Part shown: one piece after another, positions 1 to 64,000 of the stretch
How the letters are laid out: each line of letters opens with the position of its first letter
How positions within the stretch are numbered: the stretch's first letter is position 1
IMG/VR virus record: IMGVR_UViG_3300024268_000023
Source of the DNA: a virus
Lineage: Duplodnaviria > Heunggongvirae > Uroviricota > Caudoviricetes
Direction: 5' to 3' (one strand)
DNA length: 64,000 bases
Translations under genes and position numbers: made by a program
The notes under the pieces: generated by a model
Databases searched by the model: none
What the model was told of the DNA's origin: nothing
The model's input: the letters and a program-made list of their open reading frames with translations, nothing else

Positions 1-2375
1 CTTTTGATGTACCAGACTCTACTCTATATGATTTCTTGATGAACGATGTATCGGAAGCGTATGAATGTGTTTTTGTTTTTGACACAATTAAAAGAGAAAT
101 AAACGTATATAACATCGAAGATAGTAGGCTCATACACGATAGCGATATTTATATTGGTTATAATAATTTTCTAAAGTCTGAAAAGGTTGAAGAAATTTCT
201 GAAGAACTCGTGACGGTTATGTCTTGCTATGGCGGTGACGGAGTTAATATTGCTTCTGTTAATCCTACCGGCACAATTTATCTTTATAATTTCGATCATT
301 TTAAACCGATGATGTCGAAAGGGCTCCAAGACGCTCTTGCTGCTTGGGAGGAAAAATATAAGGAATATGTAGTACCATGTTCATACGACAGCAAAGGCTC
401 TTACATCAAAGACACTGGCGGGAAATATTCGAATTTACTCCGAAGACTCAAAGAAGAAAATAGAGTGTTGATTGGGTTACAGACGGATTTGCGAGATCTT
501 GAAACCGAAAAATTAAAATATGAGGATTTGCAAGCTGCTCAAATCGCTGGCGGTATCGCTTCATCAACGGAAACCGGGAATAAAGCGGCTTACGAAGAAA
601 CGGTTGAAAATCTTAATAATGTGCTTATTGCAATTACTGCGAAAGAGGCAGAAATAACTACGCAGCAAGACATAATCAAAACCATTAAAGATGGGATGAG
701 CGCAGTAAATCATGAATTATCTTTTAAAGCTGAAGCTGGAACTTTTTTTGGCGCGAAGAATTTAGAAGAACTCGAATATTTCAAATATGAAAGCACTCAT
801 CAGGATGACAACTACATTATCACTGACGCAATGGATTTGGTAGAGCAACAGGATATGATTCAGCAGCTTTATGACAGCTGTATCAATATTATGGACAAGG
901 CAGCTCATCCGACTTATAACATTACAGCCGATTCGGTAAACTTTTTATTTATTGAAAAGTTGGCTCCGTATATTGATAGAATTTATGACAGTAGCAAGCC
1001 GGAAACTTTGAAACAGCTTTTGGGTACGAGATTTAATCTTGAAATTGCAGAAGATGAGTGGATAGACCCAGTGCTTCTCAAATTCCATGTAAATTTCGAT
1101 GATCCTACGGATTTCAGCATGGAGTTCAGCAATAAATATAGGCTTCATAATGCTTTGTGGACATATAGTGATCTTATTGGTGAAGCCGTTGCGACAAGCG
1201 GTAGTATGAGCTTTGACTATAGTTCTGTAAAAAATTGGGCAACCCATAAAGACGAGATGCTTGATTTCATTAATGGCAACTTCGATGTTTCAAAGAATAG
1301 ACTTGTAAATAATTCTGAAAGCAACTCGTTTCTAATCGATAATACGGGCATTAGAGGTTCGAGCAAAAATGCGGATGGCACTGATTCTAAAAAAGGAATC
1401 TGGATTACTGCTGATACGCTTGCTTTTACCGACGATAATTGGCAGACTGTAAAAACTGCTTTGGGGTTGGTTGGCAATACGGAAACATATGGGCTTAATG
1501 CAGAATTACTTATTGGCAAGGCTATTTTTGGTTCTAACCTTATGATTTCAAATGAAGCCAATACAATGACGATGGATAATAGGGGACTGATAATCCAATC
1601 TAATTCTGGGACAATCTCATTGATTCCAAATAAAAATTTGGAAGGAGAAAACGATAATCCAGGTGGAATTTCCATTATCAACAATAAAGGAACTAATGTT
1701 TTTCAAGTAAATATGGATGGCGAATTAGTTCTTCAAAGCATTAATGCAAAGTCTGGTAAAATTGGCGGTTTTGCAATTACCACTGAAAGAATTAATAATA
1801 CAGATGTTGCAGTATTAAAAAGTACAGAATCAACAAACAATCCACGCATTGTCCTTCGAAGCAATGGTACGGCTAAAATCGGCATGATGGAGATTAAAGC
1901 AAATACCACAATTTTTGACGGAGAAATTTATGCAGACAATATTGCATATAACGCCAAAAACGGTTACGGAGGGTCGTTATCAGGAAGTGCAATAACTGGA
2001 GGCTCAATCACTGGTTCTAAAATTACATCGGATGGAGTAAACGGTATTGGTACAAGTCAAATTAATACCAGTGCTGTTACTTATTCAAAGTTAAATAATG
2101 ACGTTGTAACGGAGTTTAATAAGATCTATGCGACGGAAGCGAAAGTTAAAAGTCTTATTGCAGAGAATGCTATTATTCAAAAACTCTCTATAGGGTCGAA
2201 TGGGTATCTACAATGTAACTCTTCGATAACACTAAATAGCACTACGGCTGGAATGTATGTTTATAAGCCAAATGAAAACAATGTGTTAGGCAATTTAGGC
2301 ATGGTGCTTTTGAAACCAATTAGAATAGCTATAAACGGTACTGCTTACGCCATTCTCGGTAGCGTAATAACATAA
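1..2375 (+). CDS. phage tail fibre/structural protein, 5'-partial
   Basis: Frame is open back to window position 3 with no stop, so the gene probably begins upstream. N-terminal half is coiled-coil-like. C-terminal half is beta-rich with Asn/Gly/Thr repeat segments typical of fibre/receptor-binding proteins. It lies in a plus-strand structural block. Confidence 0.55.
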   Translation, partial: FDVPDSTLYDFLMNDVSEAYECVFVFDTIKREINVYNIEDSRLIHDSDIYIGYNNFLKSEKVEEISEELVTVMSCYGGDGVNIASVNPTGTIYLYNFDHFKPMMSKGLQDALAAWEEKYKEYVVPCSYDSKGSYIKDTGGKYSNLLRRLKEENRVLIGLQTDLRDLETEKLKYEDLQAAQIAGGIASSTETGNKAAYEETVENLNNVLIAITAKEAEITTQQDIIKTIKDGMSAVNHELSFKAEAGTFFGAKNLEELEYFKYESTHQDDNYIITDAMDLVEQQDMIQQLYDSCINIMDKAAHPTYNITADSVNFLFIEKLAPYIDRIYDSSKPETLKQLLGTRFNLEIAEDEWIDPVLLKFHVNFDDPTDFSMEFSNKYRLHNALWTYSDLIGEAVATSGSMSFDYSSVKNWATHKDEMLDFINGNFDVSKNRLVNNSESNSFLIDNTGIRGSSKNADGTDSKKGIWITADTLAFTDDNWQTVKTALGLVGNTETYGLNAELLIGKAIFGSNLMISNEANTMTMDNRGLIIQSNSGTISLIPNKNLEGENDNPGGISIINNKGTNVFQVNMDGELVLQSINAKSGKIGGFAITTERINNTDVAVLKSTESTNNPRIVLRSNGTAKIGMMEIKANTTIFDGEIYADNIAYNAKNGYGGSLSGSAITGGSITGSKITSDGVNGIGTSQINTSAVTYSKLNNDVVTEFNKIYATEAKVKSLIAENAIIQKLSIGSNGYLQCNSSITLNSTTAGMYVYKPNENNVLGNLGMVLLKPIRIAINGTAYAILGSVIT

Positions 2376-2394
2376 AAGGAGCAAAAGTAATAAA

Positions 2395-2565
2395 ATGATA
2401 ACATCAAAAGATCTACAACCGATTATTGTAGCTCTTGAAAGCATCAGCGTTAAGGGCTCTCAGGATATCGGCACGATGAAAAATATATTTGATTATCTGG
2501 TTATGCTTCAGCAAAAAGCGGACGAGAAACCAGAAATCGACAACAAAAATGAAGGCGAAGCTTAA
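2395..2565 (+). CDS. small hypothetical protein (56 aa)
   Basis: ATG at 2395 preceded by AAGGAG. Stop at 2563-2565 overlaps a terminator-like hairpin. Below the ORF-track size cutoff. Confidence 0.4.
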   Translation: MITSKDLQPIIVALESISVKGSQDIGTMKNIFDYLVMLQQKADEKPEIDNKNEGEA

Positions 2566-2583
2566 TGCTTCGCCTTCTACTTT
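2551..2583 (+). terminator. hairpin terminator-like (GAAGGCGAAGC-TTAAT-GCTTCGCCTTC)
   Basis: Perfect 11-bp stem followed by a T-rich tract. Confidence 0.4.
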
Positions 2584-2595
2584 AATTATGAAAGG

Positions 2596-2982
2596 GTGAT
2601 TATAATGCAAGTTACATATAAGGAAGAGCTTGCGCCCGTTTCTTTTATTGCAGGAGATTACCAAGAATTTGAATATACAATAACGGATATTGATACAGGA
2701 AAAGCCGTTGATCCAAATTTAGTTAAAAGTTTTGAAGTAGTCTTATTCCGTTACGGAGAAACGGAAACTCCGGCTTTGGTCGTAAAAGGAAGTCGACGCC
2801 CATCTTTTTTAGGCGGTGGAAATGTTTTTACGGTTGCACTTAAATCGGAAGAAACGGCAAAACTTGAAAGTGGTTTGTATATTCAGCAACCTATCATCAA
2901 AGACGATGAAAAAACATTCAGGCCTTGCCAAGGGACGGTAAATATTATTGCTCGAGGTAAGACCGGAGAGGAGGATATTTAA
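2596..2982 (+). CDS. hypothetical structural-module protein
   Basis: 128-aa ORF with an RBS (AAAGGGTG), tightly packed with neighbours. Confidence 0.5.
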   Translation: MIIMQVTYKEELAPVSFIAGDYQEFEYTITDIDTGKAVDPNLVKSFEVVLFRYGETETPALVVKGSRRPSFLGGGNVFTVALKSEETAKLESGLYIQQPIIKDDEKTFRPCQGTVNIIARGKTGEEDI

Positions 2983-2984
2983 TT

Positions 2985-3431
2985 ATGGTTACAATTCCTC
3001 AAAGAAATCTTATAGCTAAATTCCTTTTTGGAAGAAGCATTAGTGGCGAAGAGCTTCTTAAATTGTCACCTGCGTCTTTTTATATTGGTTTAAGTGAAGA
3101 TGAACTTACAGAAAATGGCGTTATTACGGGAGAATTGACTTCTGGCGGATATAAACGTGCAAAAGTTGAGAACACTTATGGATTCAATGGCACTTTTAGC
3201 GAAAGTGCAAATAATGGCGCGGTAACAAATGAATACAAAGAAATCAGATTCGAAAAGTCAACAGAAGTTTGGCCAGCGGTTAAATCTGTTTTTATTTCTC
3301 CGAATGCAGAACCTACAGAGGGCGAATTTGCTATGTATATCGCCGCAGTTGATATTCAGGAGATTCCTAGCGGAGTAAACCTCTATTATGATAAAGGAGC
3401 TTTGCAGCTTTCTATAGGAGCTGGTGAATAA
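2985..3431 (+). CDS. hypothetical structural-module protein
   Basis: 148-aa ORF starting 3 nt after the previous stop. Confidence 0.5.
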   Translation: MVTIPQRNLIAKFLFGRSISGEELLKLSPASFYIGLSEDELTENGVITGELTSGGYKRAKVENTYGFNGTFSESANNGAVTNEYKEIRFEKSTEVWPAVKSVFISPNAEPTEGEFAMYIAAVDIQEIPSGVNLYYDKGALQLSIGAGE

Positions 3432-3434
3432 TTA

Positions 3435-3818
3435 ATGAAATATTCCTTCAATTTAAAAATAGAAACTCGGCTCAAAGAAGAAGGTTCAAACGCTTTAACT
3501 CTTACCAATAGACACTCTTTTGCATTAAAAACCACAATGTTTGGAGAATCTATAGATGCTATTTGGATGAATCTTGGCACTTTTGTTAATGATATTAAAG
3601 TGGCAGATAGTCTTAAAGATGTCAAAGCAGATATCCCTGAAATCAAACAATACATTGAATCTGCTTTCGAAAATAAAATTGAAGTTAATTTCAGTGTTGC
3701 AGGAGCTAAATTCGGCAGATTTTATAACCATACATTGGGTGATTATGATGACAGTGCATTAAGTGCTTTAGATGGCAAGACACTTAAAGAGTTGGATTCA
3801 AGTGAAGAGGAGGGATAA
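3435..3818 (+). CDS. hypothetical structural-module protein
   Basis: 127-aa ORF, contiguous operon spacing. Confidence 0.5.
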   Translation: MKYSFNLKIETRLKEEGSNALTLTNRHSFALKTTMFGESIDAIWMNLGTFVNDIKVADSLKDVKADIPEIKQYIESAFENKIEVNFSVAGAKFGRFYNHTLGDYDDSALSALDGKTLKELDSSEEEG

Positions 3819-3819
3819 G

Positions 3820-4503
3820 ATGCCAAAGACATTTAACCCGAATGAATATAAAATAGAAAACAAAAACGAAGATAGTCTGTTTAAAAATTTTAGGGACGAG
3901 CTTGTATCAGATCTTGAAGGTGGGTTTTCCGCCATAAGTACAGATCTTGATGATCTCTATACTCAGATTGAAGAAATTGAAATACCTGAAGTACCAGAAA
4001 TTCCAGAAGTTACACCAGCAGAAGACCAAACTGTTACTTTTACTGAAGCAGGAACGAAAGAAAATATTGCTACTACAGATACCATCAAAACGTTATTTGG
4101 TAAGATTGCGAAATGGTTTAGTAGTTTTGGTGCTCTTGCTTGGAAAGACACTATCAGCAATGCACAGGATATAGGTGATGAGGTTATTGAAAATAGAAAT
4201 CTTGCATATATGCCGGTTGATACGTTTAAAGGAAACTGTACAGAGAAGGCTGCAGCTCCGCAAGACTTAACCGTTGCAGAGATGCAAGAAGTTCTTGGTA
4301 TTAGTTGCGATGGAATTGGTGCTTTGCCGACTACAGGAGGCACGATTAATGGAAGTTTATCTGTCAAAACTCCAACCGAAGCTGCTCATGCTGTAAATAA
4401 AGGATATGTAGATGCTCTTCCATCTATCTATATTTCTACGTCTGAGCCAACGGAAGCTGATGGGAAAAATGGTGACATCTGGATTTTATATTCCACGGAA
4501 TGA
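3820..4503 (+). CDS. tail fibre-like protein
   Basis: Start moved to the ATG at 3820, which has a GAGGAGGG RBS; the track ORF begins at 3772 and overlaps the upstream gene. N-terminal helical region, Glu/Pro repeat EIPEVPEIPEV, and a C-terminal beta domain. Confidence 0.5.
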   Translation: MPKTFNPNEYKIENKNEDSLFKNFRDELVSDLEGGFSAISTDLDDLYTQIEEIEIPEVPEIPEVTPAEDQTVTFTEAGTKENIATTDTIKTLFGKIAKWFSSFGALAWKDTISNAQDIGDEVIENRNLAYMPVDTFKGNCTEKAAAPQDLTVAEMQEVLGISCDGIGALPTTGGTINGSLSVKTPTEAAHAVNKGYVDALPSIYISTSEPTEADGKNGDIWILYSTE

Positions 4504-4513
4504 GGTGTAGTAA

Positions 4514-6115
4514 ATGGCATTTTACGATTTGCTTACAACTACTTTGGATAATATAACGTTAAACAACGGGGATATTATTGAATGTAGATATTCTGGGAAT
4601 TATAAAGAACTAAAACTGCCCAAAGGGAGATATTTGTTTGATTGCTACGGAGCGCAAGGAGGCACGGTTACTAATGCTGGGCATAGTAATATGATCAGTG
4701 GCAGTGATTCCCCGATAATAACGACACATCTCGGTGGACTTGGAGGACGGATTTATGGAGAAATATCCGTTGTAGAAGATACGGTCTTTTACTTATATGT
4801 TGGAGGAGAAGGACTAGAGGGGTGTTATCAGTTTGAAGGAATCCTCCCCGGAGGGTGGAACGGAGGAGGAAGTGTTTCTAATGCATACTTTGCAGGTAGT
4901 GGCGGTGGAGCAACAGATATAAGACTTTCCCACAATTTAGAAGATAGGATTATTGTCGCAGGCGCTGGTGGTGGTGGCTGTGTCGTAGGTCAATCTCTTG
5001 AAACCGATAAATATTTCGCTTTCGGCGGTGCGGGAGGTGGAATAAAAGCAGACTCGGGCTCGGTTTATAATACTTTAGAATCCTATAATTGCACTGTTGC
5101 AACTGGAGGCTCTCAAACCGAGGGAGGCATTGGCGCTTCAATAACTGGCTCTTATACTGCGCAACAAGGGGAAACAGGCAGTCTTGGAGTTGGTGGAGCT
5201 GGCACTGGAAACATAACAAAGAAACAATGTGGTGGTGGCGGCGGCGGCGGCTATTACGGAGGCGGAGGAGGAACTCTTTTATATACTAGTGGTTACGGCA
5301 ACGGAGTATTTAGCTCTGGAGCAGGGGGCTCAAGCTTTGCCTCTACGGCTTTTTCAAATACCATCCACGAGCAAGGAACGCGAAAAGGAGACGGGTTAAT
5401 TAGAATTACTGTTCTTGATTCTAATAATGAAATTTCTATTTACGTTAAAAATAATGGAAGAATACTACAATCCTCTAAAATTAATTGTAAAGTTGGAAAC
5501 GATTGGTATATAGCTGATGCTTTATATGCAAAAGTAAATAATGAATGGACAGAATGCGGGAAACAAGTCCATACTCAGCCACCTCTTGAAGATGAAAGTG
5601 GGTCTGAAGGATCGGCATTACAAAGAAAGTTATATATATACGAACAAGGAAAATCCGATGTTTTTAAACAAAATTATGGGGCAGAAACAAGTAGCTATGG
5701 AACAATTGGTTATAATTCGGATGGAGAATATTATCTTTATAGCACTTATGGAAATCTAAATTTCGTAATTACAAACTGGATAGGCCCGATAAATTGTTCT
5801 GGATATTCTAAACTTATAATAGAATATAACCGTAATAGGAATGTTAGCAGTAGTGGTTTGTATGTTGGATATGGATATGACACCGATATTGATTTACCTG
5901 ATTCAAGTGCAAATTGGGAGTCTTACTTAAAAGCTGTTGATAACGAACAAGGTATATATGTTCAAAAAAAATTCGATATAACTAATATTGATTCGGATTT
6001 TTATATCAAGATATATGTGTCAGTCCCAAGTAGCGTAAGCTCAAGAACTTCAGTCATCGCTATTAAAAATATTTGGCTTGAAAGATCTCCGGGCTTAGAA
6101 ACTGATTCGGAATAA
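4514..6115 (+). CDS. glycine-rich tail fibre / collagen-like repeat protein
   Basis: 533 aa with long Gly-rich stretches (GGGGGGGYYGGGGG, AGAGGGG) and a C-terminal beta domain. Followed by a strong terminator. Confidence 0.55.
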   Translation: MAFYDLLTTTLDNITLNNGDIIECRYSGNYKELKLPKGRYLFDCYGAQGGTVTNAGHSNMISGSDSPIITTHLGGLGGRIYGEISVVEDTVFYLYVGGEGLEGCYQFEGILPGGWNGGGSVSNAYFAGSGGGATDIRLSHNLEDRIIVAGAGGGGCVVGQSLETDKYFAFGGAGGGIKADSGSVYNTLESYNCTVATGGSQTEGGIGASITGSYTAQQGETGSLGVGGAGTGNITKKQCGGGGGGGYYGGGGGTLLYTSGYGNGVFSSGAGGSSFASTAFSNTIHEQGTRKGDGLIRITVLDSNNEISIYVKNNGRILQSSKINCKVGNDWYIADALYAKVNNEWTECGKQVHTQPPLEDESGSEGSALQRKLYIYEQGKSDVFKQNYGAETSSYGTIGYNSDGEYYLYSTYGNLNFVITNWIGPINCSGYSKLIIEYNRNRNVSSSGLYVGYGYDTDIDLPDSSANWESYLKAVDNEQGIYVQKKFDITNIDSDFYIKIYVSVPSSVSSRTSVIAIKNIWLERSPGLETDSE

Positions 6116-6144
6116 CAGTACATTTAATTTAAAAATAATTTATA

Positions 6145-6180
6145 AAAGCTCTCAGCTTAATTGCTGAGAGCTTTTCTTTT
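6145..6180 (+). terminator. rho-independent terminator
   Basis: AAAGCTCTCAGC-TTAATT-GCTGAGAGCTTT stem-loop followed by TTCTTTT. Confidence 0.7.
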
Positions 6181-6252
6181 AGAAGAAGGTGAAAAGATGA
6201 AAGAAGTTTATGCGCCTTCGGGTTCACAGCTTTTGTTTTTCCCGATGGAAGA

Positions 6253-7161
6253 ATGGCGCTTATGAAACGCAAAGAACATAAATTAATTTCGAACGTTGAG
6301 TGCAAGCATTGTTACAAGTGTGATCAATGGCTTCCACTATCGTGCTTTGGGTCTGATAAAAGCAAATGGGATGGATTGAATGCTTCTTGTAAAGAATGCG
6401 AAAAAATAAAGCGCGATTCAGAAAGTTATAAGAAAAAATCAGTAATCAATGCTCGCAATTATTATGAAAAAAATAAAAATAGTGAGGATTTTATAGCCCG
6501 AAGAAAAGCTAATATCGAAAAGTTCAAAGAAAATAACCCGTTTTATAGCCAAGAGTATCATCAAAGAAACAAAGAAAAAGACAATGAAAGAAATTGTAAG
6601 AACTATTGGAAAAACAAAGAAAAATACAATTTGCGTTCAAGAAAGAATAATGCCCGTATATACAAAGAAACCCATCCTCACGCAGGAGAAAAGGTTGTTT
6701 CGCAAGGCGAAGAGTTTGTTGCAGATTGGTTGCAGAAACACGGTATTTTTGAACGGTTTGATTTCTATGGCAGACATTATTACGAAATCTTTGGTGAAAT
6801 AAAAGATAGCGATATTTACTACATACGGCAATATTGGTTTGAAGATTTAAAAGATAAAAAGAAACTATTATTTGATTTTTATATACCGAAGTTAAATGTA
6901 ATTATTGAGGTTAATGGCATAAAACACTATGCTCCAAAAAGTTTTAGTAAAAATGCAACTAAAGAAGATCGCTTAAAAGAATTTGCGGAAACGACATTGC
7001 ATGATCGGAAAAAATGCAGATATGCCGAAGAGCATGGAATAGAGGTCTTCGATATTAAATATGGGTTCGGAAATTATAAATTCCCTTATGTTGAGGCGGA
7101 ACTCAACAAAATAATGCAACCGTTTTTAAAAGAACAGGAAGGAAAGGAGATGTGCGCATGA
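6253..7161 (+). CDS. homing-endonuclease-like protein (N-terminal Cys4 zinc finger plus C-terminal Vsr/DUF559-like PD-(D/E)xK domain)
   Basis: CKHCYKCDQW...CKECEK zinc-finger motifs. C-terminal region FDFYIPKLNVIIEVNGIKHY fits the D...(E)VDG..H motif of Vsr-like nucleases. The gene is flanked by a ~60-bp direct duplication (6197-6256 and 7159-7218). Confidence 0.5.
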   Translation: MALMKRKEHKLISNVECKHCYKCDQWLPLSCFGSDKSKWDGLNASCKECEKIKRDSESYKKKSVINARNYYEKNKNSEDFIARRKANIEKFKENNPFYSQEYHQRNKEKDNERNCKNYWKNKEKYNLRSRKNNARIYKETHPHAGEKVVSQGEEFVADWLQKHGIFERFDFYGRHYYEIFGEIKDSDIYYIRQYWFEDLKDKKKLLFDFYIPKLNVIIEVNGIKHYAPKSFSKNATKEDRLKEFAETTLHDRKKCRYAEEHGIEVFDIKYGFGNYKFPYVEAELNKIMQPFLKEQEGKEMCA

Positions 7162-7282
7162 AAGAGATTTATGCACCTTCTGGTTCTCAACTTTTATTCT
7201 TCCCGATGGAAGAGTGCACCGTTGCTGCAGGATATAAAAATACAAAGTATCGCAAAGATTATGGGTATGTCCATTACGGGGT
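7159..7282 (+). CDS. putative exon 1 of a split M23 peptidase gene
   Basis: Encodes MKEIYAPSGSQLLFFPMEECTVAAGYKNTKYRKDYGYVHYGV. This parallels the GYKNAYYKSIYKMHHYGLD segment of the downstream M23 domain. The frame terminates 19 codons later. Confidence 0.4.
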
Positions 7283-7520
7283 GAAGATCGCCCCCTGGGT
7301 TTTATTCCAGAAAAAATCCCGTAAAATCGGTGAAGCCTGAGATGGTAATACCGAGTTCCCACGAAACCAGCGGGGAATGTAACGCATAGGTAGTGAGCGC
7401 TATGGAAGCAATAATCTACCCACGAGTACGGGACAGCGAAAGCTGAAAATGTATGCTGAACTTATACGAAAAGGAAGTATAAGAACTATTGGATAAAAAG
7501 CCAATAGGATAACAAATTTG
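7283..7520 (+). other. candidate group I intron (~238 nt, no ORF)
   Basis: Separates two pieces of an M23 peptidase reading frame, with a frame change from 0 to 1 and no ATG downstream. The upstream exon ends in U and the proposed intron ends in G. An internal guide-like GCCCCC near the 5' end can pair with exon CGGGGU. Local GC is above the surrounding sequence. Confidence 0.35.
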
Positions 7521-8643
7521 GGACTTCGATGATCGTTGGGGCAAAGACTTTAACGTACTTGCCTCAGGAACGGGTAAAGTTATAGGTGTAGAAAAGAACA
7601 GCAATAGCATCGGCGGTGTTGTTGTAATTCAGTATGACAATGTCTATAATCCGACCACAAAACTTAAGAGAAACCTTATTGTTCGTTATTATCACCTTTA
7701 TTCTTTAAAGGTAAAAAAAGGACAAACCGTCAATGCTTACGATGTTATCGGGACTATCAGTGGTTCTCATAAATGGTGGAATCATATCCATTTTGAGATT
7801 GATACGGACATCAAACACCCATTTCACACCCCCCAGGTTGCGGAGGGTTCGAGCAAATTGCTCATTAGAGCAGGTGCTACCGCGACCACTCTTTTGAACC
7901 CTATGTCGGTTTTGGTGGTCGGAAAGAAACAAACAGCAAGAGTTCACTCTCTCGCTGTTTATGCAACAACTGCGGTGGATTCTCCTCGTTTCTGCGAAGG
8001 GGATCCACCCCCTAAAGAAGAAATAAAAGCACCGATTCAGAAGCTGATTATGCCGATGAATGATGCAAAAATTACTTGCGGATATAAAAACGCATATTAT
8101 AAATCAATTTACAAGATGCATCACTATGGGTTAGATATGGTGAGTGCAAGCGGTAATAGAGAACTTTATGGACTTGGGAATGGCACTGTTGTTGCTGCAG
8201 GTTGGGATGGAGTTACTGCCGCTAAAAATGGTGCAAGCGCCGGAGCAGGGTATGTTTTAATCATTAAATATGAAGGCGTTTATAACCATAACACGAAAAA
8301 ATCTTGTGATGTGGTTTGCACTTTTATGCATATGAGAGAAGCTCCTCTCGTAAAAGCTGGAGACAAAATAACTACGGAAACTCTTTTGGGCTACTATGGT
8401 GGCACAGGAGCATATGTCAGCGGGGATCATCTTCATGTTCAATTTGACACAGACACAAAATATCCTTTGGCCTGTATGCCTATGGCTGCCACTGGGCACA
8501 AAATTTTAAAGCGAGGCACAATAGACTCCACAGTAGAGCCTTGCTATATACTGCACAAAGGAAGAGGGCAGACAGTTGCCCTTGGAGCTCACAGCAAACA
8601 ATTTGACAGTGTCAAAGTATTGGGAATTCCCACTGTAACTTGA
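7521..8643 (+). CDS. M23/LytM-family peptidase (putative exon 2; two M23-like regions)
   Basis: Frame is open from 7513 without an ATG until 7858. It encodes VLASGTGKVIGVE...HIHFEID and later HHYGLD...HLHVQFD (HxxxD and HxH M23 motifs). Confidence 0.55.
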
Positions 8644-8684
8644 AGATAAAGGATAATATTTTGAAGGAATGGTGTTAGTAAGAA

Positions 8685-9317
8685 ATGTTGAACTACATAG
8701 AATATCTTGGATTACCGAGTACAATTGCAATTGGTTTGGTAGTCTTGTTTTTTATTCTTCAAGTTATTGGAGAATTGCTGGAGTTTAAAGGAAAAGTCGT
8801 ACCGGAAGTTTTAAAAGTAAGAAAGTATTTTGCTCGCAAAAAAGAAGAGCGCGAAACTCTTAAAAAGATTCCAAGTCTTGTTCAAGGAATGGAAGAAAAA
8901 ATGGAAGCTATGGGTGAAAAGTTTGATAACTTTACAGCACATTACACCGATGACAATATTGACAAGCGCAATGATTGGATTGAAAAAGTAAATAAACACC
9001 TTACTGATAGTGGTTGTAAATTTGAAGGAATTGAGGCTAAAGTAGAAAAAAATGCTTCGATTTCTACAAAGCTCCTTATCAACACCGAACGTAGAGAAAT
9101 TATTGATTTTGCTCTTTATGTTTCAGATGAATCTCATCCGGTGACAAGAGAACAATTCAATAGGATTTTTAAACTTTATAACGAATATGAAGACATCATA
9201 GCGGAGAACGGCTTGAGCAATGGCGAAGTTGACATCTCTTACGGCATTATTAAAGAAGCATATGAAAAACACATGAAAGAACATAATTTTATTGAAGATA
9301 TGCATAACAGAAACTGA
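8685..9317 (+). CDS. hypothetical protein with N-terminal TM helix
   Basis: 210 aa with a hydrophobic N-terminus followed by charged coiled-coil-like sequence. Confidence 0.5.
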   Translation: MLNYIEYLGLPSTIAIGLVVLFFILQVIGELLEFKGKVVPEVLKVRKYFARKKEERETLKKIPSLVQGMEEKMEAMGEKFDNFTAHYTDDNIDKRNDWIEKVNKHLTDSGCKFEGIEAKVEKNASISTKLLINTERREIIDFALYVSDESHPVTREQFNRIFKLYNEYEDIIAENGLSNGEVDISYGIIKEAYEKHMKEHNFIEDMHNRN

Positions 9318-9328
9318 GGCGAAAAAAT

Positions 9329-9922
9329 ATGGGGAAAAATTTAGAATACAATAAAAAGGCTTTTGAACAGCTTGTTGAAGCGCCTGGAAGCAAATCTGTT
9401 TTCTCTCGTGACGGGTTTATTGAATATCAAAATGGAATGACCAATATAAAATATGGCCTCGTTACGGCAGCTTACGGTGGCTGTGGCGCTATTGCTGCGT
9501 GGAATATTTTAAAGGTTCTTAACGTTGCTCCGGATAAAGCAACACTTTTTGATGAAATGGAAAGAGGGCTTGTCCTCGGAGGCAAGCTTGGCACTGATAT
9601 TCTTTTCGTTAAAAGATATTTGAGCCAGAAAGGTCGCCAGGTGGATATGTATTGTTCACTTAAAGGATTCAAAAGAGCATTTTCCCGTATGGGAATTCTA
9701 TATTATATGAAAGACAATCTTAGGGCTCATTATGTTGCTTTCACTCCTGCAGGCACTAATGAAAAAGGCGAACTTTTATATAGATTCCATAATGCTGCGG
9801 CAGGCTCTTACTGGAAAACTTTTGATGGCATTAAATACATGGAACAGCTACCTATGACGATGGATGAATTTCTGAAAGAATCCAACGCGAAAGTCAAGGT
9901 GTTTTACGATGTTCGGAAATAA
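9329..9922 (+). CDS. putative papain-like/CHAP-like cysteine peptidase
   Basis: GGCGAIAAW cysteine context, and HYVAF histidine about 97 residues later. Position next to holin-like genes suggests a lysin role. Weak call. Confidence 0.35.
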   Translation: MGKNLEYNKKAFEQLVEAPGSKSVFSRDGFIEYQNGMTNIKYGLVTAAYGGCGAIAAWNILKVLNVAPDKATLFDEMERGLVLGGKLGTDILFVKRYLSQKGRQVDMYCSLKGFKRAFSRMGILYYMKDNLRAHYVAFTPAGTNEKGELLYRFHNAAAGSYWKTFDGIKYMEQLPMTMDEFLKESNAKVKVFYDVRK

Positions 9923-10253
9923 TCGGTTTTCTCGGAATCATTTAAATAAAAAGAAGAATCAAGAACAACGTTCTAAATCAATGTTCGTTCTATATTGGGT
10001 GCAGGCACTTGCTACGGTGACTGCGCTCTTTTCTTTTTGGAGCTGTATTGCAACGGGAGACACTACCGCGCTGACAGTGCTTATCCCTTCCGTGTTTGTA
10101 GATGCTTCAGCTGTAACAGCTCTTGTTTTATGGAAACGCAAAAATGAAAGAGCTTTTTCTTTCTTTTCTGATAAAGAAATGAGAAAAGCAATTGAATGGT
10201 TTAAGGAACATGATATTGACCCTGTCGATTTCTTCAGGGCACTTAAAGAGTAA
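9909..10253 (+). CDS. membrane protein (holin-like)
   Basis: 114 aa with two predicted TM segments after a basic N-terminus. Confidence 0.4.
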   Translation: MFGNNRFSRNHLNKKKNQEQRSKSMFVLYWVQALATVTALFSFWSCIATGDTTALTVLIPSVFVDASAVTALVLWKRKNERAFSFFSDKEMRKAIEWFKEHDIDPVDFFRALKE

Positions 10254-10270
10254 TGAAAGGAAATTGAAGT

Positions 10271-10774
10271 ATGGATAACGAAATTCTTATTATTGTTAAA
10301 ACTCTTGTAGATATGATTGCAGAACCGGTTCTTCTTGCGATAGGAGGTCTTCTTGTCTATTTTGTTAAAAAAGGGATTGAATATCTTCAGAATAAGCTGG
10401 ACAACGAATGCGCATCTAAATATCTCGAAATGGCGAAAGAAACCATCGTGATGTGCGTAACGGCCACCAATCAGAGTTATGTAGATAGTCTCAAAAACAA
10501 TGGCGCTTTTGATAAAGATGCCTGGGTTACTGCTTTTGAAAAATCTAAAAACAATGTTTTAAAACTTCTTAGCGATGCACAAAAAGAAGTTATTACTGAA
10601 ATTTATGGAGATATTGATGCTTGGATCAACACTCAGATTGAAGCAACCGTAAGACAGCTTAAGCAGGAAGCTGCAGCTCAGCAGGCTCCTTCTCAGGTGG
10701 TCAACATTAGCCAGCTTCCCTCTGAAATCGAAGTAGAGAATTGTGATGAAGCAGGCATTATTATGTCTGAATAA
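10271..10774 (+). CDS. membrane protein (holin-like, N-terminal TM plus coiled coil)
   Basis: 167 aa. One TM helix (PVLLAIGGLLVYFV) followed by a helical region. Followed by a terminator. Confidence 0.45.
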   Translation: MDNEILIIVKTLVDMIAEPVLLAIGGLLVYFVKKGIEYLQNKLDNECASKYLEMAKETIVMCVTATNQSYVDSLKNNGAFDKDAWVTAFEKSKNNVLKLLSDAQKEVITEIYGDIDAWINTQIEATVRQLKQEAAAQQAPSQVVNISQLPSEIEVENCDEAGIIMSE

Positions 10775-10781
10775 AAATTTA

Positions 10782-10816
10782 AGGCGGAACGAAATAAATC
10801 GTTCCGCCTTTTTTTG
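10782..10816 (+). terminator. rho-independent terminator
   Basis: AGGCGGAACG-AAATAAAT-CGTTCCGCCT followed by TTTTTTT. Confidence 0.75.
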
Positions 10817-10829
10817 CAGTTTTTTGGCA

Positions 10830-11170
10830 TATAAAATTTAAAGCAACGCTCTTTGCATCAATTGGCGTAAAATTGGCGTAAATATCATTTGTTTTAATTT
10901 TTATGGGTCAAAAAGTGGCTTAAATAAGCCGTTTTTTAAGGGTCAAAAAAGTTTATAATTATAATACCACATTTTCGCAAGACTTTCAAGCTGTATTGAA
11001 CAATAACTTCACATAACCTCACGTAACCTTATATAACCTCACTTTTCTTAAGCTCTTAAAAATTGCACTTTTCCGTTAACTTCACATAAGTTCACGTATC
11101 TTCACGTAAAAGCTGAACCAGTTGGCGTAAATTTTGGCGTATGGAGTAAAAAATGAAATTTTTGGTGTAT
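10830..11170. promoter_or_regulatory. attP-like region with repeated arm-type motifs
   Basis: At least seven copies of YTTCACRTAA-like decamers (CTTCACATAA, CCTCACGTAA, CTTCACGTAA...). Two pairs of TTGGCGTAAA direct repeats at 10861-10885 and 11121-11145. Lies immediately adjacent to the integrase gene. Confidence 0.45.
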
Positions 11171-11175
11171 GAATT

Positions 11176-12435
11176 TTATACTGCGCGTTCAACAAAAAAA
11201 GAATCAATGCTTTCGATGTCTTTTTGAGCAACGTCAACGGAAACATCAGTATAAATATCCATAGTGATTAAATAGCTGGAATGTCCCATTATAGTTTGTA
11301 TTATTTTTAAATCAACTCCAGATTCAAACAACCTGGTTGCAAAAGTATGACGGAAAGTGTGGCAAGTGATACTGGGGAGAGGAGTGGCTTCTTCGGGATA
11401 TAAGGGAACGACAGTGCTATTATAGCGCTTTACAATGTTTCTAAGCGCTTCGTTTATCGCTGTATGGGTATGTGGCTTTAATGCTTTGTTGATAAAACAA
11501 AAGTCACTTCGTCCATCGATAGTGATTGCGCTGGTAATTCCATGTTCGATTTGGAGATTTTTTTCATTAAGAAGAGCTTCTTTAACCCTCGGAGACATGG
11601 GAACTTTTCTCGTTCCTGCGGCGGTCTTAGGTTCGTGGTATTTGAATGCGGTGTGAGCATCCTCTGGAGTTTTAATGTAGAGCAAAGTTTTTGACACAGT
11701 AATTATATTTTTGTCAAAATCTATATCATTCCACGTTAACCCCATCAGTTCACCAATTCGAAGACCAGTTCCGAGCATAACAACAAAAAGGTTGTTCCAC
11801 TTATGATACATACCGCTCCTACTAACGTAAGTGAGTAATGCATTTTGTTCACTAACAGTAAGTGCAAATTTTTTTTGTGACTTTGAATTTGCCCTTGTAT
11901 GGAATTCGCGAAATGCTTGCTTCGCAGGATTTTCTCTAAGAATATGCTCATTAACGGCACTGTCAAAAACTTGGTTGAGAAGTATATGGATTAAGCGTAC
12001 GGTTGATTCTTTCAGTTCTAGATCTTCATTTAAATGAATGTATAATTGCTTTATATCTATGAAATTTATTTTCGCCAAAGACTTGGTGCCAATAGTGCCG
12101 TACACATAATTCTTATATTGCGAAAAATATGTTGTTTTCGTTGAATCTCTTATGCCACGCTTTAAAGAAAACCAGCGGTCAAAATACTTGTTTAAAGTAT
12201 ATTGGTTGCCTAAAGTTTGGATGCCGTCAAGCTGATCGTGCAAAATCTCGTTTTCTTTTTCTCTAAGGAGCAAAAGAGACTTTGCATATACTTCATGCCT
12301 TTTCCCGAATTCATCCGTCCAGCGATAACTATAATTTCCGTCTTTTCTTTGCGATTCTCCTTTTCTTAGAATCATTCTATTTGAATCTTTTCGTTTTGTA
12401 GTTATCTTTCCTGCCATAAAATGGCCTCCTTTCAA
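11176..12435 (-). CDS. int: tyrosine site-specific integrase
   Basis: C-terminal catalytic motifs HTFRHTFAT...GHSS...Y (R-H-R-Y family). N-terminal SAM-like/core-binding region. Confidence 0.9.
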   Translation of the reverse strand: MKGGHFMAGKITTKRKDSNRMILRKGESQRKDGNYSYRWTDEFGKRHEVYAKSLLLLREKENEILHDQLDGIQTLGNQYTLNKYFDRWFSLKRGIRDSTKTTYFSQYKNYVYGTIGTKSLAKINFIDIKQLYIHLNEDLELKESTVRLIHILLNQVFDSAVNEHILRENPAKQAFREFHTRANSKSQKKFALTVSEQNALLTYVSRSGMYHKWNNLFVVMLGTGLRIGELMGLTWNDIDFDKNIITVSKTLLYIKTPEDAHTAFKYHEPKTAAGTRKVPMSPRVKEALLNEKNLQIEHGITSAITIDGRSDFCFINKALKPHTHTAINEALRNIVKRYNSTVVPLYPEEATPLPSITCHTFRHTFATRLFESGVDLKIIQTIMGHSSYLITMDIYTDVSVDVAQKDIESIDSFFVERAV

Positions 12436-12436
12436 A

Positions 12437-12500
12437 CAGGAAAGAGCGCTGCTTTATATTATAATTATAATAAAACAGCGCTCTTAAAATCTATGAATAA
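12437..12500. promoter_or_regulatory. 10-bp inverted repeat (AAGAGCGCTG...CAGCGCTCTT) between xis and int
   Basis: Perfect 10-bp arms around an AT-rich 24-nt spacer. Candidate operator or attenuator. Confidence 0.35.
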
Positions 12501-12510
12501 ATTGTTAATT

Positions 12511-12777
12511 TTATATTGCGTTTGTATAATTAAGAAATTCTTCTAAGGCTTCTCGTTTTATAAGTGTATGTGTACCATTCTTTATTACAAAACTACAGCC
12601 ATCTACGGAGGCAAGAACTCTTAATTTATTAACACCTAATCCAGAATAAGCAGCCGCTTCTTCAAATGTTAAAGTGAGCTTACGCCAAATAGGAACATCA
12701 TACGCCTGTGCTGCCAAAGCCACCGGCTCCTCTCTTGGTATCATCCAATTCTTCCACGGGGTCAAATTCGAGGTCAA
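12511..12777 (-). CDS. xis: excisionase-like HTH DNA-binding protein
   Basis: LTLTFEEAAAYSGLGVNKLRVL helix-turn-helix. Sits directly upstream of int. The true start is probably internal (M12), since the 5' end overlaps the dUTPase gene. Confidence 0.55.
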   Translation of the reverse strand: MTSNLTPWKNWMIPREEPVALAAQAYDVPIWRKLTLTFEEAAAYSGLGVNKLRVLASVDGCSFVIKNGTHTLIKREALEEFLNYTNAI

Positions 12778-13135
12778 GATAGGGGACTACTACGAGTTGG
12801 GCAATGCGCTCTCCATGGACGACAATGCGTTCTTCCATGCCATCGTTGTGGAGCCCAACCTTAAACTCTCCTCTGTAGTCTTCATCAATAATGCCTGGGG
12901 CGTTCTCTGGCCGAAGGTCGCGCTTAATTGCCATTCCAGAGCGAGCACATACAAGACCAACGTATCCTTCAGGAATCGCGGCAGCAAATCCCGTTCCTAT
13001 TAGTTTGGTTTCGTGGGGTCTAATCACTATATGCCCTTCGGGAATATAAGCATACATGTCATATCCAGCAGCATGCTCAGATCCTCTATAAGGCAAAGTG
13101 GTGTCTTCATATAGTGGTTTAATTTGTACTTTCAT
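12698..13135 (-). CDS. dut: dUTP diphosphatase
   Basis: All five dUTPase motifs are present (AGYD, RSG, GIIDEDYRG, RIAQL, RGAGGFGSTG). Confidence 0.9.
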   Translation of the reverse strand: MKVQIKPLYEDTTLPYRGSEHAAGYDMYAYIPEGHIVIRPHETKLIGTGFAAAIPEGYVGLVCARSGMAIKRDLRPENAPGIIDEDYRGEFKVGLHNDGMEERIVVHGERIAQLVVVPYLDLEFDPVEELDDTKRGAGGFGSTGV

Positions 13136-13139
13136 TACT

Positions 13140-14072
13140 TTAATCTCCTTCGTTTACTTCTTTTCCTTCGGCCCGCAAACAAACAAAACTTGGAAACTGT
13201 AAGCTTTCTGTTCCTGCCTTGCTTTTTGTTACGCATTGATATTGAACTTCGACTACTCTGCCTAAAAGCTCTGGACGATGAGTCCAAATCCATTCTCTTG
13301 TAGGGATATCCATCCCACTTCCAACAGCGACCATGTTACCTTTATATTCAACCATAATCGCTCCAAGGCTGCCTTTATAGCGGCCTGTGCCTGGCTTGAA
13401 ATCAATGATTTCTAAATCAACGGTATGCTTATGCTTATATTTTAGAACATTGTTGTTTTTACTTCTCAAATAGGGGAGATCACGATTTATGACTATTCCT
13501 TCCCAGCCTTGAGCTTTGGAGTATTGAAACCATTCTTCGATTTTTGTTTGATCATAGCCTTCGTACAAATGAGGTATTAACTTCAGGTTTTCGATTTCAT
13601 TTGCAATGGCTTCATATGCATCTACAAGCGGTTCTCTGCGAAGACTATATGATGAAGTTTCCATATCCGGAATATTTGTATATTCATCGTAGCTTACTGC
13701 ATCGAAAATATGCATCTCTAAAGCGGATTTATCTGGATCAAGATTTCCTACTAAACTGCAAGTTTGAGTAAATCTGTCAAATTCATCTTCAAAATCTGAT
13801 TCTTCTCCTTTAATAAGAAGTTCACCCTCAATGATATATGGATTTGAATTTGTTCCACCCATTGCCTCATTGAGTTTCCAGCAATCTTCAAGAAGGTGTT
13901 CGCATCCGGGAATAATTCTTCGTTCCCTTGTGTAAAGATTACCGTCCTTAAAAATAGCGTGAACACCATTCATTTTCCTACTGATAGAAATCCACTCCCC
14001 CTCTTCAATATAAGAGGGGGAATATGGTTTTGGAAGTTGACAAATTATTTTTGAGGGTCTTCCTCTTGGCAT
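13140..14072 (-). CDS. lig: ATP-dependent DNA ligase (small phage type)
   Basis: Motif I KMNGVH (KxDG-like), EGELLIKGE (motif III), EGIVINRD (motif IV) and LKYKHK (motif V). Confidence 0.7.
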   Translation of the reverse strand: MPRGRPSKIICQLPKPYSPSYIEEGEWISISRKMNGVHAIFKDGNLYTRERRIIPGCEHLLEDCWKLNEAMGGTNSNPYIIEGELLIKGEESDFEDEFDRFTQTCSLVGNLDPDKSALEMHIFDAVSYDEYTNIPDMETSSYSLRREPLVDAYEAIANEIENLKLIPHLYEGYDQTKIEEWFQYSKAQGWEGIVINRDLPYLRSKNNNVLKYKHKHTVDLEIIDFKPGTGRYKGSLGAIMVEYKGNMVAVGSGMDIPTREWIWTHRPELLGRVVEVQYQCVTKSKAGTESLQFPSFVCLRAEGKEVNEGD

Positions 14073-14084
14073 TCAATCACTCCT

Positions 14085-16349
14085 TTAGGAACAAGCGCTC
14101 CAGCCGCAGTTTTTGCATACGTTACAACCACCTTCAAACACTATTGGAACTCCGCATTCAGGGCATTTCGGTTCATTTGAAGGCTGTAACTGCGGGGTTT
14201 CCTTTTTGACAATTACTGGTTTTGTAATTTTGTCTTTTAAAAAATCGTTAACTTCTTTCTGCATATCAAGCAGGGCTTTGCCCATAGCAACGGGGCAACA
14301 AGAGCCTGGTGAAACATCTTTTTTAGTTGCTCTTCTGACTGCATAGCTCGGGCAGGTGGGACAACTATCGAGGTCGTCGATAATCTGCTCAAGCGGAGCT
14401 CCATATCGTGCTGCAGTTGTTACAAGTCTTGATACAGCGGTTATATTCGACATACAGCCGCCGGTACTTCCTTTAGGGAAATATGTATTTGTAAACTTGC
14501 CCGTATCTCTATCGAAATAAGCGCACATATGGAGTGTTCCGCACCCGGTTGTTATGTGTCTTTGAAGTCCAATTGTATTTGTTGTATCGAGCGGAGCTAC
14601 TGCAACAGATTCGGTTGCGACTTCTTCTACGGCGAGTTCTTCTTTTTCTTTTTCGGTTGTGAGAACTCCTGTTCTTGCACAGTCATCTCTGTAAACGGTG
14701 ATGCCTTTAAGACCAGCTTTCCAAGCTTCAATATAGATGTTATAAATTTCATCTACAGTTGCGCTATTAGGCAAATTAACCGTAGAAGAGATGGAGGCAT
14801 CGATATATTTCTGCCACGCGGCCTGCATAGCAATTCTTTCCAATGGAGCAATATCGTGAGCAGTAACAAAATACTCAGGTAAATCTTTTTCGTCCGATAT
14901 ATCGTGCGATTCCATATATTTTTGAACGATAGGAGTATGGAGTTTGTAATAAACGGGCTCGTCTCCTTCATTAAGAGATTCTGTTTTTCTTGTGTATGTG
15001 TAAGAAAAAATAGGTTCTATTCCGCCGGAAATTCTAAACATTGTGGAGATAGTTCCTGTAGGCGCAATAGTAAGCAATGCACAGTTTCTAAGTCCATATT
15101 TTTTAACAAGATTTATAAATTCAAAATCTTTTTCTTCGTCATAAAGATTTTTGAAAAATGGCGTTTCAACAATTTTTTCGGGTTCACATTTAGGAAATGC
15201 GCCATCTCTCATGGCAAGCTCAAGAGAAGTGGTAACTGCTGTTCTTGCCATATAACTGGCTATCATTTCAGAGATTTCTACTGCCTCTTTTGAACCATAG
15301 CGAATTTTCATTTTAATAAGGGCATCCGCCAATCCCATTATTCCAAGGCCAATATTTCTCCAATTTGTTGCTGCTTCTTTTTGCACGTCGAGAGGAAGAA
15401 GGGGAATTCCTTCGTCAAGAACTTCGTTGAGTCCTTCAACTGCGATTTTTACTGCCTGTCCAAATTCTTCAAATTGGAAGCTTCCGTCTCTTACAAACGC
15501 TGCAAGATTGAGAGAGCCAAGAAGGCAACTTTGATAACGTCCTAGCGGCTGTTCTCCGCAAGGATTAGTGGAGCAAATTTCATATTCGGGGTTGTTGCTA
15601 TTTAAGTTCCAGTCCAAAATCCTATCCCAAAACAAAGCTCCAGGTTCACCCATAAGATGGTTGTTTTCTGCAATGCGATGAAGAATTTTCTTTGCATTGA
15701 GAGTTTTTGAAATGGTTTCACCGGTGGTTTCTCTCGTAAAACTCACTTCATAATCTTCCCCGAGCTCTGCTTTTCTAAGAAATTCATCGCTCATACGAAC
15801 TGAAATATTTGCTTTGGTGACTTTATCAAGATTTCTTTTAACGTCAACAAATTCTTCAATGTCAGGGTGATCGCTCGACATTGTTATCATCAAGGCGCCT
15901 CTACGATTATTCTGCCCCACCAGCCCAGTTGTGCAAGAATATAAATCCATCCAAGACACAGCGCCACTGCTTTCTCTTGCAGAGTTATAGACCGTTGTGC
16001 CTCTTGGAGAAAGCTTACTGATGTCAATACCAACGCCTCCGCCGTAGGAATATGTACGAGCCATTTCCTTCGCACAATCAAAAATACCTTCGATATTATC
16101 TTCTGGGGAAGCGTTTACATGGCAATTCGACATTTCCATTTTATAACCATGCAAATCCATTCCTCTGCCAGCAAGTATTCTTCCACCGAAAAGAAATTTC
16201 TGCTCAAACACCAGATTCATTAAAGGTTTATTCCCACCGCAAATTCGAGTAAGCCAAGTAGGAAAATCATCATCGTTGCCGGGATATTTCTTTTTAATTA
16301 TGTCAAGGCCAAGGGTGTTGTCTTCGCCTAGCCAATCTTTATAATCCAA
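14085..16349 (-). CDS. nrdJ: class II (B12-dependent) ribonucleotide reductase
   Basis: Active-site NPCGEQPL motif typical of class II RNR. Monomeric length of 754 aa. C-terminal Cys4 zinc ribbon CPECG...CKNCG. Confidence 0.75.
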   Translation of the reverse strand: MDYKDWLGEDNTLGLDIIKKKYPGNDDDFPTWLTRICGGNKPLMNLVFEQKFLFGGRILAGRGMDLHGYKMEMSNCHVNASPEDNIEGIFDCAKEMARTYSYGGGVGIDISKLSPRGTTVYNSARESSGAVSWMDLYSCTTGLVGQNNRRGALMITMSSDHPDIEEFVDVKRNLDKVTKANISVRMSDEFLRKAELGEDYEVSFTRETTGETISKTLNAKKILHRIAENNHLMGEPGALFWDRILDWNLNSNNPEYEICSTNPCGEQPLGRYQSCLLGSLNLAAFVRDGSFQFEEFGQAVKIAVEGLNEVLDEGIPLLPLDVQKEAATNWRNIGLGIMGLADALIKMKIRYGSKEAVEISEMIASYMARTAVTTSLELAMRDGAFPKCEPEKIVETPFFKNLYDEEKDFEFINLVKKYGLRNCALLTIAPTGTISTMFRISGGIEPIFSYTYTRKTESLNEGDEPVYYKLHTPIVQKYMESHDISDEKDLPEYFVTAHDIAPLERIAMQAAWQKYIDASISSTVNLPNSATVDEIYNIYIEAWKAGLKGITVYRDDCARTGVLTTEKEKEELAVEEVATESVAVAPLDTTNTIGLQRHITTGCGTLHMCAYFDRDTGKFTNTYFPKGSTGGCMSNITAVSRLVTTAARYGAPLEQIIDDLDSCPTCPSYAVRRATKKDVSPGSCCPVAMGKALLDMQKEVNDFLKDKITKPVIVKKETPQLQPSNEPKCPECGVPIVFEGGCNVCKNCGWSACS

Positions 16350-16355
16350 TAAGCA

Positions 16356-16895
16356 TCATCCTTCTCTTAAACTCATAAAATTCTTAATAACCGTGATTGT
16401 TTCTTCGAGATCATTATTCATGATATAAAAACACGGTATTTCTTTGAATCGGTTGAACAGGCCTTTACGGCCTGCGTCAACCTTCTGTCTATTTTTTATT
16501 TGATCCGCATTATCTCCGCGGGAAGCCATTCTGGATTTAAGCTGTTCTTCGCTTGCATCAATGTAAACAATGACCGGTTGTTTACCTTCTTTATAATGCT
16601 TTGCAAAATATTCTATCCCAGCTTCGTCGATAACGTAGAAATCATTTTTGCTTACTTGTTTTGATGTTGCTCCGTATTCATTTCCATCGAAGAGAGTATA
16701 AGCGCACATCTTCGGACGAAGCTCATCAAACTCTGATTTTGTTACGAATATATGCCCCTGTTCTCCGCTGTAGCGCTTTGGACGGGTGGTAAATGAGTTG
16801 ACCGACCGATAACCATACCGTCTGCAAAGTTCGCTTACAACGGTTGTCTTGCCGCTTCCAGAGGGGCCTACGACCAGATAAATATATTTACTCAA
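16356..16895 (-). CDS. P-loop nucleoside monophosphate kinase (guanylate/dNMP kinase-like)
   Basis: GPSGSGKTT Walker A motif at the N-terminus, 179 aa. Confidence 0.65.
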   Translation of the reverse strand: MSKYIYLVVGPSGSGKTTVVSELCRRYGYRSVNSFTTRPKRYSGEQGHIFVTKSEFDELRPKMCAYTLFDGNEYGATSKQVSKNDFYVIDEAGIEYFAKHYKEGKQPVIVYIDASEEQLKSRMASRGDNADQIKNRQKVDAGRKGLFNRFKEIPCFYIMNNDLEETITVIKNFMSLREG

Positions 16896-16911
16896 ACTAA
16901 CTTACCGCTCC

Positions 16912-17283
16912 TTAAATGTTGATGTGTGAAACGGCGTCAGTACATTTGCATTCAGAGCCCAAAACGCATTCATTGGCAACACCAGGTATAGTCGTCAGAC
17001 CGCCATATATCTGTTTTGCGGCTTCAAAACCTTTTTGGTAGCCATCTTCATGACCGACTTTTTTGCCTTCTTCGTAAGCTTCATGCCCAAGTTTATCCAG
17101 CTCAGTTTCATGCTCTCTGCGAAGCTCTTCTCTTACGGCTTCGATTTCTTTAAAAGCATCATCTTCGGCTTCTTCAAAACAATCATCGAACCCAGCGTTA
17201 TACCCTTCTTCATAAGCGGCTTCAAGAGCTTTTTCGATTTCTTCTGCGTTATTAAAAACAATTACTTTATATTTCATATTCAA
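16912..17283 (-). CDS. acidic hypothetical protein
   Basis: 123-aa ORF rich in Glu/Asp helices. Confidence 0.45.
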   Translation of the reverse strand: MNMKYKVIVFNNAEEIEKALEAAYEEGYNAGFDDCFEEAEDDAFKEIEAVREELRREHETELDKLGHEAYEEGKKVGHEDGYQKGFEAAKQIYGGLTTIPGVANECVLGSECKCTDAVSHINI

Positions 17284-17645
17284 ACCTCTTCCACATCTTC
17301 ATACAGATCAAACTCAAATTCAAAGTCGTCATCTCCACCGATTACAGCCATTTGGTATGCTTTGTCGTCCCAATATTCGTCCGCAGAAACTTTTCTGCAG
17401 TCACCACCGTACTGCTCGATTCTTTCGGGAAGATTTTCGTTTATGGCGTCAAAAACAATTCCAAGTTCTCTGCACCAGATAAGTGCTTCATCAAGAAGCT
17501 TCCCTGTGCGGCAAGTCCATAAGATAAATTTATCTCCGTTTTCTTGCTGTTTGAGAAGCTGTTTAATTAAATCGGTATTAGGTTCACCGATTTCGGGGTA
17601 TTTGTTTTCACAAAGAGTTCCATCAAAATCTACTGCAACAATCAT
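17280..17645 (-). CDS. HAD-superfamily phosphatase / nucleotidase-like
   Basis: N-terminal DxDGT motif (VAVDFDGTL). Confidence 0.6.
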   Translation of the reverse strand: MIVAVDFDGTLCENKYPEIGEPNTDLIKQLLKQQENGDKFILWTCRTGKLLDEALIWCRELGIVFDAINENLPERIEQYGGDCRKVSADEYWDDKAYQMAVIGGDDDFEFEFDLYEDVEEV

Positions 17646-18244
17646 GCAGATTCTACCTCCTCTGTTTCGTCTTTTCCAAGACAGATTTCTCTAAAATGGG
17701 GAAGAGACTCGATCCATTTACAAACGATTTTCCATTCCGGAAGGCGGTGATATCTGCGCTGATAATAAATGGTTTTAAGCTGTGCATAGTTTGTAGTCAT
17801 TCTTGCAGTGAGTTTAAATCCAGACGGGATGCTGTAAATTAAATGAAGAAAGTTTTCATCGGTGGGATTGCCGTTATAGATATCTATAAGCTCCTTAAAT
17901 CTGGCAACAATAATCGGATCGGTGTACTCAATGCACTGGATTTCGGGATTGAATTTACTGATACGATGCATTGTGCTTTGAGACGATACAAATTCAAGGA
18001 AGTGGTAACGTTCACCTTCGACCCAGGCTTTATTGGTAAAAGTAAGGTCGAACTGAACTACAATTCCGTGAAGAAAAGTGTCGTGGCCTTGTCCGCCTTG
18101 ACAACTGCCAAGAATTTTTGTTCTGTTAACGATTTCCGTTGAGCAATCTTCGATGTTTACGGCAAAAGGGTACTTAGATGCTTTTACGCTTTCCTCAAGC
18201 CCATAAACATTTACGTTAGAGATAATATCCTTAATTTCTAACAA
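17642..18244 (-). CDS. hypothetical protein, possible ThyX-like (weak)
   Basis: 200 aa. The GERYHFLEFVSSQS segment is loosely reminiscent of the ThyX RHR...S motif. Context is a nucleotide-metabolism cluster. Confidence 0.25.
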   Translation of the reverse strand: MLEIKDIISNVNVYGLEESVKASKYPFAVNIEDCSTEIVNRTKILGSCQGGQGHDTFLHGIVVQFDLTFTNKAWVEGERYHFLEFVSSQSTMHRISKFNPEIQCIEYTDPIIVARFKELIDIYNGNPTDENFLHLIYSIPSGFKLTARMTTNYAQLKTIYYQRRYHRLPEWKIVCKWIESLPHFREICLGKDETEEVESA

Positions 18245-18873
18245 TCGGATTCTTCATCCTTTCTTAACCGCTGAAAAGCGGTATCGCAATATTTTTGTTT
18301 CATTTCAAACCCGACATATCTTCGCCCAAGCATCTCGGCGGCAACAGCGGTAGTTCCAACCCCGATGAATGGGTCAAAGATAATGTCTTCGGGTTTCGTG
18401 CTGTTAAAAATAAAGTTCTTTATAAGCCACACTGGCTTGACCGTTGGGTGGGAGAACTCTCTTTTTTCAGCCTGGTTATTCATCGTATATGAATACGTAA
18501 ATTTACTATCATAGCAGCCGTAAAGCGGGACGGATTTTTCTCTTACAAAAAGTATGTAGTCTGTATCGGAGAGATATTTATTTACACAGGCGTCCGCCGG
18601 ATTTGTTTTGTGCCAACAGAGCAGAGTCCAATCGCAGCCCCGCTTTGTTACGAAATAGTCCAGAAGAAATATCAGCTGCTTTTGCCCACAAAAAATGTAG
18701 GTGTTTATTTTTCTTTGGACACGACAAATTTCGTCTAAAATTGATTCCAAGTCTTCTCCAAGCTCGGAATAGGGAGGATCGGCCACAACCATATCTACGA
18801 AGCCATCGGGAAGCTCAGCTATCATTTTTCTGCTATCGCAACAGCAAATGAAACTGTCCGATAAATACTCCAT
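18238..18873 (-). CDS. DNA N6-adenine/N4-cytosine methyltransferase (beta class)
   Basis: DPPY catalytic motif near the N-terminus. SAM-binding FDPFIGVGTT motif lies C-terminal to it. Confidence 0.8.
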   Translation of the reverse strand: MEYLSDSFICCCDSRKMIAELPDGFVDMVVADPPYSELGEDLESILDEICRVQRKINTYIFCGQKQLIFLLDYFVTKRGCDWTLLCWHKTNPADACVNKYLSDTDYILFVREKSVPLYGCYDSKFTYSYTMNNQAEKREFSHPTVKPVWLIKNFIFNSTKPEDIIFDPFIGVGTTAVAAEMLGRRYVGFEMKQKYCDTAFQRLRKDEESDC

Positions 18874-18887
18874 TGTGTGACCTCCTT

Positions 18888-19238
18888 TTATATTAATTTA
18901 AAGTTATCTGTTTTAATTTCCGAGTAGATGCAACGTCGAAGCACGTCCCTATAAAGATCTCGATTCATTTCTTTATCGAGAATTACTAACGAGTAACGAG
19001 CATGGCGACCTTCGACAAAATCGGAAACAATCGAAAAGCGAAATAAATTTGTTTCGATTGTTCGGCGTTCTTCGAACTCTGGGTAATAACAAGTAGATGC
19101 ATCATGGAGCTCACGGGAAAGCTTTATGCTCCATCCGGGTACATCGTCGGTGACAATTAAAATGTTGATTAGCATTAATGTTTTTACCTCCACGTGGTTA
19201 ATGGCTCTGCGGTAGGAATGGGAGGGAAACTCTCCCAC
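18888..19238 (-). CDS. hypothetical protein
   Basis: 116-aa ORF. Confidence 0.4.
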   Translation of the reverse strand: MGEFPSHSYRRAINHVEVKTLMLINILIVTDDVPGWSIKLSRELHDASTCYYPEFEERRTIETNLFRFSIVSDFVEGRHARYSLVILDKEMNRDLYRDVLRRCIYSEIKTDNFKLI

Positions 19239-19564
19239 TTGTGCATAAGTTCATCAAGGTTTTCTTTCTCTTGCGATTTAGTTGGTTCATTGAAATAATA
19301 GGTGTCGCAGTATTCGCACTTTTCTTTATAGAGGTTGATTGGAGCGCCGCAATTAGGACAATTACGATAAAAATTTGTTTTTTCTTTAATGGGAATTTCT
19401 TTTTTATCTTCGGGTTCAGATATTTTTATCCATCCCAAAGTCGTTCCATAAATCCATAAAGCGCCTGTATCTTTGCAAATCGCAGTATAACCAGTTTTAT
19501 GTGGAAGAGAATAGAGTTCCGACTGATTGTTTATTATATAAACGCCATGCGACCACTTCATCAA
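19184..19564 (-). CDS. hypothetical protein with zinc ribbon
   Basis: CPNCG...CEYC motif. Confidence 0.45.
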   Translation of the reverse strand: MMKWSHGVYIINNQSELYSLPHKTGYTAICKDTGALWIYGTTLGWIKISEPEDKKEIPIKEKTNFYRNCPNCGAPINLYKEKCEYCDTYYFNEPTKSQEKENLDELMHKWESFPPIPTAEPLTTWR

Positions 19565-22500
19565 ACCAACCTTTCATAACCGTTTAAATACCAATAACCT
19601 GCTTTGTTTTTATTCAAATCACGAGCAAAAACGATATCCCCTACTGCAAGAGGTTCTCGGTCAAACACATCTGTACGGATTGTAAGACGAGCCGTTTTGC
19701 CTGTTCCGATAGATTTTGTTCCTACTCGATATGCCCAAATTTCGTTTTTTGTTTTACTTTTTTGCGGAGTGCAATCAGTGATAATAAGTTTTCTACGGTC
19801 TTCAGGCCGACGAGTTGTAAGGTCAACATAACCAAGAATATCGAGCTGATTTTGCATTTTAACTTTATATGGAACATCCGGGATTTCGAGTGTTTTTATA
19901 TGGTGTTCATAGGTTCTGACAAGCTCCATAGCATCTGTTATCTTTGCTGTTTTAAGTTCCTCGCCCTTTGCATTTATCGAGCACAGATAGGGCGAGAAGA
20001 GCCCGTACAACGATTCTGGAATGGAATCCTTCCTAATCTGTTTTGCTTTTCCTTGGTGGAACTGATCCCAAATATCACATATTCTAGAAAGGGTAGGAGC
20101 GTTTCCAAATTGCTCGAAATAGTCAATTCTAATCAAAGGAAGAAGCTTTGCAGTTTTTATTGAACGAGCGTCAAACCAAGCAAGTACGTCAACAAAATCT
20201 TTGTAGTTTTGTTTTGCACATTCATAGCAAGCTCGAGCCATTGTTTTGGAATATCCCTTTATAGAGGAGAGAGGGTTGGTGATTTCGTTAGTAATTGGAT
20301 TAGCAACTACGTCACGGTTGTCCTGCCCAAATCTAAATGAGGGAAACTTAATTCCAAAATAGCTTTCAGCTTCTTCTTTCGCTGCATTCATCTTGTCTTT
20401 ATCTCCCTTTGCTTCCTGTACGGCAAGGTATGCCTTGTAGAATGCAAGAGGGTGGTGAGCTTTTAACCAAGCACCGTAAAGGCTGTCCAGAGCTACGCAA
20501 TAAGCGTGCGAACTATTGAAGCTATATCGGGAGTTGTCTTCTACGACTTGCCAAAGATATTCGGTTTGTGCTGTGGCTTTATCTTTAGGCATTCCGTCTT
20601 TTACCAACTGAGAAACCATGCCGTTTACGAATTGCTCTTTTAGAGCGAGAACTTTTTCTACTTTCTTTTTAGCAATACTTTTGATTGCCGAATAACAATC
20701 GCTCATTTTAAAACCAGCGTAATGCAGGATACTCATTACTTGCTCTTGAAAGAAAATATAAGACTCAGGAAGCTCTTCGGTTTGAATAAGATCGTCAAGT
20801 GGTTTAAAATTAAAACTAAAATGTTCTCTTTCAAGGAACGGTTTTCTTGACCCAGCTCCGCCGGGACGAATAGCCGCAATAAATGTTGTGAGCTCTGAGA
20901 TGTTTTTTGGCTTATATTTTTCGACCATAGCACGAGTGCCTTCTTGCTCCACTTGGTTAATGCCTAAAGTAATTCCTTTTTCGTAAATGCTCCAGCAAGA
21001 ATCTTCAGGAGTGCACATTTTAAGAAGCTCATTAACCGTGGGAACTTTTACTTTTGCTTCAGCGTACGCTTGGTTGATTAATTTAAGTACCGACACGATT
21101 AAATGATCGTTTTTTAGAAATTTATAATCTTCTGCGGCGTGTCCATCAAGCAATGTGCAAATTTCATCTTTTACTCGAACTAACCCGATTTCTTTTCTTA
21201 TATCGCCTTGATAAATAAGGCTCGAACACGGAGCTATCGACCAGCTCGTTACCGTACCGAGATAAACTTTTGATTCGTCGAAAATGTGCTTATACTCTTT
21301 CGGAATGTATTTTTCTATATCTATAAAATCCTTCTCATCTTCTTCGGCGTGTTTCAAAGCTGACTCGTATTTTTTAATTCCTTCAGAAACTTTATTTGCC
21401 GCTTCAAAGGGAATTCCTGCGCTCTTTGCATAAAGTTTAAAGCTTGCAGCAACTTTACTTGTGCCGTACGCAATCATCGGGTAGCTATGACATGCTCCCA
21501 TAATTTCACTTTGAGCTTGTAAAAATGGTGCAGAATCCGCCTCGTTCATATCGATATCGGCTAATGATTTTGTTTCCAGTACCCTCTCAGTGCTGATAAA
21601 TCTGGATGGATACATATGTATTTTTGCTGAAATCCTATCGACTTCGGAAAACCCTAACAGAGTATTGGTTAAGAAGGAAACTGCAGATCCTCGCCCTGTG
21701 TGGGTTAATTGTCCGCCAAGTTCTTTGCCTCGTTTCATTACATGGTAGTCAATTATAAAATAGTCAGATAGGCCTGTATCCACGACAACTTTTATTTCAT
21801 TATTTATTTCATCTATATAATGTTCCCATTCACGTTCGGGAACTTCGTATTTATATTTTTCCCAGCCTTCCCAAACTAGACGCTTATATTCTTCGTTTTT
21901 TTGCTCTTGACTCCAATCAGGGTATAAACTTGGAAGTTTGACTTCCTTTGTAAAAATCGGAGAATCGTATTCTTCAACCTCGCTAAATACAAGGGTGTTG
22001 GACATAGCTTCTTCAATTTGAGCACCATTGAGCACCCCCTGAGAAGCAAAGCGTTGGTAGAGTGTGTTTCCATCTGGGTAATCTAAAATAAAATTCTGCT
22101 CACCGGAATCTTCATATCTGATCCCTTTTGTTTCAAGGTAGTTGATGCGATCTATAGCATCTTCTGGCTTTATATAGTGACTATCGCACGCTGCGAGCAA
22201 CGGAATCTTAAGCTTATCGTGTAGTTTTAAGATGTGGTTGTTAAGTTCGATTTGATTTTCTTCCACGTGCGGTTGAACTTCGAGAAAAAAGTTATCCCCG
22301 AAATGATTGTGAAGCTCTTCTACAAGTGGATCCATAACGTCATATCCATATTTCCATCCAGCTATACATGCGCTTGAGCACCATACGTCTTCGGGCGGCA
22401 AGCTCATGAGCACGGAAGGATCAAGTCTCGGCTGACGATAGAAGGAGAATTCATTTGCGTCGCTTAAAGCTTCTGTAATGGCTTGCCTGCCGTGCTCGTT

Positions 22501-22803
22501 TTTTGCGGCGAGAAAGATGTGACAGTTCGTAGAATCTTTCTCGAACCGATCTAAAACCCAATAGGCCTCTGCTGCAAACAGAAATTTTAGTCCGTATTTT
22601 TGAGCCAATTCGTAATATTGCCAAATGTTGCCTTGAAATCCGTGCTCACACGAACTCAAAATTCTGTCTCCAATTTCTTGAGCACGGATGGCATATAGCT
22701 CGGGATCTGTACAGACATCTTGCTGGCGGCAATTTGTGTACCAGGAATGCTTGTGTTGGTTGCAGTATTCATACTTTTTCATACTGCGCACCTCGATGAG
22801 CAC
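19561..22803 (-). CDS. dnaE: DNA polymerase III alpha subunit (DnaE-like, with PHP domain)
   Basis: N-terminal PHP domain with His/Asp motifs. GRGSAVSFLTNTLLGFSEVD matches the DnaE palm motif GRGSAAGS. Length 1080 aa. Confidence 0.85.
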   Translation of the reverse strand: MLIEVRSMKKYEYCNQHKHSWYTNCRQQDVCTDPELYAIRAQEIGDRILSSCEHGFQGNIWQYYELAQKYGLKFLFAAEAYWVLDRFEKDSTNCHIFLAAKNEHGRQAITEALSDANEFSFYRQPRLDPSVLMSLPPEDVWCSSACIAGWKYGYDVMDPLVEELHNHFGDNFFLEVQPHVEENQIELNNHILKLHDKLKIPLLAACDSHYIKPEDAIDRINYLETKGIRYEDSGEQNFILDYPDGNTLYQRFASQGVLNGAQIEEAMSNTLVFSEVEEYDSPIFTKEVKLPSLYPDWSQEQKNEEYKRLVWEGWEKYKYEVPEREWEHYIDEINNEIKVVVDTGLSDYFIIDYHVMKRGKELGGQLTHTGRGSAVSFLTNTLLGFSEVDRISAKIHMYPSRFISTERVLETKSLADIDMNEADSAPFLQAQSEIMGACHSYPMIAYGTSKVAASFKLYAKSAGIPFEAANKVSEGIKKYESALKHAEEDEKDFIDIEKYIPKEYKHIFDESKVYLGTVTSWSIAPCSSLIYQGDIRKEIGLVRVKDEICTLLDGHAAEDYKFLKNDHLIVSVLKLINQAYAEAKVKVPTVNELLKMCTPEDSCWSIYEKGITLGINQVEQEGTRAMVEKYKPKNISELTTFIAAIRPGGAGSRKPFLEREHFSFNFKPLDDLIQTEELPESYIFFQEQVMSILHYAGFKMSDCYSAIKSIAKKKVEKVLALKEQFVNGMVSQLVKDGMPKDKATAQTEYLWQVVEDNSRYSFNSSHAYCVALDSLYGAWLKAHHPLAFYKAYLAVQEAKGDKDKMNAAKEEAESYFGIKFPSFRFGQDNRDVVANPITNEITNPLSSIKGYSKTMARACYECAKQNYKDFVDVLAWFDARSIKTAKLLPLIRIDYFEQFGNAPTLSRICDIWDQFHQGKAKQIRKDSIPESLYGLFSPYLCSINAKGEELKTAKITDAMELVRTYEHHIKTLEIPDVPYKVKMQNQLDILGYVDLTTRRPEDRRKLIITDCTPQKSKTKNEIWAYRVGTKSIGTGKTARLTIRTDVFDREPLAVGDIVFARDLNKNKAGYWYLNGYERLV

Positions 22804-24773
22804 GGCCCCATAGGAGGCCCGAGCACCTCGTCTTCACAATCAAGCTGAGGAACGCCATAAGGCAGAGGGGTATCTCCATAATCGGTCTTATCCCAGTCAT
22901 ATTGATGCCTTACGCTATCGTATGAATCAAAAAACCTTCTTGACGGCTGATCATAATAAAGTCCAATTGTTTTATTAGCTCCACTGCCAAACCTGTCTTT
23001 GAGCACGTCCAAAAGAACATCGTATTTCACCGGCATTTCCACCATCTTGCCCGACTTACCAATTACTCCTTCTTTTTCTTTTGGAGTTACTCGATAAAGA
23101 GCAAGAACTCGGTGGGAAAGATTTACCGCACTAACAACGCCTTGTAAATCAAAAATCGACATTCTTCTTAATGTGTCGAGTTTTTTAGGATGTAAAACCA
23201 CGAGACAAACCACATTCCATTTCTTACTGAAATCAATGATATCTCGTATAAATGCATCCTGTTTTGTCCATTTGTCTGAACCGTCATCTTTCGCCTCGGT
23301 ATCAATGCTGGACATATTATCAAGGACTATAAATTTCACACCATGGATTCGGACAGCCGATTCCATTGTGGCAAAGAGTCTGCTGGTTTTATGAGTAAAA
23401 CCATCTTTGTAGAAAAATAATTTTCCTTTATAATACTTATCGATAGCTCGTGCTGCTTCGGTGCGGATTTTATAATATTTGCTTCCTGTCCCAGTTTCAT
23501 AGCAGTTCATCCCACGTTGACCGGCGTGGACACTTGCAATCCAATTTTTCAGTGACTGATTAGAAAGTTCGCCGCTATAAACAAAAGAAGGGAAACCTTG
23601 ATCGAGAGCTTGACAAACCAAAGTTGAAATCAAACTTGATTTTCCTGCGCCAGCAACTCCCGTTAAAATTGTTGTTGTACCACAGTAGAATTTATCTAGC
23701 GCATTATCCAAATCTTTAAACCCAGTGACAAATCCGTCAACATCAGCCATATTAAAAGCTGATACATCTGAATAATCAATGAGGGTTTCTATTTCGGCAT
23801 TTCTTGCTTCATTCAAAACCTTTGCAACCGCTTCTTTACCTTCATAATAAAGGAGTTCGTTAAGGTCTTTTATTTTAAACCTGGTGCCATCTCCGTTCTC
23901 AGAGGTAAATTTAGGGATATCGGCAATTTTTGTTCTGTATTCCCCAAGGCGTGTTGAGACTTCTTTGGCAAATTTTGTTCCACTTTCATCGTTATCGTGA
24001 ACCAAAATAATTTCATCAAACTGTTGAAGCCAGCTCCAACACTCCGCAATCCAGTCTCTATTGCCATCGCCTAAGGGAATTGAAACTGCGTTTTTGAATC
24101 CACATTCTACTGCAGTCGCACAATCTCCTTCTCCAGAGCAGATTATAAGAGGTTGTGCAGGATTTATTTTTGAACAGTTATAAAGGAGAAACTGTGTGCC
24201 AGCTCCGGGTAGACACCATATCTTTGTTTCTCCATGAGGAACCTTGCTGGACTTTCTTACTTTGACCATAGCAAGAACGTCATTAAAGTCCCAGTATTGA
24301 AATAGAGTGTTTCCCGAAGGATCTTGCTCTATTCCAAGATAATCTATTGTTTCCGGGGAAATGCATCTTGAACCCCAGTATTCATAAACTTTATCTTTTG
24401 TGCCAGCATAAGTAGGCTTTGGATATTTATAATCGCTTTTTGCCAAAACGCCTCTTTCGGTAAAATCGTAAGGAAGTTTTGCTTCTTCAAAAAGCATTTC
24501 GCAGGCTCCGATAAAAGAACAGCCAAGAGCCTGCATGTAAGCATCCACAATGTCGACCGTATATCCGCATCCAAAGCACTTATAGCTGTATGTTTTTGGA
24601 TTGTATGAGCAGGATGGAGTGCTGTCTTCGTGGGTGGGGGAAGGACAGCAGCACGTATGTCTGCTCGGATTATATTTTTCAACTTGAAGGAGCTCGGCGA
24701 TGATATCCGCGTTTCGTTCCCCAAGTTGCTGTTTCGCTTTTAAGATCTCACTCGGATCTATCAACATCCGCAA
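22779..24773 (-). CDS. primase-helicase (DnaG-like Zn-finger/TOPRIM plus DnaB-like helicase)
   Basis: N-terminal CCCPSPTHED...CFGCG zinc-binding motif. TOPRIM acidic residues. C-terminal Walker A GVAGAGKSS. Confidence 0.8.
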   Translation of the reverse strand: MRMLIDPSEILKAKQQLGERNADIIAELLQVEKYNPSRHTCCCPSPTHEDSTPSCSYNPKTYSYKCFGCGYTVDIVDAYMQALGCSFIGACEMLFEEAKLPYDFTERGVLAKSDYKYPKPTYAGTKDKVYEYWGSRCISPETIDYLGIEQDPSGNTLFQYWDFNDVLAMVKVRKSSKVPHGETKIWCLPGAGTQFLLYNCSKINPAQPLIICSGEGDCATAVECGFKNAVSIPLGDGNRDWIAECWSWLQQFDEIILVHDNDESGTKFAKEVSTRLGEYRTKIADIPKFTSENGDGTRFKIKDLNELLYYEGKEAVAKVLNEARNAEIETLIDYSDVSAFNMADVDGFVTGFKDLDNALDKFYCGTTTILTGVAGAGKSSLISTLVCQALDQGFPSFVYSGELSNQSLKNWIASVHAGQRGMNCYETGTGSKYYKIRTEAARAIDKYYKGKLFFYKDGFTHKTSRLFATMESAVRIHGVKFIVLDNMSSIDTEAKDDGSDKWTKQDAFIRDIIDFSKKWNVVCLVVLHPKKLDTLRRMSIFDLQGVVSAVNLSHRVLALYRVTPKEKEGVIGKSGKMVEMPVKYDVLLDVLKDRFGSGANKTIGLYYDQPSRRFFDSYDSVRHQYDWDKTDYGDTPLPYGVPQLDCEDEVLGPPMGPCSSRCAV

Positions 24774-24939
24774 TAACGCCCCATTTCAAATATCTGATCT
24801 CGGCGATTAAATGGTGAATTGCCTGGGCAAGCGGATCTGAGTTATCGTGTGTTACGATATATTCGTTTATTACATCGAAGACTTTATCTTCTGTCACTTG
24901 ATCATCCTTTCCGCAAACTTTCAGTTACCAACAATCTCC

Positions 24940-25716
24940 TCAACAAAAACCAATTTCGTTTTCCTCACACTTATAACGGAAATCGCAAAGTTCATTACAC
25001 ATAAATTCACTTGAACGATCTTGTAAGAACATTTCCGTTTCTCTGATTTTTTCTACGGTTTTATAGACCCAATCCCATGCGGCATCGTAATCTTCTTTTT
25101 TGAATGGAATATCGTATGCTTTTTGGTCTCGGAAACAATAAAACCTTAATGTATCGGGAAATCCCAAGCCGGATTCTTCTGCGTATCTTGAATAAAGATA
25201 TAGCTGTCGACCATAATCAGCTAATTCTTTTTTGGATTTGAATTTGCTTTTACTTTTCCAGTCATGAAAAACGAGCTTTCCATCTTCCTTATAGATGAGG
25301 TCAATGAAACCCCTTAAAATGAAAGGTTTTTCTTCGTGTTCACAAAGCAAATCAAATTCCTGCTCAACTCCAAGGATTGTCCAATCTTTATCTTCAAATT
25401 CGTAAAAGAAGTCATAACCGTCGTTATAATATTTTTCTGCTAAATCAACATTGAACATCTCGGGAAAATCGTGTCTGATTTCAATTCCGTATCCGTTTTC
25501 GTATTCATCGGCAAGTTCATAAGACTCAAGTTCGCCTTTAAAGTGCCGTTCCAGGAGGGAATGGCAGAATGAGCCATATTCGCTCATTGCGTTTCCCTCA
25601 CCGGATTCATGTGCTATATAATTCAGATAGTATTGATATGGACACTGTTCGAATGTTGATAATTTAGAAAATGAATATTTCTCGAGCTCTAAATCAGAAC
25701 GGGAGTTCATCATCAT
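24940..25716 (-). CDS. PD-(D/E)xK nuclease with C-terminal Cys cluster (Cas4/RecB-like)
   Basis: IDLIYKEDGKLVFHDWK nuclease core and a C-terminal CNELCDFRYKC. Start set to the MMMNSRS methionines; the track ORF extends upstream into the SSB gene. Confidence 0.55.
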   Translation of the reverse strand: MMMNSRSDLELEKYSFSKLSTFEQCPYQYYLNYIAHESGEGNAMSEYGSFCHSLLERHFKGELESYELADEYENGYGIEIRHDFPEMFNVDLAEKYYNDGYDFFYEFEDKDWTILGVEQEFDLLCEHEEKPFILRGFIDLIYKEDGKLVFHDWKSKSKFKSKKELADYGRQLYLYSRYAEESGLGFPDTLRFYCFRDQKAYDIPFKKEDYDAAWDWVYKTVEKIRETEMFLQDRSSEFMCNELCDFRYKCEENEIGFC

Positions 25717-26128
25717 TTTCTGCCTGTACATCAATTGTTGCTTTAGCCTTTGTAGCTGGCTGTACTGCAGGTCTGTCATCAGCTTCAGGTGCTTCTCCTT
25801 CAGAAGATTCTTTTGTTCTGGGGGTAAATTCAACATTTTCTGCAAGAACCTCAACTGTTTTGCGTTTTTTGCCTTCTTTATCTTCCCATACTCTGGTTTG
25901 AATAGAACCTTCAACTACGATAGGGGAACCTTTCTGGAAATATTTGCAGATGAATTCAGCGGTGTGCCTCCAAGCAACAATATCGATCCAATCGGTCTGA
26001 GCTTCGGACTCCTTTCCGGAGTAGGGACGAGTAACAGCAATCGTAAAATCAGTTACATTTTTACCGTCTCCAGTTTGGCGAAGTTCAGGGTCGGCGGCAA
26101 GTCTGCCAATGAGAAATACTTTATTCAT
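25694..26128 (-). CDS. ssb: single-stranded DNA-binding protein
   Basis: OB-fold SSB sequence with the canonical acidic tail DDELPF-COOH. Confidence 0.9.
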   Translation of the reverse strand: MNKVFLIGRLAADPELRQTGDGKNVTDFTIAVTRPYSGKESEAQTDWIDIVAWRHTAEFICKYFQKGSPIVVEGSIQTRVWEDKEGKKRKTVEVLAENVEFTPRTKESSEGEAPEADDRPAVQPATKAKATIDVQAENDDELPF

Positions 26129-26131
26129 GTG

Positions 26132-27022
26132 TTAGCCCTCCATTACTTTAAGCTCTGCGAGAAGTTCTTCGAGGAGAGCTTTGTCGTCAATTTTGTTGTA
26201 GTTTGCTACGCCAAGTTTTTCTTTTACTTTGGCTGTTACAGCAGTTTTATCAATTCCTTTTGCGATAAGGGCATTGATTTCATTTTTGATATCGGTATAG
26301 ATATCGCTTTCTACGATGCCAGTAGTATGAATCGCTCGGGCTTCGGCTTCTTTACCTTTGTTTGCCCAGTTATAGAGAGCAACACCATCAGCTTCAGTAA
26401 GCTTTTCGTATTTGCCTTCGAAAAGGTGAGTGTTGTCTTTGAGACATTCAGCAATGTTGGTGTCCTGGTGAAGATTGAATGTAACGGTGTAGTTATATTC
26501 AATATCCTTTTCCTGCTGCATGCCCATACCAACTTTTTTGGGCTGCTGTTTGCCATTTTTCTCCTCGAGAACGTATTCGTCTTTACCTCTTGCCGTTACA
26601 ATAAGATGGCAGGGGGCTTCGAGGATTTTGTTCATAAAAGCCGCATGGCGAGGTTTAAGCTTACCCCAGTTCGCCCAGCTGTTTGATCCGGGCATTTTGT
26701 CGTGAAGCTCATTGAGGAATTTCCATTCAGAAGAAGAGCTATCAATGATAAGAACCTGATAGCCTTCAGCAACTGCATCATCAATTGCCTCAATAAATCT
26801 TTCGGGTGCGAAATCCGTAAGCTGCATATCGTCAAAATCGAATTCATCAGCATAGTAACGGATTCTCCCGTTTTCGGTGTCGACGGCTGCAATTCTTGAC
26901 CCGCAAGCCTTTGCTAACCCAGTTGCAAGACGAAGAGCGGAGTAGCTCTTTCCTGAACCGGAAGGGCCATTCAGTAGAACTTTCAGCCAGATTTTTTCTC
27001 GTTCCGCTTTCTTAAAAGCCAA
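26132..27022 (-). CDS. RecA-like/AAA ATPase (Sak4-like recombination protein)
   Basis: Walker A GPSGSGKS, Walker B LIIDS. Adjacent to ssb. Confidence 0.6.
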   Translation of the reverse strand: MAFKKAEREKIWLKVLLNGPSGSGKSYSALRLATGLAKACGSRIAAVDTENGRIRYYADEFDFDDMQLTDFAPERFIEAIDDAVAEGYQVLIIDSSSSEWKFLNELHDKMPGSNSWANWGKLKPRHAAFMNKILEAPCHLIVTARGKDEYVLEEKNGKQQPKKVGMGMQQEKDIEYNYTVTFNLHQDTNIAECLKDNTHLFEGKYEKLTEADGVALYNWANKGKEAEARAIHTTGIVESDIYTDIKNEINALIAKGIDKTAVTAKVKEKLGVANYNKIDDKALLEELLAELKVMEG

Positions 27023-27068
27023 AACGCATCATCCTTTCTATAATAAAATTAATCAAAGACGAGTTTTA

Positions 27069-27097
27069 TTGACAGAAGGCGACAGAAGCTGTATAAT
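27069..27097 (+). promoter_or_regulatory. consensus sigma70-type promoter (TTGACA-17-TATAAT)
   Basis: Exact -35 and -10 hexamers with 17-nt spacing, pointing the opposite way to the surrounding genes. Confidence 0.65.
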
Positions 27098-27181
27098 AAC
27101 AATGCTGTTATATTGCTTGCTCCTCGAGCCGTAATATACGCTTATGCGTCCCCATGATCGGTCACAAAAGGAGTTGATTGA

Positions 27182-27283
27182 ATGGAGCGTACAACAGCAG
27201 TTGTAGACAGAATCGTGTCTATAATCGCTAATTTAGCTTTTATAGCAGCTTCTGTCGTATCTATCGTTTGCAACTTGAATTAA
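27182..27283 (+). CDS. 33-aa hydrophobic peptide
   Basis: AAAGGAG RBS 8 nt upstream of the ATG. Lies downstream of the consensus promoter and upstream of a hairpin terminator. The peptide is a single TM-like segment. Confidence 0.4.
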   Translation: MERTTAVVDRIVSIIANLAFIAASVVSIVCNLN

Positions 27284-27302
27284 AGTTGCAAACAACCACG
27301 AA

Positions 27303-27331
27303 GGCGGAGCGCCAACTCCGCTTTCGTTTCC
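27303..27331 (+). terminator. hairpin terminator (GCGGAG-CGCCAA-CTCCGC followed by TTTCGTTTCC)
   Basis: 6-bp GC stem with a CGCCAA loop, followed by a T-rich tract. Confidence 0.45.
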
Positions 27332-27436
27332 TATCCTCTGGAGGAACAAGCTAAGTTTCCTAGGCCGAACTTGTTTCTCCTTCCTCAATTATCCGATGGA
27401 GCAGAATCGAATTCATTTCGTTTTTGCTCCATTTTT

Positions 27437-27775
27437 TCATATGTGCTCGCTGTCGCTACTTTCAGGTAGCCATCCGGTAGTTTCTCGTACAGAACAAACA
27501 CTCTCTTCACCGGATCTAATGTCGTAACCCAAATCCGTTTCGTCTGCGACGTGTAAACGAGTGGCGTCATTTCGTTTTTCGGCAAAAATTTTTTCAATTT
27601 CGTTTCTGTACTTTTTGTACTCGTTGAAGACATAGATGAATTCCTTTCCGTCAAGTACATACATAAATGCTACAAGATATTTGTTGTTATGGCATCTAAG
27701 AGCCCCGAATTCATCGATTTCAGAGTCTGTTAAAAGCCGATAGTGAAAGATAAAATCTTTTAGTTTGTCGAACAT
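27437..27775 (-). CDS. hypothetical protein
   Basis: 112-aa ORF. The overlapping 27385..27660 frame was judged less likely. Confidence 0.4.
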   Translation of the reverse strand: MFDKLKDFIFHYRLLTDSEIDEFGALRCHNNKYLVAFMYVLDGKEFIYVFNEYKKYRNEIEKIFAEKRNDATRLHVADETDLGYDIRSGEESVCSVRETTGWLPESSDSEHI

Positions 27776-27792
27776 ATGTTCTCCTAAATATT

Positions 27793-28101
27793 TTAATCAG
27801 CTAATTCTCTAAGAATTTCTGATACGAAATCGGCAAAAGTATCAGTTTCGGAATCGTCTGTTCGGATTCTTCTAAAGACCGGATATTTGCCATACTTTTT
27901 AGTATATTCGGATCGTTTCTCCAAATATTTGGTTTGTAGAGCGAGGATTTCTTTTTCGGCTGCCGCTCTTTCAAGTTCAGCAAGTTCTTTTTTCTTTCGT
28001 TCTTCTTCTTTGCGGATTCTTTCGGCACATTGAAGCTCGCATTTTGCGCGAGCCTCAATATTATCGAATTCTTTTCCGCAAAAACCACAAGAATAGGGCA
28101 T
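27793..28101 (-). CDS. hypothetical coiled-coil protein with N-terminal zinc-binding motif
   Basis: CGFCGKEF...CELQC motif followed by a charged helix. Confidence 0.45.
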   Translation of the reverse strand: MPYSCGFCGKEFDNIEARAKCELQCAERIRKEEERKKKELAELERAAAEKEILALQTKYLEKRSEYTKKYGKYPVFRRIRTDDSETDTFADFVSEILRELAD

Positions 28102-28147
28102 TTGCAGTTCTCCTTTTAATAAATATTTTTTATTTCAAGAAACTCAA

Positions 28148-28636
28148 TTAAGTTTCAGGAATAGCTGTATGATAATAACCATTACAAACATAAAGATTGG
28201 TTTCTTCGTTATCTTTTAAAGCTACCACTAAGTAATGTTTGAATGAACGTTCAGCGTAATCAATGTTTTTATAAGTAGAAAGTTCATTTAGAACTTCTTG
28301 ACAAAGTTGGTTAATGATTTCTTTCTCTTTTTCATTTTCAGCATCTTCATTGACCGATATTTCATAAAAATGATTCGGAAAAACTAAATTATCTTTTGTC
28401 AAAACAAGTTCTTCTTCATCACAAAGAACATATGTTCTTTTAAAACAGTGCGGACAATCTACCATTACGCAGCCATAAGCGCCGTGAGTTATATCGGACT
28501 TGGAAAAAGCGAGTTCCTTTCCACATTTTTCGCATTCGGCGCGATAAATCGGTTTCGGTTCGTCGCTGTGGCTGCTGATTTTTGCTGTTACTTTTTTCAT
28601 GTTAAATCCTCCATAGGGTCTTGGGTTTACGGGCAT
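28148..28636 (-). CDS. hypothetical zinc-binding protein
   Basis: CEKCGKEL...CPHCF cysteine pairs. Confidence 0.45.
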   Translation of the reverse strand: MPVNPRPYGGFNMKKVTAKISSHSDEPKPIYRAECEKCGKELAFSKSDITHGAYGCVMVDCPHCFKRTYVLCDEEELVLTKDNLVFPNHFYEISVNEDAENEKEKEIINQLCQEVLNELSTYKNIDYAERSFKHYLVVALKDNEETNLYVCNGYYHTAIPET

Positions 28637-28892
28637 ACGGCTGTGTCACTTTCTTTGGAGTAGGATTTAATTATATCATAGAATTAATATAAGTCAACAC
28701 CACTATATGAACATTACTACCATATTTAGTAAACTTTTTATTAATAAATTGGTTGTTTTGCATAAAAATAAGACATTGAATGTTATGTTAAAAGATTTGA
28801 CATAATTTTCAAATGCGGATACAGTAAAAAGTCTCATTTTATATCTGCACTTGGAAATTTATTTAAATATATATGTCAAATAGTGTTATTAT

Positions 28893-28935
28893 TGCTCCGG
28901 TGGGAAAGAGGCGAGCATTGCTCGCCTCTTTCTAT
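28893..28935. terminator. GC-rich hairpin (AGAGGCGAGCA-TTG-CTCGCCTCT) with T-run on plus side
   Basis: 11-bp stem. Lies just downstream of the end of minus-strand gene 28945..29484. Confidence 0.4.
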
Positions 28936-28944
28936 TTATTTTTT

Positions 28945-29484
28945 TTAGATTATTCGTTCGTTGTCATTATCTAATGTTGGATCGGGAGAAGGAAATACGT
29001 GGGGATCGACAATCTCAGGGTGCGTTAAATAAACTTGCCTCTTTTTAAGTTCTTGATATCTAAGATTTTTCTCTAACAATTCTCTACTAAAAGGGTCACA
29101 TACACCAAACTCACAAATTTTAATTTCTCTTTCAACATAGCTTAAAGGCATTGAACTGATTTCTTCAATGTCAGATTGGCATAATGGCGATTTTTTTATT
29201 GAGTCCTCAGATATCGTGTTTAACGCCTCTTTCTCATTTTTAGATTCGTTTAATATACCCAATAAGAATGGAGTGATTAATATTATTATAAACCAAAGTA
29301 AAAAGGCATTGGCATTGATATTTTCTTTACCACTATAAGACGTAAATAAAAAAAGAAGGGGAAATATTAAAGCACATGCCCAAGCAATCCACAATGCTTT
29401 AGTAATATTCAATTTTTTCACGAACATCACCTCGCAAATGTCAAGTGCAATCATCTGAATATTTGGTTTCATTTTGGACAGCAT
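28945..29484 (-). CDS. membrane protein
   Basis: Two or three TM helices in a 179-aa ORF. Confidence 0.45.
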   Translation of the reverse strand: MLSKMKPNIQMIALDICEVMFVKKLNITKALWIAWACALIFPLLFLFTSYSGKENINANAFLLWFIIILITPFLLGILNESKNEKEALNTISEDSIKKSPLCQSDIEEISSMPLSYVEREIKICEFGVCDPFSRELLEKNLRYQELKKRQVYLTHPEIVDPHVFPSPDPTLDNDNERII

Positions 29485-29496
29485 GTGCTGTCCTTT

Positions 29497-30135
29497 TTAA
29501 TTATATAAAGTTATTCTGGATTCTTCAAAATAGAGAATATTTTTTATTAGTTTTTTGCCAGGATTGATTTTAATGTAATAATCCAACTGCTGTTTATATG
29601 GGCTAACATTTTCAAACTTAGAAGCATGATTAAAATAATATAATGCCCGAAGAATTTGTTCCGCTTTAGTAACGCCATCTTTTGGTAATTTAATGTTTTT
29701 TATGTGTTCGGCTAAATAAATATCTCGACTATATTCAGACTTGAATACCGTATATGTTTTATTATCTTTATTTGGGATCCACGAGCATATATATTCTTGT
29801 CTTCGTACTATTTTATTTGCTTTGTTCATGCACCAATGCACTGGATCTCGACCATGGCAGTATTTTTGAGAAATCTCGTCGCAATGGTTATCATAAAAGG
29901 CTTCGTTCCGTTCTTCACCGACGCCAATGCCATCCATTTGCGCGAGCTCAAGAAGGCAACGCATATTATAACAATATATTTTAAATTGATATATGTTATC
30001 TCGGCCGTGTCCCATTCCTTTGCGGTAAGCGGCTTCCATATCTTCTATATCTCTTTGGCGAGCTCGTTCGTCGGACTTTACGCTGGCAGATAAAATAAAA
30101 TATAAAATTATTAGTGCTACAAAAAATACAGCCAT
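29497..30135 (-). CDS. membrane-anchored hypothetical protein
   Basis: N-terminal TM helix, 212 aa. Confidence 0.45.
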   Translation of the reverse strand: MAVFFVALIILYFILSASVKSDERARQRDIEDMEAAYRKGMGHGRDNIYQFKIYCYNMRCLLELAQMDGIGVGEERNEAFYDNHCDEISQKYCHGRDPVHWCMNKANKIVRRQEYICSWIPNKDNKTYTVFKSEYSRDIYLAEHIKNIKLPKDGVTKAEQILRALYYFNHASKFENVSPYKQQLDYYIKINPGKKLIKNILYFEESRITLYN

Positions 30136-30146
30136 GAAGCCACCTC

Positions 30147-30440
30147 CTAAGAGATATGATTTTTAGTAAACAAACTATAAACTAAAGCTGCCAAAAAGCA
30201 CAGTAAACAAGATAACACAGCATGGGTGTTGATTTCTATTTCAGATATTCCAAATAGATTGAATCCGGCCTTTACAAGCGTAGCTGAAATATAGCTGATT
30301 ATTACGCTATAAACTATTTGCCGTTTCCAGCTAATTTCCTTTATAGACAATTTTAACCATTCAAACGATAAAATAAATATATACCCTGGAATAATGTATA
30401 AGAGAAAACTAGCAATAATATCAATTAATCCGATCCGCAT
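30147..30440 (-). CDS. small membrane protein
   Basis: 97 aa with three hydrophobic segments. Confidence 0.45.
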   Translation of the reverse strand: MRIGLIDIIASFLLYIIPGYIFILSFEWLKLSIKEISWKRQIVYSVIISYISATLVKAGFNLFGISEIEINTHAVLSCLLCFLAALVYSLFTKNHIS

Positions 30441-30527
30441 TTGTTGTCTTCTTTCTGTTAAGAAATATATCCTTAATACTAATTATAACAAACGAGCTCC
30501 AGGATTTCAACTCTTCACATTTTTGTT

Positions 30528-31247
30528 TTAATTTCCATCTCTTGCATCTGCAAAGTAATCCAAAGCTTCTTCACAAGCTGCGATTGCGGCATCGAGATTA
30601 TCAATAGCGTTTTGCATAGCATCTCCTCGTTCTGAATCCTGGAGGTTTTCGGGGAGATTATCATAAGCAGTTTGTTCCGCATCACAAATCATATTTGCTT
30701 TTGCAATAAGTTCGTTCATTCGTTCGATAAGGGCGTCGATTTCTTTTCTTCTTACAGCATTCATATTGTCTTCCTCCGTAATTAAATTGTTAAATTTATT
30801 TTCGCGGAAGAAACGGACATTGTTCCATTCCAGCACAAATGACTGTGATTCGTGGTAGGAGCTTCTGCCGCTCTCCAATAATTTCGGATTATAAAAAATG
30901 GTGATTAAGCCGCCTTCGCTGGGCGAATAACCGTAGTCAAATACTGATTTTATTGCCCATTTACAGCTCTCTGAAGGCTCTACAAAGCGGTTTACCCAGT
31001 CATATCGATCGATTACTTCAGCTATTGTCCACCCGTTTAGAACGGCTGTATTAAGCGCACATTCGGCAATAAGAGCTTGTCCGAAAAAGTCTGTAGAAGC
31101 TTCAGACATAACTGCATATTCAAGTAATTCTCTTTCTTCGTCGTCGAGTTCGTAGCGCATTTCTGGAATTTCGTATCCACATGTTGTCAGAGGTGTTGCG
31201 ATTAGTAAAATAATCGCCATCATAAGACAGAGGATTCGCTTCATCAA
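30528..31247 (-). CDS. secreted SleB/CwlJ-like cell-wall hydrolase domain protein
   Basis: Signal peptide. SEASTDFFGQALIAECALNTAVLNGW resembles the AEA...GQ.AV..VV.NR core of Hydrolase_2. C-terminal coiled coil. Confidence 0.45.
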   Translation of the reverse strand: MMKRILCLMMAIILLIATPLTTCGYEIPEMRYELDDEERELLEYAVMSEASTDFFGQALIAECALNTAVLNGWTIAEVIDRYDWVNRFVEPSESCKWAIKSVFDYGYSPSEGGLITIFYNPKLLESGRSSYHESQSFVLEWNNVRFFRENKFNNLITEEDNMNAVRRKEIDALIERMNELIAKANMICDAEQTAYDNLPENLQDSERGDAMQNAIDNLDAAIAACEEALDYFADARDGN

Positions 31248-31405
31248 TCAATCCTCCCAATCGAAAACCATTGCAAATTCATTTTTCCTTCCGGTTGATC
31301 CAATGGAAATTTTAGTAATTTTTACAGAAGGATTTGCACTTTTGAAATTCGCAAGGGTAGAGGTGAGGGAAGTTACATTTGGATAAAGATCGGCATTGGT
31401 ATATT

Positions 31406-31591
31406 TCATCTTGTTTTCTCCTTTTCTTTCAAATGTTTTATATCGGATTCTATGTCACATTCCGCATCGTAGATACGATCAAATTCTTTTCTAATTTCTT
31501 TTCTTTCCGCTCTTTTATCGAAGCACATCGCAATCAAGAACCCGGTGCTCACAGCTGTGAGCACCGTATTTATTATAACTAACGTTACCAT
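31406..31591 (-). CDS. small membrane protein
   Basis: 61 aa with an N-terminal TM helix. Confidence 0.35.
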   Translation of the reverse strand: MVTLVIINTVLTAVSTGFLIAMCFDKRAERKEIRKEFDRIYDAECDIESDIKHLKEKEKTR

Positions 31592-31593
31592 AA

Positions 31594-32517
31594 TTACTGC
31601 GGGAGATTAATCATGAAAGAGGTTCCTTCCCCGAGCATAGTAACGGGGAGCTTGCCATCCCACTGCTGGATGTAATAGTAGTTAACAAGAACATCTGTAA
31701 GAGATTCTGCCAACTTACGGTTTGCTTCAGCTTCTGCTTCAGCGGCGATAAGAAGGGCCTGAGCCTGAGCTTCAGCAGCAATAATATCCTGTTCTGCTTT
31801 AATCTTTGCAACCGCTTTATCTTTTTCTGCTTGAATTCTTGCAGTTTCAGCTTCGATAGTCGCAAGTTCGAGTTCTTGCTGTGCGTTAACCTTTTTCTGA
31901 ATTGCAGCAGCAGTTTCATTATCAACCGAGATATCGGTAAAGTTTACTGTGTCAATAATAATGCCATAAGGAGCAAATCTTTCCCTAAGATAAGTATCAA
32001 GTTCAGCATTAATCTGAGTACGTTTATCACCGAAGATATCAGTTACGGGGTGATTTGCAGAAATTTCCTGAGTCCATGCAATAATCTTGGGCTTAATAAA
32101 AGTCTCTTTAATTTCTTCGCCGGATTTACCTTTGAACGTCGTAAAAGTCTGAGCGATACATTCTGCATCAAACTTATAAGAGAATTCAAGGTTTACTCTA
32201 ACTGTTTTACCATCTGATGTAGGGATGTTGAAACTTTCGTCAATAGGGGAGTCTCCGATTTTTTCGGAAGAAAGATAGGACTGCTCAATACCGATAGAGT
32301 AAAGAGTTACTTTCTTTGTCGGGGCGACAAATTTCCAACCCTGAGTGAGAACTTCATCTTCAACGCCGCCATTCATGTTGTACACGATACCGACGTAACC
32401 AGCAGGAATATGTTCAAAACACATAAGCCCAACAATAAGTCCTCCGATGAGAAGAACAGCCAAAATAACTGCGCCAATTAAACCTTTTTTCATTTTGTTA
32501 CTCCTTTTCGTTTTCAT
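31594..32517 (-). CDS. SPFH/band-7 (prohibitin/HflK-like) membrane protein
   Basis: N-terminal TM helix, then a GYVGIVYNM... SPFH domain and a long Ala/Glu coiled coil. Confidence 0.7.
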   Translation of the reverse strand: MKTKRSNKMKKGLIGAVILAVLLIGGLIVGLMCFEHIPAGYVGIVYNMNGGVEDEVLTQGWKFVAPTKKVTLYSIGIEQSYLSSEKIGDSPIDESFNIPTSDGKTVRVNLEFSYKFDAECIAQTFTTFKGKSGEEIKETFIKPKIIAWTQEISANHPVTDIFGDKRTQINAELDTYLRERFAPYGIIIDTVNFTDISVDNETAAAIQKKVNAQQELELATIEAETARIQAEKDKAVAKIKAEQDIIAAEAQAQALLIAAEAEAEANRKLAESLTDVLVNYYYIQQWDGKLPVTMLGEGTSFMINLPQ

Positions 32518-32670
32518 TTTCTGTTTTGTCTTCCATCATCATTTCATCAGTAGCATCTTTAAACAAGCGATGGAAAAGCTTGCCTACGGGACGATAGAGA
32601 AATGAGCAGAGCAGCCACAGAAAAGCTGCACCAAGGAACAAGAGAATATAAAACACTGGTGACATTCTCA
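32506..32670 (-). CDS. small membrane protein downstream of SPFH gene
   Basis: About 54 aa, starting MSPVFYILLFLGAAFLWLLC. Start at 32670; approximate stop near 32506. Confidence 0.3.
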
Positions 32671-32680
32671 AATCTCCTTT

Positions 32681-32863
32681 TTATTTTATATAATTAGCTA
32701 CATTAATAGCCAATTGGACAACTACATCTGCAAGAGCGAAGAAGAAAAAGCACCAGTAAATGAATTTTGGTACTTCGACTTCACACCGCTCTGCAGCAAA
32801 TACAGCGATTCCGAAAATCGCCATGATGGTTATCGCGATGAGAGAACCTATGATGTCAATCAA
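32681..32863 (-). CDS. small membrane protein
   Basis: 60 aa with two TM helices. Confidence 0.35.
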   Translation of the reverse strand: MIDIIGSLIAITIMAIFGIAVFAAERCEVEVPKFIYWCFFFFALADVVVQLAINVANYIK

Positions 32864-33444
32864 TTTTCTTCCTCAGTCTCCTCATCGTCGGTGCGATACA
32901 AATGATGATACCAGTCGGGTTTCTGAATACCATATATGATGCCCGAATCACCCGGGATCTCCTCACTTGGTTCAATTACGGTTTCGGTATTATCTTGATT
33001 TAAAATGTAAATCGGCACATCTGATATCTTTTGAATTTCACTGAATGCCATCGGATACATTCCGTCCCACTCGTATCCATACTCAACCATTTCTTCATAT
33101 GAGAAATTAGCGGGAGATTCCATTTCCATATATTTTTTTATATCAACGGGCTCAATAATTGCATAATCTTCGGAGTGAAGTTTTTTCCTACTGAAAAATC
33201 CTTTTAGTTCATAAAGATGCTCGAGCAAAAGGCATCCGGCAAAATGTCTTGCAGGAATTTTATCCATTACAGTGATATTAGTTTTGCCTGCCTGGATATA
33301 ATATAAATTCCAATTGGATGGTACTGTAGATTTATCGATCAAAGCCGAAAGATAAAGCCCAAGATAGTTTTCTTCTATGTCAATTAAATTCGCCGTCTCA
33401 AATTCTGAGAGAGGTTTTTCTGTTCTATGAAAAGTGCTTTTCAT
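32860..33444 (-). CDS. hypothetical protein
   Basis: 194-aa ORF with an acidic C-terminus. Confidence 0.45.
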   Translation of the reverse strand: MKSTFHRTEKPLSEFETANLIDIEENYLGLYLSALIDKSTVPSNWNLYYIQAGKTNITVMDKIPARHFAGCLLLEHLYELKGFFSRKKLHSEDYAIIEPVDIKKYMEMESPANFSYEEMVEYGYEWDGMYPMAFSEIQKISDVPIYILNQDNTETVIEPSEEIPGDSGIIYGIQKPDWYHHLYRTDDEETEEEN

Positions 33445-33455
33445 TTCCTTCCTCC

Positions 33456-33725
33456 TTATTCTTCAACAACAACTACGGGAAACCCATATATTTCAATGCG
33501 GTCGGTATTGCCGTTGAGATAGAAGTAAACTTCATCTTCTGAACCATAAACATAATCTACATTGTTCCACTGCTGAAGCACATTGCCGTTGAAATCATAC
33601 ATATACACAGTAATTGTTTCTTCATCATAGCTCGTACCCGAAGAGTAAGAATCATCTACGGTTCCACAAGCGCAAAGAAGAAAAATAAAACAGATTGCCA
33701 AAATAATAGTCAAAACCTTTTTCAT
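33456..33725 (-). CDS. lipoprotein
   Basis: Signal peptide with a lipobox-like LLCACG. Confidence 0.5.
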   Translation of the reverse strand: MKKVLTIILAICFIFLLCACGTVDDSYSSGTSYDEETITVYMYDFNGNVLQQWNNVDYVYGSEDEVYFYLNGNTDRIEIYGFPVVVVEE

Positions 33726-33738
33726 TTTTGAAACTCCT

Positions 33739-34020
33739 TTATATTATTTCACTTATATTAATCGAAGGGTAGAGAAGAGCTTTAAGCCGCGCAAGACAAG
33801 AATCACAGAGAACTAAATGCGACGAATTATGGCCTCCGCAAATAATACACGCTCCAGCTCTTTCATGTTCAATAGCTTCTATTCGAGCCATCATTTCATT
33901 AAGAGTCATAGGAGTCAATGTATCTCCTATTTCAAACCTTATAGATTCCACATCATCCCTCCTCAGCCTCAAAAGCTTCCCAACTTGGATATACTTTTCC
34001 ATCACAACGGAAAATTTCAT
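33739..34020 (-). CDS. hypothetical Cys-rich protein (ends ...INISEII)
   Basis: Start is uncertain: the track ORF start at 34074 overlaps the upstream gene. Carries the shared C-terminal motif. Confidence 0.4.
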   Translation of the reverse strand: MKFSVVMEKYIQVGKLLRLRRDDVESIRFEIGDTLTPMTLNEMMARIEAIEHERAGACIICGGHNSSHLVLCDSCLARLKALLYPSINISEII

Positions 34021-34678
34021 ATCTGCCAGCTGCGGTTTGACATGAAGTGTCAAGACGAACAGAACACTCGCCAAAAGAATTGAATTTATCTACAATTTTT
34101 CGAATGTTTTCCACCTGTTCATCGCTCATCTTGTGCTCATAAATCCAGCGATTTACATCACCGTCTTCACCATATTGGAGGGTTTTGAAAGTGACCTGAT
34201 CGAATCCCATGGTGTTGAAATTCTCTGGAGTTAAAAAATCGAATTCATTTGTAAGAAGAATAACCATTCGATATGTACGAGGAACTATCGCATTTCTATT
34301 TGAAATTACTTTCCAAGCATTTAAATACTCTCGTACATTTGTGACAGAAAGAGTAATGACTTTTACACAATGATTTAAACCCCAATTATCAAAATGCTGA
34401 TTATGGGTTGTAAATTCAATATCACCATCAAAATCGTCGCAATTCCAAAGAACTCTGGCAACATCATTAACGTATTTCATGTTTTGAGTAGGGTCGCACT
34501 CTCCGGTGATAACTACTGCAGATTTATCTTTTGCAGCTTCGCGAAGTTTTTTCGCCCATTCTTTTGGGTCTTTTTCATATAGGTTTTCAAATGTGCCGGT
34601 GTTTTTATGTCCACGAGCTACGCACATAGGGCATTTATAAACACAAGGCTGATAGGGAACACTAACTTGCAAATTCAT
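33953..34678 (-). CDS. radical SAM domain protein
   Basis: CVYKCPMC (CxxxCxxC) cluster at residues 12-19. 241 aa. Confidence 0.6.
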   Translation of the reverse strand: MNLQVSVPYQPCVYKCPMCVARGHKNTGTFENLYEKDPKEWAKKLREAAKDKSAVVITGECDPTQNMKYVNDVARVLWNCDDFDGDIEFTTHNQHFDNWGLNHCVKVITLSVTNVREYLNAWKVISNRNAIVPRTYRMVILLTNEFDFLTPENFNTMGFDQVTFKTLQYGEDGDVNRWIYEHKMSDEQVENIRKIVDKFNSFGECSVRLDTSCQTAAGRYEIFRCDGKVYPSWEAFEAEEG

Positions 34679-34692
34679 TTAACCAACTCCAA

Positions 34693-34908
34693 TCATATGA
34701 TTTCATCTATTCCGATTGGTTCTAAGGGATTGGCAGTATCGTCAACGACAATCCAATCGCCATGAATCATTGTTTTGAAAAGGTTTCTAAATTCCAGTTC
34801 CCGTAAACTAAATTCACGGTTTTCCCAAGAATGAGATTCTTCACGTCGACGACGAATATATTTACGTGCAAAACCTTGAGGCCAATTATTCATGCTCCAA
34901 TCATCCAT
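34693..34908 (-). CDS. hypothetical protein (ends ...GIDEII)
   Basis: 71 aa with the shared C-terminal motif. Confidence 0.4.
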   Translation of the reverse strand: MDDWSMNNWPQGFARKYIRRRREESHSWENREFSLRELEFRNLFKTMIHGDWIVVDDTANPLEPIGIDEII

Positions 34909-35671
34909 CGTTTTTCCCCTCTAAAAATTCATCTTCAAGAACGATAACGTTTACTTTTCCAGAATGGGCAGTACAAGTATCAAGAGCAATAATGCCTTCA
35001 TCGTAATATGGTGAAAAATCAGCATCAGTGCCAAATTCACTACCTAAATATTTATCTTTTTGATAGCGTACTTTGCCCCAAGTTGTGTGCCAGTGGCCAC
35101 ATACAATGGTTTTATCTTTTTCGATAATTCCTTCGTGGGCCATTTGCATTCCGTTACGCCATCTGGCTTCTTCCCATCTGGAGTTGTGGGCTTCACGCCA
35201 GTCACAATCGTAAATATAATTCCTATCACATTGCCAATATTTTGGGCAATCATCAAGACAATTTACTGCAATCCAGCCATGCACAAAGATGTACTTTTCA
35301 GTTTCAAAATAGTTTACCATTTTATTTAGCAGAGGGCGGACGTTCATATAGCCAACGCCATAGTCGCCACTATCCTGCATAAATTCCATAGCCGTATCAA
35401 ATGTGCCATTCCCAATATCGTGAGAAGCAGGGAAACCGCGTTTGAATAATTCTTCAAGAAGGTCTTCATGATTTCCCTTGATGAGAATTTTATTTTTGAT
35501 TTGAGAGAGAAACTTGAGCATTTCAAGATTTTCTTCTCCTCGGTCAAAGTTATCACCACATGAAACCAGCCAGTGGTCGGGGTTGTTTTCATCCCAACCT
35601 GCTTCGGCGAGAGCTTCTTTAAGTGGTGTCAAAAAGCCATGAGCATCGCTATAAACAAAAAACTTTACCAT
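34901..35671 (-). CDS. calcineurin-like metallophosphoesterase (Ser/Thr phosphatase-like)
   Basis: DAHG, GDNFDRG and GNHE motifs. Confidence 0.8.
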   Translation of the reverse strand: MVKFFVYSDAHGFLTPLKEALAEAGWDENNPDHWLVSCGDNFDRGEENLEMLKFLSQIKNKILIKGNHEDLLEELFKRGFPASHDIGNGTFDTAMEFMQDSGDYGVGYMNVRPLLNKMVNYFETEKYIFVHGWIAVNCLDDCPKYWQCDRNYIYDCDWREAHNSRWEEARWRNGMQMAHEGIIEKDKTIVCGHWHTTWGKVRYQKDKYLGSEFGTDADFSPYYDEGIIALDTCTAHSGKVNVIVLEDEFLEGKNDG

Positions 35672-35910
35672 GGATTGTCTTCATCTTCCTCTCGTTCATC
35701 CCAATATTTTTCCAAAAGGGAAACGCCGTAAAGCATCAAATAACTAGCAGGAATTCCGAGGAATAAGAACCCACTGAAAAATCCAGCGATAAAAAAGACG
35801 ATAGGTATAATAACTCCAAGGAGCCAAATTAATACAACAGTGATTTCTTCATAATGATCCTCATAAAAGATCCAACAGAAGAAATCTAAAATCGGATTTC
35901 TTTTCATCAT
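35665..35910 (-). CDS. small membrane protein
   Basis: 81 aa with two TM helices. Confidence 0.4.
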   Translation of the reverse strand: MMKRNPILDFFCWIFYEDHYEEITVVLIWLLGVIIPIVFFIAGFFSGFLFLGIPASYLMLYGVSLLEKYWDEREEDEDNPW

Positions 35911-36122
35911 TTGTTATCCTCCTCATAAAGTTTTAAACAATATATTGCAAATGCGGCAATCCAAGAAGCTGGAATTGCACATAAAACTACAAATTTATTT
36001 TCAATAATTGAAGGGATTATGCACATGAGTACACTAAAAGCAGGAATCATCCATCCCAATACGGTAGGAATAATTTCCAATTCGTCAGGCCCGCTGACAA
36101 AAAGCCAATACAAAAAATCCAA
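35907..36122 (-). CDS. small membrane protein
   Basis: 71 aa with two TM helices. Confidence 0.4.
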   Translation of the reverse strand: MDFLYWLFVSGPDELEIIPTVLGWMIPAFSVLMCIIPSIIENKFVVLCAIPASWIAAFAIYCLKLYEEDNK

Positions 36123-36314
36123 AAAGAAATTTCGTTTCGTATTATCACTTCCTTAAACTACATCTTTAATTTCTACCTCTTGATAATAAGAGATATGGTG
36201 GTTACAACAAGGACAATGCTTGTCCTTGGGCTGACTATATCTAACGATAACAATTGCTCCACACAGCGGGCAACTAGCTACATATTGCATTGCTTAAAGA
36301 ACCTCCAATTCATT

Positions 36315-36512
36315 TTAGCTGTTTCTGGCTACTCCAACGAGCTTATGCAAATCATAAAAGTTCATTGGATTAAGCCCAGTTTCTTCTTTGATTTTTTTGA
36401 CGTGATAACGGATAGTGTTATAATGTGTATAAGTACCTCGAGACGTTTTTGCTACATCCATATTAAAATTAGCTAAAGCCAAAATGACTTCTTTATCTTT
36501 ATCAGTCATCAA
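36315..36512 (-). CDS. small HTH DNA-binding protein
   Basis: A TSRGTYTHYNTIRYHVKKI helix-turn-helix-like segment in a 65-aa ORF. Confidence 0.45.
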   Translation of the reverse strand: MMTDKDKEVILALANFNMDVAKTSRGTYTHYNTIRYHVKKIKEETGLNPMNFYDLHKLVGVARNS

Positions 36513-36810
36513 AACAAACCTCCTTGTCTGGATTAATCTGATATGTAAAATCCAATGTGTTTAAAGCAAACAAAACACCATCGGTAAAACCTTTGTCATA
36601 TGATTCGTTGCCGGTTGTAATCCAAGTTAAGTCGGGATATTCTTCTTCTTTTGAATCTAAAGCGGCTTTTCGTTTGTCTGTTGAATGCATTCGATTTTTA
36701 TATTCCCAATAATCAGAACCATGGTTTCTGCAAGATTTATCAATAGATTTAGCACCGTGATATTCTTTGCGGTGCTCTTTTTTATGCAAGATTGCTTTTG
36801 TAAGTGTCAT
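36502..36810 (-). CDS. hypothetical protein
   Basis: 102-aa ORF. Confidence 0.4.
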   Translation of the reverse strand: MTLTKAILHKKEHRKEYHGAKSIDKSCRNHGSDYWEYKNRMHSTDKRKAALDSKEEEYPDLTWITTGNESYDKGFTDGVLFALNTLDFTYQINPDKEVCFDD

Positions 36811-36964
36811 TTGGTTCCTCCATACATTCTAAATGATATATACAGCTATTAATGGTGAAAATAGCCACCATTTTATCGTGAGCATCAGCATAATAAGAGA
36901 GAAATTCTTGATTGTGTTTTAAATTTTCAAGCTCGGAAATTATTTCTTTGTAAGTTGGAATCAT
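36782..36964 (-). CDS. hypothetical protein
   Basis: 60-aa ORF in operon spacing. Confidence 0.3.
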   Translation of the reverse strand: MIPTYKEIISELENLKHNQEFLSYYADAHDKMVAIFTINSCIYHLECMEEPNDTYKSNLA

Positions 36965-37317
36965 TGAGCATCTCGCTTTCTTTGAAGTTTATGAACAATA
37001 CGCATAATCATCCGCCAAGAAAGTTCATGTGCAACTATCTTTATAAAGTCATAATAAGCACCGGCTGAAACCCAATGGTTAAATTCTTCTGAAAGCATAT
37101 CCACTCTCTTTTGTCTATGAGAAATAAAGTTATCATTTGGACTGAAACGAATGATATTATCTTCATCAATATATTCGGCGCAATATTTCATTGCCTCTTC
37201 TTCGTCTTCTTCAAGATATTCTCGTGTGAAGCATATATCTTTATGTGTGCACTTACTGCACAATGTGCTCATCGTCGTATCAACTCCTTTTAAATAATTT
37301 CTTCTATATCTAAACAA
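36961..37317 (-). CDS. hypothetical protein
   Basis: 118-aa ORF. Confidence 0.4.
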   Translation of the reverse strand: MFRYRRNYLKGVDTTMSTLCSKCTHKDICFTREYLEEDEEEAMKYCAEYIDEDNIIRFSPNDNFISHRQKRVDMLSEEFNHWVSAGAYYDFIKIVAHELSWRMIMRIVHKLQRKRDAQ

Positions 37318-37466
37318 TGATAAAGCGGATTAAGTTCAGTAGAATTTTTTTCAATTATCTTCTCCAGAATATAAACCACTTGATCCCTTGTGAATAACTT
37401 GGAATAATGAAACAACATAAATTTTTTGATTAACTTTTCAATATCATCAACCGGCACTGCTTTCAT
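37290..37466 (-). CDS. hypothetical protein (ends ...LDIEEII)
   Basis: Start moved to an internal Met to limit overlap with the upstream gene. Shared C-terminal motif. Confidence 0.35.
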   Translation of the reverse strand: MKAVPVDDIEKLIKKFMLFHYSKLFTRDQVVYILEKIIEKNSTELNPLYHCLDIEEII

Positions 37467-37818
37467 TTCTGGTTTCCTCCGGGAAAAAATATTTGAACCA
37501 ATCCGCAATTCTATGTACGGTTGTATTTTGAATTTTATATTCACCACTCGTGGTTTTATAAAAAGCCCTTATCGTAGAATCTTCGAAAAGTTCCAGCTCA
37601 AGAAAATCATCTGAATTTCCATAAGAAAACAGCAAGCTTTTATTTGAACCAGGATATACATTGGGGGCTTTTGGAAGTTTTGATAGAAGATAACGAGCAT
37701 GAGAAATAATTCTGTCGCTATATTTTTCGCATCCATTTGCGTCCCAATCTGGGGGTAGTTGCGAAAGTCGATAAAGCTGCATTCTGGCAGCGCTTATATC
37801 ACAAGACATTCTATCCAC
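37447..37818 (-). CDS. hypothetical protein
   Basis: 123-aa ORF. Confidence 0.4.
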   Translation of the reverse strand: MDRMSCDISAARMQLYRLSQLPPDWDANGCEKYSDRIISHARYLLSKLPKAPNVYPGSNKSLLFSYGNSDDFLELELFEDSTIRAFYKTTSGEYKIQNTTVHRIADWFKYFFPEETRNESSAG

Positions 37819-37823
37819 TCCTT

Positions 37824-38246
37824 TTATTTGTTGTCCCAGCAGTATTTAACAAAGTCATCCCAAACATATTGCAACTGGTCATATACATCAATTTTTGCTT
37901 CGTTTAAGTAAATTTGTTTTGCAATATGCAATTCGGCAAACCCGAACCAATCAAAGTCTGGGAAATTCGTTACATTAAGAGCGTATTCTTCGGGAGTGCG
38001 ACATCCACACCAGGGGAGAAGGAGCACTTGATTATCTTCATTGACCCTAATCAAAAGTTCCCATTCACAGCGGCTCCAAAAATGGTACATCATTTCGTGT
38101 TTTAATTCAGTTGCGAATTCCTCTTTGGTTTTATACTTTCTTTTAAGTCTTTTGAAATAATCTCGATCAAATTTGCCTTCGAGAATATTCATTTGCTCGA
38201 TTTCTTTTTTGTTGGAGTTATAACAATAAACATTCCATTCAAGCAT
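37824..38246 (-). CDS. hypothetical protein
   Basis: 140-aa ORF. Confidence 0.4.
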   Translation of the reverse strand: MLEWNVYCYNSNKKEIEQMNILEGKFDRDYFKRLKRKYKTKEEFATELKHEMMYHFWSRCEWELLIRVNEDNQVLLLPWCGCRTPEEYALNVTNFPDFDWFGFAELHIAKQIYLNEAKIDVYDQLQYVWDDFVKYCWDNK

Positions 38247-38448
38247 TATCTATCACTCCAAATCGATTTTGGATTTCCTTCCAATGGACAGAAAACCAAA
38301 CCGGCCACGCTCGGCAAACATTGGCACACCCTCGTCTTTCTCCAGGGACACAATATTTGCAAGGATATTCTCCCATCTCGGCATAGGCGACCAGATCTTT
38401 GGTGTCGTCTCTAATAAAATCTGTTGGCGTAAGAGCATTAATCATCAC
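38239..38448 (-). CDS. hypothetical Cys-rich protein
   Basis: 69 aa with CKYCVPGERRGCANVC. Confidence 0.35.
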   Translation of the reverse strand: MMINALTPTDFIRDDTKDLVAYAEMGEYPCKYCVPGERRGCANVCRAWPVWFSVHWKEIQNRFGVIDNA

Positions 38449-38484
38449 GTCCTCCTTAATTTCAGAACATATGTTCTTTATTTT

Positions 38485-38736
38485 TTAAAAATCGAGGGTT
38501 TTATAGATATCGCTAATCTTAAGGGAAAATTTCCTTGTCCAACCTTCATCATAAATGTCCTCGTATATGTAAGTGCTTATTTCGTTGGTGCCAATAGGAG
38601 ATTCGGCCATCGCTAAGTCAAGAACAGCTCCATCGCCTTTTTCAAAACAAAGATAAACACCAGGATATTCTGGATCTGAATTTACTCCAGCCACTAAATA
38701 CCCACCGGAAATTTTAATTTTAACTTCGTTTTCCAT
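38485..38736 (-). CDS. hypothetical protein
   Basis: 83-aa ORF. Confidence 0.4.
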   Translation of the reverse strand: MENEVKIKISGGYLVAGVNSDPEYPGVYLCFEKGDGAVLDLAMAESPIGTNEISTYIYEDIYDEGWTRKFSLKISDIYKTLDF

Positions 38737-38740
38737 TATG

Positions 38741-38899
38741 ATTCTCCTTCCTGGCAGTCTGTTACTTCAAAGTCCCAAGACCAATCAAAATCATCGTGAC
38801 CCATTGCTCTTGCAATTTCCCATGCTTGGTCTTCTGTATCAGCTTCAATTGTCGCGAAACCAAATCTGCAAACAGTTATGTCGTATGTATTCATTATGT
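38741..38899 (-). CDS. small hypothetical protein (52 aa)
   Basis: GGAGGA RBS before the ATG (MNTYDITVCRF...). Below track cutoff. Confidence 0.35.
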
Positions 38900-38905
38900 C
38901 CTCCG

Positions 38906-39109
38906 TCAATTCTTTTCGTAAACAACTAAAACTTCTACGCCGTGTGAAAACCCGACCTCAAAAGCATTCATAGTACAAGCTTGCACACGCCAACCATTTT
39001 CAATATTGCTTTCTATTTCTTTTTTGGCTTCAAAAGCACCATCATATAATTCAACTTTTTGCATATTCAACCTCCATGAAATCACTCTTTTATTCGTACC
39101 AAAATTCAT
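38906..39109 (-). CDS. hypothetical protein
   Basis: 67-aa ORF. Confidence 0.35.
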   Translation of the reverse strand: MNFGTNKRVISWRLNMQKVELYDGAFEAKKEIESNIENGWRVQACTMNAFEVGFSHGVEVLVVYEKN

Positions 39110-39320
39110 TATCCTCTTCGGTAATATCGCTTATCTGAAATACTAAATATTCCTCGCTATCCACTGTAATATACTCTTTTTCAAGAAGTTCGAATCCGTC
39201 AAGGTCTGCCACTTCAATATCAAAAACTTCTCTTGTTTCCGTATTTACTTTGCAATTAGTGGTTACTTCATAACCGCCATCCCAAACACTTGTAAATGTT
39301 GCGTTCTTAATCATAATCAA
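39090..39320 (-). CDS. hypothetical protein
   Basis: 76-aa acidic ORF. Confidence 0.35.
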   Translation of the reverse strand: MIMIKNATFTSVWDGGYEVTTNCKVNTETREVFDIEVADLDGFELLEKEYITVDSEEYLVFQISDITEEDNEFWYE

Positions 39321-39342
39321 CCCACCATTTCAAATTGTCGTT

Positions 39343-39480
39343 TTATTCTTCGGTTTCATTGTTGTTTGTAATAACAACATCAATATTGCAATTATCACAC
39401 CAATATTCGTAAATACCTTTCTCAAAAGGTTCGAGCCTTACTAATTCTTTGCCACATACAGGGCAATTAATTCTTTCCAT
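39343..39480 (-). CDS. small zinc-ribbon protein (45 aa)
   Basis: MERINCPVCGKEL...CDNCN. Below track cutoff. Confidence 0.35.
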   Translation of the reverse strand: MERINCPVCGKELVRLEPFEKGIYEYWCDNCNIDVVITNNNETEE

Positions 39481-39499
39481 AGAAATCACCTTCATAAAA

Positions 39500-39724
39500 T
39501 TATCCTTTGATTCCGTATTTCCGCTGAATCGCTATTTTTATATCCCCGCATTTTGTGCATTGCCAACATCTAGCACCTGTCCATGCCTCGCCATTGAGAA
39601 TTGCGGTAGCTAATAAACCTCGAAAAAAAGCGTCAGTTTCCTCATCTAACATCTCTCTATTGATGAATTTATGGGCAGTTTTTTCGCCGCAACCCCGGCA
39701 ATATATAAATTTTTGTATGCTCAT
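39500..39724 (-). CDS. zinc-ribbon protein
   Basis: CRGCGEK...CWQCTKCG. Confidence 0.4.
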   Translation of the reverse strand: MSIQKFIYCRGCGEKTAHKFINREMLDEETDAFFRGLLATAILNGEAWTGARCWQCTKCGDIKIAIQRKYGIKG

Positions 39725-40041
39725 TCTGATGCCTCCGGTCTACCAAAAATATCCCAACGAATAACATCTCCGTTAGATTTATATACAAATGTTGTTTTGC
39801 CTTTAACAACTAGCAAATCTCCATCTTCTTTGGCCAATTCAGCGGCGTTAATCATGGCGTCGAAAGCCAAGCCAAATTTACTGAACCTTTTAATAACTAC
39901 ACCATGATTGTCTTGAGTTTGCTCTAAAATAAAATCAACGCCAGTTTTCGATCTGTATGCTGTGCATTGTTCTACTGGCTGCATGTCATAAAGTCTGTCA
40001 ATGCAAGCAGCGTATTTTCTGCAATCTTCGCATAAGTTCAT
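39721..40041 (-). CDS. hypothetical protein
   Basis: 106-aa ORF. Confidence 0.4.
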   Translation of the reverse strand: MNLCEDCRKYAACIDRLYDMQPVEQCTAYRSKTGVDFILEQTQDNHGVVIKRFSKFGLAFDAMINAAELAKEDGDLLVVKGKTTFVYKSNGDVIRWDIFGRPEASE

Positions 40042-40286
40042 TTCGATTTCTCCTCATAGAGGTCTATATTGGCTATTTCATCAAGCTTTATTAAGATGGC
40101 ATTAATATCTTGTTCGCCAGTTACAATGTTAGCATCGATAAGCGCACTCTTAAATTTAAGGAAAGCTTCATGCCCGGTTTTATTTAAAACCCATTCGTTA
40201 TTATCATTTAAATAAAAAGGTTTTTTAGTTTTAAAATAATGGCATAATATACGGCCTAAAGTAATAGTTTTACTCAAATTAATCAC
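40038..40286 (-). CDS. hypothetical protein
   Basis: 82-aa ORF. Confidence 0.35.
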   Translation of the reverse strand: MINLSKTITLGRILCHYFKTKKPFYLNDNNEWVLNKTGHEAFLKFKSALIDANIVTGEQDINAILIKLDEIANIDLYEEKSK

Positions 40287-40289
40287 TCC

Positions 40290-40565
40290 TTAAGTCAAAT
40301 AATTATCAGCATAATCGAAATCATCGCAGCCATCATTTTCTTCGTCTTCACTACGAATACCATCGATATCAAAGGCATATTCGATTTGGTATCTTAAATC
40401 TCCGAGCGTACCTTCGGCTTCACGAAGTAAATCTGCGAATTGAATTAAATCCTGTTTTTCTCCTTGAACAACAAAATCATGTTCTTGAAAACGATAAATT
40501 TTTACTGGCATAATTGTTCCTCCAAAGGAATTTAATATTTCAATTTCGTTCCGCATTTGGAACAA
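40290..40565 (-). CDS. hypothetical acidic protein
   Basis: 91-aa ORF. Confidence 0.35.
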   Translation of the reverse strand: MFQMRNEIEILNSFGGTIMPVKIYRFQEHDFVVQGEKQDLIQFADLLREAEGTLGDLRYQIEYAFDIDGIRSEDEENDGCDDFDYADNYLT

Positions 40566-40903
40566 TATTCAGGCAAAGGATATTCTAGTTCACTTACACA
40601 ACATCTATCTTCAACAAAATTACTACAAACAGGGCACACATACGCATCTTGTTCTTCGTCATATACTACCCAATTGCAATCAATAGTTTCTAAATCTTCT
40701 TTTGAAAAGACGCCTTCTTCAATGCACTGTTCGACTTCTTCCTGTACCCAACAACATTCAACTTCATCAGGTGAATTACGAAGAATTTCAAACTCTCCTC
40801 TATCGTACGCAGCACTGATTCTTTCTTCTGCTTGGGTATAATTATCAGCTTCTACGGCGATAGTTTTTATGAATGTTTCTTTTACGTCAAAATAATATGT
40901 CAT
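40532..40903 (-). CDS. hypothetical Cys-rich acidic protein
   Basis: 123 aa with C-terminal CPVC...CSKCG. Confidence 0.4.
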   Translation of the reverse strand: MTYYFDVKETFIKTIAVEADNYTQAEERISAAYDRGEFEILRNSPDEVECCWVQEEVEQCIEEGVFSKEDLETIDCNWVVYDEEQDAYVCPVCSNFVEDRCCVSELEYPLPEYCSKCGTKLKY

Positions 40904-40935
40904 TAAAAATACTCCTCCAAACGTGCATTTTATTT

Positions 40936-41412
40936 TTATATCAATTCTTCTATTCCTACACCATTTTTAGGTTTTGGAGGATTCGCTTCATAAACCCACT
41001 GGAGAAAGGCTTCCTCATCAAATGCGGGAATTATTGCCGCCCTGATTGCACCGTACCCATTCATGAAATCGGCTTCCCAGAGATCGTCGGAATCTTCACC
41101 ATCTCCGCTAAGATGAAAAATTACTTCAGGAAACAGTTTAGAGATGCTCTGCATATCTTCATAATAATCATACCATTTCATATCATCATTAAGAAAACTT
41201 GAGTTAATTTCATCTTCAATATCAGTGATTTCAAATTCTCTTCCTTCGTAGCCTTGAACATAGATTTTTCCATCTCGTTCATAGGGATGTCTTTTATCTG
41301 AAGGGTCGATTTCTTCATCATACATACATTTATAGAATGCTTTATAAATATCAATAAACTGGTTTGGTTTAGCGTTATCAATACTGATGCTAAAGTATGT
41401 GTAATATCCCAT
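40936..41412 (-). CDS. hypothetical protein (ends ...GIEELI)
   Basis: 158 aa with the shared C-terminal motif. Confidence 0.45.
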   Translation of the reverse strand: MGYYTYFSISIDNAKPNQFIDIYKAFYKCMYDEEIDPSDKRHPYERDGKIYVQGYEGREFEITDIEDEINSSFLNDDMKWYDYYEDMQSISKLFPEVIFHLSGDGEDSDDLWEADFMNGYGAIRAAIIPAFDEEAFLQWVYEANPPKPKNGVGIEELI

Positions 41413-41437
41413 TTAATTTTCCTCCTTAATTTATTTT

Positions 41438-41513
41438 TGGTTGGGGTGGCGGGATTCGAACCCACGAGATGCAGGAGTCAAAGTCCTGTGCCTTACCGCT
41501 TGGCGACACCCCA
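41438..41513 (-). tRNA. tRNA-Gln(TTG)
   Basis: Hand-folded cloverleaf close to E. coli tRNA-Gln (UGGGGUGUCGCCAAGCGGUAAGG...). Anticodon loop CTTTGAC. CCA is encoded. Confidence 0.7.
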
Positions 41514-41516
41514 GTG

Positions 41517-41592
41517 TGGAGCTTCTATACGGAATCGAACCGTAAACCTGTTCATTACGAATGAACCGCTCTGCCAGTTGAGCTATAGAAGC
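41517..41592 (-). tRNA. tRNA-Thr(CGT)
   Basis: Acceptor GCTTCTA/TAGAAGC. D-arm GCTC-AACTGGCA-GAGC. Anticodon stem GTTCA/TGAAC with loop TTCGTAA. T-arm TACGG-TTCGATT-CCGTA. Confidence 0.6.
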
Positions 41593-41671
41593 AAGCTTAA
41601 GCTGGTTATCTCAAAAAACGGTACCGACGCGAGCGCCAATTCCTGGAAACCAGATAACCATGGTTTTGAGC

Positions 41672-41747
41672 TGGTGGGCCTTGAGGGACTCGAACCCCCA
41701 ACCAACCGCTTATGAGGCGGCTCCTCTGCCAGTTGAGCTAAAGGCCC
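41672..41747 (-). tRNA. tRNA-Met(CAT) (elongator or Ile-lysidine type)
   Basis: Acceptor GGGCCTT/AAGGCCC. Anticodon loop CTCATAA. T-loop TTCGAGT. Confidence 0.6.
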
Positions 41748-41856
41748 AGAAAGACGCGGTCTTTCCCGCCGTCAGCCGACTTTCATCGGCAATTTTATGA
41801 AGAATAAAAAAGCAGCGGCATCTGTACCCTCGCAAGAAAGGATAAAAGATGGCCTT

Positions 41857-41939
41857 GGTGCGCCTGACAGGACTTGAACCCGCAAGCCATTCGACACCAG
41901 ATCCTAAATCTGGCGCGTTTGCCATTTCGCCACAGGCGC
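41857..41939 (-). tRNA. tRNA-Leu(TAG)
   Basis: Acceptor GCGCCTG/CAGGCGC. Anticodon loop TTTAGGA. Long variable arm. 83 nt. Confidence 0.65.
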
Positions 41940-42283
41940 ATTTTCGCTGAAGTGGGGCGGAGATTGCGCCGCCCCACGCCCGGTCAGTTTTTATTTTACC
42001 GACGTGTCAGAACCGTCACACGTCATCACAACAGCGGAAGGTGTTTAGGTGAGCACCTTCAAGCTCAATTGCTACTCGCCTCACGAGCACATAAACACAG
42101 GAGGGTTGCAATTTCCTCATCTCCAATAATGGCGACGGCAGCACGTTCCGTCCTCTGTGCGTGGGGCAACATCAGTGGCGACACTTATTTCACAACCACC
42201 ATAAGAACCTGCACCAGCGCAGGCACCGGTACAGTAAGAAATTAGTTACCGATTTCTTATGCGAAGTGTCTTTAATGCGAATG

Positions 42284-42357
42284 GAGCGGATAACGGGAGT
42301 CGAACCCGCCTATCCAGCTTGGGAAGCTGGCATTCTACCGATGAACTATATCCGCAA
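42284..42357 (-). tRNA. tRNA-Gly(CCC)
   Basis: Acceptor GCGGATA/TATCCGC. Anticodon stem CCAGC/GCTGG with loop TTCCCAA. Confidence 0.65.
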
Positions 42358-42429
42358 GTAGGCGTGGCAGACTATAAAGCGGCCTGCCGGCGCTTTGAAA
42401 AAGGAGGGATTATGATTAATACTTATACT

Positions 42430-42504
42430 TGGAGCTGGTGGACGGATTTGAACCCCCAACCTGCTGATTACAAATCAGCTGCACTGCCATTGTGCTACAC
42501 CAGC
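42430..42504 (-). tRNA. tRNA-Thr(TGT)
   Basis: Acceptor GCTGGTG/CACCAGC. Anticodon stem GCTGA/TCAGC with loop TTTGTAA. Confidence 0.65.
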
Positions 42505-42558
42505 GCATGCCCTCGTCTTTCCGAGGCGTCAGCCTTGTACTGAGGCAAGATACATATC

Positions 42559-42628
42559 TCATGGCGGCAGGAATCGAACCTGAGACACGCCCCTCTCTGG
42601 GCTGCTCTACCAACTGAGCTACGCCATG
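42559..42628 (-). tRNA. degenerate/short tRNA-like gene (70 nt, anticodon arm not foldable by hand)
   Basis: Perfect 7-bp acceptor CATGGCG/CGCCATG. Canonical D-arm GCTC-AGTTGGTA-GAGC and T-loop TTCGATT. The 19 nt between the D- and T-arms do not form a standard anticodon stem. CCA is not encoded. Confidence 0.3.
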
Positions 42629-42711
42629 TTGTTTGAGGATTTATTTTACAACTAATCCTCAAAAGTTGTTATGAAAGGAATCGCTTTTGTTTTGGAAATT
42701 TAATTTCCAAA

Positions 42712-42795
42712 CTGGTGCCGGGCAGGGGACTCGAACCCCTACGAATTGCTCGTCAGGGCTTAAACCTGATGTGTCTGCCAATTTCACCACCCCGG
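42712..42795 (-). tRNA. tRNA-Leu(TAA)
   Basis: Anticodon stem TCAGG/CCTGA with loop TTTAAGC. Long variable arm. T-arm AGGGG-TTCGAGT-CCCCT. 84 nt. Confidence 0.6.
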
Positions 42796-42799
42796 CTTA

Positions 42800-43204
42800 T
42801 TACGACACCAATTGTTTTTCTCTTCTGTATTTTCCTATGCAACTCTTAGAGCAGAAAGGGCCTAATTGGCGTCTATATCTATTCCCATAATAATTTTGTT
42901 GCTGTTTAGCCGTCCATAAAAATTCTTTTCCGCAATAAACACAAACAGCAACTTTATCATGGTACTTCGATGGCATATGTTGACGTTGATGTTCACCATG
43001 CATAATAATTTGTAGGTTATCTAATTCATTATTCAATGGGTTTCCATCAATATGGTGAACGTCTTCTTCGGGTAATAATTCACGCCCAAGAAATTGTTCC
43101 ATTAAAAAACGAGGATAGGAAATTACTTTTTTCGATTCTTTAATATAAACCCTTTGTCTGCCGTCTTTACATGTATAGACAGTATAATCTAGGCCTTCAA
43201 TCAA
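42800..43204 (-). CDS. HNH homing endonuclease
   Basis: HHIDGNPLNNELDNLQ...HGEH motif (HNH with the Asn/His spacing). C-terminal Cys4 zinc finger. Embedded in the tRNA array. Confidence 0.75.
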   Translation of the reverse strand: MIEGLDYTVYTCKDGRQRVYIKESKKVISYPRFLMEQFLGRELLPEEDVHHIDGNPLNNELDNLQIIMHGEHQRQHMPSKYHDKVAVCVYCGKEFLWTAKQQQNYYGNRYRRQLGPFCSKSCIGKYRREKQLVS

Positions 43205-43359
43205 ATGGCATCATCCTTTCATATTACGACCCGCAGTGCTTATAACCCTCTACTCAGCACTTGATTTCTCCCGATTAGTTATGCCATCTAACCGCAATAG
43301 AAATCGTTCCCAATTCTACATTCAAAGGAGGGTGTCTATTATAATAATGTATAATAGAT

Positions 43360-43437
43360 TGGTGCCGGTGGTGGGATTCGAACCCACAGAAAAACGCATT
43401 TTGAGTACGCCCCGTTTGCCAATTACGACACACCGGC
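43360..43437 (-). tRNA. tRNA with ambiguous anticodon (CAA in a class-I body, or UCA opal-suppressor-like)
   Basis: Good acceptor (GCCGGTG/CACCGGC) and T-arm (GTGGG-TTCGAAT-CCCAC). Anticodon region GGCGTACTCAAAATGCG folds either with loop CTCAAAA (CAA) or loop ACTCAAA (UCA, with C33). There is no long variable arm, so it is not a normal tRNA-Leu. Confidence 0.4.
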
Positions 43438-43446
43438 ATTTTTATT

Positions 43447-43554
43447 TGGTGGCAAGGGTAGGATTTGAACCTACGAAGTTCTACGAGCGCACGCTAGCCA
43501 GCTCTACGAACGGGAATTTACGGTTCCCTTCTTTGACCACTTGAATACCTTAAC
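43447..43554 (-). tRNA. tRNA-like element, possibly tRNA-Tyr(GTA) with an unusually long (~37 nt) variable region, or a 3' tRNA fragment
   Basis: Clear 3' end (T-arm GTAGG-TTCAAAT-CCTAC, acceptor CCTTGCC, A, CCA). An anticodon-like hairpin GGGAA-CCGTAAA-TTCCC lies 50 nt upstream. The best 5' acceptor partner (GTTAAGG) makes the whole element 108 nt. Confidence 0.3.
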
Positions 43555-43561
43555 CATGTGA

Positions 43562-43639
43562 TGGTGGGGATGACAGGATTTGAACCTGCGGCTTCCTGTT
43601 CCCAAAACAGGAGCTCTAACCAAACTGAGCCACATCCCC
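43562..43639 (-). tRNA. tRNA-Pro(TGG)
   Basis: Acceptor GGGGATG/CATCCCC. D-arm GCTC-AGTTTGGTTA-GAGC. Anticodon stem CCTGT/ACAGG with loop TTTGGGA. CCA encoded. Confidence 0.7.
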
Positions 43640-43728
43640 AGATTTGCGCCGAGCGCCAACTCGGTGCAAATTTGCGAAACAACACAAATAAATGATATTT
43701 TGTTCCTCTTTTGCATTCCCCTTACGGG

Positions 43729-43804
43729 TGGGTCGAGGGGTAGGACTCGAACCTACGACTTTTAGCTTATGAGGCTAAATTGCTACCACTGCATCACCCT
43801 CGGA
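43729..43804 (-). tRNA. tRNA-Met(CAT), initiator-like (C1:A72 mismatch)
   Basis: Anticodon stem TTAGC/GCTAA with loop CTCATAA. The first acceptor pair is C:A, as in bacterial initiator tRNA. T-arm GTAGG-TTCGAGT-CCTAC. Confidence 0.55.
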
Positions 43805-43818
43805 TTTTTGCAATACTA

Positions 43819-43965
43819 TTTATTTTTGCTTTCGTCTTCAAAGAAGAAATCCCCACCAGTCTCCGGGTGTGTCCACAAACCATTGCCTAAATAGTATCTG
43901 CCTTGTTCGTCGTCTTCTCTGCTTTTGTTCATTTGATCATAATTAAGACCAAGTCCCATGACGTC
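43819..43965 (-). CDS. small hypothetical protein (~48 aa)
   Basis: AAAGGAGG RBS before the ATG (MGLGLNYDQMNKSREDD...). Sits between tRNA genes. Confidence 0.3.
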
Positions 43966-44022
43966 CTGCCTCCTTTCTATTGTTTCAGATGTTTTTTGAA
44001 GAGGGAATTAAAAAATTCCTTT

Positions 44023-44111
44023 GGCGGAGAGAGGGGGATTCGAACCCCCGCACGCTTTTACACGCCTATCGGTTTTCAAGACCGAACCCTTCAACCACTT
44101 GGGTATCTCTC
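44023..44111 (-). tRNA. tRNA-Ser(TGA)
   Basis: Acceptor GGAGAGA/TCTCTCC. Anticodon stem TCGGT/ACCGA with loop CTTGAAA. Long variable arm. 89 nt. Confidence 0.65.
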
Positions 44112-44169
44112 CACGCATGTGGGCTGATTGAATTATCTGGTCAATATTAATTCAAACTTTAGCGAAACA

Positions 44170-44250
44170 ATAAAACTCCCGAAAATAACCTGTCACACTT
44201 TCCGCCACAGTTTTGCTACAAGAATGTTTGAAGCAGGGAATGTACCTGGT
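44170..44250 (+). pseudogene. fragment of a tyrosine-integrase gene (catalytic-domain remnant)
   Basis: Encodes KITCHTFRHSFATRMFEAG, which is 16/20 identical to the window's integrase (ITCHTFRHTFATRLFESG) and about 75% identical at the nucleotide level. The remaining N-terminal ~350 codons of an integrase are absent, and the reading frame stops shortly downstream. Confidence 0.55.
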
Positions 44251-44319
44251 TCAAATTTCCAGATTTTTTACGTGTCAGCCCAACACGGAAAGCATTTTCT
44301 TTCGGCTTTTGCCTAGTCA

Positions 44320-44935
44320 GTCTGTGGTTACATGCTTTTCTTAACCCTCGTGCAAAGCTCCACAGATGTACGGAACTGACCCCATCATCTGCTTCATCGC
44401 TCGCCCCCGCCGAGCTTTTTGCAACAACGGGCAGCTTTGAACTCGGCCTTTTATTAGTCGCTTGCCGAGTAGCGACAAACATTTCACGCATCGAATAATT
44501 TATATACCGCACCATCGATAAGCGGTCTTTGTTTAAGTCCACATTAAGGCAGGGAATCACCTCGCCGAACTAGTCGGCTCCAGAACTCGTGACCAAAGAT
44601 TGGAACGAATTCGACGACCCTTTCTGCACATGGCAGACGGGCTAAAGCAAGATCTTACTTAAGACGAATAGCTATGCATTTCGTCTCTGGAATGCCGCTG
44701 TTAAGCGCAACGGCTTAGAAGCTATTCTCACATTCTGTGACGCATGGACGTTTCGCTGCTGAGTCTCGTGATGCCGTTGGCGTTAGCCATTAGGCATCTT
44801 CGTCGACTCAGCAGTCGAAACCCGAGCGCTCGTTCTCTCCTCCTAGGCGTGCCAGTGGCACGGCACGCCCTGGAGGAGAGTAACGAAAAAATCTTTGTGA
44901 TATTTTTTGTTTACTCCAGGTTACACCATAAAGCT
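44320..44935. ncRNA. GC-rich structured non-coding element A (~600 nt)
   Basis: GC content clearly above the flanking sequence. Multiple long inverted repeats (CTGCTGAGTC...GACTCAGCAG; CTCCTAGGCGTGCC...GGCACGCCCTGGAGGAG). No credible ORF. The right end carries the GGTYACACC motif shared with elements B and C. Confidence 0.4.
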
Positions 44936-45041
44936 TGGAACATTTACTAATTTTTACGGGATATATTGTCCATGTAAGCCTATTCTAATTAATTCATAAT
45001 ATATCTCGGTTCCAATATGCAATGTGAGCTTTTAATTTATC

Positions 45042-45302
45042 TTATATATAAAAGCTTGCGACAACAGGGTTATCGTAGCTAATAAGTCCTCTCTTTGAAA
45101 GTTCTTCATAGAAATAATCTATAAAAGAATCTTCGTCGAACTCCTCTTCTTCAAGATATGTATCGAGAGCGTCCTGGATTTCTCGCTTTTCTTCAGCCGT
45201 AAGTTCTCTTGTCACATCATAGGAAACAATAATTTCACCGTAGCCTGCATTATTGCAAAGGTTTACTTTCATGCAAATTCCTCCATTTTCACGATTTATC
45301 AA
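45042..45302 (-). CDS. hypothetical acidic protein
   Basis: 86-aa ORF. Confidence 0.4.
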   Translation of the reverse strand: MINRENGGICMKVNLCNNAGYGEIIVSYDVTRELTAEEKREIQDALDTYLEEEEFDEDSFIDYFYEELSKRGLISYDNPVVASFYI

Positions 45303-45607
45303 TACCTCTTCTCAAAGGCATAATCATCAATGTCAAGCATTTCCTTGAGGGCTTGAGCTTGTGGGGAATTTTCCAAGACGCGAGCCATTAGATGTACAGC
45401 ATATTCTCCGTCTTGAAGTTCGTTGTCACAAAATTCACCATAGCAGGCAAAACATTCTCCGCTATAATCCTCATCTTCTGCGACAAGTTCCATTTCCTCG
45501 AGCTCGTATCGGCGTTCCTCGCACCATTCCTTTTTATATTCTTTGTAAAGAAGAGCCGGAAGCTCATCCTCAATTTCAAGATACATTGGATTCAAAACTC
45601 CTTTCAT
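45299..45607 (-). CDS. hypothetical acidic Cys-containing protein
   Basis: 102-aa ORF with a start overlapping the previous stop. Confidence 0.4.
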   Translation of the reverse strand: MKGVLNPMYLEIEDELPALLYKEYKKEWCEERRYELEEMELVAEDEDYSGECFACYGEFCDNELQDGEYAVHLMARVLENSPQAQALKEMLDIDDYAFEKRY

Positions 45608-45905
45608 TTTATAAAATATGTTTGATAACTTATCACACTTGCGGGCGCCGGCGTCGTAGGGCCCATAGCCTGATGGGCATGAGCTTTACCGTGTTAGATG
45701 TGTTTCATCGCAGATTTTTCAGGAAGGCTGCGGGTTAACTTTTTGATTTCTTTCGGGATACATGTGTAATCCTAGAATTCATGATCATCCGCCAGCTGCT
45801 GGAGTTCAGCAGTGCCTTCGCTTCCCAGACCTCGCAGGGTTGGTTACCTCCGGAGGCGTGGTACCCTTCTTTCTGCTAATTTTTTACTTTTGGTCACACC
45901 AAGAA
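45608..45905. ncRNA. GC-rich structured non-coding element B (~300 nt)
   Basis: GC-rich with a CTGCTGGAGTTCAGCAG hairpin. The right end (CTAATTTTTTACTTTTGGTCACACCAAGAAG) is homologous to element C (CTAATCATTTTCTTTTGGTCACACCTAAAAAA), with identical TTTTGGTCACACC. Confidence 0.4.
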
Positions 45906-45952
45906 GCATCAATTGTTATTACGCAATTGATTATGCTTATCAAACAATGGTT

Positions 45953-46219
45953 TTATATAATTTCTTCTATATTAATAACTTCAAGAGAAGCTACAAGCGT
46001 ATGCTCAGGGCAATTCCATCCTGAATCAACATCAAGTATTTGCCCAGTCTCATCATCATCCAGATAATGTCCTTCATTCCAATCTTCGAATTCTACTCCG
46101 TACCAGGGTTCCTCTTCGTCTTCCATAAACTCTCTGATGATTCCAGTTTTGCCAAGCAATGAATATTCACCATCAGGCACGGCTATACATTTAACTACCT
46201 GTCCATATTTAAATTTCAT
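45953..46219 (-). CDS. small paralog-family protein 1 (ends VINIEEII)
   Basis: 88 aa starting MKFKYGQVVKC. First member of a tandem array of 11 related small genes. Confidence 0.55.
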   Translation of the reverse strand: MKFKYGQVVKCIAVPDGEYSLLGKTGIIREFMEDEEEPWYGVEFEDWNEGHYLDDDETGQILDVDSGWNCPEHTLVASLEVINIEEII

Positions 46220-46233
46220 AAACTAGACTTCCT

Positions 46234-46539
46234 TTATATAATTTCTTTTATATTGACTGATTCAAAGAGCGGAGCTAAAACGTCAGGGGAACAGTACCAT
46301 CCTGTTAAAGGTGAAACCCACTCTTGTTCTTTATCATCGAAGATTGCGTGTCCGTCTCTAATTGGTTTATCAAAACAGACACCGACCCAATCATTCCTAT
46401 CGTTCTGATTTCCAAATCCTTTACGATTAACGCATAAGACTGTTCCAACTAGGCCAACAAAGGAACGACCTCGCTCGGTATCGGTTATGTCGGTTGGTTT
46501 TTTGGTGCATCTGACTCTCTGCCCATAATGGAATTTCAT
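46234..46539 (-). CDS. small paralog-family protein 2 (ends SVNIKEII)
   Basis: 101 aa starting MKFHYGQRVRC. Confidence 0.55.
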   Translation of the reverse strand: MKFHYGQRVRCTKKPTDITDTERGRSFVGLVGTVLCVNRKGFGNQNDRNDWVGVCFDKPIRDGHAIFDDKEQEWVSPLTGWYCSPDVLAPLFESVNIKEII

Positions 46540-46814
46540 ATGAGTTCATCAACTCCAATCGGCATTTCAAGAAGGATTAAGGTTTTTGGAGGGCAATACC
46601 AACCATGATCCCACGCTATGGCCTCACCGGTTTCTGCATCGTCAAGAGAGTGTCCGTTTTCAATTTCTTCATCAAATTCAACCCCGGGCCAAAGCTCGTC
46701 TTCTGAATCATAAGATGTTGTAAAATCACGGACTGTACCTATTTGCCCTACCACGGAACCATTTCCGTCAGCAACATCTATGCAACGTACTCTTTGACCG
46801 TAATAAAACTGCAT
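46536..46814 (-). CDS. small paralog-family protein 3 (ends PIGVDELI)
   Basis: 92 aa starting MQFYYGQRVRC. ATGA start/stop overlap with the neighbour. Confidence 0.55.
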   Translation of the reverse strand: MQFYYGQRVRCIDVADGNGSVVGQIGTVRDFTTSYDSEDELWPGVEFDEEIENGHSLDDAETGEAIAWDHGWYCPPKTLILLEMPIGVDELI

Positions 46815-46829
46815 TTTGACTACCTCCTT

Positions 46830-47066
46830 TTATATAATTTCTTCTATATTAAGGATCTGAGAGCCTACAAACCCCCATGGAATAAACAGACCAATATCTC
46901 CGGTTACTTTTATTTCAGCATCATCAGGATCAATTATAGTAAGCCAATGCTCCGAGGCAGCGTGGACAGCCAGCGGTTTGTTCCCAAATTTAACCCAGTC
47001 ACTCCAAGTGAGCATATTTTTTTGTTCTGGGTTAATTTGTACTAAGTCTCCAGGCTTAATAAACAT
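46830..47066 (-). CDS. small paralog-family protein 4 (ends ILNIEEII)
   Basis: 78 aa. Confidence 0.5.
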   Translation of the reverse strand: MFIKPGDLVQINPEQKNMLTWSDWVKFGNKPLAVHAASEHWLTIIDPDDAEIKVTGDIGLFIPWGFVGSQILNIEEII

Positions 47067-47306
47067 CTATATCAACTCCTCAATGTTTATAATATCATCT
47101 ACCTTTTTTAGAGTAATTTTATAATAGCCGTAGTTCCATCCCAAACAGGCACTATTACAGTCAATCACTTTAAGCTTCCCAGAATAAATAAGCTCATCAT
47201 CTGCCGATATAATTCTTTCTATAAGATGGCCAGGAGTGAGTGGGAAACTAGATGTTATTACAAACCCATCGTCAATTTCTACTACCCAAGGGCTATAGTC
47301 TTTCAT
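47067..47306 (-). CDS. small paralog-family protein 5 (ends IINIEELI)
   Basis: 79 aa. Confidence 0.5.
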   Translation of the reverse strand: MKDYSPWVVEIDDGFVITSSFPLTPGHLIERIISADDELIYSGKLKVIDCNSACLGWNYGYYKITLKKVDDIINIEELI

Positions 47307-47614
47307 ATCAGTTCCTCTACGCCCACAGGAGCTTCGACTTTCCTGAGCTCAAGTTCTCCAGACTTAAACCAACGATGCTGACCTCGATCCGGTCGAACCT
47401 TCTCGTAAACATTTACAAGGTATTCTTTTCTCTTTTTCCCACCATCCCAGTAATCGTCTACCGAAAGGATTCTGCTTTCTCTGTTGGTTTTGTAAAGCCA
47501 ATAACGATCTTTGCCTCGCTGGCTAAATTCGACGAAATCGCCGATTTTAAATTTAGGTTTAAATCCCATATCGTACTCCTTTCTGAGACCGTTTTCTTTC
47601 AAGAAGATCAACAA
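47303..47614 (-). CDS. small paralog-family protein 6 (ends PVGVEELI)
   Basis: 103 aa. Confidence 0.5.
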   Translation of the reverse strand: MLIFLKENGLRKEYDMGFKPKFKIGDFVEFSQRGKDRYWLYKTNRESRILSVDDYWDGGKKRKEYLVNVYEKVRPDRGQHRWFKSGELELRKVEAPVGVEELI

Positions 47615-47792
47615 GGTAATTTACCTCTGATTCATATAAAGCAATGTTACCGTATTCATCTCCCCAAACGAATTCGTTTGCAATAGATCCGGTTAATTCT
47701 TCGATTTCATCGCTAATTTGTTTTATGGTAAGCTCATCCTCACTGGATAAGCCAAGTCTTTCAAGCAGGTTATCAATGTCGGCCATAGTCAA
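47559..47792 (-). CDS. hypothetical protein (no C-terminal tag)
   Basis: 77-aa helical protein. The only array member lacking the motif. Its 3' end overlaps the next gene. Confidence 0.4.
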   Translation of the reverse strand: MTMADIDNLLERLGLSSEDELTIKQISDEIEELTGSIANEFVWGDEYGNIALYESEVNYLVDLLERKRSQKGVRYGI

Positions 47793-47802
47793 CAGGCTCC
47801 TT

Positions 47803-48051
47803 TCATATTAACTCAGAGATATTTATGGGTTCAGTTGTTTTTGCAATGTATTTGCAAGGTATAAACCAGCCATGATACATCTCACACAGGCCATTGCAAT
47901 CATGCAATTCGTCTTTTTTGACATCCCATCTTACCGGAACCCAAGCTAACTCGGTTGCTCTTTCACCTGCAACTACGCCAGTGTCTCCTTTTTCCACATA
48001 ATCAAAATCTTTTACACAAATAACTCTTTGTCCTTTTGAAAATTCCATCAT
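47803..48051 (-). CDS. small paralog-family protein 7 (ends EPINISELI)
   Basis: 82 aa starting MMEFSKGQRVIC. Confidence 0.55.
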   Translation of the reverse strand: MMEFSKGQRVICVKDFDYVEKGDTGVVAGERATELAWVPVRWDVKKDELHDCNGLCEMYHGWFIPCKYIAKTTEPINISELI

Positions 48052-48353
48052 ATAAGCTCATCAACTCCCACCAATTCCCATGCTGCTTCAATCAATTTAA
48101 CATTGTCATGAAGTTTAGCTACATAACAAGCTCCGGTAACTCGTTTGAAATCACTGTCGCAGTAGTTATTAGGGTCGTCCAACATTACAAGAGCCCATCC
48201 GATGAATCGGCTATCATCACTACCGCCTGGTCTAGTTCCAAGTTCTTCAACCATTTCCTTTGTGAGATATCCGATAACTCTTCCTCTGTCTGCACAACCA
48301 TTGTTGGTGAATTCTACTCTGTCACCGATGCTCAAGCCAGATATGTTGTTCAT
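48048..48353 (-). CDS. small paralog-family protein 8 (ends LVGVDELI)
   Basis: 101 aa. Confidence 0.5.
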   Translation of the reverse strand: MNNISGLSIGDRVEFTNNGCADRGRVIGYLTKEMVEELGTRPGGSDDSRFIGWALVMLDDPNNYCDSDFKRVTGACYVAKLHDNVKLIEAAWELVGVDELI

Positions 48354-48369
48354 AGTTAAACTCCTTTCA

Positions 48370-48609
48370 TTAGATTAAATCAGATATGTTTATAACTGGA
48401 ATTTTTCTGCCGATTCTGCGAACTTCTTCTGTTCCAATTTTAAAATGATGATGGCGTTTTCCATTCTCGTATTTTACTACGGCATATTCAGTGTGAGGAT
48501 CTAATCCAGATCCTCTGTCGATACGAATAACTTCACCTCGACCCCAGACTTTGTTCCAATATTTTGTTCCTTCGACAATGTCACCGATTTCAAGCACAAG
48601 GTCACTCAT
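48370..48609 (-). CDS. small paralog-family protein 9 (ends VINISDLI)
   Basis: 79 aa. Confidence 0.5.
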   Translation of the reverse strand: MSDLVLEIGDIVEGTKYWNKVWGRGEVIRIDRGSGLDPHTEYAVVKYENGKRHHHFKIGTEEVRRIGRKIPVINISDLI

Positions 48610-48911
48610 ATCAATTCCTCCAATCCAACAATGTCAGATGTAGCAATAACTACTTTTTTGATACAAAAACGGTTCCAATACCAACCATGACCGAAGATGC
48701 CTTCTTCTGAATCTTCTTCCATTTGGACGGTGGGATTGTCTCCGTCATTGTATGCTGCACTTTTTACTGTCATCTTTTTGCCAAGCCAATGATCCATTTC
48801 GCCAAACGAATTTTCTTTGCAAAGCCCATCAAGATCCCACTCATCAACTATGAGCACAGAATCTCCCGGCTTCAAATTCTGAAAAGCTTTCTCACTTATC
48901 ATCGTGCTCAA
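48606..48911 (-). CDS. small paralog-family protein 10 (ends IVGLEELI)
   Basis: 101 aa. Its start overlaps the RT stop codon. Confidence 0.5.
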   Translation of the reverse strand: MSTMISEKAFQNLKPGDSVLIVDEWDLDGLCKENSFGEMDHWLGKKMTVKSAAYNDGDNPTVQMEEDSEEGIFGHGWYWNRFCIKKVVIATSDIVGLEELI

Positions 48912-50053
48912 GCCTCCTTGATGCGAGCTAATAGTGCGTGCTCAATATCGATTTTATACTTTTCGCTAAGGTGAGAAATAACATAATCGGCGTATTCCTT
49001 CTCTTGCTGACGAAAGTAATTGAACTGACCGAGCACAACCTGAGCATCGTGTACTGAACGTTCGTGCCCGTTTTTTGTGTCCAAAGCCCAGTTTGTGAGC
49101 ATGGCTTTAATTTCATCTTTCTTTTTCCAGCCAATTGTGATTTCTTTGTTGGCATTATACATCAGTCCCAAATGGAAGTTGTGTCCCGCAAAGGAACAGT
49201 AGTGGGTTTTCTTCGTGTTGAGCACGAAAGGAGCACCACAGTCTTTCAACATAACGAGCACGGCTTTTTCGATTTCCTTTGGGTTGAAATCTTTTGAGCA
49301 CGAAACACAGATATCATCCGCATATCTTGTGTAGTAAAACTTTTTGTCTCCATAGTTATGAGCGAGACTTTTTGACATTTCAAAATCAAAAGGAATCATA
49401 AGTAAGTTCGTGAGCATGGGAGAGATAGGGGTTCCTTGAGGCAGGCCTCCTTTGAGAAAACAGAGCTTAAGGCAATGCTCAAGAGCAATTTTCCCTTCCG
49501 GATGTTCAACAATCATACAAAAAGGGTAAATATGCGTGATGGTTTCCCATGCATATTTAAATGTAAAACTTCCAAAAAAGTTATGGAAGTCAAGGTATTC
49601 AAACCAACGACTGCCTCTGTTGGCATGGTACAATCTCTCATCTTTGGTTCCTCTACCAGGGACGTAAGCATATGCAGAAGTATGCCATTTTGCAGCACAG
49701 TCGTATTCAAAGCAATGTCTGAGAAGCTTGAGGCTTGACTTTAAGGCACCGAGAGGCTCGTCGATAGGACGTTTACCGCCATTCTTCTTAGGTATTTCAT
49801 AATGACGATAGTATTTCTCCATATGTGCCAAATCAAAGTCCTTAGTGGCTTCCACAATTCTTTCGAGTGAACGAATCATAGAATGCACATGAGTTTTCGA
49901 TTTTATGGCAAACGGAATTGCTTCTGTCTTGATGGTTCTTGTGTAGGGGATATCTCTTCTGTTTATGTTTTCAAAACTAAAATCCCCTGCTAAAAATTCA
50001 TCAATCGTGATTTGCTTTTCATGGGGAGAGGCAGGTAAAGTTATGTAATACAT
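48908..50053 (-). CDS. reverse transcriptase (retron/group-II-like, stand-alone)
   Basis: RT motif 4 LPQGTPISPMLTNLLM (QGxxxSP) and motif 5 YYTRYADDICVSC (YADD). 381 aa. No maturase, endonuclease or Zn domain. A 390-bp GC-rich non-coding region lies immediately upstream. Confidence 0.8.
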   Translation of the reverse strand: MYYITLPASPHEKQITIDEFLAGDFSFENINRRDIPYTRTIKTEAIPFAIKSKTHVHSMIRSLERIVEATKDFDLAHMEKYYRHYEIPKKNGGKRPIDEPLGALKSSLKLLRHCFEYDCAAKWHTSAYAYVPGRGTKDERLYHANRGSRWFEYLDFHNFFGSFTFKYAWETITHIYPFCMIVEHPEGKIALEHCLKLCFLKGGLPQGTPISPMLTNLLMIPFDFEMSKSLAHNYGDKKFYYTRYADDICVSCSKDFNPKEIEKAVLVMLKDCGAPFVLNTKKTHYCSFAGHNFHLGLMYNANKEITIGWKKKDEIKAMLTNWALDTKNGHERSVHDAQVVLGQFNYFRQQEKEYADYVISHLSEKYKIDIEHALLARIKEA

Positions 50054-50059
50054 TATTGC

Positions 50060-50440
50060 TCCTTTCTTCCATATCCTATATATGTGATTGCTGCTACTTC
50101 AGATCAGGAACACTAGTTGTTACTGGGTTACAGCAATTCTTTGGGTAGAGGTGAGTTACCTGTACTAGTGATAAGCTCATCTTGGCACACATGATTTCGT
50201 GTGTGATGTCGCGAGCAACCACGGTTTTGAGTTGTTTCTCTTTTGAGGTTTGAGTGAACTTACGAAGCACCCGTTCGAGATCTAGGATGCCAATCGCCGT
50301 CCCAGGGCTATTACCTTCTACTAATCATTTTCTTTTGGTCACACCTAAAAAATCGCTTTCGTTTCATGACACTTAGCGCGATCGATATGGATTTTTATTT
50401 TTGTTTACTTGAGGAGCTCTAATGAGCTCCGGTTCTTCTA
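50060..50440. ncRNA. GC-rich structured non-coding element C, upstream of the RT on the same strand
   Basis: No ORF. It carries inverted repeats (CACACATGATTTCGTGTGTG; GGAGCTC-TAAT-GAGCTCC) and the shared CTAAT...TTTTGGTCACACC motif. It is a candidate RT-associated ncRNA. Confidence 0.4.
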
Positions 50441-50441
50441 A

Positions 50442-51122
50442 TTAAAATGCCTTAGAATAAGACATGAAGGGATTGGAGAAAATAATATGTTTCCATTCTT
50501 CTCCTTTTACCATTCTCATAAAGTTTGCAACAGCCATCGAACAAATGCATCTGATAGTAGGTGCGACAGAAAGAGGCTGGTTGCACGCAGATACGGGCTG
50601 TTGCTCGTCTGCTTCTTCTTTGGTGAACTGCATGGTAGAAAGAAGACGCTCTTGGTCTTTAATGCTCTGCCAGTCAGCAGCATAATGCTGAGCATCTTCA
50701 AGACCTACGCGGATATCAAAGATACCTTTGATGGCCGGGTTACCAGAGTTTTCCTCACAAATTTTCTTTCTCAGCTCGATGTTATCGACTGCGAGAAATA
50801 CATATCCATCGAGAGGCTGATCACTGTAACCGTGTTTAAAAAGGCGAAGTCCTTTCGAACCGATTTCAATATCGGGGTTGATGCGAGTCATCATTTCTGC
50901 AACAGCATCAACTTTGAGCCGACCGATATCGGTTGCGTAAAACATCTGATTCGCTACGTTATGAGCTTCGACTGTGTCAAAGTCATAAAGCGAAACTTTT
51001 GTGAGACCGAGACGAGCAATATTTTCTGCAACAGTGCTGCCTACTGCACCACAGCCGATGATATGCACTCTGCCGTCACATTTTTCGGGCTTGAAAAATT
51101 CATAAGAACGTACAAGATCCAT
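50442..51122 (-). CDS. E1-like (ThiF/MoeB-family) adenylyltransferase
   Basis: Rossmann GCGAVGS and the YDFDTVEAHNVANQ ThiF/E1 signature. 226 aa. Confidence 0.65.
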   Translation of the reverse strand: MDLVRSYEFFKPEKCDGRVHIIGCGAVGSTVAENIARLGLTKVSLYDFDTVEAHNVANQMFYATDIGRLKVDAVAEMMTRINPDIEIGSKGLRLFKHGYSDQPLDGYVFLAVDNIELRKKICEENSGNPAIKGIFDIRVGLEDAQHYAADWQSIKDQERLLSTMQFTKEEADEQQPVSACNQPLSVAPTIRCICSMAVANFMRMVKGEEWKHIIFSNPFMSYSKAF

Positions 51123-51138
51123 AATCCAAATTCCTTTC

Positions 51139-51576
51139 TTATATGATTTCGTTTATGTTTACAGATTCATTCTGTTTGAAAATCTGAGCATAATTTCCAA
51201 CTGCATTGGGAGCAACATCAGACTCTATAGAGCGCTGAATACCGCAATATTCCCACAAATCTCCGTTGTATAATTCTTCGTTATCTTCTAAGTCTTCGCC
51301 AATGTGAACGTAAACGTATTGGATGTTTTCGCTGTCACAATGATACAGATATTGCATCGTCGCATCTACATCGGAAAATTCACGGTACCATTTTGTGGTA
51401 TATATTTTTGCCAATATTACAGGATTGGATGGGTCTTTTCGATTTTCAAACAAACTGTAATCATCAGCATGCGTCCAAGTGCGATGCGCTTCCTCGTTGG
51501 AAGCTTTGAAATGATTGAGCATATCCATAAAATCTTTTTTATACATTGCAAGTCCAACATCACTGTAGTATCCCAT
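51139..51576 (-). CDS. hypothetical protein (ends SVNINEII)
   Basis: 145 aa with the shared C-terminal motif. Confidence 0.45.
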   Translation of the reverse strand: MGYYSDVGLAMYKKDFMDMLNHFKASNEEAHRTWTHADDYSLFENRKDPSNPVILAKIYTTKWYREFSDVDATMQYLYHCDSENIQYVYVHIGEDLEDNEELYNGDLWEYCGIQRSIESDVAPNAVGNYAQIFKQNESVNINEII

Positions 51577-51587
51577 ACAAAGCCTCC

Positions 51588-52001
51588 TTATATGAGCTCA
51601 TCGATTCCGACGAGTTCTATGATTTCATTTGTAACGTAGTAAACTTCGTTATATTCTCTGATATCTCTCAAAACCCATTCTTCATCAAGTTCTTCGGATT
51701 GAATATAACTCGAAAGATATGTGATATTTGCGTCACTATTGAATGAAGCTGAGTCAAACTCATCAAAAGCCTCATCAAGATCGTAATCATAGAACGGGGC
51801 AAAGATTCTGTGATCCTCACCAAACGCCCAAAGGCTTGTATAGCCAAGCGCCTTTGCTTGATCTGGGTTATGGACAAGAACAGCCACTCTTTTCTTTGCA
51901 ATGCGAGACAACTCGTCTGGAGTGATGGGCATAGGATTTAACCCAAATCCGTCCCGTATAAATTTGCAAAATTTTCTATTTGCCTCCTGTTCAGAAAACA
52001 T
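51588..52001 (-). CDS. hypothetical protein (ends LVGIDELI)
   Basis: 137 aa with the shared C-terminal motif. Confidence 0.45.
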   Translation of the reverse strand: MFSEQEANRKFCKFIRDGFGLNPMPITPDELSRIAKKRVAVLVHNPDQAKALGYTSLWAFGEDHRIFAPFYDYDLDEAFDEFDSASFNSDANITYLSSYIQSEELDEEWVLRDIREYNEVYYVTNEIIELVGIDELI

Positions 52002-52014
52002 TTAACCACTCCTT

Positions 52015-52329
52015 TCAAATTATTTCTTCAATATTAACTAAGGAGAAATCACTTGTGAGTTCGTCTCCAGTGAAATACTCCCATTCTTCTGTGAAATCAA
52101 CTCGATAAGTATTGACGAGGTCTGGTGAATCATCCCAAGTGTCTTCAAAGCATCTCGAGACCACGCCTTTGTCCCCAATTTGAATTTTTTCCGTGGGAGG
52201 CTCAGAATGACACTGCCGCACATAAATGACGCGGTCTCCTTCTTTGAACTTGAATTTAGTACCCATACTGACTACCATACTGGTTACCGTAAAATCCTTT
52301 GTAACTACCGTACTGAGCAATAGCATCAT
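52015..52329 (-). CDS. hypothetical protein (ends LVNIEEII)
   Basis: 104 aa with the shared C-terminal motif. Confidence 0.45.
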   Translation of the reverse strand: MMLLLSTVVTKDFTVTSMVVSMGTKFKFKEGDRVIYVRQCHSEPPTEKIQIGDKGVVSRCFEDTWDDSPDLVNTYRVDFTEEWEYFTGDELTSDFSLVNIEEII

Positions 52330-53296
52330 GCTCTTCTTTTATGATTTCTGCTTCAACAAGAAGGTCGTCTATTGTGTTTTTGGTGAAGCCAGCGTTAACA
52401 GACTCGAGCAATTCTTCAAGAATTTCGTCTGCTTCAAGCCAACCTACGGTAAGGGCAGTAACGATAGTGCTTGCAGAAATCTGGAGCTGAGTCTTAGTGA
52501 GAGGTTTCTTTTTCCCAGACTCTTTTCCTTTAGAGCCTTTGGATTCTTTAGTGCCGGAAGAAGCACCAGAAGTGGAAGGGAATTGGCTCACGTTAGATTT
52601 ACTGTAATTGGAATTATAAGTTCCACCGTAGGTTTTGGCTTTGAGCTTATCTTCTTTTTCGGTTTTCACCCACCCGAGAAGGTCTTCTCCAACGGGTACC
52701 ACAAAATCAATTTCTTTTGTATCAAAGAGAGCATTGCTTTCCATATCGTAAAGAGCTCCAGTGAACTCAAAAGATTTATTCATAATGAAGAAGATAAAGA
52801 ACCCATCATCGTCAAGAGTTTCAACTACTTCCTTTCTGCAAATCATATCTGTAGAAGAGGGGGAAGGAGCCATATTGACATGAGAATGTCCCTGAAAATT
52901 AAGTTTGCATCTCTGCTGAACAGGAATTTTTGAAAGCCACAGAGCCCTTTCGGTTTCATCCGCTTCAACGGTTGCAGAAGCGACTTTCTGAGGGTAAACA
53001 AGAATGTCGGTAATTTTGAAATGAGTTTCATCGATGCGATCGACAATACCATTCCAAGCAACCTCACTGTTTGTCATACAAACAAGAGCGGACATTTTAG
53101 CCCATGCTTCGGGAGTAAACTCGACCTGGGGTCTGTCATAGTCTTTTGAAGTGTAAGCATAAGGCATTTTGAACTCAATGGTTCCGTCTTTAAGAACATC
53201 AGTTTTGAGTTTTTCAAGAAACGAATCTACTTTTTCAAGCAGAGCTGCCTTGGTTTCTTCAATCATGTTTTCAGTTGCTCTAATAGGTTTCGGCAT
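52256..53296 (-). CDS. JAB/MPN+ (JAMM) metalloprotease domain protein
   Basis: The HSHVNMAPSPSSTD stretch matches the JAMM motif HxHx7Sx2D, with an upstream Glu. A Lys/Ser-rich linker leads to a C-terminal domain. The 5' end overlaps the previous gene, so the true start may be internal. Confidence 0.65.
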   Translation of the reverse strand: MPKPIRATENMIEETKAALLEKVDSFLEKLKTDVLKDGTIEFKMPYAYTSKDYDRPQVEFTPEAWAKMSALVCMTNSEVAWNGIVDRIDETHFKITDILVYPQKVASATVEADETERALWLSKIPVQQRCKLNFQGHSHVNMAPSPSSTDMICRKEVVETLDDDGFFIFFIMNKSFEFTGALYDMESNALFDTKEIDFVVPVGEDLLGWVKTEKEDKLKAKTYGGTYNSNYSKSNVSQFPSTSGASSGTKESKGSKGKESGKKKPLTKTQLQISASTIVTALTVGWLEADEILEELLESVNAGFTKNTIDDLLVEAEIIKEEHDAIAQYGSYKGFYGNQYGSQYGY

Positions 53297-53308
53297 AAAT
53301 TTCCCTCC

Positions 53309-54775
53309 TTAACTGTTTTCTCTAAGCCATGCAACTGCATCTATGTAGTTTACTTTGCGTCCATCAGGAAGAAGATAAGGACACTGATGTTTATTCCAAA
53401 GCTGTTCTTTGGAGTATCTTTCAACTACGCAATCATCGGTGAATACGAGATATGGGCAAGAACCAATTGCCTGAGAAACGGCACCAACGTAGTTGCCGAC
53501 GCTCATGCATTCAGTCATTCTGCTCTCGTTGGTTCCAAGACATCTGTAATAGTAATGATGCGGCTGGGGAGCATATCCGGCGAATTTAGGAGCGGGTTCG
53601 CAAAGTCCCGGTTCATCTTTGCTTATTACAGAAAGAGTTCCGCGCTCAAGGGAAAGTCTGAAGTTCGAATAAACAGGAACCTTAATTTCACGCTCAATAA
53701 AGACTGACTCCATGAGCTTGATTGCTTCTTTTTCAGTAATTTCCTTTTCTTTATCGCGATAAGCACAGTAAATTCTTCTGCGGATATCATCAATGTCATG
53801 AGTCGGGTCTTTAAACGCTGTGAGATTTGCGGTGGCGGTAAAAATGAGATCATTGCCTTGCCAAGTGCGAATCGCAATTGAAGGTCTTCCAGTGAAAAGA
53901 ACTGCAAGTTCAGAGCCATCACCATCTTCGTCTACCTCAAGAGAACGTTTTCTAAGATAGCTATCCCTGATGCGTGCTGCATAATCTTCAAGCTTTGCAA
54001 CGGTATCACGATACTGTCTGTTAAGATTATCCAGTTCAGAGGTCGCATTACGAAGGAGTTTTCCTTTTACGCTTTTGTAAGCATTTTTGAATTTGATGCT
54101 CTGTACTTTTTCAGCAACATCAGTTCCTTCATAAATTTTCTGAGCAGCGGCAACAAATTCGTTATCACCAATGTCGATAGCTCTAACAAGTTCTCTTTCA
54201 AGTTCATTGAGGGGATGGTTTTCAAAAGTAAAATCGGGTTTCACATTGAAATACCAAGGAATAATTCTGGGGCATACTGCTGCACACACGTTCCAGAAAT
54301 ATTCACCAACGATAGAACCGACAACGACTGAAATCTTGTCTTTTTCGTTGTAATAAGTTTGAATAAAGTCGCCTTCATTTTTATATTCCTGTTTTTCGAT
54401 GCGACCATCGAAAAACTTATTTACTATATCGTTAGGCACAAAGCCACGTTTTGTAAAAATAGCTTTGAGCGGAGTTTTCAAAGTTTTGTACTGTCCTACA
54501 TAAATGTAGTAAAGGGAACCAGGTGTAAGTTCCAGTGCTTCAACTTTTCCCTTTGTGCCATCGACGGTTTCGTTTGCGAAGTTTATGGAAGTAAAGTTGA
54601 AGATTTCCCCATCTTTAAGTCTCGGAGGAAGACATGCTCTAAAGACGATACGGGGAACCTCGTGTTTGTCTTGTTCAGTTCCATGCTCTACGATGTTCGG
54701 ATAACATTCGGCAAGGGCAAGCTCGCCTATTTCGATGTGGGTAGAGAGCTCAGCTACAGGATATCTTTCATCCAT
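53309..54775 (-). CDS. large hypothetical protein in E1/JAB neighbourhood
   Basis: 488 aa with several Cys/His pairs near the C-terminus. No E2 HPN motif seen. Confidence 0.45.
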   Translation of the reverse strand: MDERYPVAELSTHIEIGELALAECYPNIVEHGTEQDKHEVPRIVFRACLPPRLKDGEIFNFTSINFANETVDGTKGKVEALELTPGSLYYIYVGQYKTLKTPLKAIFTKRGFVPNDIVNKFFDGRIEKQEYKNEGDFIQTYYNEKDKISVVVGSIVGEYFWNVCAAVCPRIIPWYFNVKPDFTFENHPLNELERELVRAIDIGDNEFVAAAQKIYEGTDVAEKVQSIKFKNAYKSVKGKLLRNATSELDNLNRQYRDTVAKLEDYAARIRDSYLRKRSLEVDEDGDGSELAVLFTGRPSIAIRTWQGNDLIFTATANLTAFKDPTHDIDDIRRRIYCAYRDKEKEITEKEAIKLMESVFIEREIKVPVYSNFRLSLERGTLSVISKDEPGLCEPAPKFAGYAPQPHHYYYRCLGTNESRMTECMSVGNYVGAVSQAIGSCPYLVFTDDCVVERYSKEQLWNKHQCPYLLPDGRKVNYIDAVAWLRENS

Positions 54776-54868
54776 TTGCGGTTCACTCCTTATTTGAATG
54801 TAAAATTATTTTGAAAGGGAAGGAGGGTGGTTGCCCACCCTCCATAGAAAAGGGAATGGGTCGAACGA

Positions 54869-55090
54869 TTAAGCGTTCTGAAGTTTGTTGGAAACAACGA
54901 TGTCAACGATGTTGCTTCCATCAGCGAGAGAATTGAGAGTGACGTTGCAATCGGTTACAACATCGGAGTTGACGATGATCTGTCTGGAGGTGGCAATGCC
55001 GTGTCCTTCGCAGAACTGTTTGAGGGTCATGCCTCCATCAACGATTTCGGATTTGCAGTTGGAATCAACAGAATAGTAAACCTGTACCAT
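54869..55090 (-). CDS. small beta-rich protein, possible ubiquitin-like (ThiS/MoaD-like) candidate
   Basis: 73 aa. LADGSNIVDIV resembles the MoaD/ThiS C-terminal strand, but the protein ends ...KLQNA rather than GG. Confidence 0.3.
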   Translation of the reverse strand: MVQVYYSVDSNCKSEIVDGGMTLKQFCEGHGIATSRQIIVNSDVVTDCNVTLNSLADGSNIVDIVVSNKLQNA

Positions 55091-55202
55091 AATATAAATC
55101 TCCTTTTAATATATAAATTTTAATTTGATTTGAATTGAATTTTGTTTGTGAGATTGACGGGAGAGGAGAAAACTAACTCCTCTCCCTAAAGCCTGTTCTC
55201 AA

Positions 55203-55589
55203 TCAGATGACAGTGACTGTTTCTCTGATAGCGGCTTTTTCTTTCTCGATTTCCTTGAGGGCAGTTGCGATATTTGCTTCAACTTTGTTTACACGAAGAA
55301 TTGCAACGCCAACTGCTTCTACCACGAGGTCTTCGGCTTTGCCAGCACCTTTGGGGAGAGGCATAGTGAGGCAAGCGACAGATTTTTCTGCGTGGGTTTC
55401 ATCGTTGAACTGAACGCAGAAGGTGTCGATCTGTGCCTTTTCACCGAATCCTACGGCGAAAACAGGACGCTTGTCCTCGTCGAAGAGTTTGAGGAGATTG
55501 GGACGGTATTTTGCGACAGTCTGGATTTCCTCCTTGGTGTATTCGCTTTCGATTACGTAGACGCTACCAGCGACTTTGATTTTTGCCAT
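55203..55589 (-). CDS. hypothetical protein
   Basis: 128-aa ORF. Confidence 0.45.
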   Translation of the reverse strand: MAKIKVAGSVYVIESEYTKEEIQTVAKYRPNLLKLFDEDKRPVFAVGFGEKAQIDTFCVQFNDETHAEKSVACLTMPLPKGAGKAEDLVVEAVGVAILRVNKVEANIATALKEIEKEKAAIRETVTVI

Positions 55590-55659
55590 AATTAGTGGCT
55601 CCTTTCATAATAAAATTTTTTTTGATTTATATATTAAATTGGTTTCCCAAATTAATACC

Positions 55660-56076
55660 TTAAATAAGTTCTTCTATGTTTATAAGGTCATATTCAGAAT
55701 CCTTAATAACATAGCAATGATCTATGCCGGTGTTGTCCCGGTACCATTCAACAGAAGAAAAGATTTCCTCTTTTGATGTTCCCGGCATCCAACCCTCGTA
55801 AAACGGCTGGAAGTCCCTGTTATTAAAATCTTCGGGCTCATCAGAACCCTCCAAGCAATAGATTCGAGGCAGAGCATCGAAGTGCAACCAATAATATACA
55901 CTGGATGATTCGTTCATGATTTTTTGCTTTTGTTCATCTGAAGCGAAATAAACAAAGCTTTCTTTTCCGCTTTCTGCTCGAGAAATAAATTCCTTTATTG
56001 AAATTTTCTTTACAGGGAAATGGCACTGTTCGCAAGCTTCAATGAAATGGTATGTTAAATCTTTTGTTGGTTCCAT
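55660..56076 (-). CDS. hypothetical protein (ends LINIEELI)
   Basis: 138 aa with the shared C-terminal motif. Confidence 0.45.
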   Translation of the reverse strand: MEPTKDLTYHFIEACEQCHFPVKKISIKEFISRAESGKESFVYFASDEQKQKIMNESSSVYYWLHFDALPRIYCLEGSDEPEDFNNRDFQPFYEGWMPGTSKEEIFSSVEWYRDNTGIDHCYVIKDSEYDLINIEELI

Positions 56077-56077
56077 A

Positions 56078-56425
56078 TCATATCAACTCCTCTATGTTCA
56101 CAAGCGTTCCAGCAGCAGGAACGATATAATACTCCAAGTCATTCCAATCTTCATTGTCGTAAATAGACTTAAGATTGCCGCTTGTAAAATAAGTGTTCTT
56201 CGAGTATAGCGGATTGAACAGAAGCATATTTGCATATCCATAGCCGGAATTGATGTTCATGCTACCGAACAATACCTTTTCGGAGGGGTTCTCCGTCACC
56301 AAAACGCACATTCCGTGTTCTTTTGTTTGACGAAGACAACGGATTTGTTCAAGAGTCATAAACCTCAAACGCGATTCGTGCCCATGGCTGGTGACACCTT
56401 GGATAAAATCTTCCTTTGATATCAT
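56078..56425 (-). CDS. hypothetical protein (ends LVNIEELI)
   Basis: 115 aa with the shared C-terminal motif. Confidence 0.45.
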   Translation of the reverse strand: MISKEDFIQGVTSHGHESRLRFMTLEQIRCLRQTKEHGMCVLVTENPSEKVLFGSMNINSGYGYANMLLFNPLYSKNTYFTSGNLKSIYDNEDWNDLEYYIVPAAGTLVNIEELI

Positions 56426-56569
56426 GATGTTCTTTCTTCCTCCTCTTCTTTTTGTTCTTCGAGGAATTCGTTGTATTCCTCATCGGAAACAAACTGCATA
56501 ATGCGTCCGTTTTCATAAACGTTGTAACTGAAATCTCCGTACATACTACGAACTCCTTTCCGAAATGTC
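56420..56569 (-). CDS. small acidic protein (~49 aa)
   Basis: MTFRKGVRSMYGDF...EEEEEERTS. ATGA overlap with the downstream gene. Below track cutoff. Confidence 0.3.
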
Positions 56570-56723
56570 ATGTAATCACTGCCTTTGCAAGATTAATCAA
56601 GCCAACGCCAACAAGCAGTACATAGGCGCTTGCGGAGAAATACCGTTCGTTTTTGTAACTTGTCATAGCTTGATAAGAAAACAAAACTACTGAGGCCATA
56701 TGAAGAATAATTCTGAACTCCAT
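56568..56723 (-). CDS. small membrane protein (~51 aa)
   Basis: MEFRIILHMASVVLFSYQ... with two hydrophobic segments. Its stop overlaps the next start (ATGA). Confidence 0.3.
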   Translation of the reverse strand: MEFRIILHMASVVLFSYQAMTSYKNERYFSASAYVLLVGVGLINLAKAVIT

Positions 56724-56738
56724 GGGTGTCATCACCTC

Positions 56739-57158
56739 TTAACCAAAGTCATCCCAGTAGCTTTCCGGTACACCAAGGTCGGCAGATAGACTGATATAGT
56801 CGTAAGGGTTTCCCTCTGGCGCGGCAGGTCTTCCGTAAAAAGCGGGACGTTCAATGATGGGAACTCTGTATCGCATCTGTACCACCAGCGAAGGCCCGGA
56901 AATCAGTTCCTCCACAGGACGGTTCTCAGTAATGAAATTATCAACTTCCGGAGTTCCGATGAAAGTGTGTTCATTAACAAAGAGAACGGGAAACGCTGCG
57001 GTTTTCAATGTTCTTGAACGTTTCATTTTCTCTTCGGTAATAGGAGGGAAGGGATACTTTTTGAAAAGAGAACCAAAAGTCATAGTTCCTCTTTCAATAG
57101 ATTCATAAATGGCGGGTTTGCCTTCGCGGAGAATGCGGAGATTGATTTTTGATTCCAT
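56739..57158 (-). CDS. hypothetical protein
   Basis: 139-aa ORF. Confidence 0.45.
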   Translation of the reverse strand: MESKINLRILREGKPAIYESIERGTMTFGSLFKKYPFPPITEEKMKRSRTLKTAAFPVLFVNEHTFIGTPEVDNFITENRPVEELISGPSLVVQMRYRVPIIERPAFYGRPAAPEGNPYDYISLSADLGVPESYWDDFG

Positions 57159-57173
57159 TTTTATTTTCCTTTC

Positions 57174-57617
57174 TTAAATGATTTTGAACAGTTTTACAGG
57201 CTTATTGATGGTTAGATTGAATGCAGAATGAATTTTGAAATCGATGTCGTCATTAAGGGTGTAATCATATATACCGCCTTTATATGTAGCACCCATATTG
57301 CAACAAAGATGTGGTGGGTCTACAACTTGAAGAACTTTCCGTACGGAAGAGTCGTAGAAGTATTCTCCACACTTTAAAGATCGATATTCTTCATAGGACA
57401 TCGGAACTTTGCAAACCATAAATAATTCGGATCGAGCACCCTCAGAGTCATTGCGACCATCGGGTTCAGAACGGCCCCAACCGTTCCATACGATGCCGAT
57501 ATAGTTGCCATAAGTTGAAATGATTTTCCCTACACGAGGAGCCGTGAAAGTATTGTTATAAGCAATTAAATCGCCAACTTTGAGATTTTTAAACTGTTCT
57601 TCGGTAAGCATTTTCAT
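57174..57617 (-). CDS. hypothetical protein (N-terminal paralog-like motif FKNLKVGDLIAY)
   Basis: 147 aa. Its N-terminus resembles the following small paralogs. Confidence 0.45.
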   Translation of the reverse strand: MKMLTEEQFKNLKVGDLIAYNNTFTAPRVGKIISTYGNYIGIVWNGWGRSEPDGRNDSEGARSELFMVCKVPMSYEEYRSLKCGEYFYDSSVRKVLQVVDPPHLCCNMGATYKGGIYDYTLNDDIDFKIHSAFNLTINKPVKLFKII

Positions 57618-57625
57618 TTCCTTTC

Positions 57626-57868
57626 TTATATGATCTCAGATATGTTTATAGTTGAGAACTGCGGGTAAGAGTCAAAACACTTTAGCCCTGACGGCTCATT
57701 TGTATAGTGGTATTCATTAGAAGATATTCTCCATGCAACACTTATTCTATTGGGCCGCACCTTTGTAACATTTCCGAACATACCTTTTAAGTTGGCATCC
57801 CCCCAATCACAAGAATGAAGAACCTTATCGCCAACTTTAAGGTTATCAAATTGTTCTTTGGTTATCAT
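57626..57868 (-). CDS. small paralog-family protein (ends TINISEII)
   Basis: 80 aa with an N-terminal FDNLKVGDKVLHS. Confidence 0.5.
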   Translation of the reverse strand: MITKEQFDNLKVGDKVLHSCDWGDANLKGMFGNVTKVRPNRISVAWRISSNEYHYTNEPSGLKCFDSYPQFSTINISEII

Positions 57869-58137
57869 ATGATTTCCTCCAGACGTACGGAATTATTTGG
57901 ATATTGAAATTCATAATCAGCAAGAAGCGGGAGAGTATATTTTATTTCTGAAGAAACATCATTCCACTTTATAAACACGGTGCGTCCGTCTTCGGGAGTT
58001 ACCTTGGTAACGATGCCATATACAATCCTCTTTATGTAAAGCTTTGTTCCAGGGCAAAGCTTATCAAAATCCTGCTTTGTCATATGATTTCCTCCAATCC
58101 AACCAATGCTACGGGGTTTGAAACAAAACGAACCCAA
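57865..58137 (-). CDS. small paralog-family protein (ends SVRLEEII)
   Basis: 90 aa with an N-terminal FDKLCPGTKLYIK. Confidence 0.45.
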   Translation of the reverse strand: MGSFCFKPRSIGWIGGNHMTKQDFDKLCPGTKLYIKRIVYGIVTKVTPEDGRTVFIKWNDVSSEIKYTLPLLADYEFQYPNNSVRLEEII

Positions 58138-58319
58138 TTCTCGACTTCATTATACTTGTATGTTTCGTCAAGCGTTTGGTTTGTATTGGAAACTCTTACC
58201 CAATGAACTTTGATAGTGCCGTTGTCATGGAATGCTTGCGTTACAACTCCATTCCAAGTGCTATTTGAGTTGGTGACCTTTGATCCAGCACGGAGGCTTT
58301 CAAATTCCTTTAACGTCAT
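58080..58319 (-). CDS. small paralog-family protein (ends LVGLEEII)
   Basis: 79 aa with an N-terminal FESLRAGSKV. Overlaps its neighbour by 58 nt, so the start is uncertain. Confidence 0.4.
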   Translation of the reverse strand: MTLKEFESLRAGSKVTNSNSTWNGVVTQAFHDNGTIKVHWVRVSNTNQTLDETYKYNEVENWVRFVSNPVALVGLEEII

Positions 58320-58612
58320 ATGAGTTCCTCCAATCCTACAGGAGATGTTGCAAAACCTTCAAAGAGAGTTTCGCAATAGTTCCATCCGCGAGAGCATTCT
58401 TCGATTCGTACCGCAAAATACTCTTTGCCTTCGTTGTCAGAAGTCCATAAATACGGATTTGTTTTTACGGTAACAATTTTACCTTCGAATTCCCTCATGT
58501 TATCATTTACATACTCGGGCCAGCCGCCATCGAAAACGTTCCAATCAGAGAAGAATTTTACTTTATCGCCAGGACGAAGCTTTATAAAACTCTCATGTTT
58601 CATTGTTGTCAC
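58316..58612 (-). CDS. small paralog-family protein (ends PVGLEELI)
   Basis: 98 aa. Confidence 0.5.
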   Translation of the reverse strand: MTTMKHESFIKLRPGDKVKFFSDWNVFDGGWPEYVNDNMREFEGKIVTVKTNPYLWTSDNEGKEYFAVRIEECSRGWNYCETLFEGFATSPVGLEELI

Positions 58613-58621
58613 CTCCCACCG

Positions 58622-58984
58622 TCAAAACCAAGGGGCAGAGGTTTCAAAGATGGCGCGAACCATGCCTCTATTTCTTCCGGAAATAAATTCAACTTCATAG
58701 AGAGGAATTTTATCTTCTCCCAGAGGCACGTATCTTTTTCGAACGAGAGCGTCTGCGAATTCGATGACATCTCCTACCTTATACTCGAACAATTCATCAT
58801 GCAGACCATCATCTTTTGTATAAAAGTTTTTATCACCATAAAGACTGCCTTCGGTGCTTTCATAAATTGGAGCACCATGCTCAAATTTTGAAAGATAAAC
58901 TTTCTTGATGACTATTGTTCTTCCGTCATGAAGTGTAACCGTCTCTCCGACGACGTGACCGGGTTTCGGATATGTCATATTCAT
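58622..58984 (-). CDS. hypothetical protein
   Basis: 120-aa ORF. Confidence 0.45.
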   Translation of the reverse strand: MNMTYPKPGHVVGETVTLHDGRTIVIKKVYLSKFEHGAPIYESTEGSLYGDKNFYTKDDGLHDELFEYKVGDVIEFADALVRKRYVPLGEDKIPLYEVEFISGRNRGMVRAIFETSAPWF

Positions 58985-59150
58985 TCGCCTCCAATTTTCT
59001 TTTTGTGATTCTTCTGGCGGCTTTATCCACCGACGATTCCGTTGTGCATTTTACAAGCTCAGCGTAATCGTAAAAGTCAAGTTTCAAACGAAACTCCTCT
59101 GTGAGAAGCCTTTCTTTTTCGATAATGTAGCTTTCAAGTTCAGGTGTCAT
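58926..59150 (-). CDS. hypothetical basic protein
   Basis: 74 aa. Overlaps the start region of the downstream gene. Confidence 0.3.
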   Translation of the reverse strand: MTPELESYIIEKERLLTEEFRLKLDFYDYAELVKCTTESSVDKAARRITKRKLEANEYDISETRSRRRRDGYTS

Positions 59151-59620
59151 AGGCCAGCCTCCTTTTGTTAGGTGAGAAAATAGAACATATGTTCTATTAT
59201 TTTTTCAAATGCCTTTCGGCATATAATGCGGAGTGAGCGGAAGAGGGAAGAGTTGAACTTCCATTTTGATTCTGAAAGTAAATTCGTTTGTACCAGAGAC
59301 GATTCACTTAATTATGAGCCATGCACTGCCATTGTGCTACTCTTCCGTGTTTGCACACTGTAACCCCGTGTGCATGGTCAGAACAGAGGTGACGATAACG
59401 CAATCCTCAGTTAAATTCATATATGGTGCAGAATTGTATCGAACATATGTTCTTATTTTTGAGTACAAAAAAGAGACGAACTTTGTTTGCGCCCGTCTCT
59501 TTCCTCGTTGTCTTGATTGATTTTGTGACGCTATTATATCACGAATCTCGAATCTGTCAAGAGGTTTTGCGGGTGCTGGTGCCATTTTAGTCAAAAATTG
59601 ACTAATTTGTTGTCCAGCTT

Positions 59621-60016
59621 TTAGATTTTAAAATCTTTTGCTTTTGCGGTATTCACGAGGTAAAGAACACCTCTACGAGTGAGAGGTTTGATAGGGTATT
59701 CGTTTTTCTTGATGACCGAACGCAAAGAGATCATTTTTTTGTTTGCTTCCTTTTCGTCTGAAATATTAGTTACACAGCAAGCGTCGCCCATTGCAAGAAA
59801 CGCGATGCAATCGGCGTTTGCTGCATCAAAAGCAGGAGCCGCTCTGTGACGAGTGAGGTTATTGAAGTAATTGCGGGACGGAATGTCCTCAATTTTACAA
59901 GGTGTAAGGGTCATAATTTGGTTTCCTCCTTGGATTTTGAATGTAATTTTATTTTCATGAGCACGGTGCTCAAATGAAACGAGATTAATTTTTGAGCAAT
60001 CAAAAACCGTGCTCAA
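59621..60016 (-). CDS. hypothetical protein
   Basis: 131-aa ORF. Confidence 0.4.
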   Translation of the reverse strand: MSTVFDCSKINLVSFEHRAHENKITFKIQGGNQIMTLTPCKIEDIPSRNYFNNLTRHRAAPAFDAANADCIAFLAMGDACCVTNISDEKEANKKMISLRSVIKKNEYPIKPLTRRGVLYLVNTAKAKDFKI

Positions 60017-60080
60017 AATCTGAGCACGGTTCAGAAAGCTCTATTCAGAAAGGAATGAGGGTATAATCAGTTGAGGCACT

Positions 60081-60116
60081 AAAAAACCGGGCTCGTTTGG
60101 AGTCCGGTTTTCTTTA
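60081..60116. terminator. bidirectional hairpin terminator (AAAACCGG...CCGGTTTT)
   Basis: 8-bp stem flanked by an A-run upstream and a T-run downstream. Confidence 0.5.
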
Positions 60117-60184
60117 TGCCACTTGTGAGGCGAGGTAGCAATAAGAAGTTTTATTTTTCGTCAAGCATAAAATTCGTAAAAGCA

Positions 60185-60565
60185 TCAAGATCTTACAAGC
60201 GGAATATATAAGTCATGATATGTGAAATCTATATCGATTTCTTCTTCATTTGCTGAAGAAAATTCACACACATCAACATTTTTGAGAATATCTCTAAGCC
60301 ATTCAAATTCATCGGGAGCTCTTAGTGCTAAAGAAAACGTTGTAACTCTTAATGTACCAGAAGTACGAGGGGCGTAATCTTTTGAAAATTGAATATGATA
60401 AGCTTCATCCGAAGGTAAAGTTGTGTGATACCATAGGAAAAATGCTATTGCCTCAATTATATTCTCAAAAACCACAGGATTAACTTGATAGCCGTTCGGC
60501 AGTGCTTCATTAATTTTAATTGCGAATTTAGTTCTTGCGTTTTGTATTTGCTGGCTATAATCCAT
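60185..60565 (-). CDS. hypothetical protein
   Basis: 126-aa ORF. Confidence 0.4.
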   Translation of the reverse strand: MDYSQQIQNARTKFAIKINEALPNGYQVNPVVFENIIEAIAFFLWYHTTLPSDEAYHIQFSKDYAPRTSGTLRVTTFSLALRAPDEFEWLRDILKNVDVCEFSSANEEEIDIDFTYHDLYIPLVRS

Positions 60566-60789
60566 CTTATTACCACCTATTAAAAAATTAGGGAGTTAAA
60601 GTCCCCGTAGGATTCAGCAAGAAACTTCCAATAAAGCAGAATTGGAAGAAACTCCACCGTCTACCACCAACGTTGCTGAATCCTACGGGAAATTCAATCC
60701 CTTACAACATTTTAATAAGAGAATACGATTTTGTCAAGCATTTTATTAAAGAGAGGCCTATTAAAGGCCCCTCTAATTTAATTGCTCAA

Positions 60790-61155
60790 TCAGGAAAACT
60801 GTTCAAGATAACGCAAAACAAACTCTTGCTGCATATTAGGAATTTTGGAATACATTTTCAAATAGGTTTCGATTTGCTTTTTAGTAAGCGAACCGAAATT
60901 GTCTTCCGTTAAGCCTACGACAAGGAATGTTCCGCAGATAATATCAATTGCATTACCGGTTTCCTCATCGTAGAGAAACCTGTTCGGCGGAAGATTGCAG
61001 AGTTTGCCTTCGTCGTTGCAAATAATCGCAACTTCATCAGTGAAAGGGTAGAGAACTTCAATAAGGCCACCAACCTCATGCTGGAGGGATTCCAAATCGG
61101 AACCAATTTCCTTTGCATATGCGGCTTTACCGGGTTCTACAACGAGCGTTTTCAT
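60790..61155 (-). CDS. hypothetical protein
   Basis: 121-aa ORF. Confidence 0.45.
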   Translation of the reverse strand: MKTLVVEPGKAAYAKEIGSDLESLQHEVGGLIEVLYPFTDEVAIICNDEGKLCNLPPNRFLYDEETGNAIDIICGTFLVVGLTEDNFGSLTKKQIETYLKMYSKIPNMQQEFVLRYLEQFS

Positions 61156-61268
61156 TTGATGACACTCCTTTCAAAATCTTCTATAACAACGATTGCGGCA
61201 GCCGTGAGGGCTACCACAAGCACTGCTGTGAGTATGACGCCAATGGCGATTTCAAATACAAATTCCGT

Positions 61269-61472
61269 TTACATCAACACCTTTTCAATCTGAACTGCTT
61301 TGAAGGCGCAGAATGCTGCTAATGCAAAGAAAACCACGCAAAGGGGAATGCATTCGGAAAATAATGCCGCAAGAATAAAGTGCATTATCATAAACCAACC
61401 GTTTCTGTTTGCGATGTTGCGCAGGTTTTTGCGGTTCACTTTTACATTGCATTTCATGTGATGCACCTCCAA
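61269..61472 (-). CDS. small membrane protein
   Basis: 67 aa with two TM helices. Confidence 0.35.
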   Translation of the reverse strand: MEVHHMKCNVKVNRKNLRNIANRNGWFMIMHFILAALFSECIPLCVVFFALAAFCAFKAVQIEKVLM

Positions 61473-61479
61473 TTCTAAA

Positions 61480-61863
61480 TTAAATTTCGATTATGATTGC
61501 GATTTCCTTTCGGGCATAAAAGTCCGGGTGAAGAGTTCTGAGCTGACGCGGAACCCATTCGATAGGAAATTCGTTTTTGGGCGAAGCAAAAAATTCGCGA
61601 AGATTATCGAAGGCCCGGAGCTGTTCTTTGGCGTCGGGAGAACAAATGCTGCTGACGTAGCTCATATAGTATGCGAAACGAATTTCGCTTGGGGTTTTGC
61701 TGGGGAAACATCCGCAGGACGTCGCAAGATGACATAAGCCCTGCATAGCGGATTCAGAATCGATTTCATTCGAGAGATATTCATCGAGTATGTGCTCAAT
61801 GATAGGTTTTGTGCAGGGGATAAGATGGTCGCGTTTGAAGGTTTCTAAATTCATATGCGATTT
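61480..61863 (-). CDS. hypothetical Cys-rich protein
   Basis: The 3' half of track ORF 61480..62181, from the internal Met at MNLETFKRD. The 5' half is low-complexity and overlaps a better ORF. Confidence 0.4.
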   Translation of the reverse strand, partial: KSHMNLETFKRDHLIPCTKPIIEHILDEYLSNEIDSESAMQGLCHLATSCGCFPSKTPSEIRFAYYMSYVSSICSPDAKEQLRAFDNLREFFASPKNEFPIEWVPRQLRTLHPDFYARKEIAIIIEI

Positions 61864-61873
61864 CCTTTCTAAT

Positions 61874-62125
61874 TTACTTTTTGCCTGCAAGAGCAGCGAG
61901 GTCTTTGATGAGGACGTTCCAGGCTTCCCACTGATAATAATAGCGAGTTCCTTCCTCCGGAGGCATTGCGTCTTTTTCGATGAGTTCGCCGGTGTCTTCG
62001 TCGATGAGGTCTTCCATGAGCCATCTTCTGCGATCATAGGCAACTTCAAGCAGATCTTTGATGTTTTCGAGATAAGCAATGCGCTCATCAATGGATTCGG
62101 TTGCGGGATGTTTGCACATAAGCAT
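61874..62125 (-). CDS. hypothetical acidic protein
   Basis: 83-aa ORF lying 11 nt upstream of the next start. Confidence 0.45.
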   Translation of the reverse strand: MLMCKHPATESIDERIAYLENIKDLLEVAYDRRRWLMEDLIDEDTGELIEKDAMPPEEGTRYYYQWEAWNVLIKDLAALAGKK

Positions 62126-62154
62126 TTCCTTTCTGAATTAGAATTTGATTTAGA

Positions 62155-62301
62155 ATAAAACCGTGAGAAGATAGCCGGCAATTGCTACGCAAGCGAGAAT
62201 TGCGACAAGGTTTGCACCATTGCCCTGCACGAAGTAGTAAACCTCTTCGCACAAATCAAGGAGTTTGTTGGTGATTTTGTTAATGATTCTTTTCATAACT
62301 C
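62155..62301 (-). CDS. small membrane protein (~48 aa)
   Basis: MKRIINKITNKLLDLCEEVYYFVQGNGANLVAILACVAIAGYLLTVLF. Below track cutoff. Confidence 0.3.
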
Positions 62302-62455
62302 ATTTCCTTTCTGGCAATGTGATGCCAACTCGATTTCAAGACTGATTTCCTTTGCGGGGCATGCACCTTTAAGAGGAGGTGGGGCGGCGGCAAAGGCAAC
62401 CGACCGCCCTGCTGAAAGCAAAAGTCGATGGACAAATTGCGTAGCATTAAGCCCA

Positions 62456-62482
62456 TACTAAAAAGCACCACTGTGTGGTGGT
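62456..62482 (-). terminator. rho-independent terminator
   Basis: AGCACCAC-TGTG-GTGGTGCT stem followed, on the minus strand, by TTTTT. Lies downstream of gene 62552..63415. Confidence 0.6.
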
Positions 62483-62551
62483 GCTTTCGGATACGGGTTT
62501 AATTATGAGGCTGATATGGTGATGCGAAATGGAAAGTGATTTTCTTTTTGA

Positions 62552-63415
62552 TTATGCGTCTGCCACAGCAGTAGCAGGAACAAGCTCTGCTTCTGCGAAA
62601 TAATCCTTGCCTTTTGTTCTGACGGCATATTCGTTGTGTGTGATAGATTTGTTGCAAATGCTCATAATAGATTCCATCATCTTTTTGCTGGATTTTGCAG
62701 TAAGACTGCGTCCCTGACGGGATTCCTTGATTTCGGACATTATGAGGCGATTGATATCCTGCTTGATAACACCATATCCTTCGCCAAGCATTGCGAGAAC
62801 AACCGACTCAAGAAACGCAAGGAGCTTGTTCTTGCTCAGTGCGTTTTCATCTGCAGCAAGCTCAGCTTGAATTCTTGCATAGATAGCCGTTCCTGCGGTC
62901 TTCTTAGGCACAGAAGAGTTAAGCTCCCTGCAAGCATAAACTTCAAGGCGAGTTGCAAGCTCGTCAATCATACTCGACCAATTAGGCTGTGCGCCAAGAG
63001 GAAGGGAACGATCTCTTGCAAAAAGAAGCATTTCGCGAAGGTCGACTGCAGTGCGTGTTTCTTTTTCGCTGAGAACAAAACGGTTGAGCGTTTCGCTCAT
63101 TTTGTCTACGCACTGAATAGTGGGGTATTCATATACTTTGATAGCGTGCACCATCGGATTTTCCTTCTCGAAACATTCAAGGAAAAAATTTGTACGGGAA
63201 TATGTGTTGTATTCCTCTACGAGAATGCCGCATTCTGCGCGTGCTTCGGTTACAGCATCCATATCACGCGCGGCTCGAGCTTCATTGACACGCACGACAG
63301 CCTTGTCAAGCTCAATTTTTTTACATGCCATCAATTCGATGTAGGTGTTTTCCATTTTACGACTTCCTTTCAAGTGTAATTCTGCCAATCTTAAAGGCAT
63401 AACAAAGCCTACCAA
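62552..63415 (-). CDS. hypothetical protein
   Basis: 287-aa mostly helical ORF. An internal Met (MENTYIEL) is a possible start. Confidence 0.5.
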   Translation of the reverse strand: MVGFVMPLRLAELHLKGSRKMENTYIELMACKKIELDKAVVRVNEARAARDMDAVTEARAECGILVEEYNTYSRTNFFLECFEKENPMVHAIKVYEYPTIQCVDKMSETLNRFVLSEKETRTAVDLREMLLFARDRSLPLGAQPNWSSMIDELATRLEVYACRELNSSVPKKTAGTAIYARIQAELAADENALSKNKLLAFLESVVLAMLGEGYGVIKQDINRLIMSEIKESRQGRSLTAKSSKKMMESIMSICNKSITHNEYAVRTKGKDYFAEAELVPATAVADA

Positions 63416-63794
63416 TCAAATGCGAATGATAGGCTCTATATGCTTTTAAGCGGCAAAAGCCGCTGAAATTCTATTTAACGCAATATCAACATAACTTTTC
63501 TATGTTTCCGGAGTTTTTTGGCACAAATACGCGGCGTTCCGTGGTACACCCACAGTTTGCCCTTACTTCTGATTTTGCGGTACACCCGCAATGCCAGTGT
63601 AACGTAAGTGTAATTTGTTGCCACGCTCTGAAGACACGAATTGTAAATGTCGTACTGTTGGAACTTCTTGATAAAACAGGTTCCGACCTGACTCCGATGC
63701 ATTGGCGGTATTGTAGCGTGTCGGCGTTGTCGGCACGCTTCCCTTGCACGGTAGGGATTTCAAGATTACTCTCGAAAACTTTCTTCATATTTGG

Positions 63795-64000
63795 AAAACG
63801 CGCGACACTTTCGCTTTCGCTTCCGCTTTCGCGTTCGCTTCGCTTCGTTTCGCTTCGTTTTCACTAAATAAGAGAAAACGCGCGACACTTTCGCTTTCGC
63901 TTCCGCTTTCGCGTTCGCTTCGCTTCGTTTCGCTTCGTTTTCACTAAATAAGAGAAAACGCGCGACACTTTCGCTTTCGCTTCCGCTTTCGCGTTCGCTT
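63795..64000. repeat. 80-bp tandem direct repeats (at least 2.5 copies, continuing past window end) built from TTCGCT-like hexamers
   Basis: The unit AAAACGCGCGACACTTTCGCTTTCGCTTCCGCTTTCGCGTTCGCTTCGCTTCGTTTCGCTTCGTTTTCACTAAATAAGAG recurs at 63795, 63875 and 63955. Confidence 0.85.

Follow-up and report, generated by a model that had tools for sequence, protein, structure and literature searches.

A probable compact group I intron without an ORF in the two-domain M23 peptidase gene of a tailed phage

We analyzed a 64,000-nt stretch of DNA from a virus of the Caudoviricetes (the window). It contains a gene for an M23 peptidase that lies in two reading frames, with 238 nucleotides between them. 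Is this a broken gene, or is it one gene that is interrupted by an element that leaves the transcript? We propose that the insert is very probably a compact group I intron that has no ORF and is of the phage IA (Twort-like) type, and that the gene has two M23 domains. Judging from the joined reading frame, the real product would be a 415-amino-acid enzyme with two catalytic domains. The coordinates of the features are in Table 1.

The split M23 gene and its uninterrupted relatives

Exon 1 is preceded by a Shine-Dalgarno sequence (AAGGAG, 9 nt upstream). An earlier interpretation made from the sequence alone (the sequence-only reading) had put the start of this exon at 7159, but the ATG is at 7158-7160. 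That reading also had the first frame stop after HYGV; in fact, the frame continues for 18 further codons (KIAPWVLFQKKSRKIGEA) before the TGA at 7338-7340. The insert was described as ORF-free, which is correct, as there are stops in all three frames. It was also described as enriched in GC, but the difference is marginal: 42.9% for the insert, as compared to 40.0% for exon 1, 42.5% for exon 2, and 39.6% for the window. The second frame is open from 7513, as claimed, for 376 codons plus the stop at 8641-8643. The claim that it has no ATG until 7858 is half right: there is no in-frame ATG before that position, but codon 7858 is a TTG, not an ATG. From 7513 up to 7858, the frame also lacks GTG and TTG, which leaves the catalytic HxH region without a start codon of its own. 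This start-less stretch 3' of the insert has 115 codons and includes the HxH motif.

If T7282 is joined to G7521, as the sequence-only reading proposed, then the result is a 1248-nt ORF for 415 amino acids in which HYGV is followed by DFDDRWGK. The nucleotides at the junction are CATTACGGGGT and then GGACTTCGAT, and the residues that span it in the joined protein are ...GYVHYGVDFDDR... The insert splits the valine codon between its second and third bases, and the restored HYG-V-DFDD junction includes the HxxxD metal motif. In the first domain, the M23 zinc-ligand motifs are H39..D43 and H130-x-H132, and the second domain has equivalents. That a complete M23 domain is followed by a second one agrees with Pfam: the joined protein matches PF01551 in two stretches (7e-20), and the best stretch (residues 38-137) crosses the junction. 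The product would be a two-domain peptidoglycan peptidase, probably an endolysin or a lysis-associated hydrolase.

Comparison to intron-less homologs supports this joining. A metagenome contig that is about 80% identical (L150) lacks precisely the 238 nucleotides: positions 255-380 of L150 align to 7158-7283 of the window, positions 380-1669 align to 7521-8829, and the sequence over the insertion site is CATTATGGGGTGGATTTTGATGA. This allele fixes T7282 as the end of the exon and G7520 as the end of the insert, which bears out the expectation of a U that closes the exon and a G that closes the intron. The joined product is also collinear with 12 uninterrupted homologs (46-67% identity), which read across the junction without a gap as GYxHYGVDFD(S/E/D). 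The two-domain architecture is common to L150, L154, L160, and L161. Eleven contigs, which come from two or more JGI samples, share this arrangement of the locus and its junctions. In GenBank phages, we found no match to positions 1-25000 of the window (megablast).

Could the insert be a decayed relic of an intron that no longer splices? In that case, domain 1 would be a pseudogene, and translation would start at the TTG at 7858 or later and yield just the second M23 domain, as a shorter protein. Gene callers annotate just a 60-amino-acid ORF and a "weak" 261-amino-acid M23 ORF at this locus, as expected for a broken gene. Also, two in-frame stops interrupt domain 1 of L150, which is the nearest intron-less allele, and this lineage may thus be able to do without the domain. 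However, in the window, neither exon 1 nor the start-less stretch of 115 codons in exon 2 is disrupted, and no catalytic residue has been lost. Furthermore, the codon differences from L150 are mostly synonymous, both in the rest of domain 1 (60 synonymous versus 25 not) and in domain 2 (64 versus 27). Together with the integrity of the RNA structure (below), this makes a dead relic unlikely.

Structure and relatives of the insert

Table 1. Features of the M23 locus, in coordinates of the window
Feature	Coordinates	Strand	Description
Relic of the native M23 5' end	6197..6265	+	own RBS and ATG, first 19 codons (MKEVYAPSGSQLLFFPMEE), then out of frame
Homing-endonuclease-like ORF, outside the intron	6253..7161	+	302 aa; JGI call from ATG 6262, 299 aa
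Exon 1, M23 peptidase gene	7158..7282	+	41 codons + 2 nt; 3' end ...CAT TAC GGG GU
Putative ORF-less group I intron, 238 nt	7283..7520	+	phase 2, in Val42 of H39-Y-G-V-D43; absent from L150
P1	7278..7294	+	exon GGGGU and intron GA with UCGCCCC; wobble pair U7282·G7290 at the 5' splice site
P2 hairpin (CUGGG/UCCAG)	7295..7310	+	four outer pairs, each changed on both sides
P3-P6 region	7317..7378	+	P3 5' strand 7317-7323; J3/4 AAA; A-rich J4/5 and J5/4
P4	7327-7331/7350-7354	+	100% paired
P5	7335-7337/7344-7346	+	98% paired
P6	7355-7378	+	from the structure alignment of the family
P7	7382, 7384-7388 with 7452-7457	+	100% paired; C7383 bulged
P7.1-like hairpin	7389-7420	+	99.4% paired; enclosed by P7
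P3 3' strand	7427-7433	+	enclosed by P7
P8, GAAA loop	7434-7445	+	97.7% paired; followed by J8/7
P9.0	A7459-U7519, A7460-U7518	+	7460-7518 pair is A-U in 19 and G-C in 10 sequences
P9	7461-7483	+	98-99% paired, many double changes
P9.1	7486-7507	+	98-99% paired, many double changes
Intron 3' end	within 7459..7520	+	conserved GAUAACA tail, terminal G7520
Exon 2, M23 gene	7521..8643	+	rest of domain 1 (HIHFEID), linker, second M23 domain (HHYGLD...HLHVQFD), stop codon

The sequence-only reading proposed that the end of the exon pairs with a nearby strand of the intron to form P1, and this helix does form in our model, as GGGGU/GA (the slash is the splice site) with UCGCCCC. The 3' strand of P1 aligns with a conserved motif (UUGCCGY) that adjoins P2 in 32 relatives. 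The group I core (P3-P9) is present as well: the P3/P7 pseudoknot, P4-P5, and P8 are 98-100% paired or nearly so. P3 is 98.7% paired and all 7 of its 7 pairs covary. Two pairs in P7 switch from A-U to G-C, in 10/33 and 15/33 sequences. G7384-C7456, which lies beside the unpaired C7383, is G-C in 33/33 sequences, and it is our candidate for the guanosine-binding pair. Across the 33-member MAFFT alignment, 93.1% of pair cells are standard, versus 34-40% in slid controls, and 41 of the 57 pairs show double changes; none of 500 shuffles reached the observed values. In the window's own copy, all helix pairs are canonical. Even without the alignment, the minimum free energy fold of the insert gives P1, P2, P3, P4/P5, P6, P7.1, P8, P9, and P9.1, and none of 200 shuffles folded equally well (z-score -4.4). 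For P10, there is only a weak candidate, GAAG (7283-7286) with CUUC (7524-7527), which is offset by 3 nt from the splice site.

We built a covariance model for the window's intron family. The window's insert scores 189.3 bits against it (E = 4e-51), which is within the family's range. If the window's sequence is left out, then an nhmmer profile of the 32 relatives finds 7290-7525 (E = 1.4e-45) as its sole match in the 64 kb. A dead relic is hard to reconcile with canonical pairing in every helix and a score that is typical of the family.

The Rfam model for group I introns (RF00028), which the sequence-only reading had looked to for support, gave none: there was no match at the gathering score, nor at E ≤ 10, on 601 nt. 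This would fit a decayed relic. Eight related loci also had no match at E ≤ 1, and the insert had no match among Rfam's curated RNA families, including group II introns. We consider the negative result from RF00028 to be uninformative because, among our controls, T4 td scored 40.3 bits, which is below the 50-bit cut-off, and T4 nrdB was missed. The introns of phage Twort scored 64-101 bits, so RF00028 detects these but not the window's family, which must be more divergent from the curated model. RF00028 is known to be incomplete for phage introns (PMC11878797).

Using nhmmer and the profile for the window's family, we found no match in Twort or T4. A covariance model for the family that was trimmed to P3 through the terminal G (CM R1) did match Twort: it aligned to orf142 intron 2 over its full length (39.3 bits, E = 2.6e-9) and also to orf142 intron 3 (E = 1.4e-4). 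Thus, only the structure-aware model bridged the gap. These introns of Twort are labeled as group I in GenBank (AF132670, "contains group 1 introns"). The orf142 introns (type IA2) and the window's insert have the same order of helices from P3 to P9.1, and both have the 3' strand of P7 followed by GAAC, P9, P9.1, a (G)UAACA..UUG tail, and a terminal G. Both are also compact, lack ORFs, and lie in phage structural or lysis genes. They differ in that the P7.1/P7.2 region of Twort was skipped in the covariance model's alignment. In classical IA2 introns, two additional hairpins (P7.1 and P7.2) separate P7 from the 3' strand of P3. The window's family has a single hairpin at this place (7389-7420), which covaries and in which an inner stem is optional, so we place the family in IA but not in a subgroup.

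The family's covariance model has 109 matches in 86 viral loci. These include phages that are annotated with Staphylococcus, Bacillus, and Clostridioides hosts and one crAss-like phage. Some of these relatives lie between the halves of split genes: of the tape measure gene in C. difficile phages phiCD211 and pCD1602_4 and in Staphylococcus phage 6ec; of a helicase gene in Bacillus phage PJN02; and of the major head protein gene in the crAss-like phage cr128_1. The relatives in annotated phages belong to the same RNA family as the window's insert (their 3'-most 80 nt are 80-89% identical, and they score 108-205 bits with the covariance model), but they are in different host genes. Many of them either have an HNH or LAGLIDADG ORF inside the intron or are present in several copies per gene. 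None of these relatives is in an M23 gene. Searching for the exact pattern of the 3' tail found only two viral contigs; the J8/7-P7 pattern was far more productive. An automated test of the P1 rule and of frame restoration was clean for only a minority of the 32 relatives; in many of these, the exons are very short or the P1-P2 region contains an endonuclease ORF.

Group I introns are also known from other genes for cell-wall hydrolases, of the CHAP or amidase types, where they likewise interrupt the catalytic domain. The window's case differs in that it involves an M23 metallopeptidase, another lineage of phages, and another family of introns.

Group I introns splice by attack of a guanosine at the 5' site, followed by ligation of the exons. 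We infer that the window's insert would be removed in this way. The M23 pre-mRNA would fold into P1-P9.1, and exogenous guanosine, bound at the G7384-C7456 pair of P7, would attack 3' of U7282, which would be held in P1 by the guide sequence UCGCCCC. P9.0 would position the terminal G7520 in the same guanosine site, and the 3'-OH of exon 1 would attack 3' of G7520. This would join the exons into an mRNA for the 415-amino-acid enzyme.

The insert might instead be removed without being autocatalytic in practice, either because it requires a protein cofactor or because it acts as a regulatory gate that responds to translation or to the stage of infection. Many group I introns depend on protein cofactors in vivo, and this highly compact ribozyme has only short P5 and P6 helices and few peripheral elements that would stabilize it. 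Also, translation of exon 1 enters the intron for 56 nt, through P1-P5, before it reaches a stop codon, so ribosomes could disturb the folding. On the other hand, the related introns of Twort are annotated as group I and self-splice in vitro, and the conservation of the whole core points to a self-contained ribozyme. We think that a need for a cofactor or a gate is quite improbable.

We also considered other insertions or recoding signals, as the insert is short, ORF-free, lies between two frames, and does not match any curated RNA family. However, with stops in all three frames, it does not encode a transposase or a reverse transcriptase, and the families in Rfam that it fails to match include group II introns. 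Translational bypassing, as in gene 60 of T4, is rejected because 238 nt far exceeds the known bypass gaps. A chimeric assembly would not give the same junctions on 11 contigs from independent samples. IStrons are group I introns that are fused to an IS605-type element, and they are found in C. difficile and the B. cereus group (PMC4227781). Like the window's insert, IStrons have IA-type ribozymes and are associated with Firmicutes, and the window's family has relatives in C. difficile phages, but there is no transposase or TnpB gene in or adjoining the 238-nt intron. Finally, the group I topology covaries, with a U before the insert and a G at its end. All of these explanations are effectively refuted.

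A neighboring endonuclease-like gene and possible homing

Phage mobile elements that combine a group I intron with a neighboring homing-endonuclease-like gene are well known. The sequence-only reading noticed such a gene here, and comparison to protein families confirms this: the ORF at 6253-7161 matches PHROG 9084 ("homing endonuclease", 1.5e-16) and PHROG 559 ("HNH endonuclease", 2.2e-13). Its match in Pfam is weak, and searches of NCBIfam and of PDB sequences gave nothing significant. The protein has an N-terminal cysteine-rich module, which is putatively zinc-binding, and a C-terminal domain that is predicted to have a Vsr-like nuclease fold. This prediction comes from residues 165-302, which we modeled with AF2 on the basis of an alignment of this domain (pLDDT 85.6); the PDB fold that best matches the model is E. 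coli Vsr (probability 1.00, TM 0.56-0.58). A single-sequence AF2 model of the ORF had a pLDDT of 45 and was discarded. In the alignment, L41, D44, I54, E55, G58, H61, D87, and K90 are invariant.

The endonuclease-like ORF ends 121 nt 5' of the intron's insertion site and sits between two copies of the 5' end of the M23 gene. The upstream copy is a relic that ends at the TGA at 6263-6265, which overlaps the ATG of the endonuclease ORF at 6262; the TGA of the endonuclease ORF (7159-7161) in turn overlaps the ATG of the M23 gene (7158-7160). Over its first 59 nt, the relic has 85% identity to 7158-7216 and 86% to L150, in which this 5' end is intact; identity between L150 and the downstream copy is just 76%. 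Similarly, blastn aligns 241-313 of L150 to 6183-6255 of the window (87.7% identity). We rejected the idea that 6256-7214 is a second, endonuclease-bearing intron, as the covariance model gave E = 6.2 and the downstream copy of the M23 gene has its own RBS and ATG.

The endonuclease-like ORF is absent from L150 and from 47 M23 loci. The intron and the endonuclease ORF are both absent from one close relative (L150) and from 46 distant loci. Because the intron-less L150 also lacks the endonuclease ORF, the layout resembles collaborative homing (PMC3984707, PMC10448857), with an endonuclease-like gene that adjoins exon 1 of a gene whose intron lacks an ORF. There are two differences. First, documented cases involve Endo VII, HNH, or T5orf172 nucleases, while the window's gene has a predicted Vsr-like domain and a cysteine-rich module. 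Second, the window's gene was inserted in the coding 5' end, with a duplication of 19 codons and with overlapping stop and start codons. We did not find such an insertion described in the papers that we consulted.

Most likely, the endonuclease gene and the intron arrived together, and are inherited together, by double-strand-break repair. The intron would then shield its own genome from the nuclease. More specifically, the Vsr-like gene and the ORF-less intron might form one co-mobile unit for collaborative homing that cuts the intron-less HYGVD site. We propose this only tentatively, and we consider it somewhat doubtful. The nuclease would cut intron-less M23 genes at the HYGVD-coding site. 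The 19-codon relic and the more diverged second copy of the 5' end would be the scar that illegitimate recombination left when it repaired an invasion. The overlaps between stop and start codons, from the relic to the nuclease to the M23 gene, would allow the invader to borrow the host gene's expression signals without silencing the M23 gene. We did not identify a clear co-conversion tract when we compared sliding identity to L150.

Consequences for phage annotation and mobile introns

In public data, the M23 gene is mis-annotated as two ORFs. The window's case leaves the general understanding of group I introns as it is. It does offer a compact and testable locus, with an ORF-less intron, an adjoining endonuclease-like gene, and a natural empty-site allele that could serve as the substrate for cleavage. 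If the co-mobile unit is real, then it would add a new type of nuclease and a new mode of insertion to the very few cases of collaborative homing.

The window's intron family splits genes for tape measure, capsid, helicase, and terminase-like proteins in many gut and environmental phages. Because the family escapes Rfam, a dedicated covariance model would mend many phage annotations. This Twort-like family, which is invisible to Rfam, may be a sizeable and unrecognized source of broken gene calls in metagenomic phages.

Reading frames and the empty site of the M23 gene

An earlier, sequence-only reading of this locus held that an M23 peptidase gene is split by a short group I-like intron, and its description is correct save for small slips. 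The gene's ATG, which is preceded by AAGGAG, begins at 7158 and not at 7159. The exon-1 frame (product MKEIYAPSGSQLLFFPMEECTVAAGYKNTKYRKDYGYVHYGV) was said to end at once, but 18 more codons are read before a TGA. A second frame is open from 7513 to the end of the gene, as described. It has the reported stretch without an ATG, but the codon at 7858 that was thought to end this stretch is TTG. Because ATG, GTG, and TTG are all absent in frame between 7513 and this TTG, the 115 codons with the HIHFEID motif lack a start codon of their own. When T7282 is joined to G7521, as proposed, the result is a 1248-nt ORF (415 aa) with two M23 stretches (Pfam); the best of these, residues 38-137, spans the junction. 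The insert is indeed ORF-free, with stops in all three frames, but it is not GC-enriched: 42.9% GC is not meaningfully higher than in exon 2 (42.5%).

Searching with the N-terminal domain of the spliced product gave 28 protein matches. About 20 of them are full-length and uninterrupted (~190-210 aa, 58-69% identity, 91-100% coverage). In 12 of 12 aligned homologues, GYxHYGVDFD(S/E/D) lies without gaps opposite the predicted junction. The intron interrupts the HxxxD zinc-ligand motif (H39 to D43) at the codon of Val42, in phase 2, and joining the exons restores this catalytic motif. One protein match led to a metagenome contig, L150 (ENA ERZ27302875 k141_2847763), whose DNA is ~80% identical to the window. 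L150 255-380 aligns with 7158-7283 and L150 380-1669 aligns with 7521-8829, so precisely 7283-7520 is missing from L150 (one G is ambiguous); its sequence across the site is CATTATGGGGTGGATTTTGATGA. The suggested comparison with intron-less M23 genes therefore gives an exact empty site as well as 12 collinear proteins, and the insert is a precise insertion. The intron was absent from all 47 homologous M23 loci that we checked in viral and metagenome collections. Most codon differences between the window and L150 are synonymous, in domain 1 as in domain 2, and the two-domain architecture is common to several M23 loci (L150, L154, L160, and L161). The same arrangement as in the window is present on 11 contigs, which come from at least two JGI samples; this excludes an assembly artefact.

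Within L150 255-1502, M23 domain 1 is interrupted by two in-frame stops (RYYL*YSISV*K), which may reflect sequencing error or decay of this domain in L150.

Features of the locus and its surroundings (window coordinates), and elements of the intron as found by hand folding and MFE folding
Feature	Position	Description
Glycine-rich-domain gene	4514-6115	533 aa; ALK/LTK glycine-rich domain (PF12810, 3e-36)
Relic of M23 5' end	6197-6255	M23 gene's own RBS, ATG, first 19 codons
Endonuclease-like ORF	6253-7161	
M23 start codon	7158-7160	ATG
Second copy of M23 5' end	7158-7216	more diverged; restarts the M23 gene
M23 exon 1	7158-7282	
Insert	7283-7520	238 nt
Stop of exon-1 frame	7338-7340	TGA
M23 exon 2	7521-8643	
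M23 stop codon	8641-8643	
Small ORFs	8685-10253	210, 197, 114 aa
tRNA array	41438-44402	minus strand; dense; 12-13 tRNA genes
Skipping-rope RNA	42093-42162	within array; 46 bits
tRNA (ARAGORN)	42559-42628	two-base anticodon, undetermined
tRNA-like match	43450-43554	105 nt; Rfam only (31 bits)
Drum RNA	44287-44402	within array; 67 bits
P1		GGGGU/GA (splice site after U) with UCGCCCC; includes U7282·G7290
P2		present, after P1
P3		UCCCGUA with UACGGGA
J3/4		AAA
P4, P5		joined by A-rich J4/5 and J5/4
P6		present
P7		A-[C]-GCAUA with UAUGCU; bracketed C bulged
P7.1-like hairpin		after P7 5' strand
P8		GAAA loop; then J8/7
P9.0		AA with UU
P9, P9.1		both present
3' tail		GAUAACAAAUUUG, last base G7520

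The predicted ribozyme and its relatives

The proposed search with Rfam RF00028 gave no match to the insert at the gathering score or at E<=10 (601 nt), and none in eight related loci. With the same Rfam library, the T4 td intron scored 40.3 bits, under the 50-bit cut-off; the T4 nrdB intron was not detected; and the three Twort orf142 introns (AF132670) scored 64-101 bits. According to a 2025 survey, the RF00028 model is incomplete for phage introns (PMC11878797). Because RF00028 was negative and the controls show its limits, we built a covariance model of the insert's family that starts at P3, ends at the terminal G, and comprises 210 positions with 43 pairs. It gives the window element 189.3 bits and has 109 matches at E<1e-5 in 86 viral loci. 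The family resembles the introns of the Twort record, which carries the annotation 'contains group 1 introns': intron 2 is aligned full-length (39.3 bits, E 2.6e-9) and intron 3 is matched at E 1.4e-4. These alignments terminate at ...UAACAUAAUUG, and the placements are compatible with a 142-aa spliced product. A profile of the family's sequence without structure saw no similarity to Twort. We assign the insert to the phage IA-type group I introns and to no finer subgroup, since the P7.1/P7.2 position holds only one hairpin.

The structure was derived by hand folding and an unconstrained MFE fold (z = -4.4). The predicted P1 with the exon-end U was found, as were all of the core elements P3-P9. 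Covariation supports this structure: in a MAFFT alignment of 33 different members of the family, made without fitting to the structure, standard pairs occupy 93.1% of cells, versus 34-40% if partners are slid by 1-3 columns, and both-sided changes occur in 41 of 57 pairs (0 of 500 shuffles reach the observed values). P3 and P7 cross in the pseudoknot that typifies group I introns. Within P7, the pair G7384-C7456 adjoins the bulged base and is invariant in this alignment; the P9.0 pair is G-C instead of A-U in 10 sequences. Relatives share a UUGCCGY motif directly 5' of P2, to which the window's guide strand aligns, and in about 12 of them P1 has matching geometry, a U preceding the guide G by 8-11 nt. 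We are confident that the intron is spliced. Splicing would be initiated by guanosine and proceed in two steps, after U7282 and G7520, and the ribozyme would be autonomous.

By blastn, many phages carry sequences with 80-89% identity to the 3' 80 nt of the insert, and in annotated relatives the match always lies between two halves of a split gene. It lies between a 'minor tail protein' and the tape measure in phiCD211; among minor tail protein, HNH, and tape measure genes in 6ec; among 'exonuclease V', 'mobile intron protein', endonuclease, and Dda-like helicase genes in PJN02; and among pieces of the major head protein, with homing endonucleases between them, in crAss-like cr128_1. Motif scans added ~140 viral loci. 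When the window sequence is left out of the family profile, the window element is still detected at E 1.4e-45, as the sole copy in 64 kb. The family occurs in phages whose annotated hosts are Staphylococcus, Bacillus, and Clostridioides, and in a crAss-like phage; identity in its 3' core is 80-89%. Genes often contain several family members: two in the pCD1602_4 tape measure gene, three in the cr128_1 major head protein gene, and three in L083 (such cases come from L001, L002, L008, L083, and other loci). In phiCD211 (L005), the family member at 2332-2582 ends just 22 nt upstream of an annotated 'Intron_gpI' misc_RNA (2604-2869), which points to a very small exon separating the two introns; the second element was recovered neither by Rfam 15 nor by our covariance model.

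The endonuclease-like gene and other neighbours

The neighbouring gene had been described as homing-endonuclease-like, and this holds: its PHROG matches are to families labelled 'homing endonuclease' (1.5e-16) and 'HNH endonuclease'. It had no close match except itself among 5.8 billion clustered proteins; an exhaustive search found 3014 remote relatives. These have two modules: an N-terminal Cys-rich unit, which is repeated in other proteins, and a C-terminal domain of ~100 aa, which elsewhere is joined to DNA-binding modules of the CapR and treble-clef zinc-finger kinds. When the C-terminal domain was modelled with AF2 from an alignment (pLDDT 85.6), the best structural match was E. coli Vsr endonuclease (probability 1.00, TM 0.56-0.58), followed by the AbaSI nuclease domain. 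Given the two modules and the Vsr-like predicted fold, this is a modular, nuclease-bearing protein of homing-endonuclease type.

Farther upstream, the glycine-rich domain is an unusual one for a phage, and the protein that carries it may be a tail or fibre component. Of the small ORFs that follow the M23 gene, some have translations that seem by eye to contain hydrophobic N-terminal or internal segments, which would be compatible with a lysis module. In the related locus L151, the M23 gene is downstream of holin and Amidase_2 genes.

Possible homing and interest of the locus

The endonuclease-like ORF sits inside the M23 coding region, between two copies of the gene's 5' end (6197-7216 in all); the relic is 86% similar to L150, versus 76% for the functional copy. 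ATGA overlaps occur at both junctions (relic stop with ATG 6262; endonuclease stop with M23 ATG). L150 has a single M23 start, and this nearest relative lacks both the intron and the endonuclease gene. The duplicated 5' end could be a scar of illegitimate repair, and the endonuclease may drive its co-mobility with the intron. In collaborative homing, an ORF-less intron adjoins a free-standing endonuclease gene (PMC3984707; PMC10448857). This locus has the same layout, with 121 nt between the end of the upstream endonuclease gene and the site of intron insertion. Collaborative homing, with putative cutting of the intron-less site, is a tentative and somewhat unlikely reading.

Phage group I introns are well documented in structural, replication, and cell-wall-hydrolase genes (PMC3984707, PMC4124061, PMC11878797), and this intron is of that sort. 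The endonuclease insertion is of modest interest for its unusual anatomy. The intron is of modest interest because its family goes undetected by Rfam and disrupts gene calls in numerous phage genomes.

Follow-up and report, generated by a model that had tools for sequence, protein, structure and literature searches.

The window analysed here, a 64 kb stretch of DNA, represents about half of a ~129 kb gut phage genome. Its minus strand carries 23 small genes with a common C-terminal tail, with a Bil-like Ubl/E2/JAB/E1 module and a retron lying between them. In transcription order this accessory region precedes the genes for DNA polymerase, primase-helicase, RNR and ligase, which share its strand, and the tagged genes are interspersed with DUF3846 and DpnD/PcfM-like genes, which we take to be typical of anti-restriction and leading regions. 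Phage tail-protein genes at 36-10774 are on the opposite strand, and the phage genome encodes an integrase. The tagged ORFs are 71-158 aa long, the low coordinate of each being its stop codon. They are listed here with one related paralog:

33739..34074, minus strand, ORF of 111 aa, Cys-rich body, tail SINISEII
34693..34908, minus strand, 71 aa, singleton body, tail PIGIDEII
37290..37547, minus strand, 85 aa, singleton body, tail CLDIEEII
40936..41412, minus strand, 158 aa, "MGYY" family, tail GVGIEELI
45953..46219, minus strand, 88 aa, SH3_12-like family, tail VINIEEII
46234..46539, minus strand, 101 aa, SH3_12-like family, tail SVNIKEII
46536..46814, minus strand, 92 aa, SH3_12-like family, tail PIGVDELI
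46830..47066, minus strand, 78 aa, singleton body, tail ILNIEEII
47067..47306, minus strand, 79 aa, singleton body, tail IINIEELI
47303..47614, minus strand, ORF of 103 aa (source contig call: 88 aa), singleton body, tail PVGVEELI
47803..48051, minus strand, 82 aa, SH3_12-like family, H-x-C..C..H-G-W loop, tail PINISELI
48048..48353, minus strand, 101 aa, singleton body, tail LVGVDELI
48370..48609, minus strand, 79 aa, singleton body, tail VINISDLI
48606..48911, minus strand, 101 aa, family B, directly downstream of RT, tail IVGLEELI
51139..51576, minus strand, 145 aa, "MGYY" family, tail SVNINEII
51588..52001, minus strand, 137 aa, singleton body, tail LVGIDELI
52015..52329, minus strand, ORF of 104 aa (source contig call: 87 aa), tail LVNIEEII
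55660..56076, minus strand, 138 aa, singleton body, tail LINIEELI
56078..56425, minus strand, 115 aa, singleton body, tail LVNIEELI
57174..57617, minus strand, 147 aa, family-B paralog, degenerate tail PVKLFKII without acidic residue
57626..57868, minus strand, 80 aa, family B, tail TINISEII
57865..58137, minus strand, ORF of 90 aa (source contig call: 72 aa), tail SVRLEEII
58080..58319, minus strand, 79 aa, tail LVGLEEII
58316..58612, minus strand, 98 aa, family B, tail PVGLEELI

ORF starts are uncertain for 33739, 47303, 52015 and 57865. The true start of 33739..34074 is probably internal to the ORF, which overlaps a radical-SAM gene (33953-34678).

The original prediction of 23 C-terminally tagged proteins was accurate in every coordinate, and all 23 ORFs terminate in [VIL]-[NGDR]-[ILV]-x-[ED]-[LI]-I. 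It had described a hexapeptide, and the conserved ending is in fact seven residues long, since V, I or L occupies position -7 in all 23. Isoleucine is invariant at -1, followed by L (12) or I (11) at -2, E (22) or D (1) at -3, E (13), S (4), D (4), N (1) or K (1) at -4, I (16), L (4) or V (3) at -5, and N (12), G (9), D (1) or R (1) at -6. No further ORF of at least 40 aa on either strand ends in [ED][LI]I (472 ORFs, 64 kb). Composition alone predicts 0.05 such tails per ~123 genes, and the proposed comparison with shuffled controls gives a mean of 0.0065 and a maximum of 1 (2000 within-ORF residue shuffles) against the 23 observed. The last seven positions hold ~20 bits of information, and the hexamer pattern occurs internally only twice in ~19,000 residues. 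The motif is thus confined almost only to the extreme C-terminus.

The bodies that precede this ending are mostly distinct. There is an SH3_12-like family with four tagged members (45953, 46234, 46536, 47803) and a "MGYY" family with two (40936, 51139). Profile searches join 48606, 57626, 58316 and the untagged 57174 into family B, to which 57865 is linked by BLAST (E 2.5e-4); the connection of 58080 is weak (E 2e-3). Judged by profile searches, at least ~15 bodies are distinct in sequence, so the tagged set is not one expanded paralog family; with three families present, their description as "otherwise unrelated" was somewhat overstated. Several tail carriers are SH3-like barrels.

The tail is separable from these bodies. 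Homologues of the "MGYY" proteins in Streptomyces phages and Pectobacterium phage CBB end before the tail or diverge from it, and in 40936..41412 the tail sits after a ~30-residue extension that those homologues lack, with an EEAFLQWV motif 18 residues before the C-terminal end. The orthologues of 51139 (62-63% identity) end in ANINELI, ANINEII and ANIEELI. In the SH3_12-like family, 16/29 single-domain representatives carry the tail, as opposed to 0/114 larger ones (50% clusters), and relatives bear it on genes without a counterpart in the window. These comparisons support the view that the tail is an add-on to differing bodies. In the AF2 model of the 46536 protein, the barrel (residues 1-81) is confident, with pLDDT >90 in most blocks, while block-mean pLDDT falls to 62 over residues 81-90 and 44 over the last two, residues 89-92 all being below 50. 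The model shows no secondary structure over the final ~11 residues, so the tail appears there as an unstructured, flexible appendage. The proposal of a docking or degron tag with a shared partner is partly supported, since a separable tail that is unstructured in the model is how such a peptide would look.

Could the tail instead be a relic of common descent, the best-conserved C-terminal strand of one old and rapidly diverged paralog family? A similar xxGDxV start and an SH3-like look recur in many tagged bodies, two families have at least four members, and eight of the nine tagged genes of the related phage L074 are plainly paralogous. We nevertheless find this very improbable: 12 of the 23 bodies are singletons in BLAST and even jackhmmer searches, tail-less homologues exist for the "MGYY" family (145-158 aa) in distant phages and are plentiful for SH3_12, the AF2 model places the tail beyond the fold, and conservation is lowest (35%) in the residues that link the two.

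Conservation was attributed to the protein rather than to a DNA repeat, and the codons bear this out. Leucine at -2 is written with five codons (ttg, ctc, ctg, tta, ctt) and serine at -4 with two unrelated ones (agt, tct). Across 36 homologue pairs between the window and its relatives, identity is 74% in the tail, 48% in the bodies and 35% in the six residues just upstream, with 49 synonymous codon differences inside the tails; close orthologues also swap NIEEII and GVDELI. By these sequence comparisons, the tail is kept by purifying selection at the protein level. A second constraint lies on the same DNA. GGAG or GAGG occurs in 40/83 tails, typically as tt-GGAGGA-actgat-ATGA, where the stop and the following start codon overlap. 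In roughly half of the genes, one stretch of DNA thus encodes the tail and also supplies the Shine-Dalgarno site, spacer and start (ATGA overlap) of the following gene, which places it under dual constraint. Tail codons show less synonymous variation than body codons (31% vs 46%, p = 4e-4), also in tails without GGAG/GAGG (26%, p = 9e-4), and the final codon is ATA in 19/23 tails, although ATA accounts for 23% of all Ile codons. Some constraint thus acts on the nucleotides as well, beyond what we can fully explain. These features, together with the GTGA that closes the FLEVIx codons in the related phage L010, would be expected if the conserved end were only the next gene's ribosome-binding site, spacer or start overlap, another RNA or DNA signal, or a recombination linker, read as protein. 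That origin is highly unlikely. The other 43/83 tails keep the motif without GGAG/GAGG and are followed by a separate AGGAG site of their own, codons vary freely inside one genome, and the amino-acid pattern (as a variant in L058) is kept at both 40% and 58% GC. A ribosome-binding site accounts at most for x-E-[ED], not for [VI]-[NG]-[ILV] or [LI]-I. Its overlap with the tail is an added constraint and not the explanation.

The proposed search of related phages found the same tail. The 83 tails come from four related genomes, with I at -1 in 83/83 and E (79) or D (4) at -3. Other relatives vary the ending. In L058 (58% GC) the proteins end in ...PPLDDLI or ...PPIDDLI, the latter also on the 48606 homologue, written in GC-rich codons (ccc-atc-gac-gat-ctg-atc). 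Beside the same module, small genes recurrently end in ...[VIP]SIS[NK]LI in L062, in [DE]xxFLx[ILV][LI] (...FLEVIL) in L010, where FLEVIx is coded ttc-CTGGAGGTGAT-xxx-GTGA, and in ...ECxCxSLL in L074. With eight of its nine tagged genes in one paralog family, the L074 "code" could reflect family ancestry. L053 and L054 have the same neighbouring module but show no recurrent tail in the 10-20 kb covered. Endings that differ between lineages at corresponding positions suggest a co-evolving receptor, more likely encoded by the phage than a conserved host hub.

This divergence bears on the idea that the tail marks proteins for degradation, with a host AAA+ protease (ClpXP, ClpCP, Lon, FtsH) or a phage adaptor recognising it. 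Early and possibly toxic proteins would then be kept short-lived, or the host proteins they bind delivered for destruction; a phage with an integrase would have reason to silence leaky early proteins. The tail occurs strictly at the C-terminus, lacks structure, and finishes on two aliphatic residues in each lineage variant (LI, II, LL, IL). The ssrA and MuA tags are recognised at a free C-terminus, Parsell, Silber and Sauer reportedly found in 1990 that non-polar C-terminal residues destabilise proteins in bacteria, and phage SPO1 is reported to encode a ClpC adaptor-like protein (bioRxiv 10.1101/569657). A degron is nonetheless possible rather than likely. The sequence does not resemble the ...LAA ends of the ssrA type, acidic residues at -3 and -4 reportedly stabilised proteins in the classic tail experiments on Arc and lambda repressor, seven specified positions exceed the needs of known protease tags, and strong divergence between related phages is unexpected if a conserved host protease reads the tag.

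Lineage-specific codes would also fit a phage-encoded scaffold or capsid receptor, with the tail steering small anti-defence proteins to the procapsid so that they are co-injected, much as the T4 capsid-targeting sequence and encapsulin cargo-loading peptides do. The T4 internal proteins are otherwise unrelated small proteins of a variable region that have a short terminal peptide in common, a pattern that the tagged genes show. The T4 gp21 prohead protease has the consensus (L/I)-x-E, so the [ILV]-x-E of the tail matches it and might be a T4-type prohead-protease site. Virion targeting is still distinctly improbable, as the tagged genes accompany the early and replication genes, on the other strand from the phage tail-protein genes, cleavage after E would take off only two residues, and a cargo set of over 23 distinct proteins would be out of the ordinary.

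The receptor could also lie within the tagged set, if the SH3_12 / CAP-Gly-like barrels bound the tails of other members and so built a multiprotein assembly. CAP-Gly domains bind the EEY/F tails of EB1, tubulin and CLIP-170, and CLIP-170 bears both domain and tail. CAP-Gly domains account for nearly all of the best PDB fold matches of the 46536 model (Foldseek E 4e-3 to 1e-1, prob ~1.0, TM <=0.74 on target), profile matches to dynactin and TBCB CAP-Gly are sub-threshold but near full-length, and CAP_GLY scores 19-21 bits in tandem homologues. The tail (acidic, acidic, hydrophobic, COOH) is chemically like EEY/F, but its last residue is aliphatic where theirs is aromatic. Moreover, the defining GKNDG motif of CAP-Gly is absent, replaced by "GH", often inside a Cys/His loop; Pfam assigns the family to SH3_12 and not to CAP_GLY; PsaE, Xrn1-SH3 and YorP match the barrel too; and the L062 variant lacks the acidic residues. 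We hold such a self-binding network to be quite unlikely.

Equally doubtful is a role in the neighbouring ubiquitin-like system, in which the tail would bring the tagged proteins to the E2-like 488-aa protein, or to a different Ubl-E2-JAB-E1 part, either to be modified or to act as interchangeable substrate receptors. Tagged genes flank the module in every lineage with recurrent tails (window, L003, L007, L013, L058, L062, L010, L074). The E2-like protein has extra domains beyond its UBC/RWD-like one and is the most divergent component (21-29% identity between lineages vs 42-53% for E1), as expected of a co-evolving receptor. With an E1-like enzyme, a JAB peptidase and an E2-like protein among the tagged genes, the flexible tails might themselves be ThiF/E1 substrates, adenylated and conjugated via the C-terminus in the manner of CD-NTases acted on by Cap2 in CBASS. 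We know of no E1 substrate with such bulky Leu-Ile or Ile-Ile ends. Moreover, the module owns a Ubl-like gene (73 aa) whose C-terminus, ...K-[AMV]-[DN]-N-A, is conserved across lineages whose small-protein tails differ completely. In CBASS, non-Ubl proteins are reported to be conjugated via a disordered C-terminal tail (PMC10097602), but we regard the same fate here as extremely unlikely.

The resemblance to a class III PDZ ligand extends to the pattern (E at P-2), but the acidic position is lost in the ...SISNLI lineage, and the 44 window proteins scanned against Pfam contain no PDZ domain, nor any recognised TPR or similar peptide-binding domain. The sole large uncharacterised neighbour of the tagged genes looks E2-like, and not like a peptide-binding module, which counts against the docking-tag reading that follows. 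As had been supposed, we found no description of such a phage C-terminal tag in the literature. The best reading is that the tagged set consists of early host-takeover proteins carrying a portable C-terminal docking tag, a short linear motif of the form [V/I/L]-[N/G/D/S]-[I/L/V]-x-E-[L/I/F]-I-COOH, to which we give a probability of about 0.55. One pocket of a single common receptor would take up the free carboxylate together with the aliphatic side chains at -7, -5, -2 and -1, and this receptor may degrade the tagged proteins or their bound targets, or concentrate, modify or package them. A large and fast-turning-over repertoire of small "binder + tag" proteins could in this way be coupled to one shared machine. 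The PVKLFKII ending of 57174..57617 may be a decayed or divergent tag.

All 23 of the small minus-strand ORFs for which the original prediction claimed a shared C-terminal ending exist, and all 23 end in the predicted peptide. The motif stands, but what had been described as a hexapeptide is one residue longer, since all 23 also have V, I or L at -7. Counted back from the free C-terminus, the tail has N (12), G (9), D or R at -6, I, L or V at -5, mostly E, D or S at -4, E (22) or D (1) at -3, L or I at -2, and I at -1 in 23/23. The information held in these last seven positions amounts to about 20 bits. Among the 472 ORFs of at least 40 aa on both strands of the window, [ED][LI]I-COOH is found in the 23 alone. 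Composition would lead one to expect 0.05 such ends in about 123 genes, and the comparison with shuffled controls that had been proposed earlier gives a mean of 0.0065 when residues are shuffled within each ORF, never more than 1, against the 23 observed. The hexamer pattern occurs internally only twice in about 19,000 residues, and thus the extreme C-terminal position is part of the signal. The finding is real and statistically overwhelming, and neither gene overlap nor a single paralog family explains it. The best-supported reading, to which we assign a probability of roughly 0.55, is that of a portable C-terminal docking tag common to many small early proteins; trivial readings of the shared ending deserve next to no credence, each taken singly.

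The window is the right-hand half of a metagenome-assembled phage contig of about 129 kb (ENA ERZ27248436 k141_1681163), and the same protein is present on 18 contigs, mostly of 50-200 kb. A 15 kb megablast against 50,697 phage records gave no nucleotide match to the window, and four tagged proteins found no tblastn match in the same records; homologues in cultured phages are limited to the MGYY family, whose two tagged members are 40936 and 51139 (genes are named by their low coordinate). Judging by where relatives of the E1 protein encoded among the tagged genes occur, the host is probably a member of the Oscillospirales or Clostridia. The overall layout is as follows:

36-10774, plus strand: genes including one for a minor tail protein
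from 11176, minus strand: almost all genes, including those for an integrase, a ligase, RNR, DNA polymerase, a primase-helicase, an exonuclease and a Sak4-like protein

Upstream of the replication genes in the order of transcription lie about 25 kb of small genes, split by a tRNA array, and it is in this region that the tagged genes are found.

The bodies of the tagged proteins were compared by BLAST and jackhmmer after removal of the tails. A four-member family (45953, 46234, 46536, 47803) emerges, together with a second family that profile searches assemble from 48606, 57626, 58316 and the untagged 57174; 57865 is linked to the latter by BLAST (E 2.5e-4), and 58080 weakly so (E 2e-3). There is also one pair (40936 and 51139), and 12 proteins are singletons. 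A single recently expanded, fully alignable paralog family, which the original prediction had named as an outcome that would weaken it, is thus rejected, although its wording that the bodies are "otherwise unrelated" proves somewhat too strong, given two multi-member families and a pair beside the 12 singletons. The pair belongs to a widespread phage family with the signature MGYY...KWY...GE[ED], whose members in Streptomyces phages and in Pectobacterium phage CBB lack the tail. The four-member family lies within a very large one (2,356 representatives at E <= 1e-3), in which members with tandem repeats score above threshold for Pfam SH3_12. Of the best 143 new representatives from this large family, 29 are single-domain proteins and 16 of these carry the tail; the 114 larger ones all lack it. 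In related phages the tail is also found on genes that are missing from the window.

The earlier view that conservation acts on the protein, and not through a DNA repeat, holds for the peptide itself but has to be qualified for its coding DNA. Within the window, the tail codons vary (Leu ttg, ctc, ctg, tta and ctt; Ser agt and tct; Asn aat and aac; Gly gga and ggc). In 36 homologue pairs, identity is 74% in the tail, 48% in the bodies and 35% in the six residues just upstream from the tail. Nearly all tail replacements in these pairs stay within the motif, close orthologues exchanging NIEEII and GVDELI, and 49 differences in the tails are synonymous. Across 83 tails from the window and its relatives, position -1 is I in 83/83, and E (79) or D (4) occupies -3. 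The same peptide is kept at 40% and at 58% GC.

At the DNA level the tail takes two forms. In the first, NIxE[IL]I is followed by TAA, with an AGGAG site of its own further on. In the second, G[LV]EELI is encoded as ..tt-GGAGGA-actgat-ATGA, so that the tail codons themselves include the Shine-Dalgarno sequence, the spacer and the next gene's overlapping start. When GGAG or GAGG is sought within the tail codons, 5-13 nt before the next start, 40/83 tails contain it; the other 43 use a separate downstream AGGAG instead. These 43 tails, the varied codons and the persistence of the peptide at 40% and 58% GC lead us to reject a pure ribosome-binding-site artefact. Nevertheless, conserved residues show fewer synonymous differences in tails than in bodies (31% vs 46%, p = 4e-4), also in tails without a Shine-Dalgarno sequence (26%, p = 9e-4). 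The last codon is ATA in 19/23 tails, compared with 23% of the Ile codons of the window, and it is ATA in 9 of the 12 tagged genes with a TAA or TAG stop, where no ATGA overlap requires it. No RNA family of Rfam matched the tail-coding segments. Selection, we conclude, acts on the peptide as such, and extra, partly unexplained constraints bear on the DNA that encodes it. The tails also offer a concrete case of dual coding, in that the ribosome-binding site of the following gene shares its nucleotides with a functional peptide.

Related genomes, in which the original prediction had proposed looking for the same tail, do carry it. Three close relatives (L003, L007 and L013) have 18-23 tail genes each; their orthologues of a 145-aa protein are 47-66% identical to that of the window and their E1 proteins 87-90%. 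In a distant relative at 58% GC, L058 (E1 47% identical), the tails read ...PPLDDLI and ...PPIDDLI, with the codons ccc-atc-gac-gat-ctg-atc, and one of them sits on a homologue of 48606. Searches with E1 found relatives in MAGs of Oscillospiraceae, Acutalibacteraceae, Lachnospiraceae and Ca. Heritagella, as well as in metagenomes and in one GenBank gut-phage fragment. Several of these lineages have endings of their own. In L062 (34% GC), five small genes end in ...VSISNLI, ...PSISNLI, ...ISISKLI, ...VNVRSLI and ...VEIKGLI. In L010 (59% GC; L010:1343-11545), [DE]xxFLx[ILV][LI](x0-6) closes at least six different small proteins, for instance as EEKFLEVIL or EEEFLKILG. In L074 (GenBank MT835544, 20516-33244), nine small proteins end in ...[NE]ECxCxSLL; this last case is weaker because eight of the nine form one paralog family (Y.PGD.V..R.DL...W[TS]D.MFE), the other having a different SH3-like body. 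No recurrent ending was seen within the stretches covered of L053 and L054, and an IMG/VR relative of E1 at 31% identity (L001) is without tails. A DNA pattern degenerate for NIEE[LI]I plus a stop was run against IMG/VR: the 35 loci it returned have at most one tail ORF each, none is a multi-tag locus, and they are chance matches. What the lineages share is an aliphatic C-terminal pair after a lineage-specific pattern. We therefore infer that the tag co-evolves with its reader, which favours a reader encoded by the phage. As a separate observation, the L010-type motif also occurs on some two-domain SH3_12 homologues, and the window protein 40936 (40936-41412) holds both EEAFLQWV, of that type, and a NIEELI-type tail.

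An AlphaFold2 model of 46536, built from a 31-sequence alignment, predicts a confident SH3-like barrel over residues 1-81. Beyond it, block-mean pLDDT falls to 62 (residues 81-90) and 44 (the last two), with every residue from 89 to 92 under 50; no secondary structure is predicted for the final 11 or so residues. The tail of this model is flexible and hangs off the barrel, which is how a short linear motif that folds upon binding should look. As for a reader, Pfam detects no PDZ, TPR or other peptide-binding domain, nor CAP_GLY, above threshold in 44 window proteins. The class III PDZ ligand put forward in the original prediction fits the window, where x-[DE]-x-Φ is found in 23/23 tails (E at P-2, Ile at P0) and where, with relatives included, the acidic position is kept in all 83; it does not fit L062, where ...SISNLI, ...SISKLI, ...VRSLI and ...IKGLI have lost the acidic P-2. 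Bacterial PDZ proteins are mostly extracytoplasmic.

The barrel itself offers another candidate. The closest PDB folds to the 46536 model are CAP-Gly domains (Foldseek, E 4e-3 or weaker), with PsaE, Xrn1-SH3 and YorP also matching, and the SH3_12-like carriers give near full-length, sub-threshold profile matches to the CAP-Gly domains of dynactin and TBCB. In the CAP-Gly system, a small SH3-like barrel reads EEY/F-COOH tails on unrelated proteins (EB1, alpha-tubulin, CLIP-170, p150Glued), which like the tag are C-terminal and run acidic-acidic-hydrophobic, and some proteins have both barrel and tail; the fold predicted for the four tagged family members appears closest to this one. The system differs in being eukaryotic and in its aromatic terminal residue and GKNDG loop. 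That loop is absent from the SH3_12-like carriers, which have x-x-G-H-x in its place; the terminal residue is Ile in all 83 tails, with Phe found only at -2 in some variants; and the phage family is SH3_12 in Pfam, above its own cut-off in homologues, while CAP_GLY reaches 19-21 bits against a cut-off of 26.5. The similarity is thus a lead, not membership, and a network in which tagged proteins bind each other's tails in CAP-Gly fashion is unlikely. At the position of GKNDG in CAP-Gly domains, many of the SH3_12-like proteins (47803-48051, P0024, P0031, P0036 and others) show an H-x-C-x(2-3)-C ... H-G-W loop that may bind zinc; 46536 and 45953 have lost its Cys residues. Some proteins of the family consist of up to nine tandem repeats.

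Two further features lie among the tagged genes:

50442-55589, minus strand: conserved six-gene module with the look of a Bil-like ubiquitin-like (Ubl) conjugation system
48908-50441, minus strand: retron-type reverse transcriptase (NCBIfam retron St85, 3.5e-48; PADLOC RT_II-A, 1e-43)

The module includes a 128-aa protein, a 73-aa ThiS/Ubl-like protein ending in ...NA, a 488-aa protein with weak matches to UBC/RWD (E2-like) folds, including BilB and Cap2, a JAB peptidase (HSHx7SxxD) and ThiF/E1. It is found in all relatives (Oscillospirales MAGs and metagenomes), in the common gene order 128-aa protein, Ubl-like protein (72-82 aa), 440-506-aa protein, JAB, ThiF/E1, spacer and reverse transcriptase, the last always adjoining the E1 gene. 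The module looks like a phage-borne Bil-like ubiquitin-like conjugation system. The spacer of about 390 nt before the reverse transcriptase is non-coding. It contains a hairpin that resembles a terminator, and a conserved 5' part and a variable middle are enclosed by a conserved long-range inverted repeat (TCCATATC ... GATATGGA). This arrangement is msr/msd-like, and Rfam gives no retron msr or other match in the spacer. We know of no described association between a reverse transcriptase and Ubl, E1 and JAB proteins.

Tagged proteins as substrates of this E1 are rejected: the modelled carrier is predicted to be an SH3-like barrel and not a beta-grasp fold, and the cognate 73-aa Ubl-like protein ends in ...NA in all lineages, as opposed to LI, II or LL in the tags. 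That the tagged proteins serve the module as clients or adaptors, which its position among their genes brings to mind, is improbable. A precedent is provided by poxvirus ankyrin-PRANC and cellular F-box proteins, large fast-evolving families of binders whose common small module at the C-terminus couples them to a single ubiquitin-ligase scaffold; PRANC differs in being a folded domain of about 40 residues that binds host Skp1, as compared with seven residues here. It is a long shot that the tags form the docking code of a phage ubiquitin-like ligase, with the small proteins as interchangeable substrate receptors or as substrates and with lineage-specific tag/E2 pairs, a bacterial-virus counterpart of F-box/PRANC that would mark host defence proteins.

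Degradation and packaging also use terminal peptides. Like ssrA and other C-terminal degrons recognized by ClpX, ClpA or FtsH, the tag is flexible (low pLDDT in the model), has a free C-terminus and non-polar last residues (LI or II), and could be attached to any protein. However, ssrA, which tmRNA adds during translation, terminates in ...LAA, whereas the tag is genetically encoded, specifies seven positions with acidic residues and varies between related phages; a degron is a possible but doubtful reading. Targeting to the virion is less probable still. It recalls the T4 CTS of IPI, IPII and IPIII, likewise a short terminal peptide on otherwise unrelated small proteins of variable regions; in T4 the receptor is phage-encoded and some of the cargoes act against host defences. 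Packaging is a proven role of the CTS, which is N-terminal and is cut off by the prohead protease; the tag is C-terminal, and its genes lie among early and replication genes. Encapsulin cargo-loading peptides are C-terminal too (about 10 residues on unrelated cargoes) and bind inside an HK97-fold shell, but their consensus (...LxIGSLK...) is unrelated and their cargo genes adjoin the shell gene.

The docking reading has its own parallels in the SSB tip (...DDD[IL]PF) and the tails of T7 gp2.5 and gp4, where an acidic stretch followed by a hydrophobic C-terminus docks into a pocket; in T7, two different proteins with a common tail type bind one hub, the DNA polymerase. Unlike the tag, these longer and more acidic tails terminate in Pro-Phe or Phe, and they have one or two carriers rather than 23. 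The tag can thus be classed with known terminal sorting or docking peptides, as a new variant; in the literature, no description was found of such a tag, nor of a Ubl-reverse transcriptase module in phages. No pool of proteins of unknown function is larger than that encoded by the early and accessory genes of phages, and its members are usually handled singly. When more than 20 proteins of one genome carry a portable tag, and sister lineages have tags of their own, a common hub or pathway is implied. The reader protein can be sought directly with a peptide bait: a pull-down with a 9-12 residue peptide could expose the hub and hence a step shared by dozens of orphan proteins. If the hub were a protease, a ubiquitin-like ligase or a capsid, the tag could become a tool in Firmicutes, as a degron, recruitment or packaging handle.

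The surroundings of the tagged genes show other features. The tRNA array (41438-44402, minus strand) comprises 12 tRNA genes (ARAGORN), of which the one at 42559-42628 has an odd anticodon loop; a further, weak tRNA match at 43450-43554 comes from Rfam. Inside it are a skipping-rope RNA (42093-42162) and an HNH endonuclease gene (42800-43204), and a drum RNA (44287-44402) lies just past its last tRNA. The Cys-rich tagged ORF 33739-34074 (minus strand) shares its upstream end with a radical-SAM-like gene (33953-34678, minus strand; CxxxCxxC; sub-threshold Pfam match, 2.9e-4), and a metallophosphatase gene is found at 34901-35671. Between the isolated tagged genes 34693, 37290 and 40936, about 18 consecutive small genes at 35665-40903 (minus strand) are untagged; among them is one for a DpnD/PcfM-like protein (40532-40903). 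This family and that of the DUF3846 protein at 60790-61155 are typical of anti-restriction and leading regions.

Follow-up and report, generated by a model that had tools for sequence, protein, structure and literature searches.

What are the three similar non-coding elements that surround a reverse transcriptase (RT) gene in the virus IMGVR_UViG_3300024268_000023, and do they belong to this gene? An earlier note on the 64,000-nt stretch of DNA analysed here (the window) had described elements A, B and C as homologous, GC-rich and structured, and the region from 44320 to 50365 was followed up. The elements had been read on the opposite strand, and their limits were also incorrect; every gene in the region around them is carried by the minus strand. 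Their homology holds in so far as each of six close relatives has three copies with a shared module. We regard it as probable that A, B and C are three paralogous ncRNA genes of a single phage-encoded retron-like system. The proposal of a family of structured phage ncRNAs was right in kind, as hairpins 1 and 2 and the terminal arms a1/a2 covary, but it missed that the RNAs belong to the adjacent RT and have the msr-msd anatomy of retrons.

Read on the minus strand, on which all features given below lie, the units are paralogous, about 300 nt long each and built on a common plan. Each unit is closed by an inverted repeat of 8–10 nt (a1 and a2), with a G directly 3' of a1 and an AG directly 5' of a2. 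From 5' to 3', the arms enclose hairpin 1, then hairpin 2, whose apex is GG-UGUNA-CC, then a tail (GUAAAC) and finally a variable, GC-richer body. The candidate priming G of each unit is assigned at the sequence level.

Unit C, an msr-msd-like ncRNA, is located at 50068–50391 directly upstream of the RT, with 14 nt from the end of a2 to the ATG of the RT. Its a1 (TCCATATC, 50384–50391) is followed by the candidate priming G at 50383, hairpin 1 (50352–50382) and hairpin 2 (50332–50351, apex GGUGUGACC), while a2 (GATATGGA, 50068–50075) is preceded by AG. The MFE fold of the unit closes a1/a2, and the same architecture was found upstream of the RT throughout the family. Unit B, the second retron-like ncRNA (45619–45946), lies downstream of an array of small-protein genes and features a1 (TGTTTGATAA, 45937–45946), the candidate priming G at 45936, hairpin 1 (45908–45931), hairpin 2 (45887–45906, again GGUGUGACC) and a2 (TTATCAAACA, 45619–45628, with AG before it). 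Its MFE structure contains a1/a2 and both hairpins, with a z-score of -3.9. Unit A, the third retron-like ncRNA (44727–45028), has a1 CTCACATT at 45021–45028 and a2 AATGTGAG at 44727–44734, the latter again preceded by AG. Its candidate priming G at 45020 is followed by a long msr-like part, hairpin 2 (GGUGUAACC) is found at 44914–44933, and the body forms two long msd-like hairpins at 44831–44885 and 44746–44823. These long hairpins are near-perfect; in L118, L122 and L125 their form is kept with unrelated sequence, as expected for an msd. In units B and C the body measures about 230 nt and is branched, with too much divergence between orthologs for an alignment.

Several properties assigned to the elements in the earlier note have to be revised accordingly. 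The parts upstream of the shared motif were said to align with indels, but a three-way MAFFT alignment gave a mean column identity of 51% with scattered matches, and the orthologous bodies diverge as well. The G + C content of the units (0.43–0.46) is indeed above that of the window (0.396), albeit modestly rather than markedly. The higher value of the former element A (0.495) is mainly due to the inclusion of other RNAs, since this element (44320–44935) is a composite of a part of a drum RNA, a separate conserved core at 44555–44726 and unit A without its 5' third. The elements were also called free of ORFs; no credible gene was found in them, although mechanical ORFs of 40–114 aa overlap the regions.

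The a1/a2 arms of units C, B and A are entirely different from one another and still complementary, and they covary between paralogs as well as between orthologs. Compared to the arms of unit A in the window, both arms are changed together in its ortholog in L125 (a1 TTTATTTGCATT, a2 AATGCAAATAAA), and the ortholog in L123 carries AACTCACATT and AATGTGAGTT. A complement of at least 9 nt was present in 75 of 121 distinct units, compared to 12 of 121 in a control of the same size. Among the 109 units with a complement of at least 8 nt, the G directly after a1 was observed in 93 and the AG directly before a2 in 76; the number of distinct innermost arm 8-mers across the family is 32. The msr-msd consensus of retrons includes inverted repeats at the ends and 'two opposing G residues' (Mestre et al. 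2020, PMC7736814), and the anatomy of the three units is retron-like.

The RT (48908–50053, minus strand, 381 aa) has a YADD active site (YTRYADD) and matches Pfam RVT_1 with an E-value of 1e-18. It is retron-type by HMM, PDB sequence search and predicted fold. The best matches in PADLOC are all retron RTs (RT_II-A, 1e-43), and so are the sequence matches in the PDB. The predicted fold (pLDDT 88.7) yielded retron RTs as the first 13 Foldseek matches, with target-length normalised TM-scores of 0.61–0.77 where the chain consists of the RT only, and of about 0.40 where it is the longer Eco2 fusion. The score of 164 bits against NCBIfam retron_St85_RT is below the curated cut-off of 235, and with all other NCBIfam retron models, too, the RT stays under the curated threshold, indicating a divergent sister group instead of a member of a named retron type. 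The canonical retron RT motifs are absent: in the alignment with Ec78, NAXXH (NAAAH) is replaced by ERLYH and VTG by L-G. Of both motifs only H and G are kept, in agreement with the family consensus, and these are the most conserved residues of the two motifs (Mestre et al. 2020, PMC7736814). An N-terminal extension of 75 aa was also found.

As in bacterial retrons such as Retron-Eco7/Ec78, Sen2/St85 and Eco1/Ec86, an ncRNA immediately precedes the RT on the same strand and is closed by inverted repeats at its ends, with a G following a1 and another G facing it ahead of a2. The 5' (msr) part has one to three short hairpins, and the variable 3' part contains long hairpins, the latter clearest in unit A. 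The RT is also closest to retron RTs in sequence and fold. In contrast to retrons, it is encoded by a large tRNA-rich phage and not by a bacterial defence island, and one RT is combined with three (sometimes two or four) units, two of which lie downstream or are separated by unrelated genes. Further differences are the reduction of the RT motifs to H and G, the N-terminal extension and the lack of a recognisable effector. In the stretch of ten proteins that begins with the RT and ends with the small genes separating B and A, PADLOC matched only the RT, and no known retron effector was identified. An upstream ThiF-like protein weakly resembles the E1-like anti-phage protein 6A-MBL cap2_3 of a defence system (64.7 bits, cut-off 320). 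A typical retron msd is a single long hairpin, whereas the units described here are about 300 nt in size with branched bodies in B and C.

For all three units, we infer reverse transcription, the priming chemistry and the point at which synthesis stops by analogy with retrons. Each unit would be transcribed from the minus strand and closed by its own a1/a2 stem of 8–10 bp, which would set the conserved G 3' of a1 opposite the conserved AG 5' of a2. Hairpin 1, hairpin 2 with its GG-UGUNA-CC apex and the GUAAAC tail would form an msr-like handle shared by all units and recognised by the single RT, with the variable body and its long hairpins as the msd-like template. With the 2'-OH of the G after a1 as primer, the RT would start copying at the AG next to a2, so that one enzyme could yield three different small RT-DNAs.

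A rather unlikely alternative is that the units serve the RT as templates or cofactors through a non-retron mechanism, such as DRT2-like synthesis of concatemeric cDNA, in which a template with defined bounds is copied again and again, or as an RNA scaffold for protein-primed or untemplated synthesis, which is known from other defence-associated RTs. Such a comparison is to be expected if the family corresponds to UG27, a 'Class 2 UG/Abi' RT group with DRT2 and DRT9 as relatives (Mestre et al. 2022, PMC9226505). The missing NAXXH and VTG motifs and the long, branched bodies of B and C would fit this alternative. It is also in line with the description of UG27 (PMC9226505), according to which this RT of gut phages is found next to a putative ncRNA and together with two functionally uncharacterised proteins, as the RT studied here is syntenic in both close and distant phages with two proteins of about 490 aa and about 340 aa whose function is equally obscure. 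On the other hand, sequence and fold place the RT much nearer to retron RTs than to DRT2 or DRT9, for which Foldseek gave E-values of about 1e-9 to 1e-10 and an rmsd of 8–14 Å, far worse than for retrons, and the a1-G ... AG-a2 geometry is a hallmark of retrons. DRT2 and DRT9 also combine a single-domain RT with a structured ncRNA encoded beside it, whose template role is known there and putative here. However, they are host defence systems with structurally distant RTs and ncRNAs without the a1-G/AG-a2 closure.

The family may overlap with the poorly described group UG27, to which it was compared by way of the published description. Shared features are a single-domain RT, occurrence in many human-gut phages with Bacteroidota or Firmicutes hosts and with genomes including sizes of about 80–170 kb, a conserved structured non-coding region adjoining the RT and the two associated proteins of unknown function (PMC9226505). 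Unlike expected for UG/Abi class 2, the RT from the window is clearly nearest to retron RTs. For the UG27 ncRNA, the description is limited to 'three long stem-loops' that lie between the RT and a neighbour gene (PMC9226505). Its representatives (WP_130081123.1, WP_107042867.1, ROS93083.1 and RXE72145.1; PMC9226505 supplement) are mostly RefSeq WP_ proteins, whereas the members of the present family found in GTDB genomes are all located on contigs of uncultured genomes, namely metagenome-assembled genomes and one single-cell assembly.

The retron-like reading is also supported by the distribution of the units. All six close relatives (RT identity of 70–88%) contain exactly three same-strand units at the same three places, and no gene was called in the gaps of these genomes that bear the units. 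A covariance model (R1) recovered all 21 units expected in the window and the close relatives. It also yielded 154 matches in 80 IMG/VR loci and 58 in GTDB loci of the family. The search for further copies suggested earlier gave a total of 233 accepted copies from about 130 related loci, each on the strand of the RT, and no match was obtained in 22 loci with ordinary retron RTs. The units are exclusively associated with this RT family and with its strand. In distant members the usual layout is unit-RT-unit-unit, with units that mostly flank the RT directly. This order persists over a range of RT identities from 88% to about 38%, with a changing set of genes between the units. The number of units per genome is usually three, sometimes two or four.

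These data render it quite improbable that the units are autonomous phage ncRNAs, such as processed sRNAs co-transcribed with the cluster of tRNAs, drum and skipping-rope or 5' leaders that regulate the gene downstream, which merely lie near the RT and are not reverse transcribed. Such a role would suit the positions of the units, each of which is followed by the RT, a small gene or a cluster of RNAs, with other ncRNAs and a 12-tRNA array following unit A. Yet the module is restricted to loci with an RT of this family, invariably on the strand of the RT and in most cases directly next to it. In addition, the apex type of hairpin 2 is common to the units of one genome and differs between genomes with distant RTs, which fits recognition by the cognate RT.

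The motif that led to the three elements is part of this hairpin. There are exactly two copies of GGTGTGACCAAAAG, which is TTTTGGTCACACC read in reverse complement, at 45887–45900 and 50332–50345, both on the minus strand, and the related GGTGTAACCTGGAGTAAAC is found in unit A at 44927 (minus), as had been noted for element A. The similarity reported for the right ends of B and C was borne out, with 29 of 35 ungapped positions identical, while the best of 20 composition-preserving shuffles of the 6.4-kb region reached 25 of 35. The motif is not terminal as was assumed, because on the minus strand, which carries the genes, it forms the apex of hairpin 2 and begins 46 nt into units B and C and 101 nt into unit A, counted from their 5' ends. 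The proposed check for covariation was positive: in 24 sequences, 98.2% of the cells of hairpin 2 are paired and six of seven pairs are changed on both sides. None of 500 shuffles was as good, and slid controls were 33–53% paired. In hairpin 1 of unit B, five of eight pairs are changed on both sides. According to this strand-specific covariation, the units are RNA structures.

The near-palindrome TTGGT-cac-ACC had also been interpreted as a possible protein operator, and the extended motif CTTTTnGGTGTnACCnAAAAG in B and C is nearly palindromic as DNA. A DNA operator or promoter element for a dimeric protein is nevertheless very improbable. Pairing is held by U:G/G:U pairs on the minus strand only (CUUUA/UGGAG in unit A), which would be C-A mismatches on the opposite strand, and the centre base of the near-palindrome is free (G, A, T or C). 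Other clades have a wholly different stem sequence with pairing retained, and the matches of the covariance model show a total strand bias. A sigma-70-like promoter was looked for at the units and not found, and no promoter was recognised for them. Hardly credible as well is the suggestion that B and C, which share a direct repeat of about 35 nt and enclose the RT with the paralog array, are the ends of a mobile or recombining cassette, given that genomes hold three or four complete units of about 300 nt and not two, that the shared stretch is internal to units with private inverted repeats, and that the unit-RT-unit order is conserved family-wide with only the cargo between units varying and no empty site seen.

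The array itself (45953–48911, minus strand) is located between the RT and unit B and encodes about ten paralogous small SH3-like proteins of 75–110 aa. Distant relatives lack it or have something else in its place, and there the units directly follow the RT. The array is cargo inserted between the units and stands outside the RNA/RT system.

As the layout recurs across a big gut-phage family, the multi-template retron seems to be operated by a virus and not from a defence island of the host. Tentatively, we propose that a family of gut phages of Clostridia and Bacteroidota possesses its own retron, in which a single RT would produce three (two to four) msDNA-like RT-DNAs with a shared handle for use in counter-defence or takeover. 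If true, it would be without precedent both as a retron with several templates and as a retron that works on the phage side. Phage counter-defence or host takeover as the biological role is a guess of low confidence.

Other types of retroelements were considered for the locus. A diversity-generating retroelement (DGR) features a pair of template and variable repeats of about 100–150 nt, differing at adenines, together with a DGR-type RT. This candidate was rejected, as the sole repeat between the units is the 35-nt module and a DGR RT ranked 31st by fold. A group II intron was likewise rejected (no Rfam intron match up to E = 5; TIGR04416 with 77 bits compared to a cut-off of 300).

An Rfam 15 search of positions 44100–50500 up to E = 5, one of the checks suggested earlier, matched no family to units A, B or C. 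The motifs RT-1 to RT-19, reportedly linked to RT genes by Weinberg et al. in 2017, were unmatched as well, provided that they are contained in the release searched. The sole match was the drum RNA (RF02958) at 44287–44402 on the minus strand (67.3 bits, gathering score of 43). Drum and skipping-rope (RF02924), structured RNAs of unknown function, are located in the ncRNA/tRNA cluster that follows unit A; they represent different families without similarity to the units and only overlap or adjoin the former element A. Immediately 3' of unit A, a separate, very highly conserved structured RNA core of about 172 nt (44555–44726, minus strand) was found, again without Rfam match up to E = 5. Its consensus fold comprises several hairpins with one compensatory pair, and its sequence is 93–94% identical in relatives whose RT identity is only 70–71%.

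The 381-aa reverse transcriptase (RT) encoded at 48908-50053 on the minus strand (Pfam RVT_1) is a retron-type enzyme. Its best PADLOC matches were all retron RTs (RT_II-A at 1e-43), as were the strong matches in a sequence search of the PDB. In the NCBIfam comparison, retron_St85_RT ranked first with 164 bits, which is below its cut-off of 235, while Group II RT and Drt2 scored 77 and 51 bits, respectively. An AlphaFold model of the protein (pLDDT 88.7) retrieved retron RTs as its first 13 Foldseek matches (Eco7/Ec78, type I-A, Ec86, Ec83 and Eco2), with target-length-normalised TM-scores of 0.61-0.77 against chains that contain just the RT and about 0.40 against the longer Eco2 fusions. Next in rank were group II RTs, with DRT9, DRT2 and DGR RT far behind. 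The enzyme features an N-terminal extension of 75 aa. The canonical NAXXH and VTG motifs are absent, with just their H and G retained, and no known retron effectors were found near the gene.

Every credible gene from 41 to 57 kb of the window is located on the minus strand. About ten small paralogous SH3-like proteins of 75-110 aa, with weak SH3-like and phrog_22041 matches, are encoded downstream of the RT (45953-48911, minus strand), followed by two further small genes (45042-45607, minus strand), a non-coding stretch and an array of 12 tRNAs. The C-terminal coding ends and intergenic junctions of the small-protein array are nearly identical (repeat families D1-D4), and in relatives further paralogs are present upstream of the ThiF-like gene.

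Three large gaps lack called genes, both in the window and in every relative. They correspond to elements C (50060-50365), B (45608-45905) and A (44320-44935) of the earlier note, in which these were described as GC-rich homologues sharing a terminal motif. This description was confirmed in part. The shared motif holds up and is non-random: the minus strand carries GGTGTGACCAAAAG at two places (45887-45900 and 50332-50345), 29 of 35 positions match between B and C in an ungapped comparison in which shuffles reach at most 25, and the related GGTGTAACC was found in A at 44927. Read on the coding strand, the motif falls within the first (5') third of each element and is not terminal. The bodies, which had been thought to align, were unalignable in a three-way alignment of A, B and C and even between orthologs. 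GC enrichment was observed, although it is only modest (0.43-0.46 for the units compared to 0.396 for the window), and the limits proposed for element A merge three different RNAs.

The unit plan read from orthologs comprises, from 5' to 3', an arm (a1), a G, hairpin 1, hairpin 2, a tail, a variable body (roughly 150-230 nt), AG and a second arm (a2) forming an inverted repeat with a1. Hairpin 2 of the window clade reads CUUUUnGG-UGUNA-CCnAAAG, with GUAAACGAUUAC as the tail. Each unit has arms of its own: unit C (50068-50391) is closed by a1 TCCATATC (50384-50391) and a2 GATATGGA (50068-50075), unit B (45619-45946) by a1 TGTTTGATAA (45937-45946) and a2 TTATCAAACA (45619-45628), and unit A (44727-45028) by a1 CTCACATT (45021-45028) and a2 AATGTGAG (44727-44734). 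In unconstrained MFE folds of units C and B, a1/a2 was closed and both hairpins were formed. For unit A, a first arm pair taken from the MFE fold, GAAUAGGCUU with AAGGCCGAGUUC, was dropped because it is not conserved; the pair adopted instead is conserved and covaries among orthologs (AACTCACATT/AATGTGAGTT in the relative L123, TTTATTTGCATT/AATGCAAATAAA in L125). A G directly 3' of a1 was found in unit A and its orthologs in every case. In the fold of unit A, a1/a2 is closed and hairpin 2 is followed by a pair of long, almost perfect hairpins (44831-44885 and 44746-44823); orthologs retain such hairpins with unrelated sequence.

Covariation supports a1/a2 and both hairpins. Across 24 diverse sequences, hairpin 2 was 98.2% paired, with six of its seven pairs changed on both sides; none of 500 shuffles matched the observed values and slid controls were 33-53% paired. 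Hairpin 1 of unit B has compensatory changes in five of eight pairs. A complement of at least 9 nt for a1/a2 was present in 75 of 121 distinct units, compared to 12 in a control window of the same size, and the innermost 8 bp of the arms comprise 32 distinct sequences. Where the complement was at least 8 nt long (109 units), a G follows the a1 arm in 93 units and AG precedes the a2 arm in 76.

Hundreds of RT homologs were found in metagenomes. The six close relatives examined (RT identity 70-88%, contigs up to 170 kb) keep the gene order of ThiF-like gene, gap, RT, small genes, gap, one to several small genes, gap and tRNAs; L123 has no small genes between the second and third gap. Each of the six contains exactly three same-strand copies of GGTGTNACC, with a free centre base, in those three gaps. 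Megablast of the region against GenBank phages yielded no match, and with tblastn the sole in-family record was MT835544.1 (34% identity).

The interpretations offered in the earlier note fared differently. A family of structured phage ncRNAs is supported, both by the covariation of hairpin 2, hairpin 1 and a1/a2 and by the further copies in relatives. An E-value search of Rfam over 44100-50500 returned drum RNA as the sole match. The position of B and C on either side of the small-protein array and RT had suggested the ends of a mobile or recombining cassette, a reading we reject because three or four complete units are present in conserved order and no empty site was seen. A protein operator on DNA, proposed for the near-palindromic core of the motif, is rejected on the basis of G:U pairs, complete strand bias and covariation.

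The structured RNA units extend to more distant members of the RT family. A search for related loci with a single protein as query gave no matches, whereas an alignment-based scan of IMG/VR yielded 80 loci with an RT identity of about 37-42%, on viral contigs of mostly 40-150 kb (range 7-150 kb). The same unit plan was found upstream of nearly every RT in these loci. Upstream units of the family are 254-360 nt long, with 13-34 nt between the end of a2 and the start codon of the RT. Examples of distant a1 arms are ACTGTAAC, TATGCAAT, AAATCGTGAT, GTCTGTATT and GCTATAAT; a1 is followed by G, hairpin 1, hairpin 2, GUAAC(A/G)A-UUG, a body, AG and the matching a2. An exact search of IMG/VR with the 14-mer motif led to 117 loci, all unrelated and regarded as chance matches.

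A covariance model of the 5' module of the unit (R1) recovered all 21 expected units in seven close genomes and yielded 154 matches in the 80 IMG/VR loci and 58 in GTDB-derived loci of the RT family, all on the RT strand. No match was obtained in 22 loci with ordinary retron RTs (26-33% identity). Weak matches in the window at 13784-13843 (E = 0.022) and 38747-38795 (E = 0.054) are located inside ORFs and were rejected as chance. Of more than a thousand candidate matches in metagenomes, at least 130 loci were analysed, and the unit arrangement is conserved across them. Most commonly, one unit is located upstream of the RT and two follow in tandem directly downstream. Units of locus L130 start at 5636, 7164 and 7445, the second and third each with their own a1-G ... 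AG-a2; the distant phage L203 has four (5520, 7461, 9084 and 10711). Based on the usual layout, one RT with about three units is the ancestral state, and the window clade gained unrelated small genes between the units. A calcineurin-like phosphoesterase gene (Pfam Metallophos, 9e-14) is present after two tandem units in L130 (7739-8437) and L165 (7487 onward).

The apex of hairpin 2 is common to the units of one genome and differs where the RTs are more distantly related. It reads GG-UGUNA-CC in the window clade, CGCC-AAA-GGC in L130, GC-UGUNA-GC in L126, L163 and L199, and GG-UUUUA-CC in L203. Such a pattern is predicted by recognition through the cognate RT; gene conversion could also contribute. 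All apices of L203 conform to GG-U(A/U)U(A/U)A-CC, which resembles the apex of the window clade, and one of its units is located farther upstream, separated from the RT by a small ORF.

Retrons are known from bacteria as anti-phage systems in which each RT has a single ncRNA, whereas here three units per genome are found around the RT, in phages. The anatomy of the units resembles the msr-msd consensus, in which inverted repeats at the termini and a pair of opposing G residues accompany an msr part with one to three hairpins and an msd part with a long stem of variable sequence (Mestre et al. 2020, PMC7736814); the msd-like hairpins are clearest in unit A. Given this anatomy and the retron-type enzyme, the most economical and most probable model is a conserved, phage-encoded retron-like system, in which one RT would use three templates. 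The RNA structure of the units, their paralogy and their association with the RT are established by the analysis, and reverse transcription, 2'-OH priming and a biological role are inferred.

None of the papers searched describes several msr-msd units served by a retron-type RT, or a system of this kind in a phage. RNA motifs associated with RTs have been suspected to be retrons (Weinberg et al. 2017), none of which matches here, provided that the Rfam release searched includes them. A similar description exists for UG27, an RT that is frequent in gut phages with Bacteroidota and Firmicutes hosts and was reported together with a putative ncRNA of 'three long stem-loops' and two associated proteins whose function is not known (Mestre et al. 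2022, PMC9226505). The window RT family resembles it in ecology, in genome size (a 171.5-kb Blautia phage for UG27, a 169.9-kb relative of the window) and in synteny with proteins of about 490 and 340 aa, both of unknown function. Two points argue against the families being the same: UG27 is classed with DRT2-like RTs while the window RT is retron-like, and UG27 is represented mainly by RefSeq WP_ proteins whereas all window-family RTs were found on contigs from uncultured genomes. It is a realistic possibility that the link between RT and ncRNA has already been recorded as UG27; the retron anatomy and the triple units may fall outside that record.

If the units are reverse transcribed, the phages would produce several programmable small DNAs during infection, a new viral product that possibly acts in counter-defence. 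One RT would then naturally take several templates via a compact handle (hairpin 2 apex and tail), which would be of direct use in multiplexed retron editing. Exact coordinates are available for a1/a2, for the candidate priming G (50383 in unit C, 45936 in B and 45020 in A) and for the predicted template start (near 50076, 45629 and 44735, respectively), which makes the question experimentally tractable.

A structured RNA core some 172 nt in length is located at 44555-44726 (minus strand), directly 3' of the a2 arm of unit A and inside the former element A. Its identity is 93-94% in genomes whose RT identity is just 70-71%, and it is absent from distant loci of the RT family. The fold has several hairpins with one compensatory pair, and no Rfam match was obtained for the core. 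It is followed by a variable stretch and then by drum RNA (RF02958, 44287-44402, minus strand, 67 bits), which shares the RNA/tRNA cluster with skipping-rope RNA (RF02924, 42093-42162, minus strand, 46 bits). Both RNAs, which have been described and tied to specific nearby protein genes (Weinberg et al. 2017), are located a few kb from the retron-type RT. For a tRNA-like gene at 42559-42628 (minus strand; Rfam tRNA, 46 bits), ARAGORN gives an anticodon of just two bases, 'ag', and assigns no amino acid.

A scan for sigma-70 promoters and terminators revealed no convincing candidate at the units. A GC-rich hairpin, GGAGCTC...GAGCTCC (50413-50430), separates unit C from the ThiF-like gene and is kept in relatives; it was reported by the scan on the plus strand only and could be a terminator or processing site that delimits the unit C transcript on its 5' side.

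Synteny upstream of the RT is kept in close and distant phages (window 50442-51122, 52256-53296 and 53309-54775, minus strand; L130 1678-4784). The genes of this set encode a 226-aa ThiF/E1-like protein and two larger proteins, one of about 340 aa and one of about 490 aa without assigned function. The 340-aa protein has no Pfam match; its QGHSHVNMAPSPSSTD resembles by eye what we take to be a JAB/MPN+ metalloprotease motif. Taken together, the upstream set has the appearance of a kit for ubiquitin-like conjugation that accompanies the RT.
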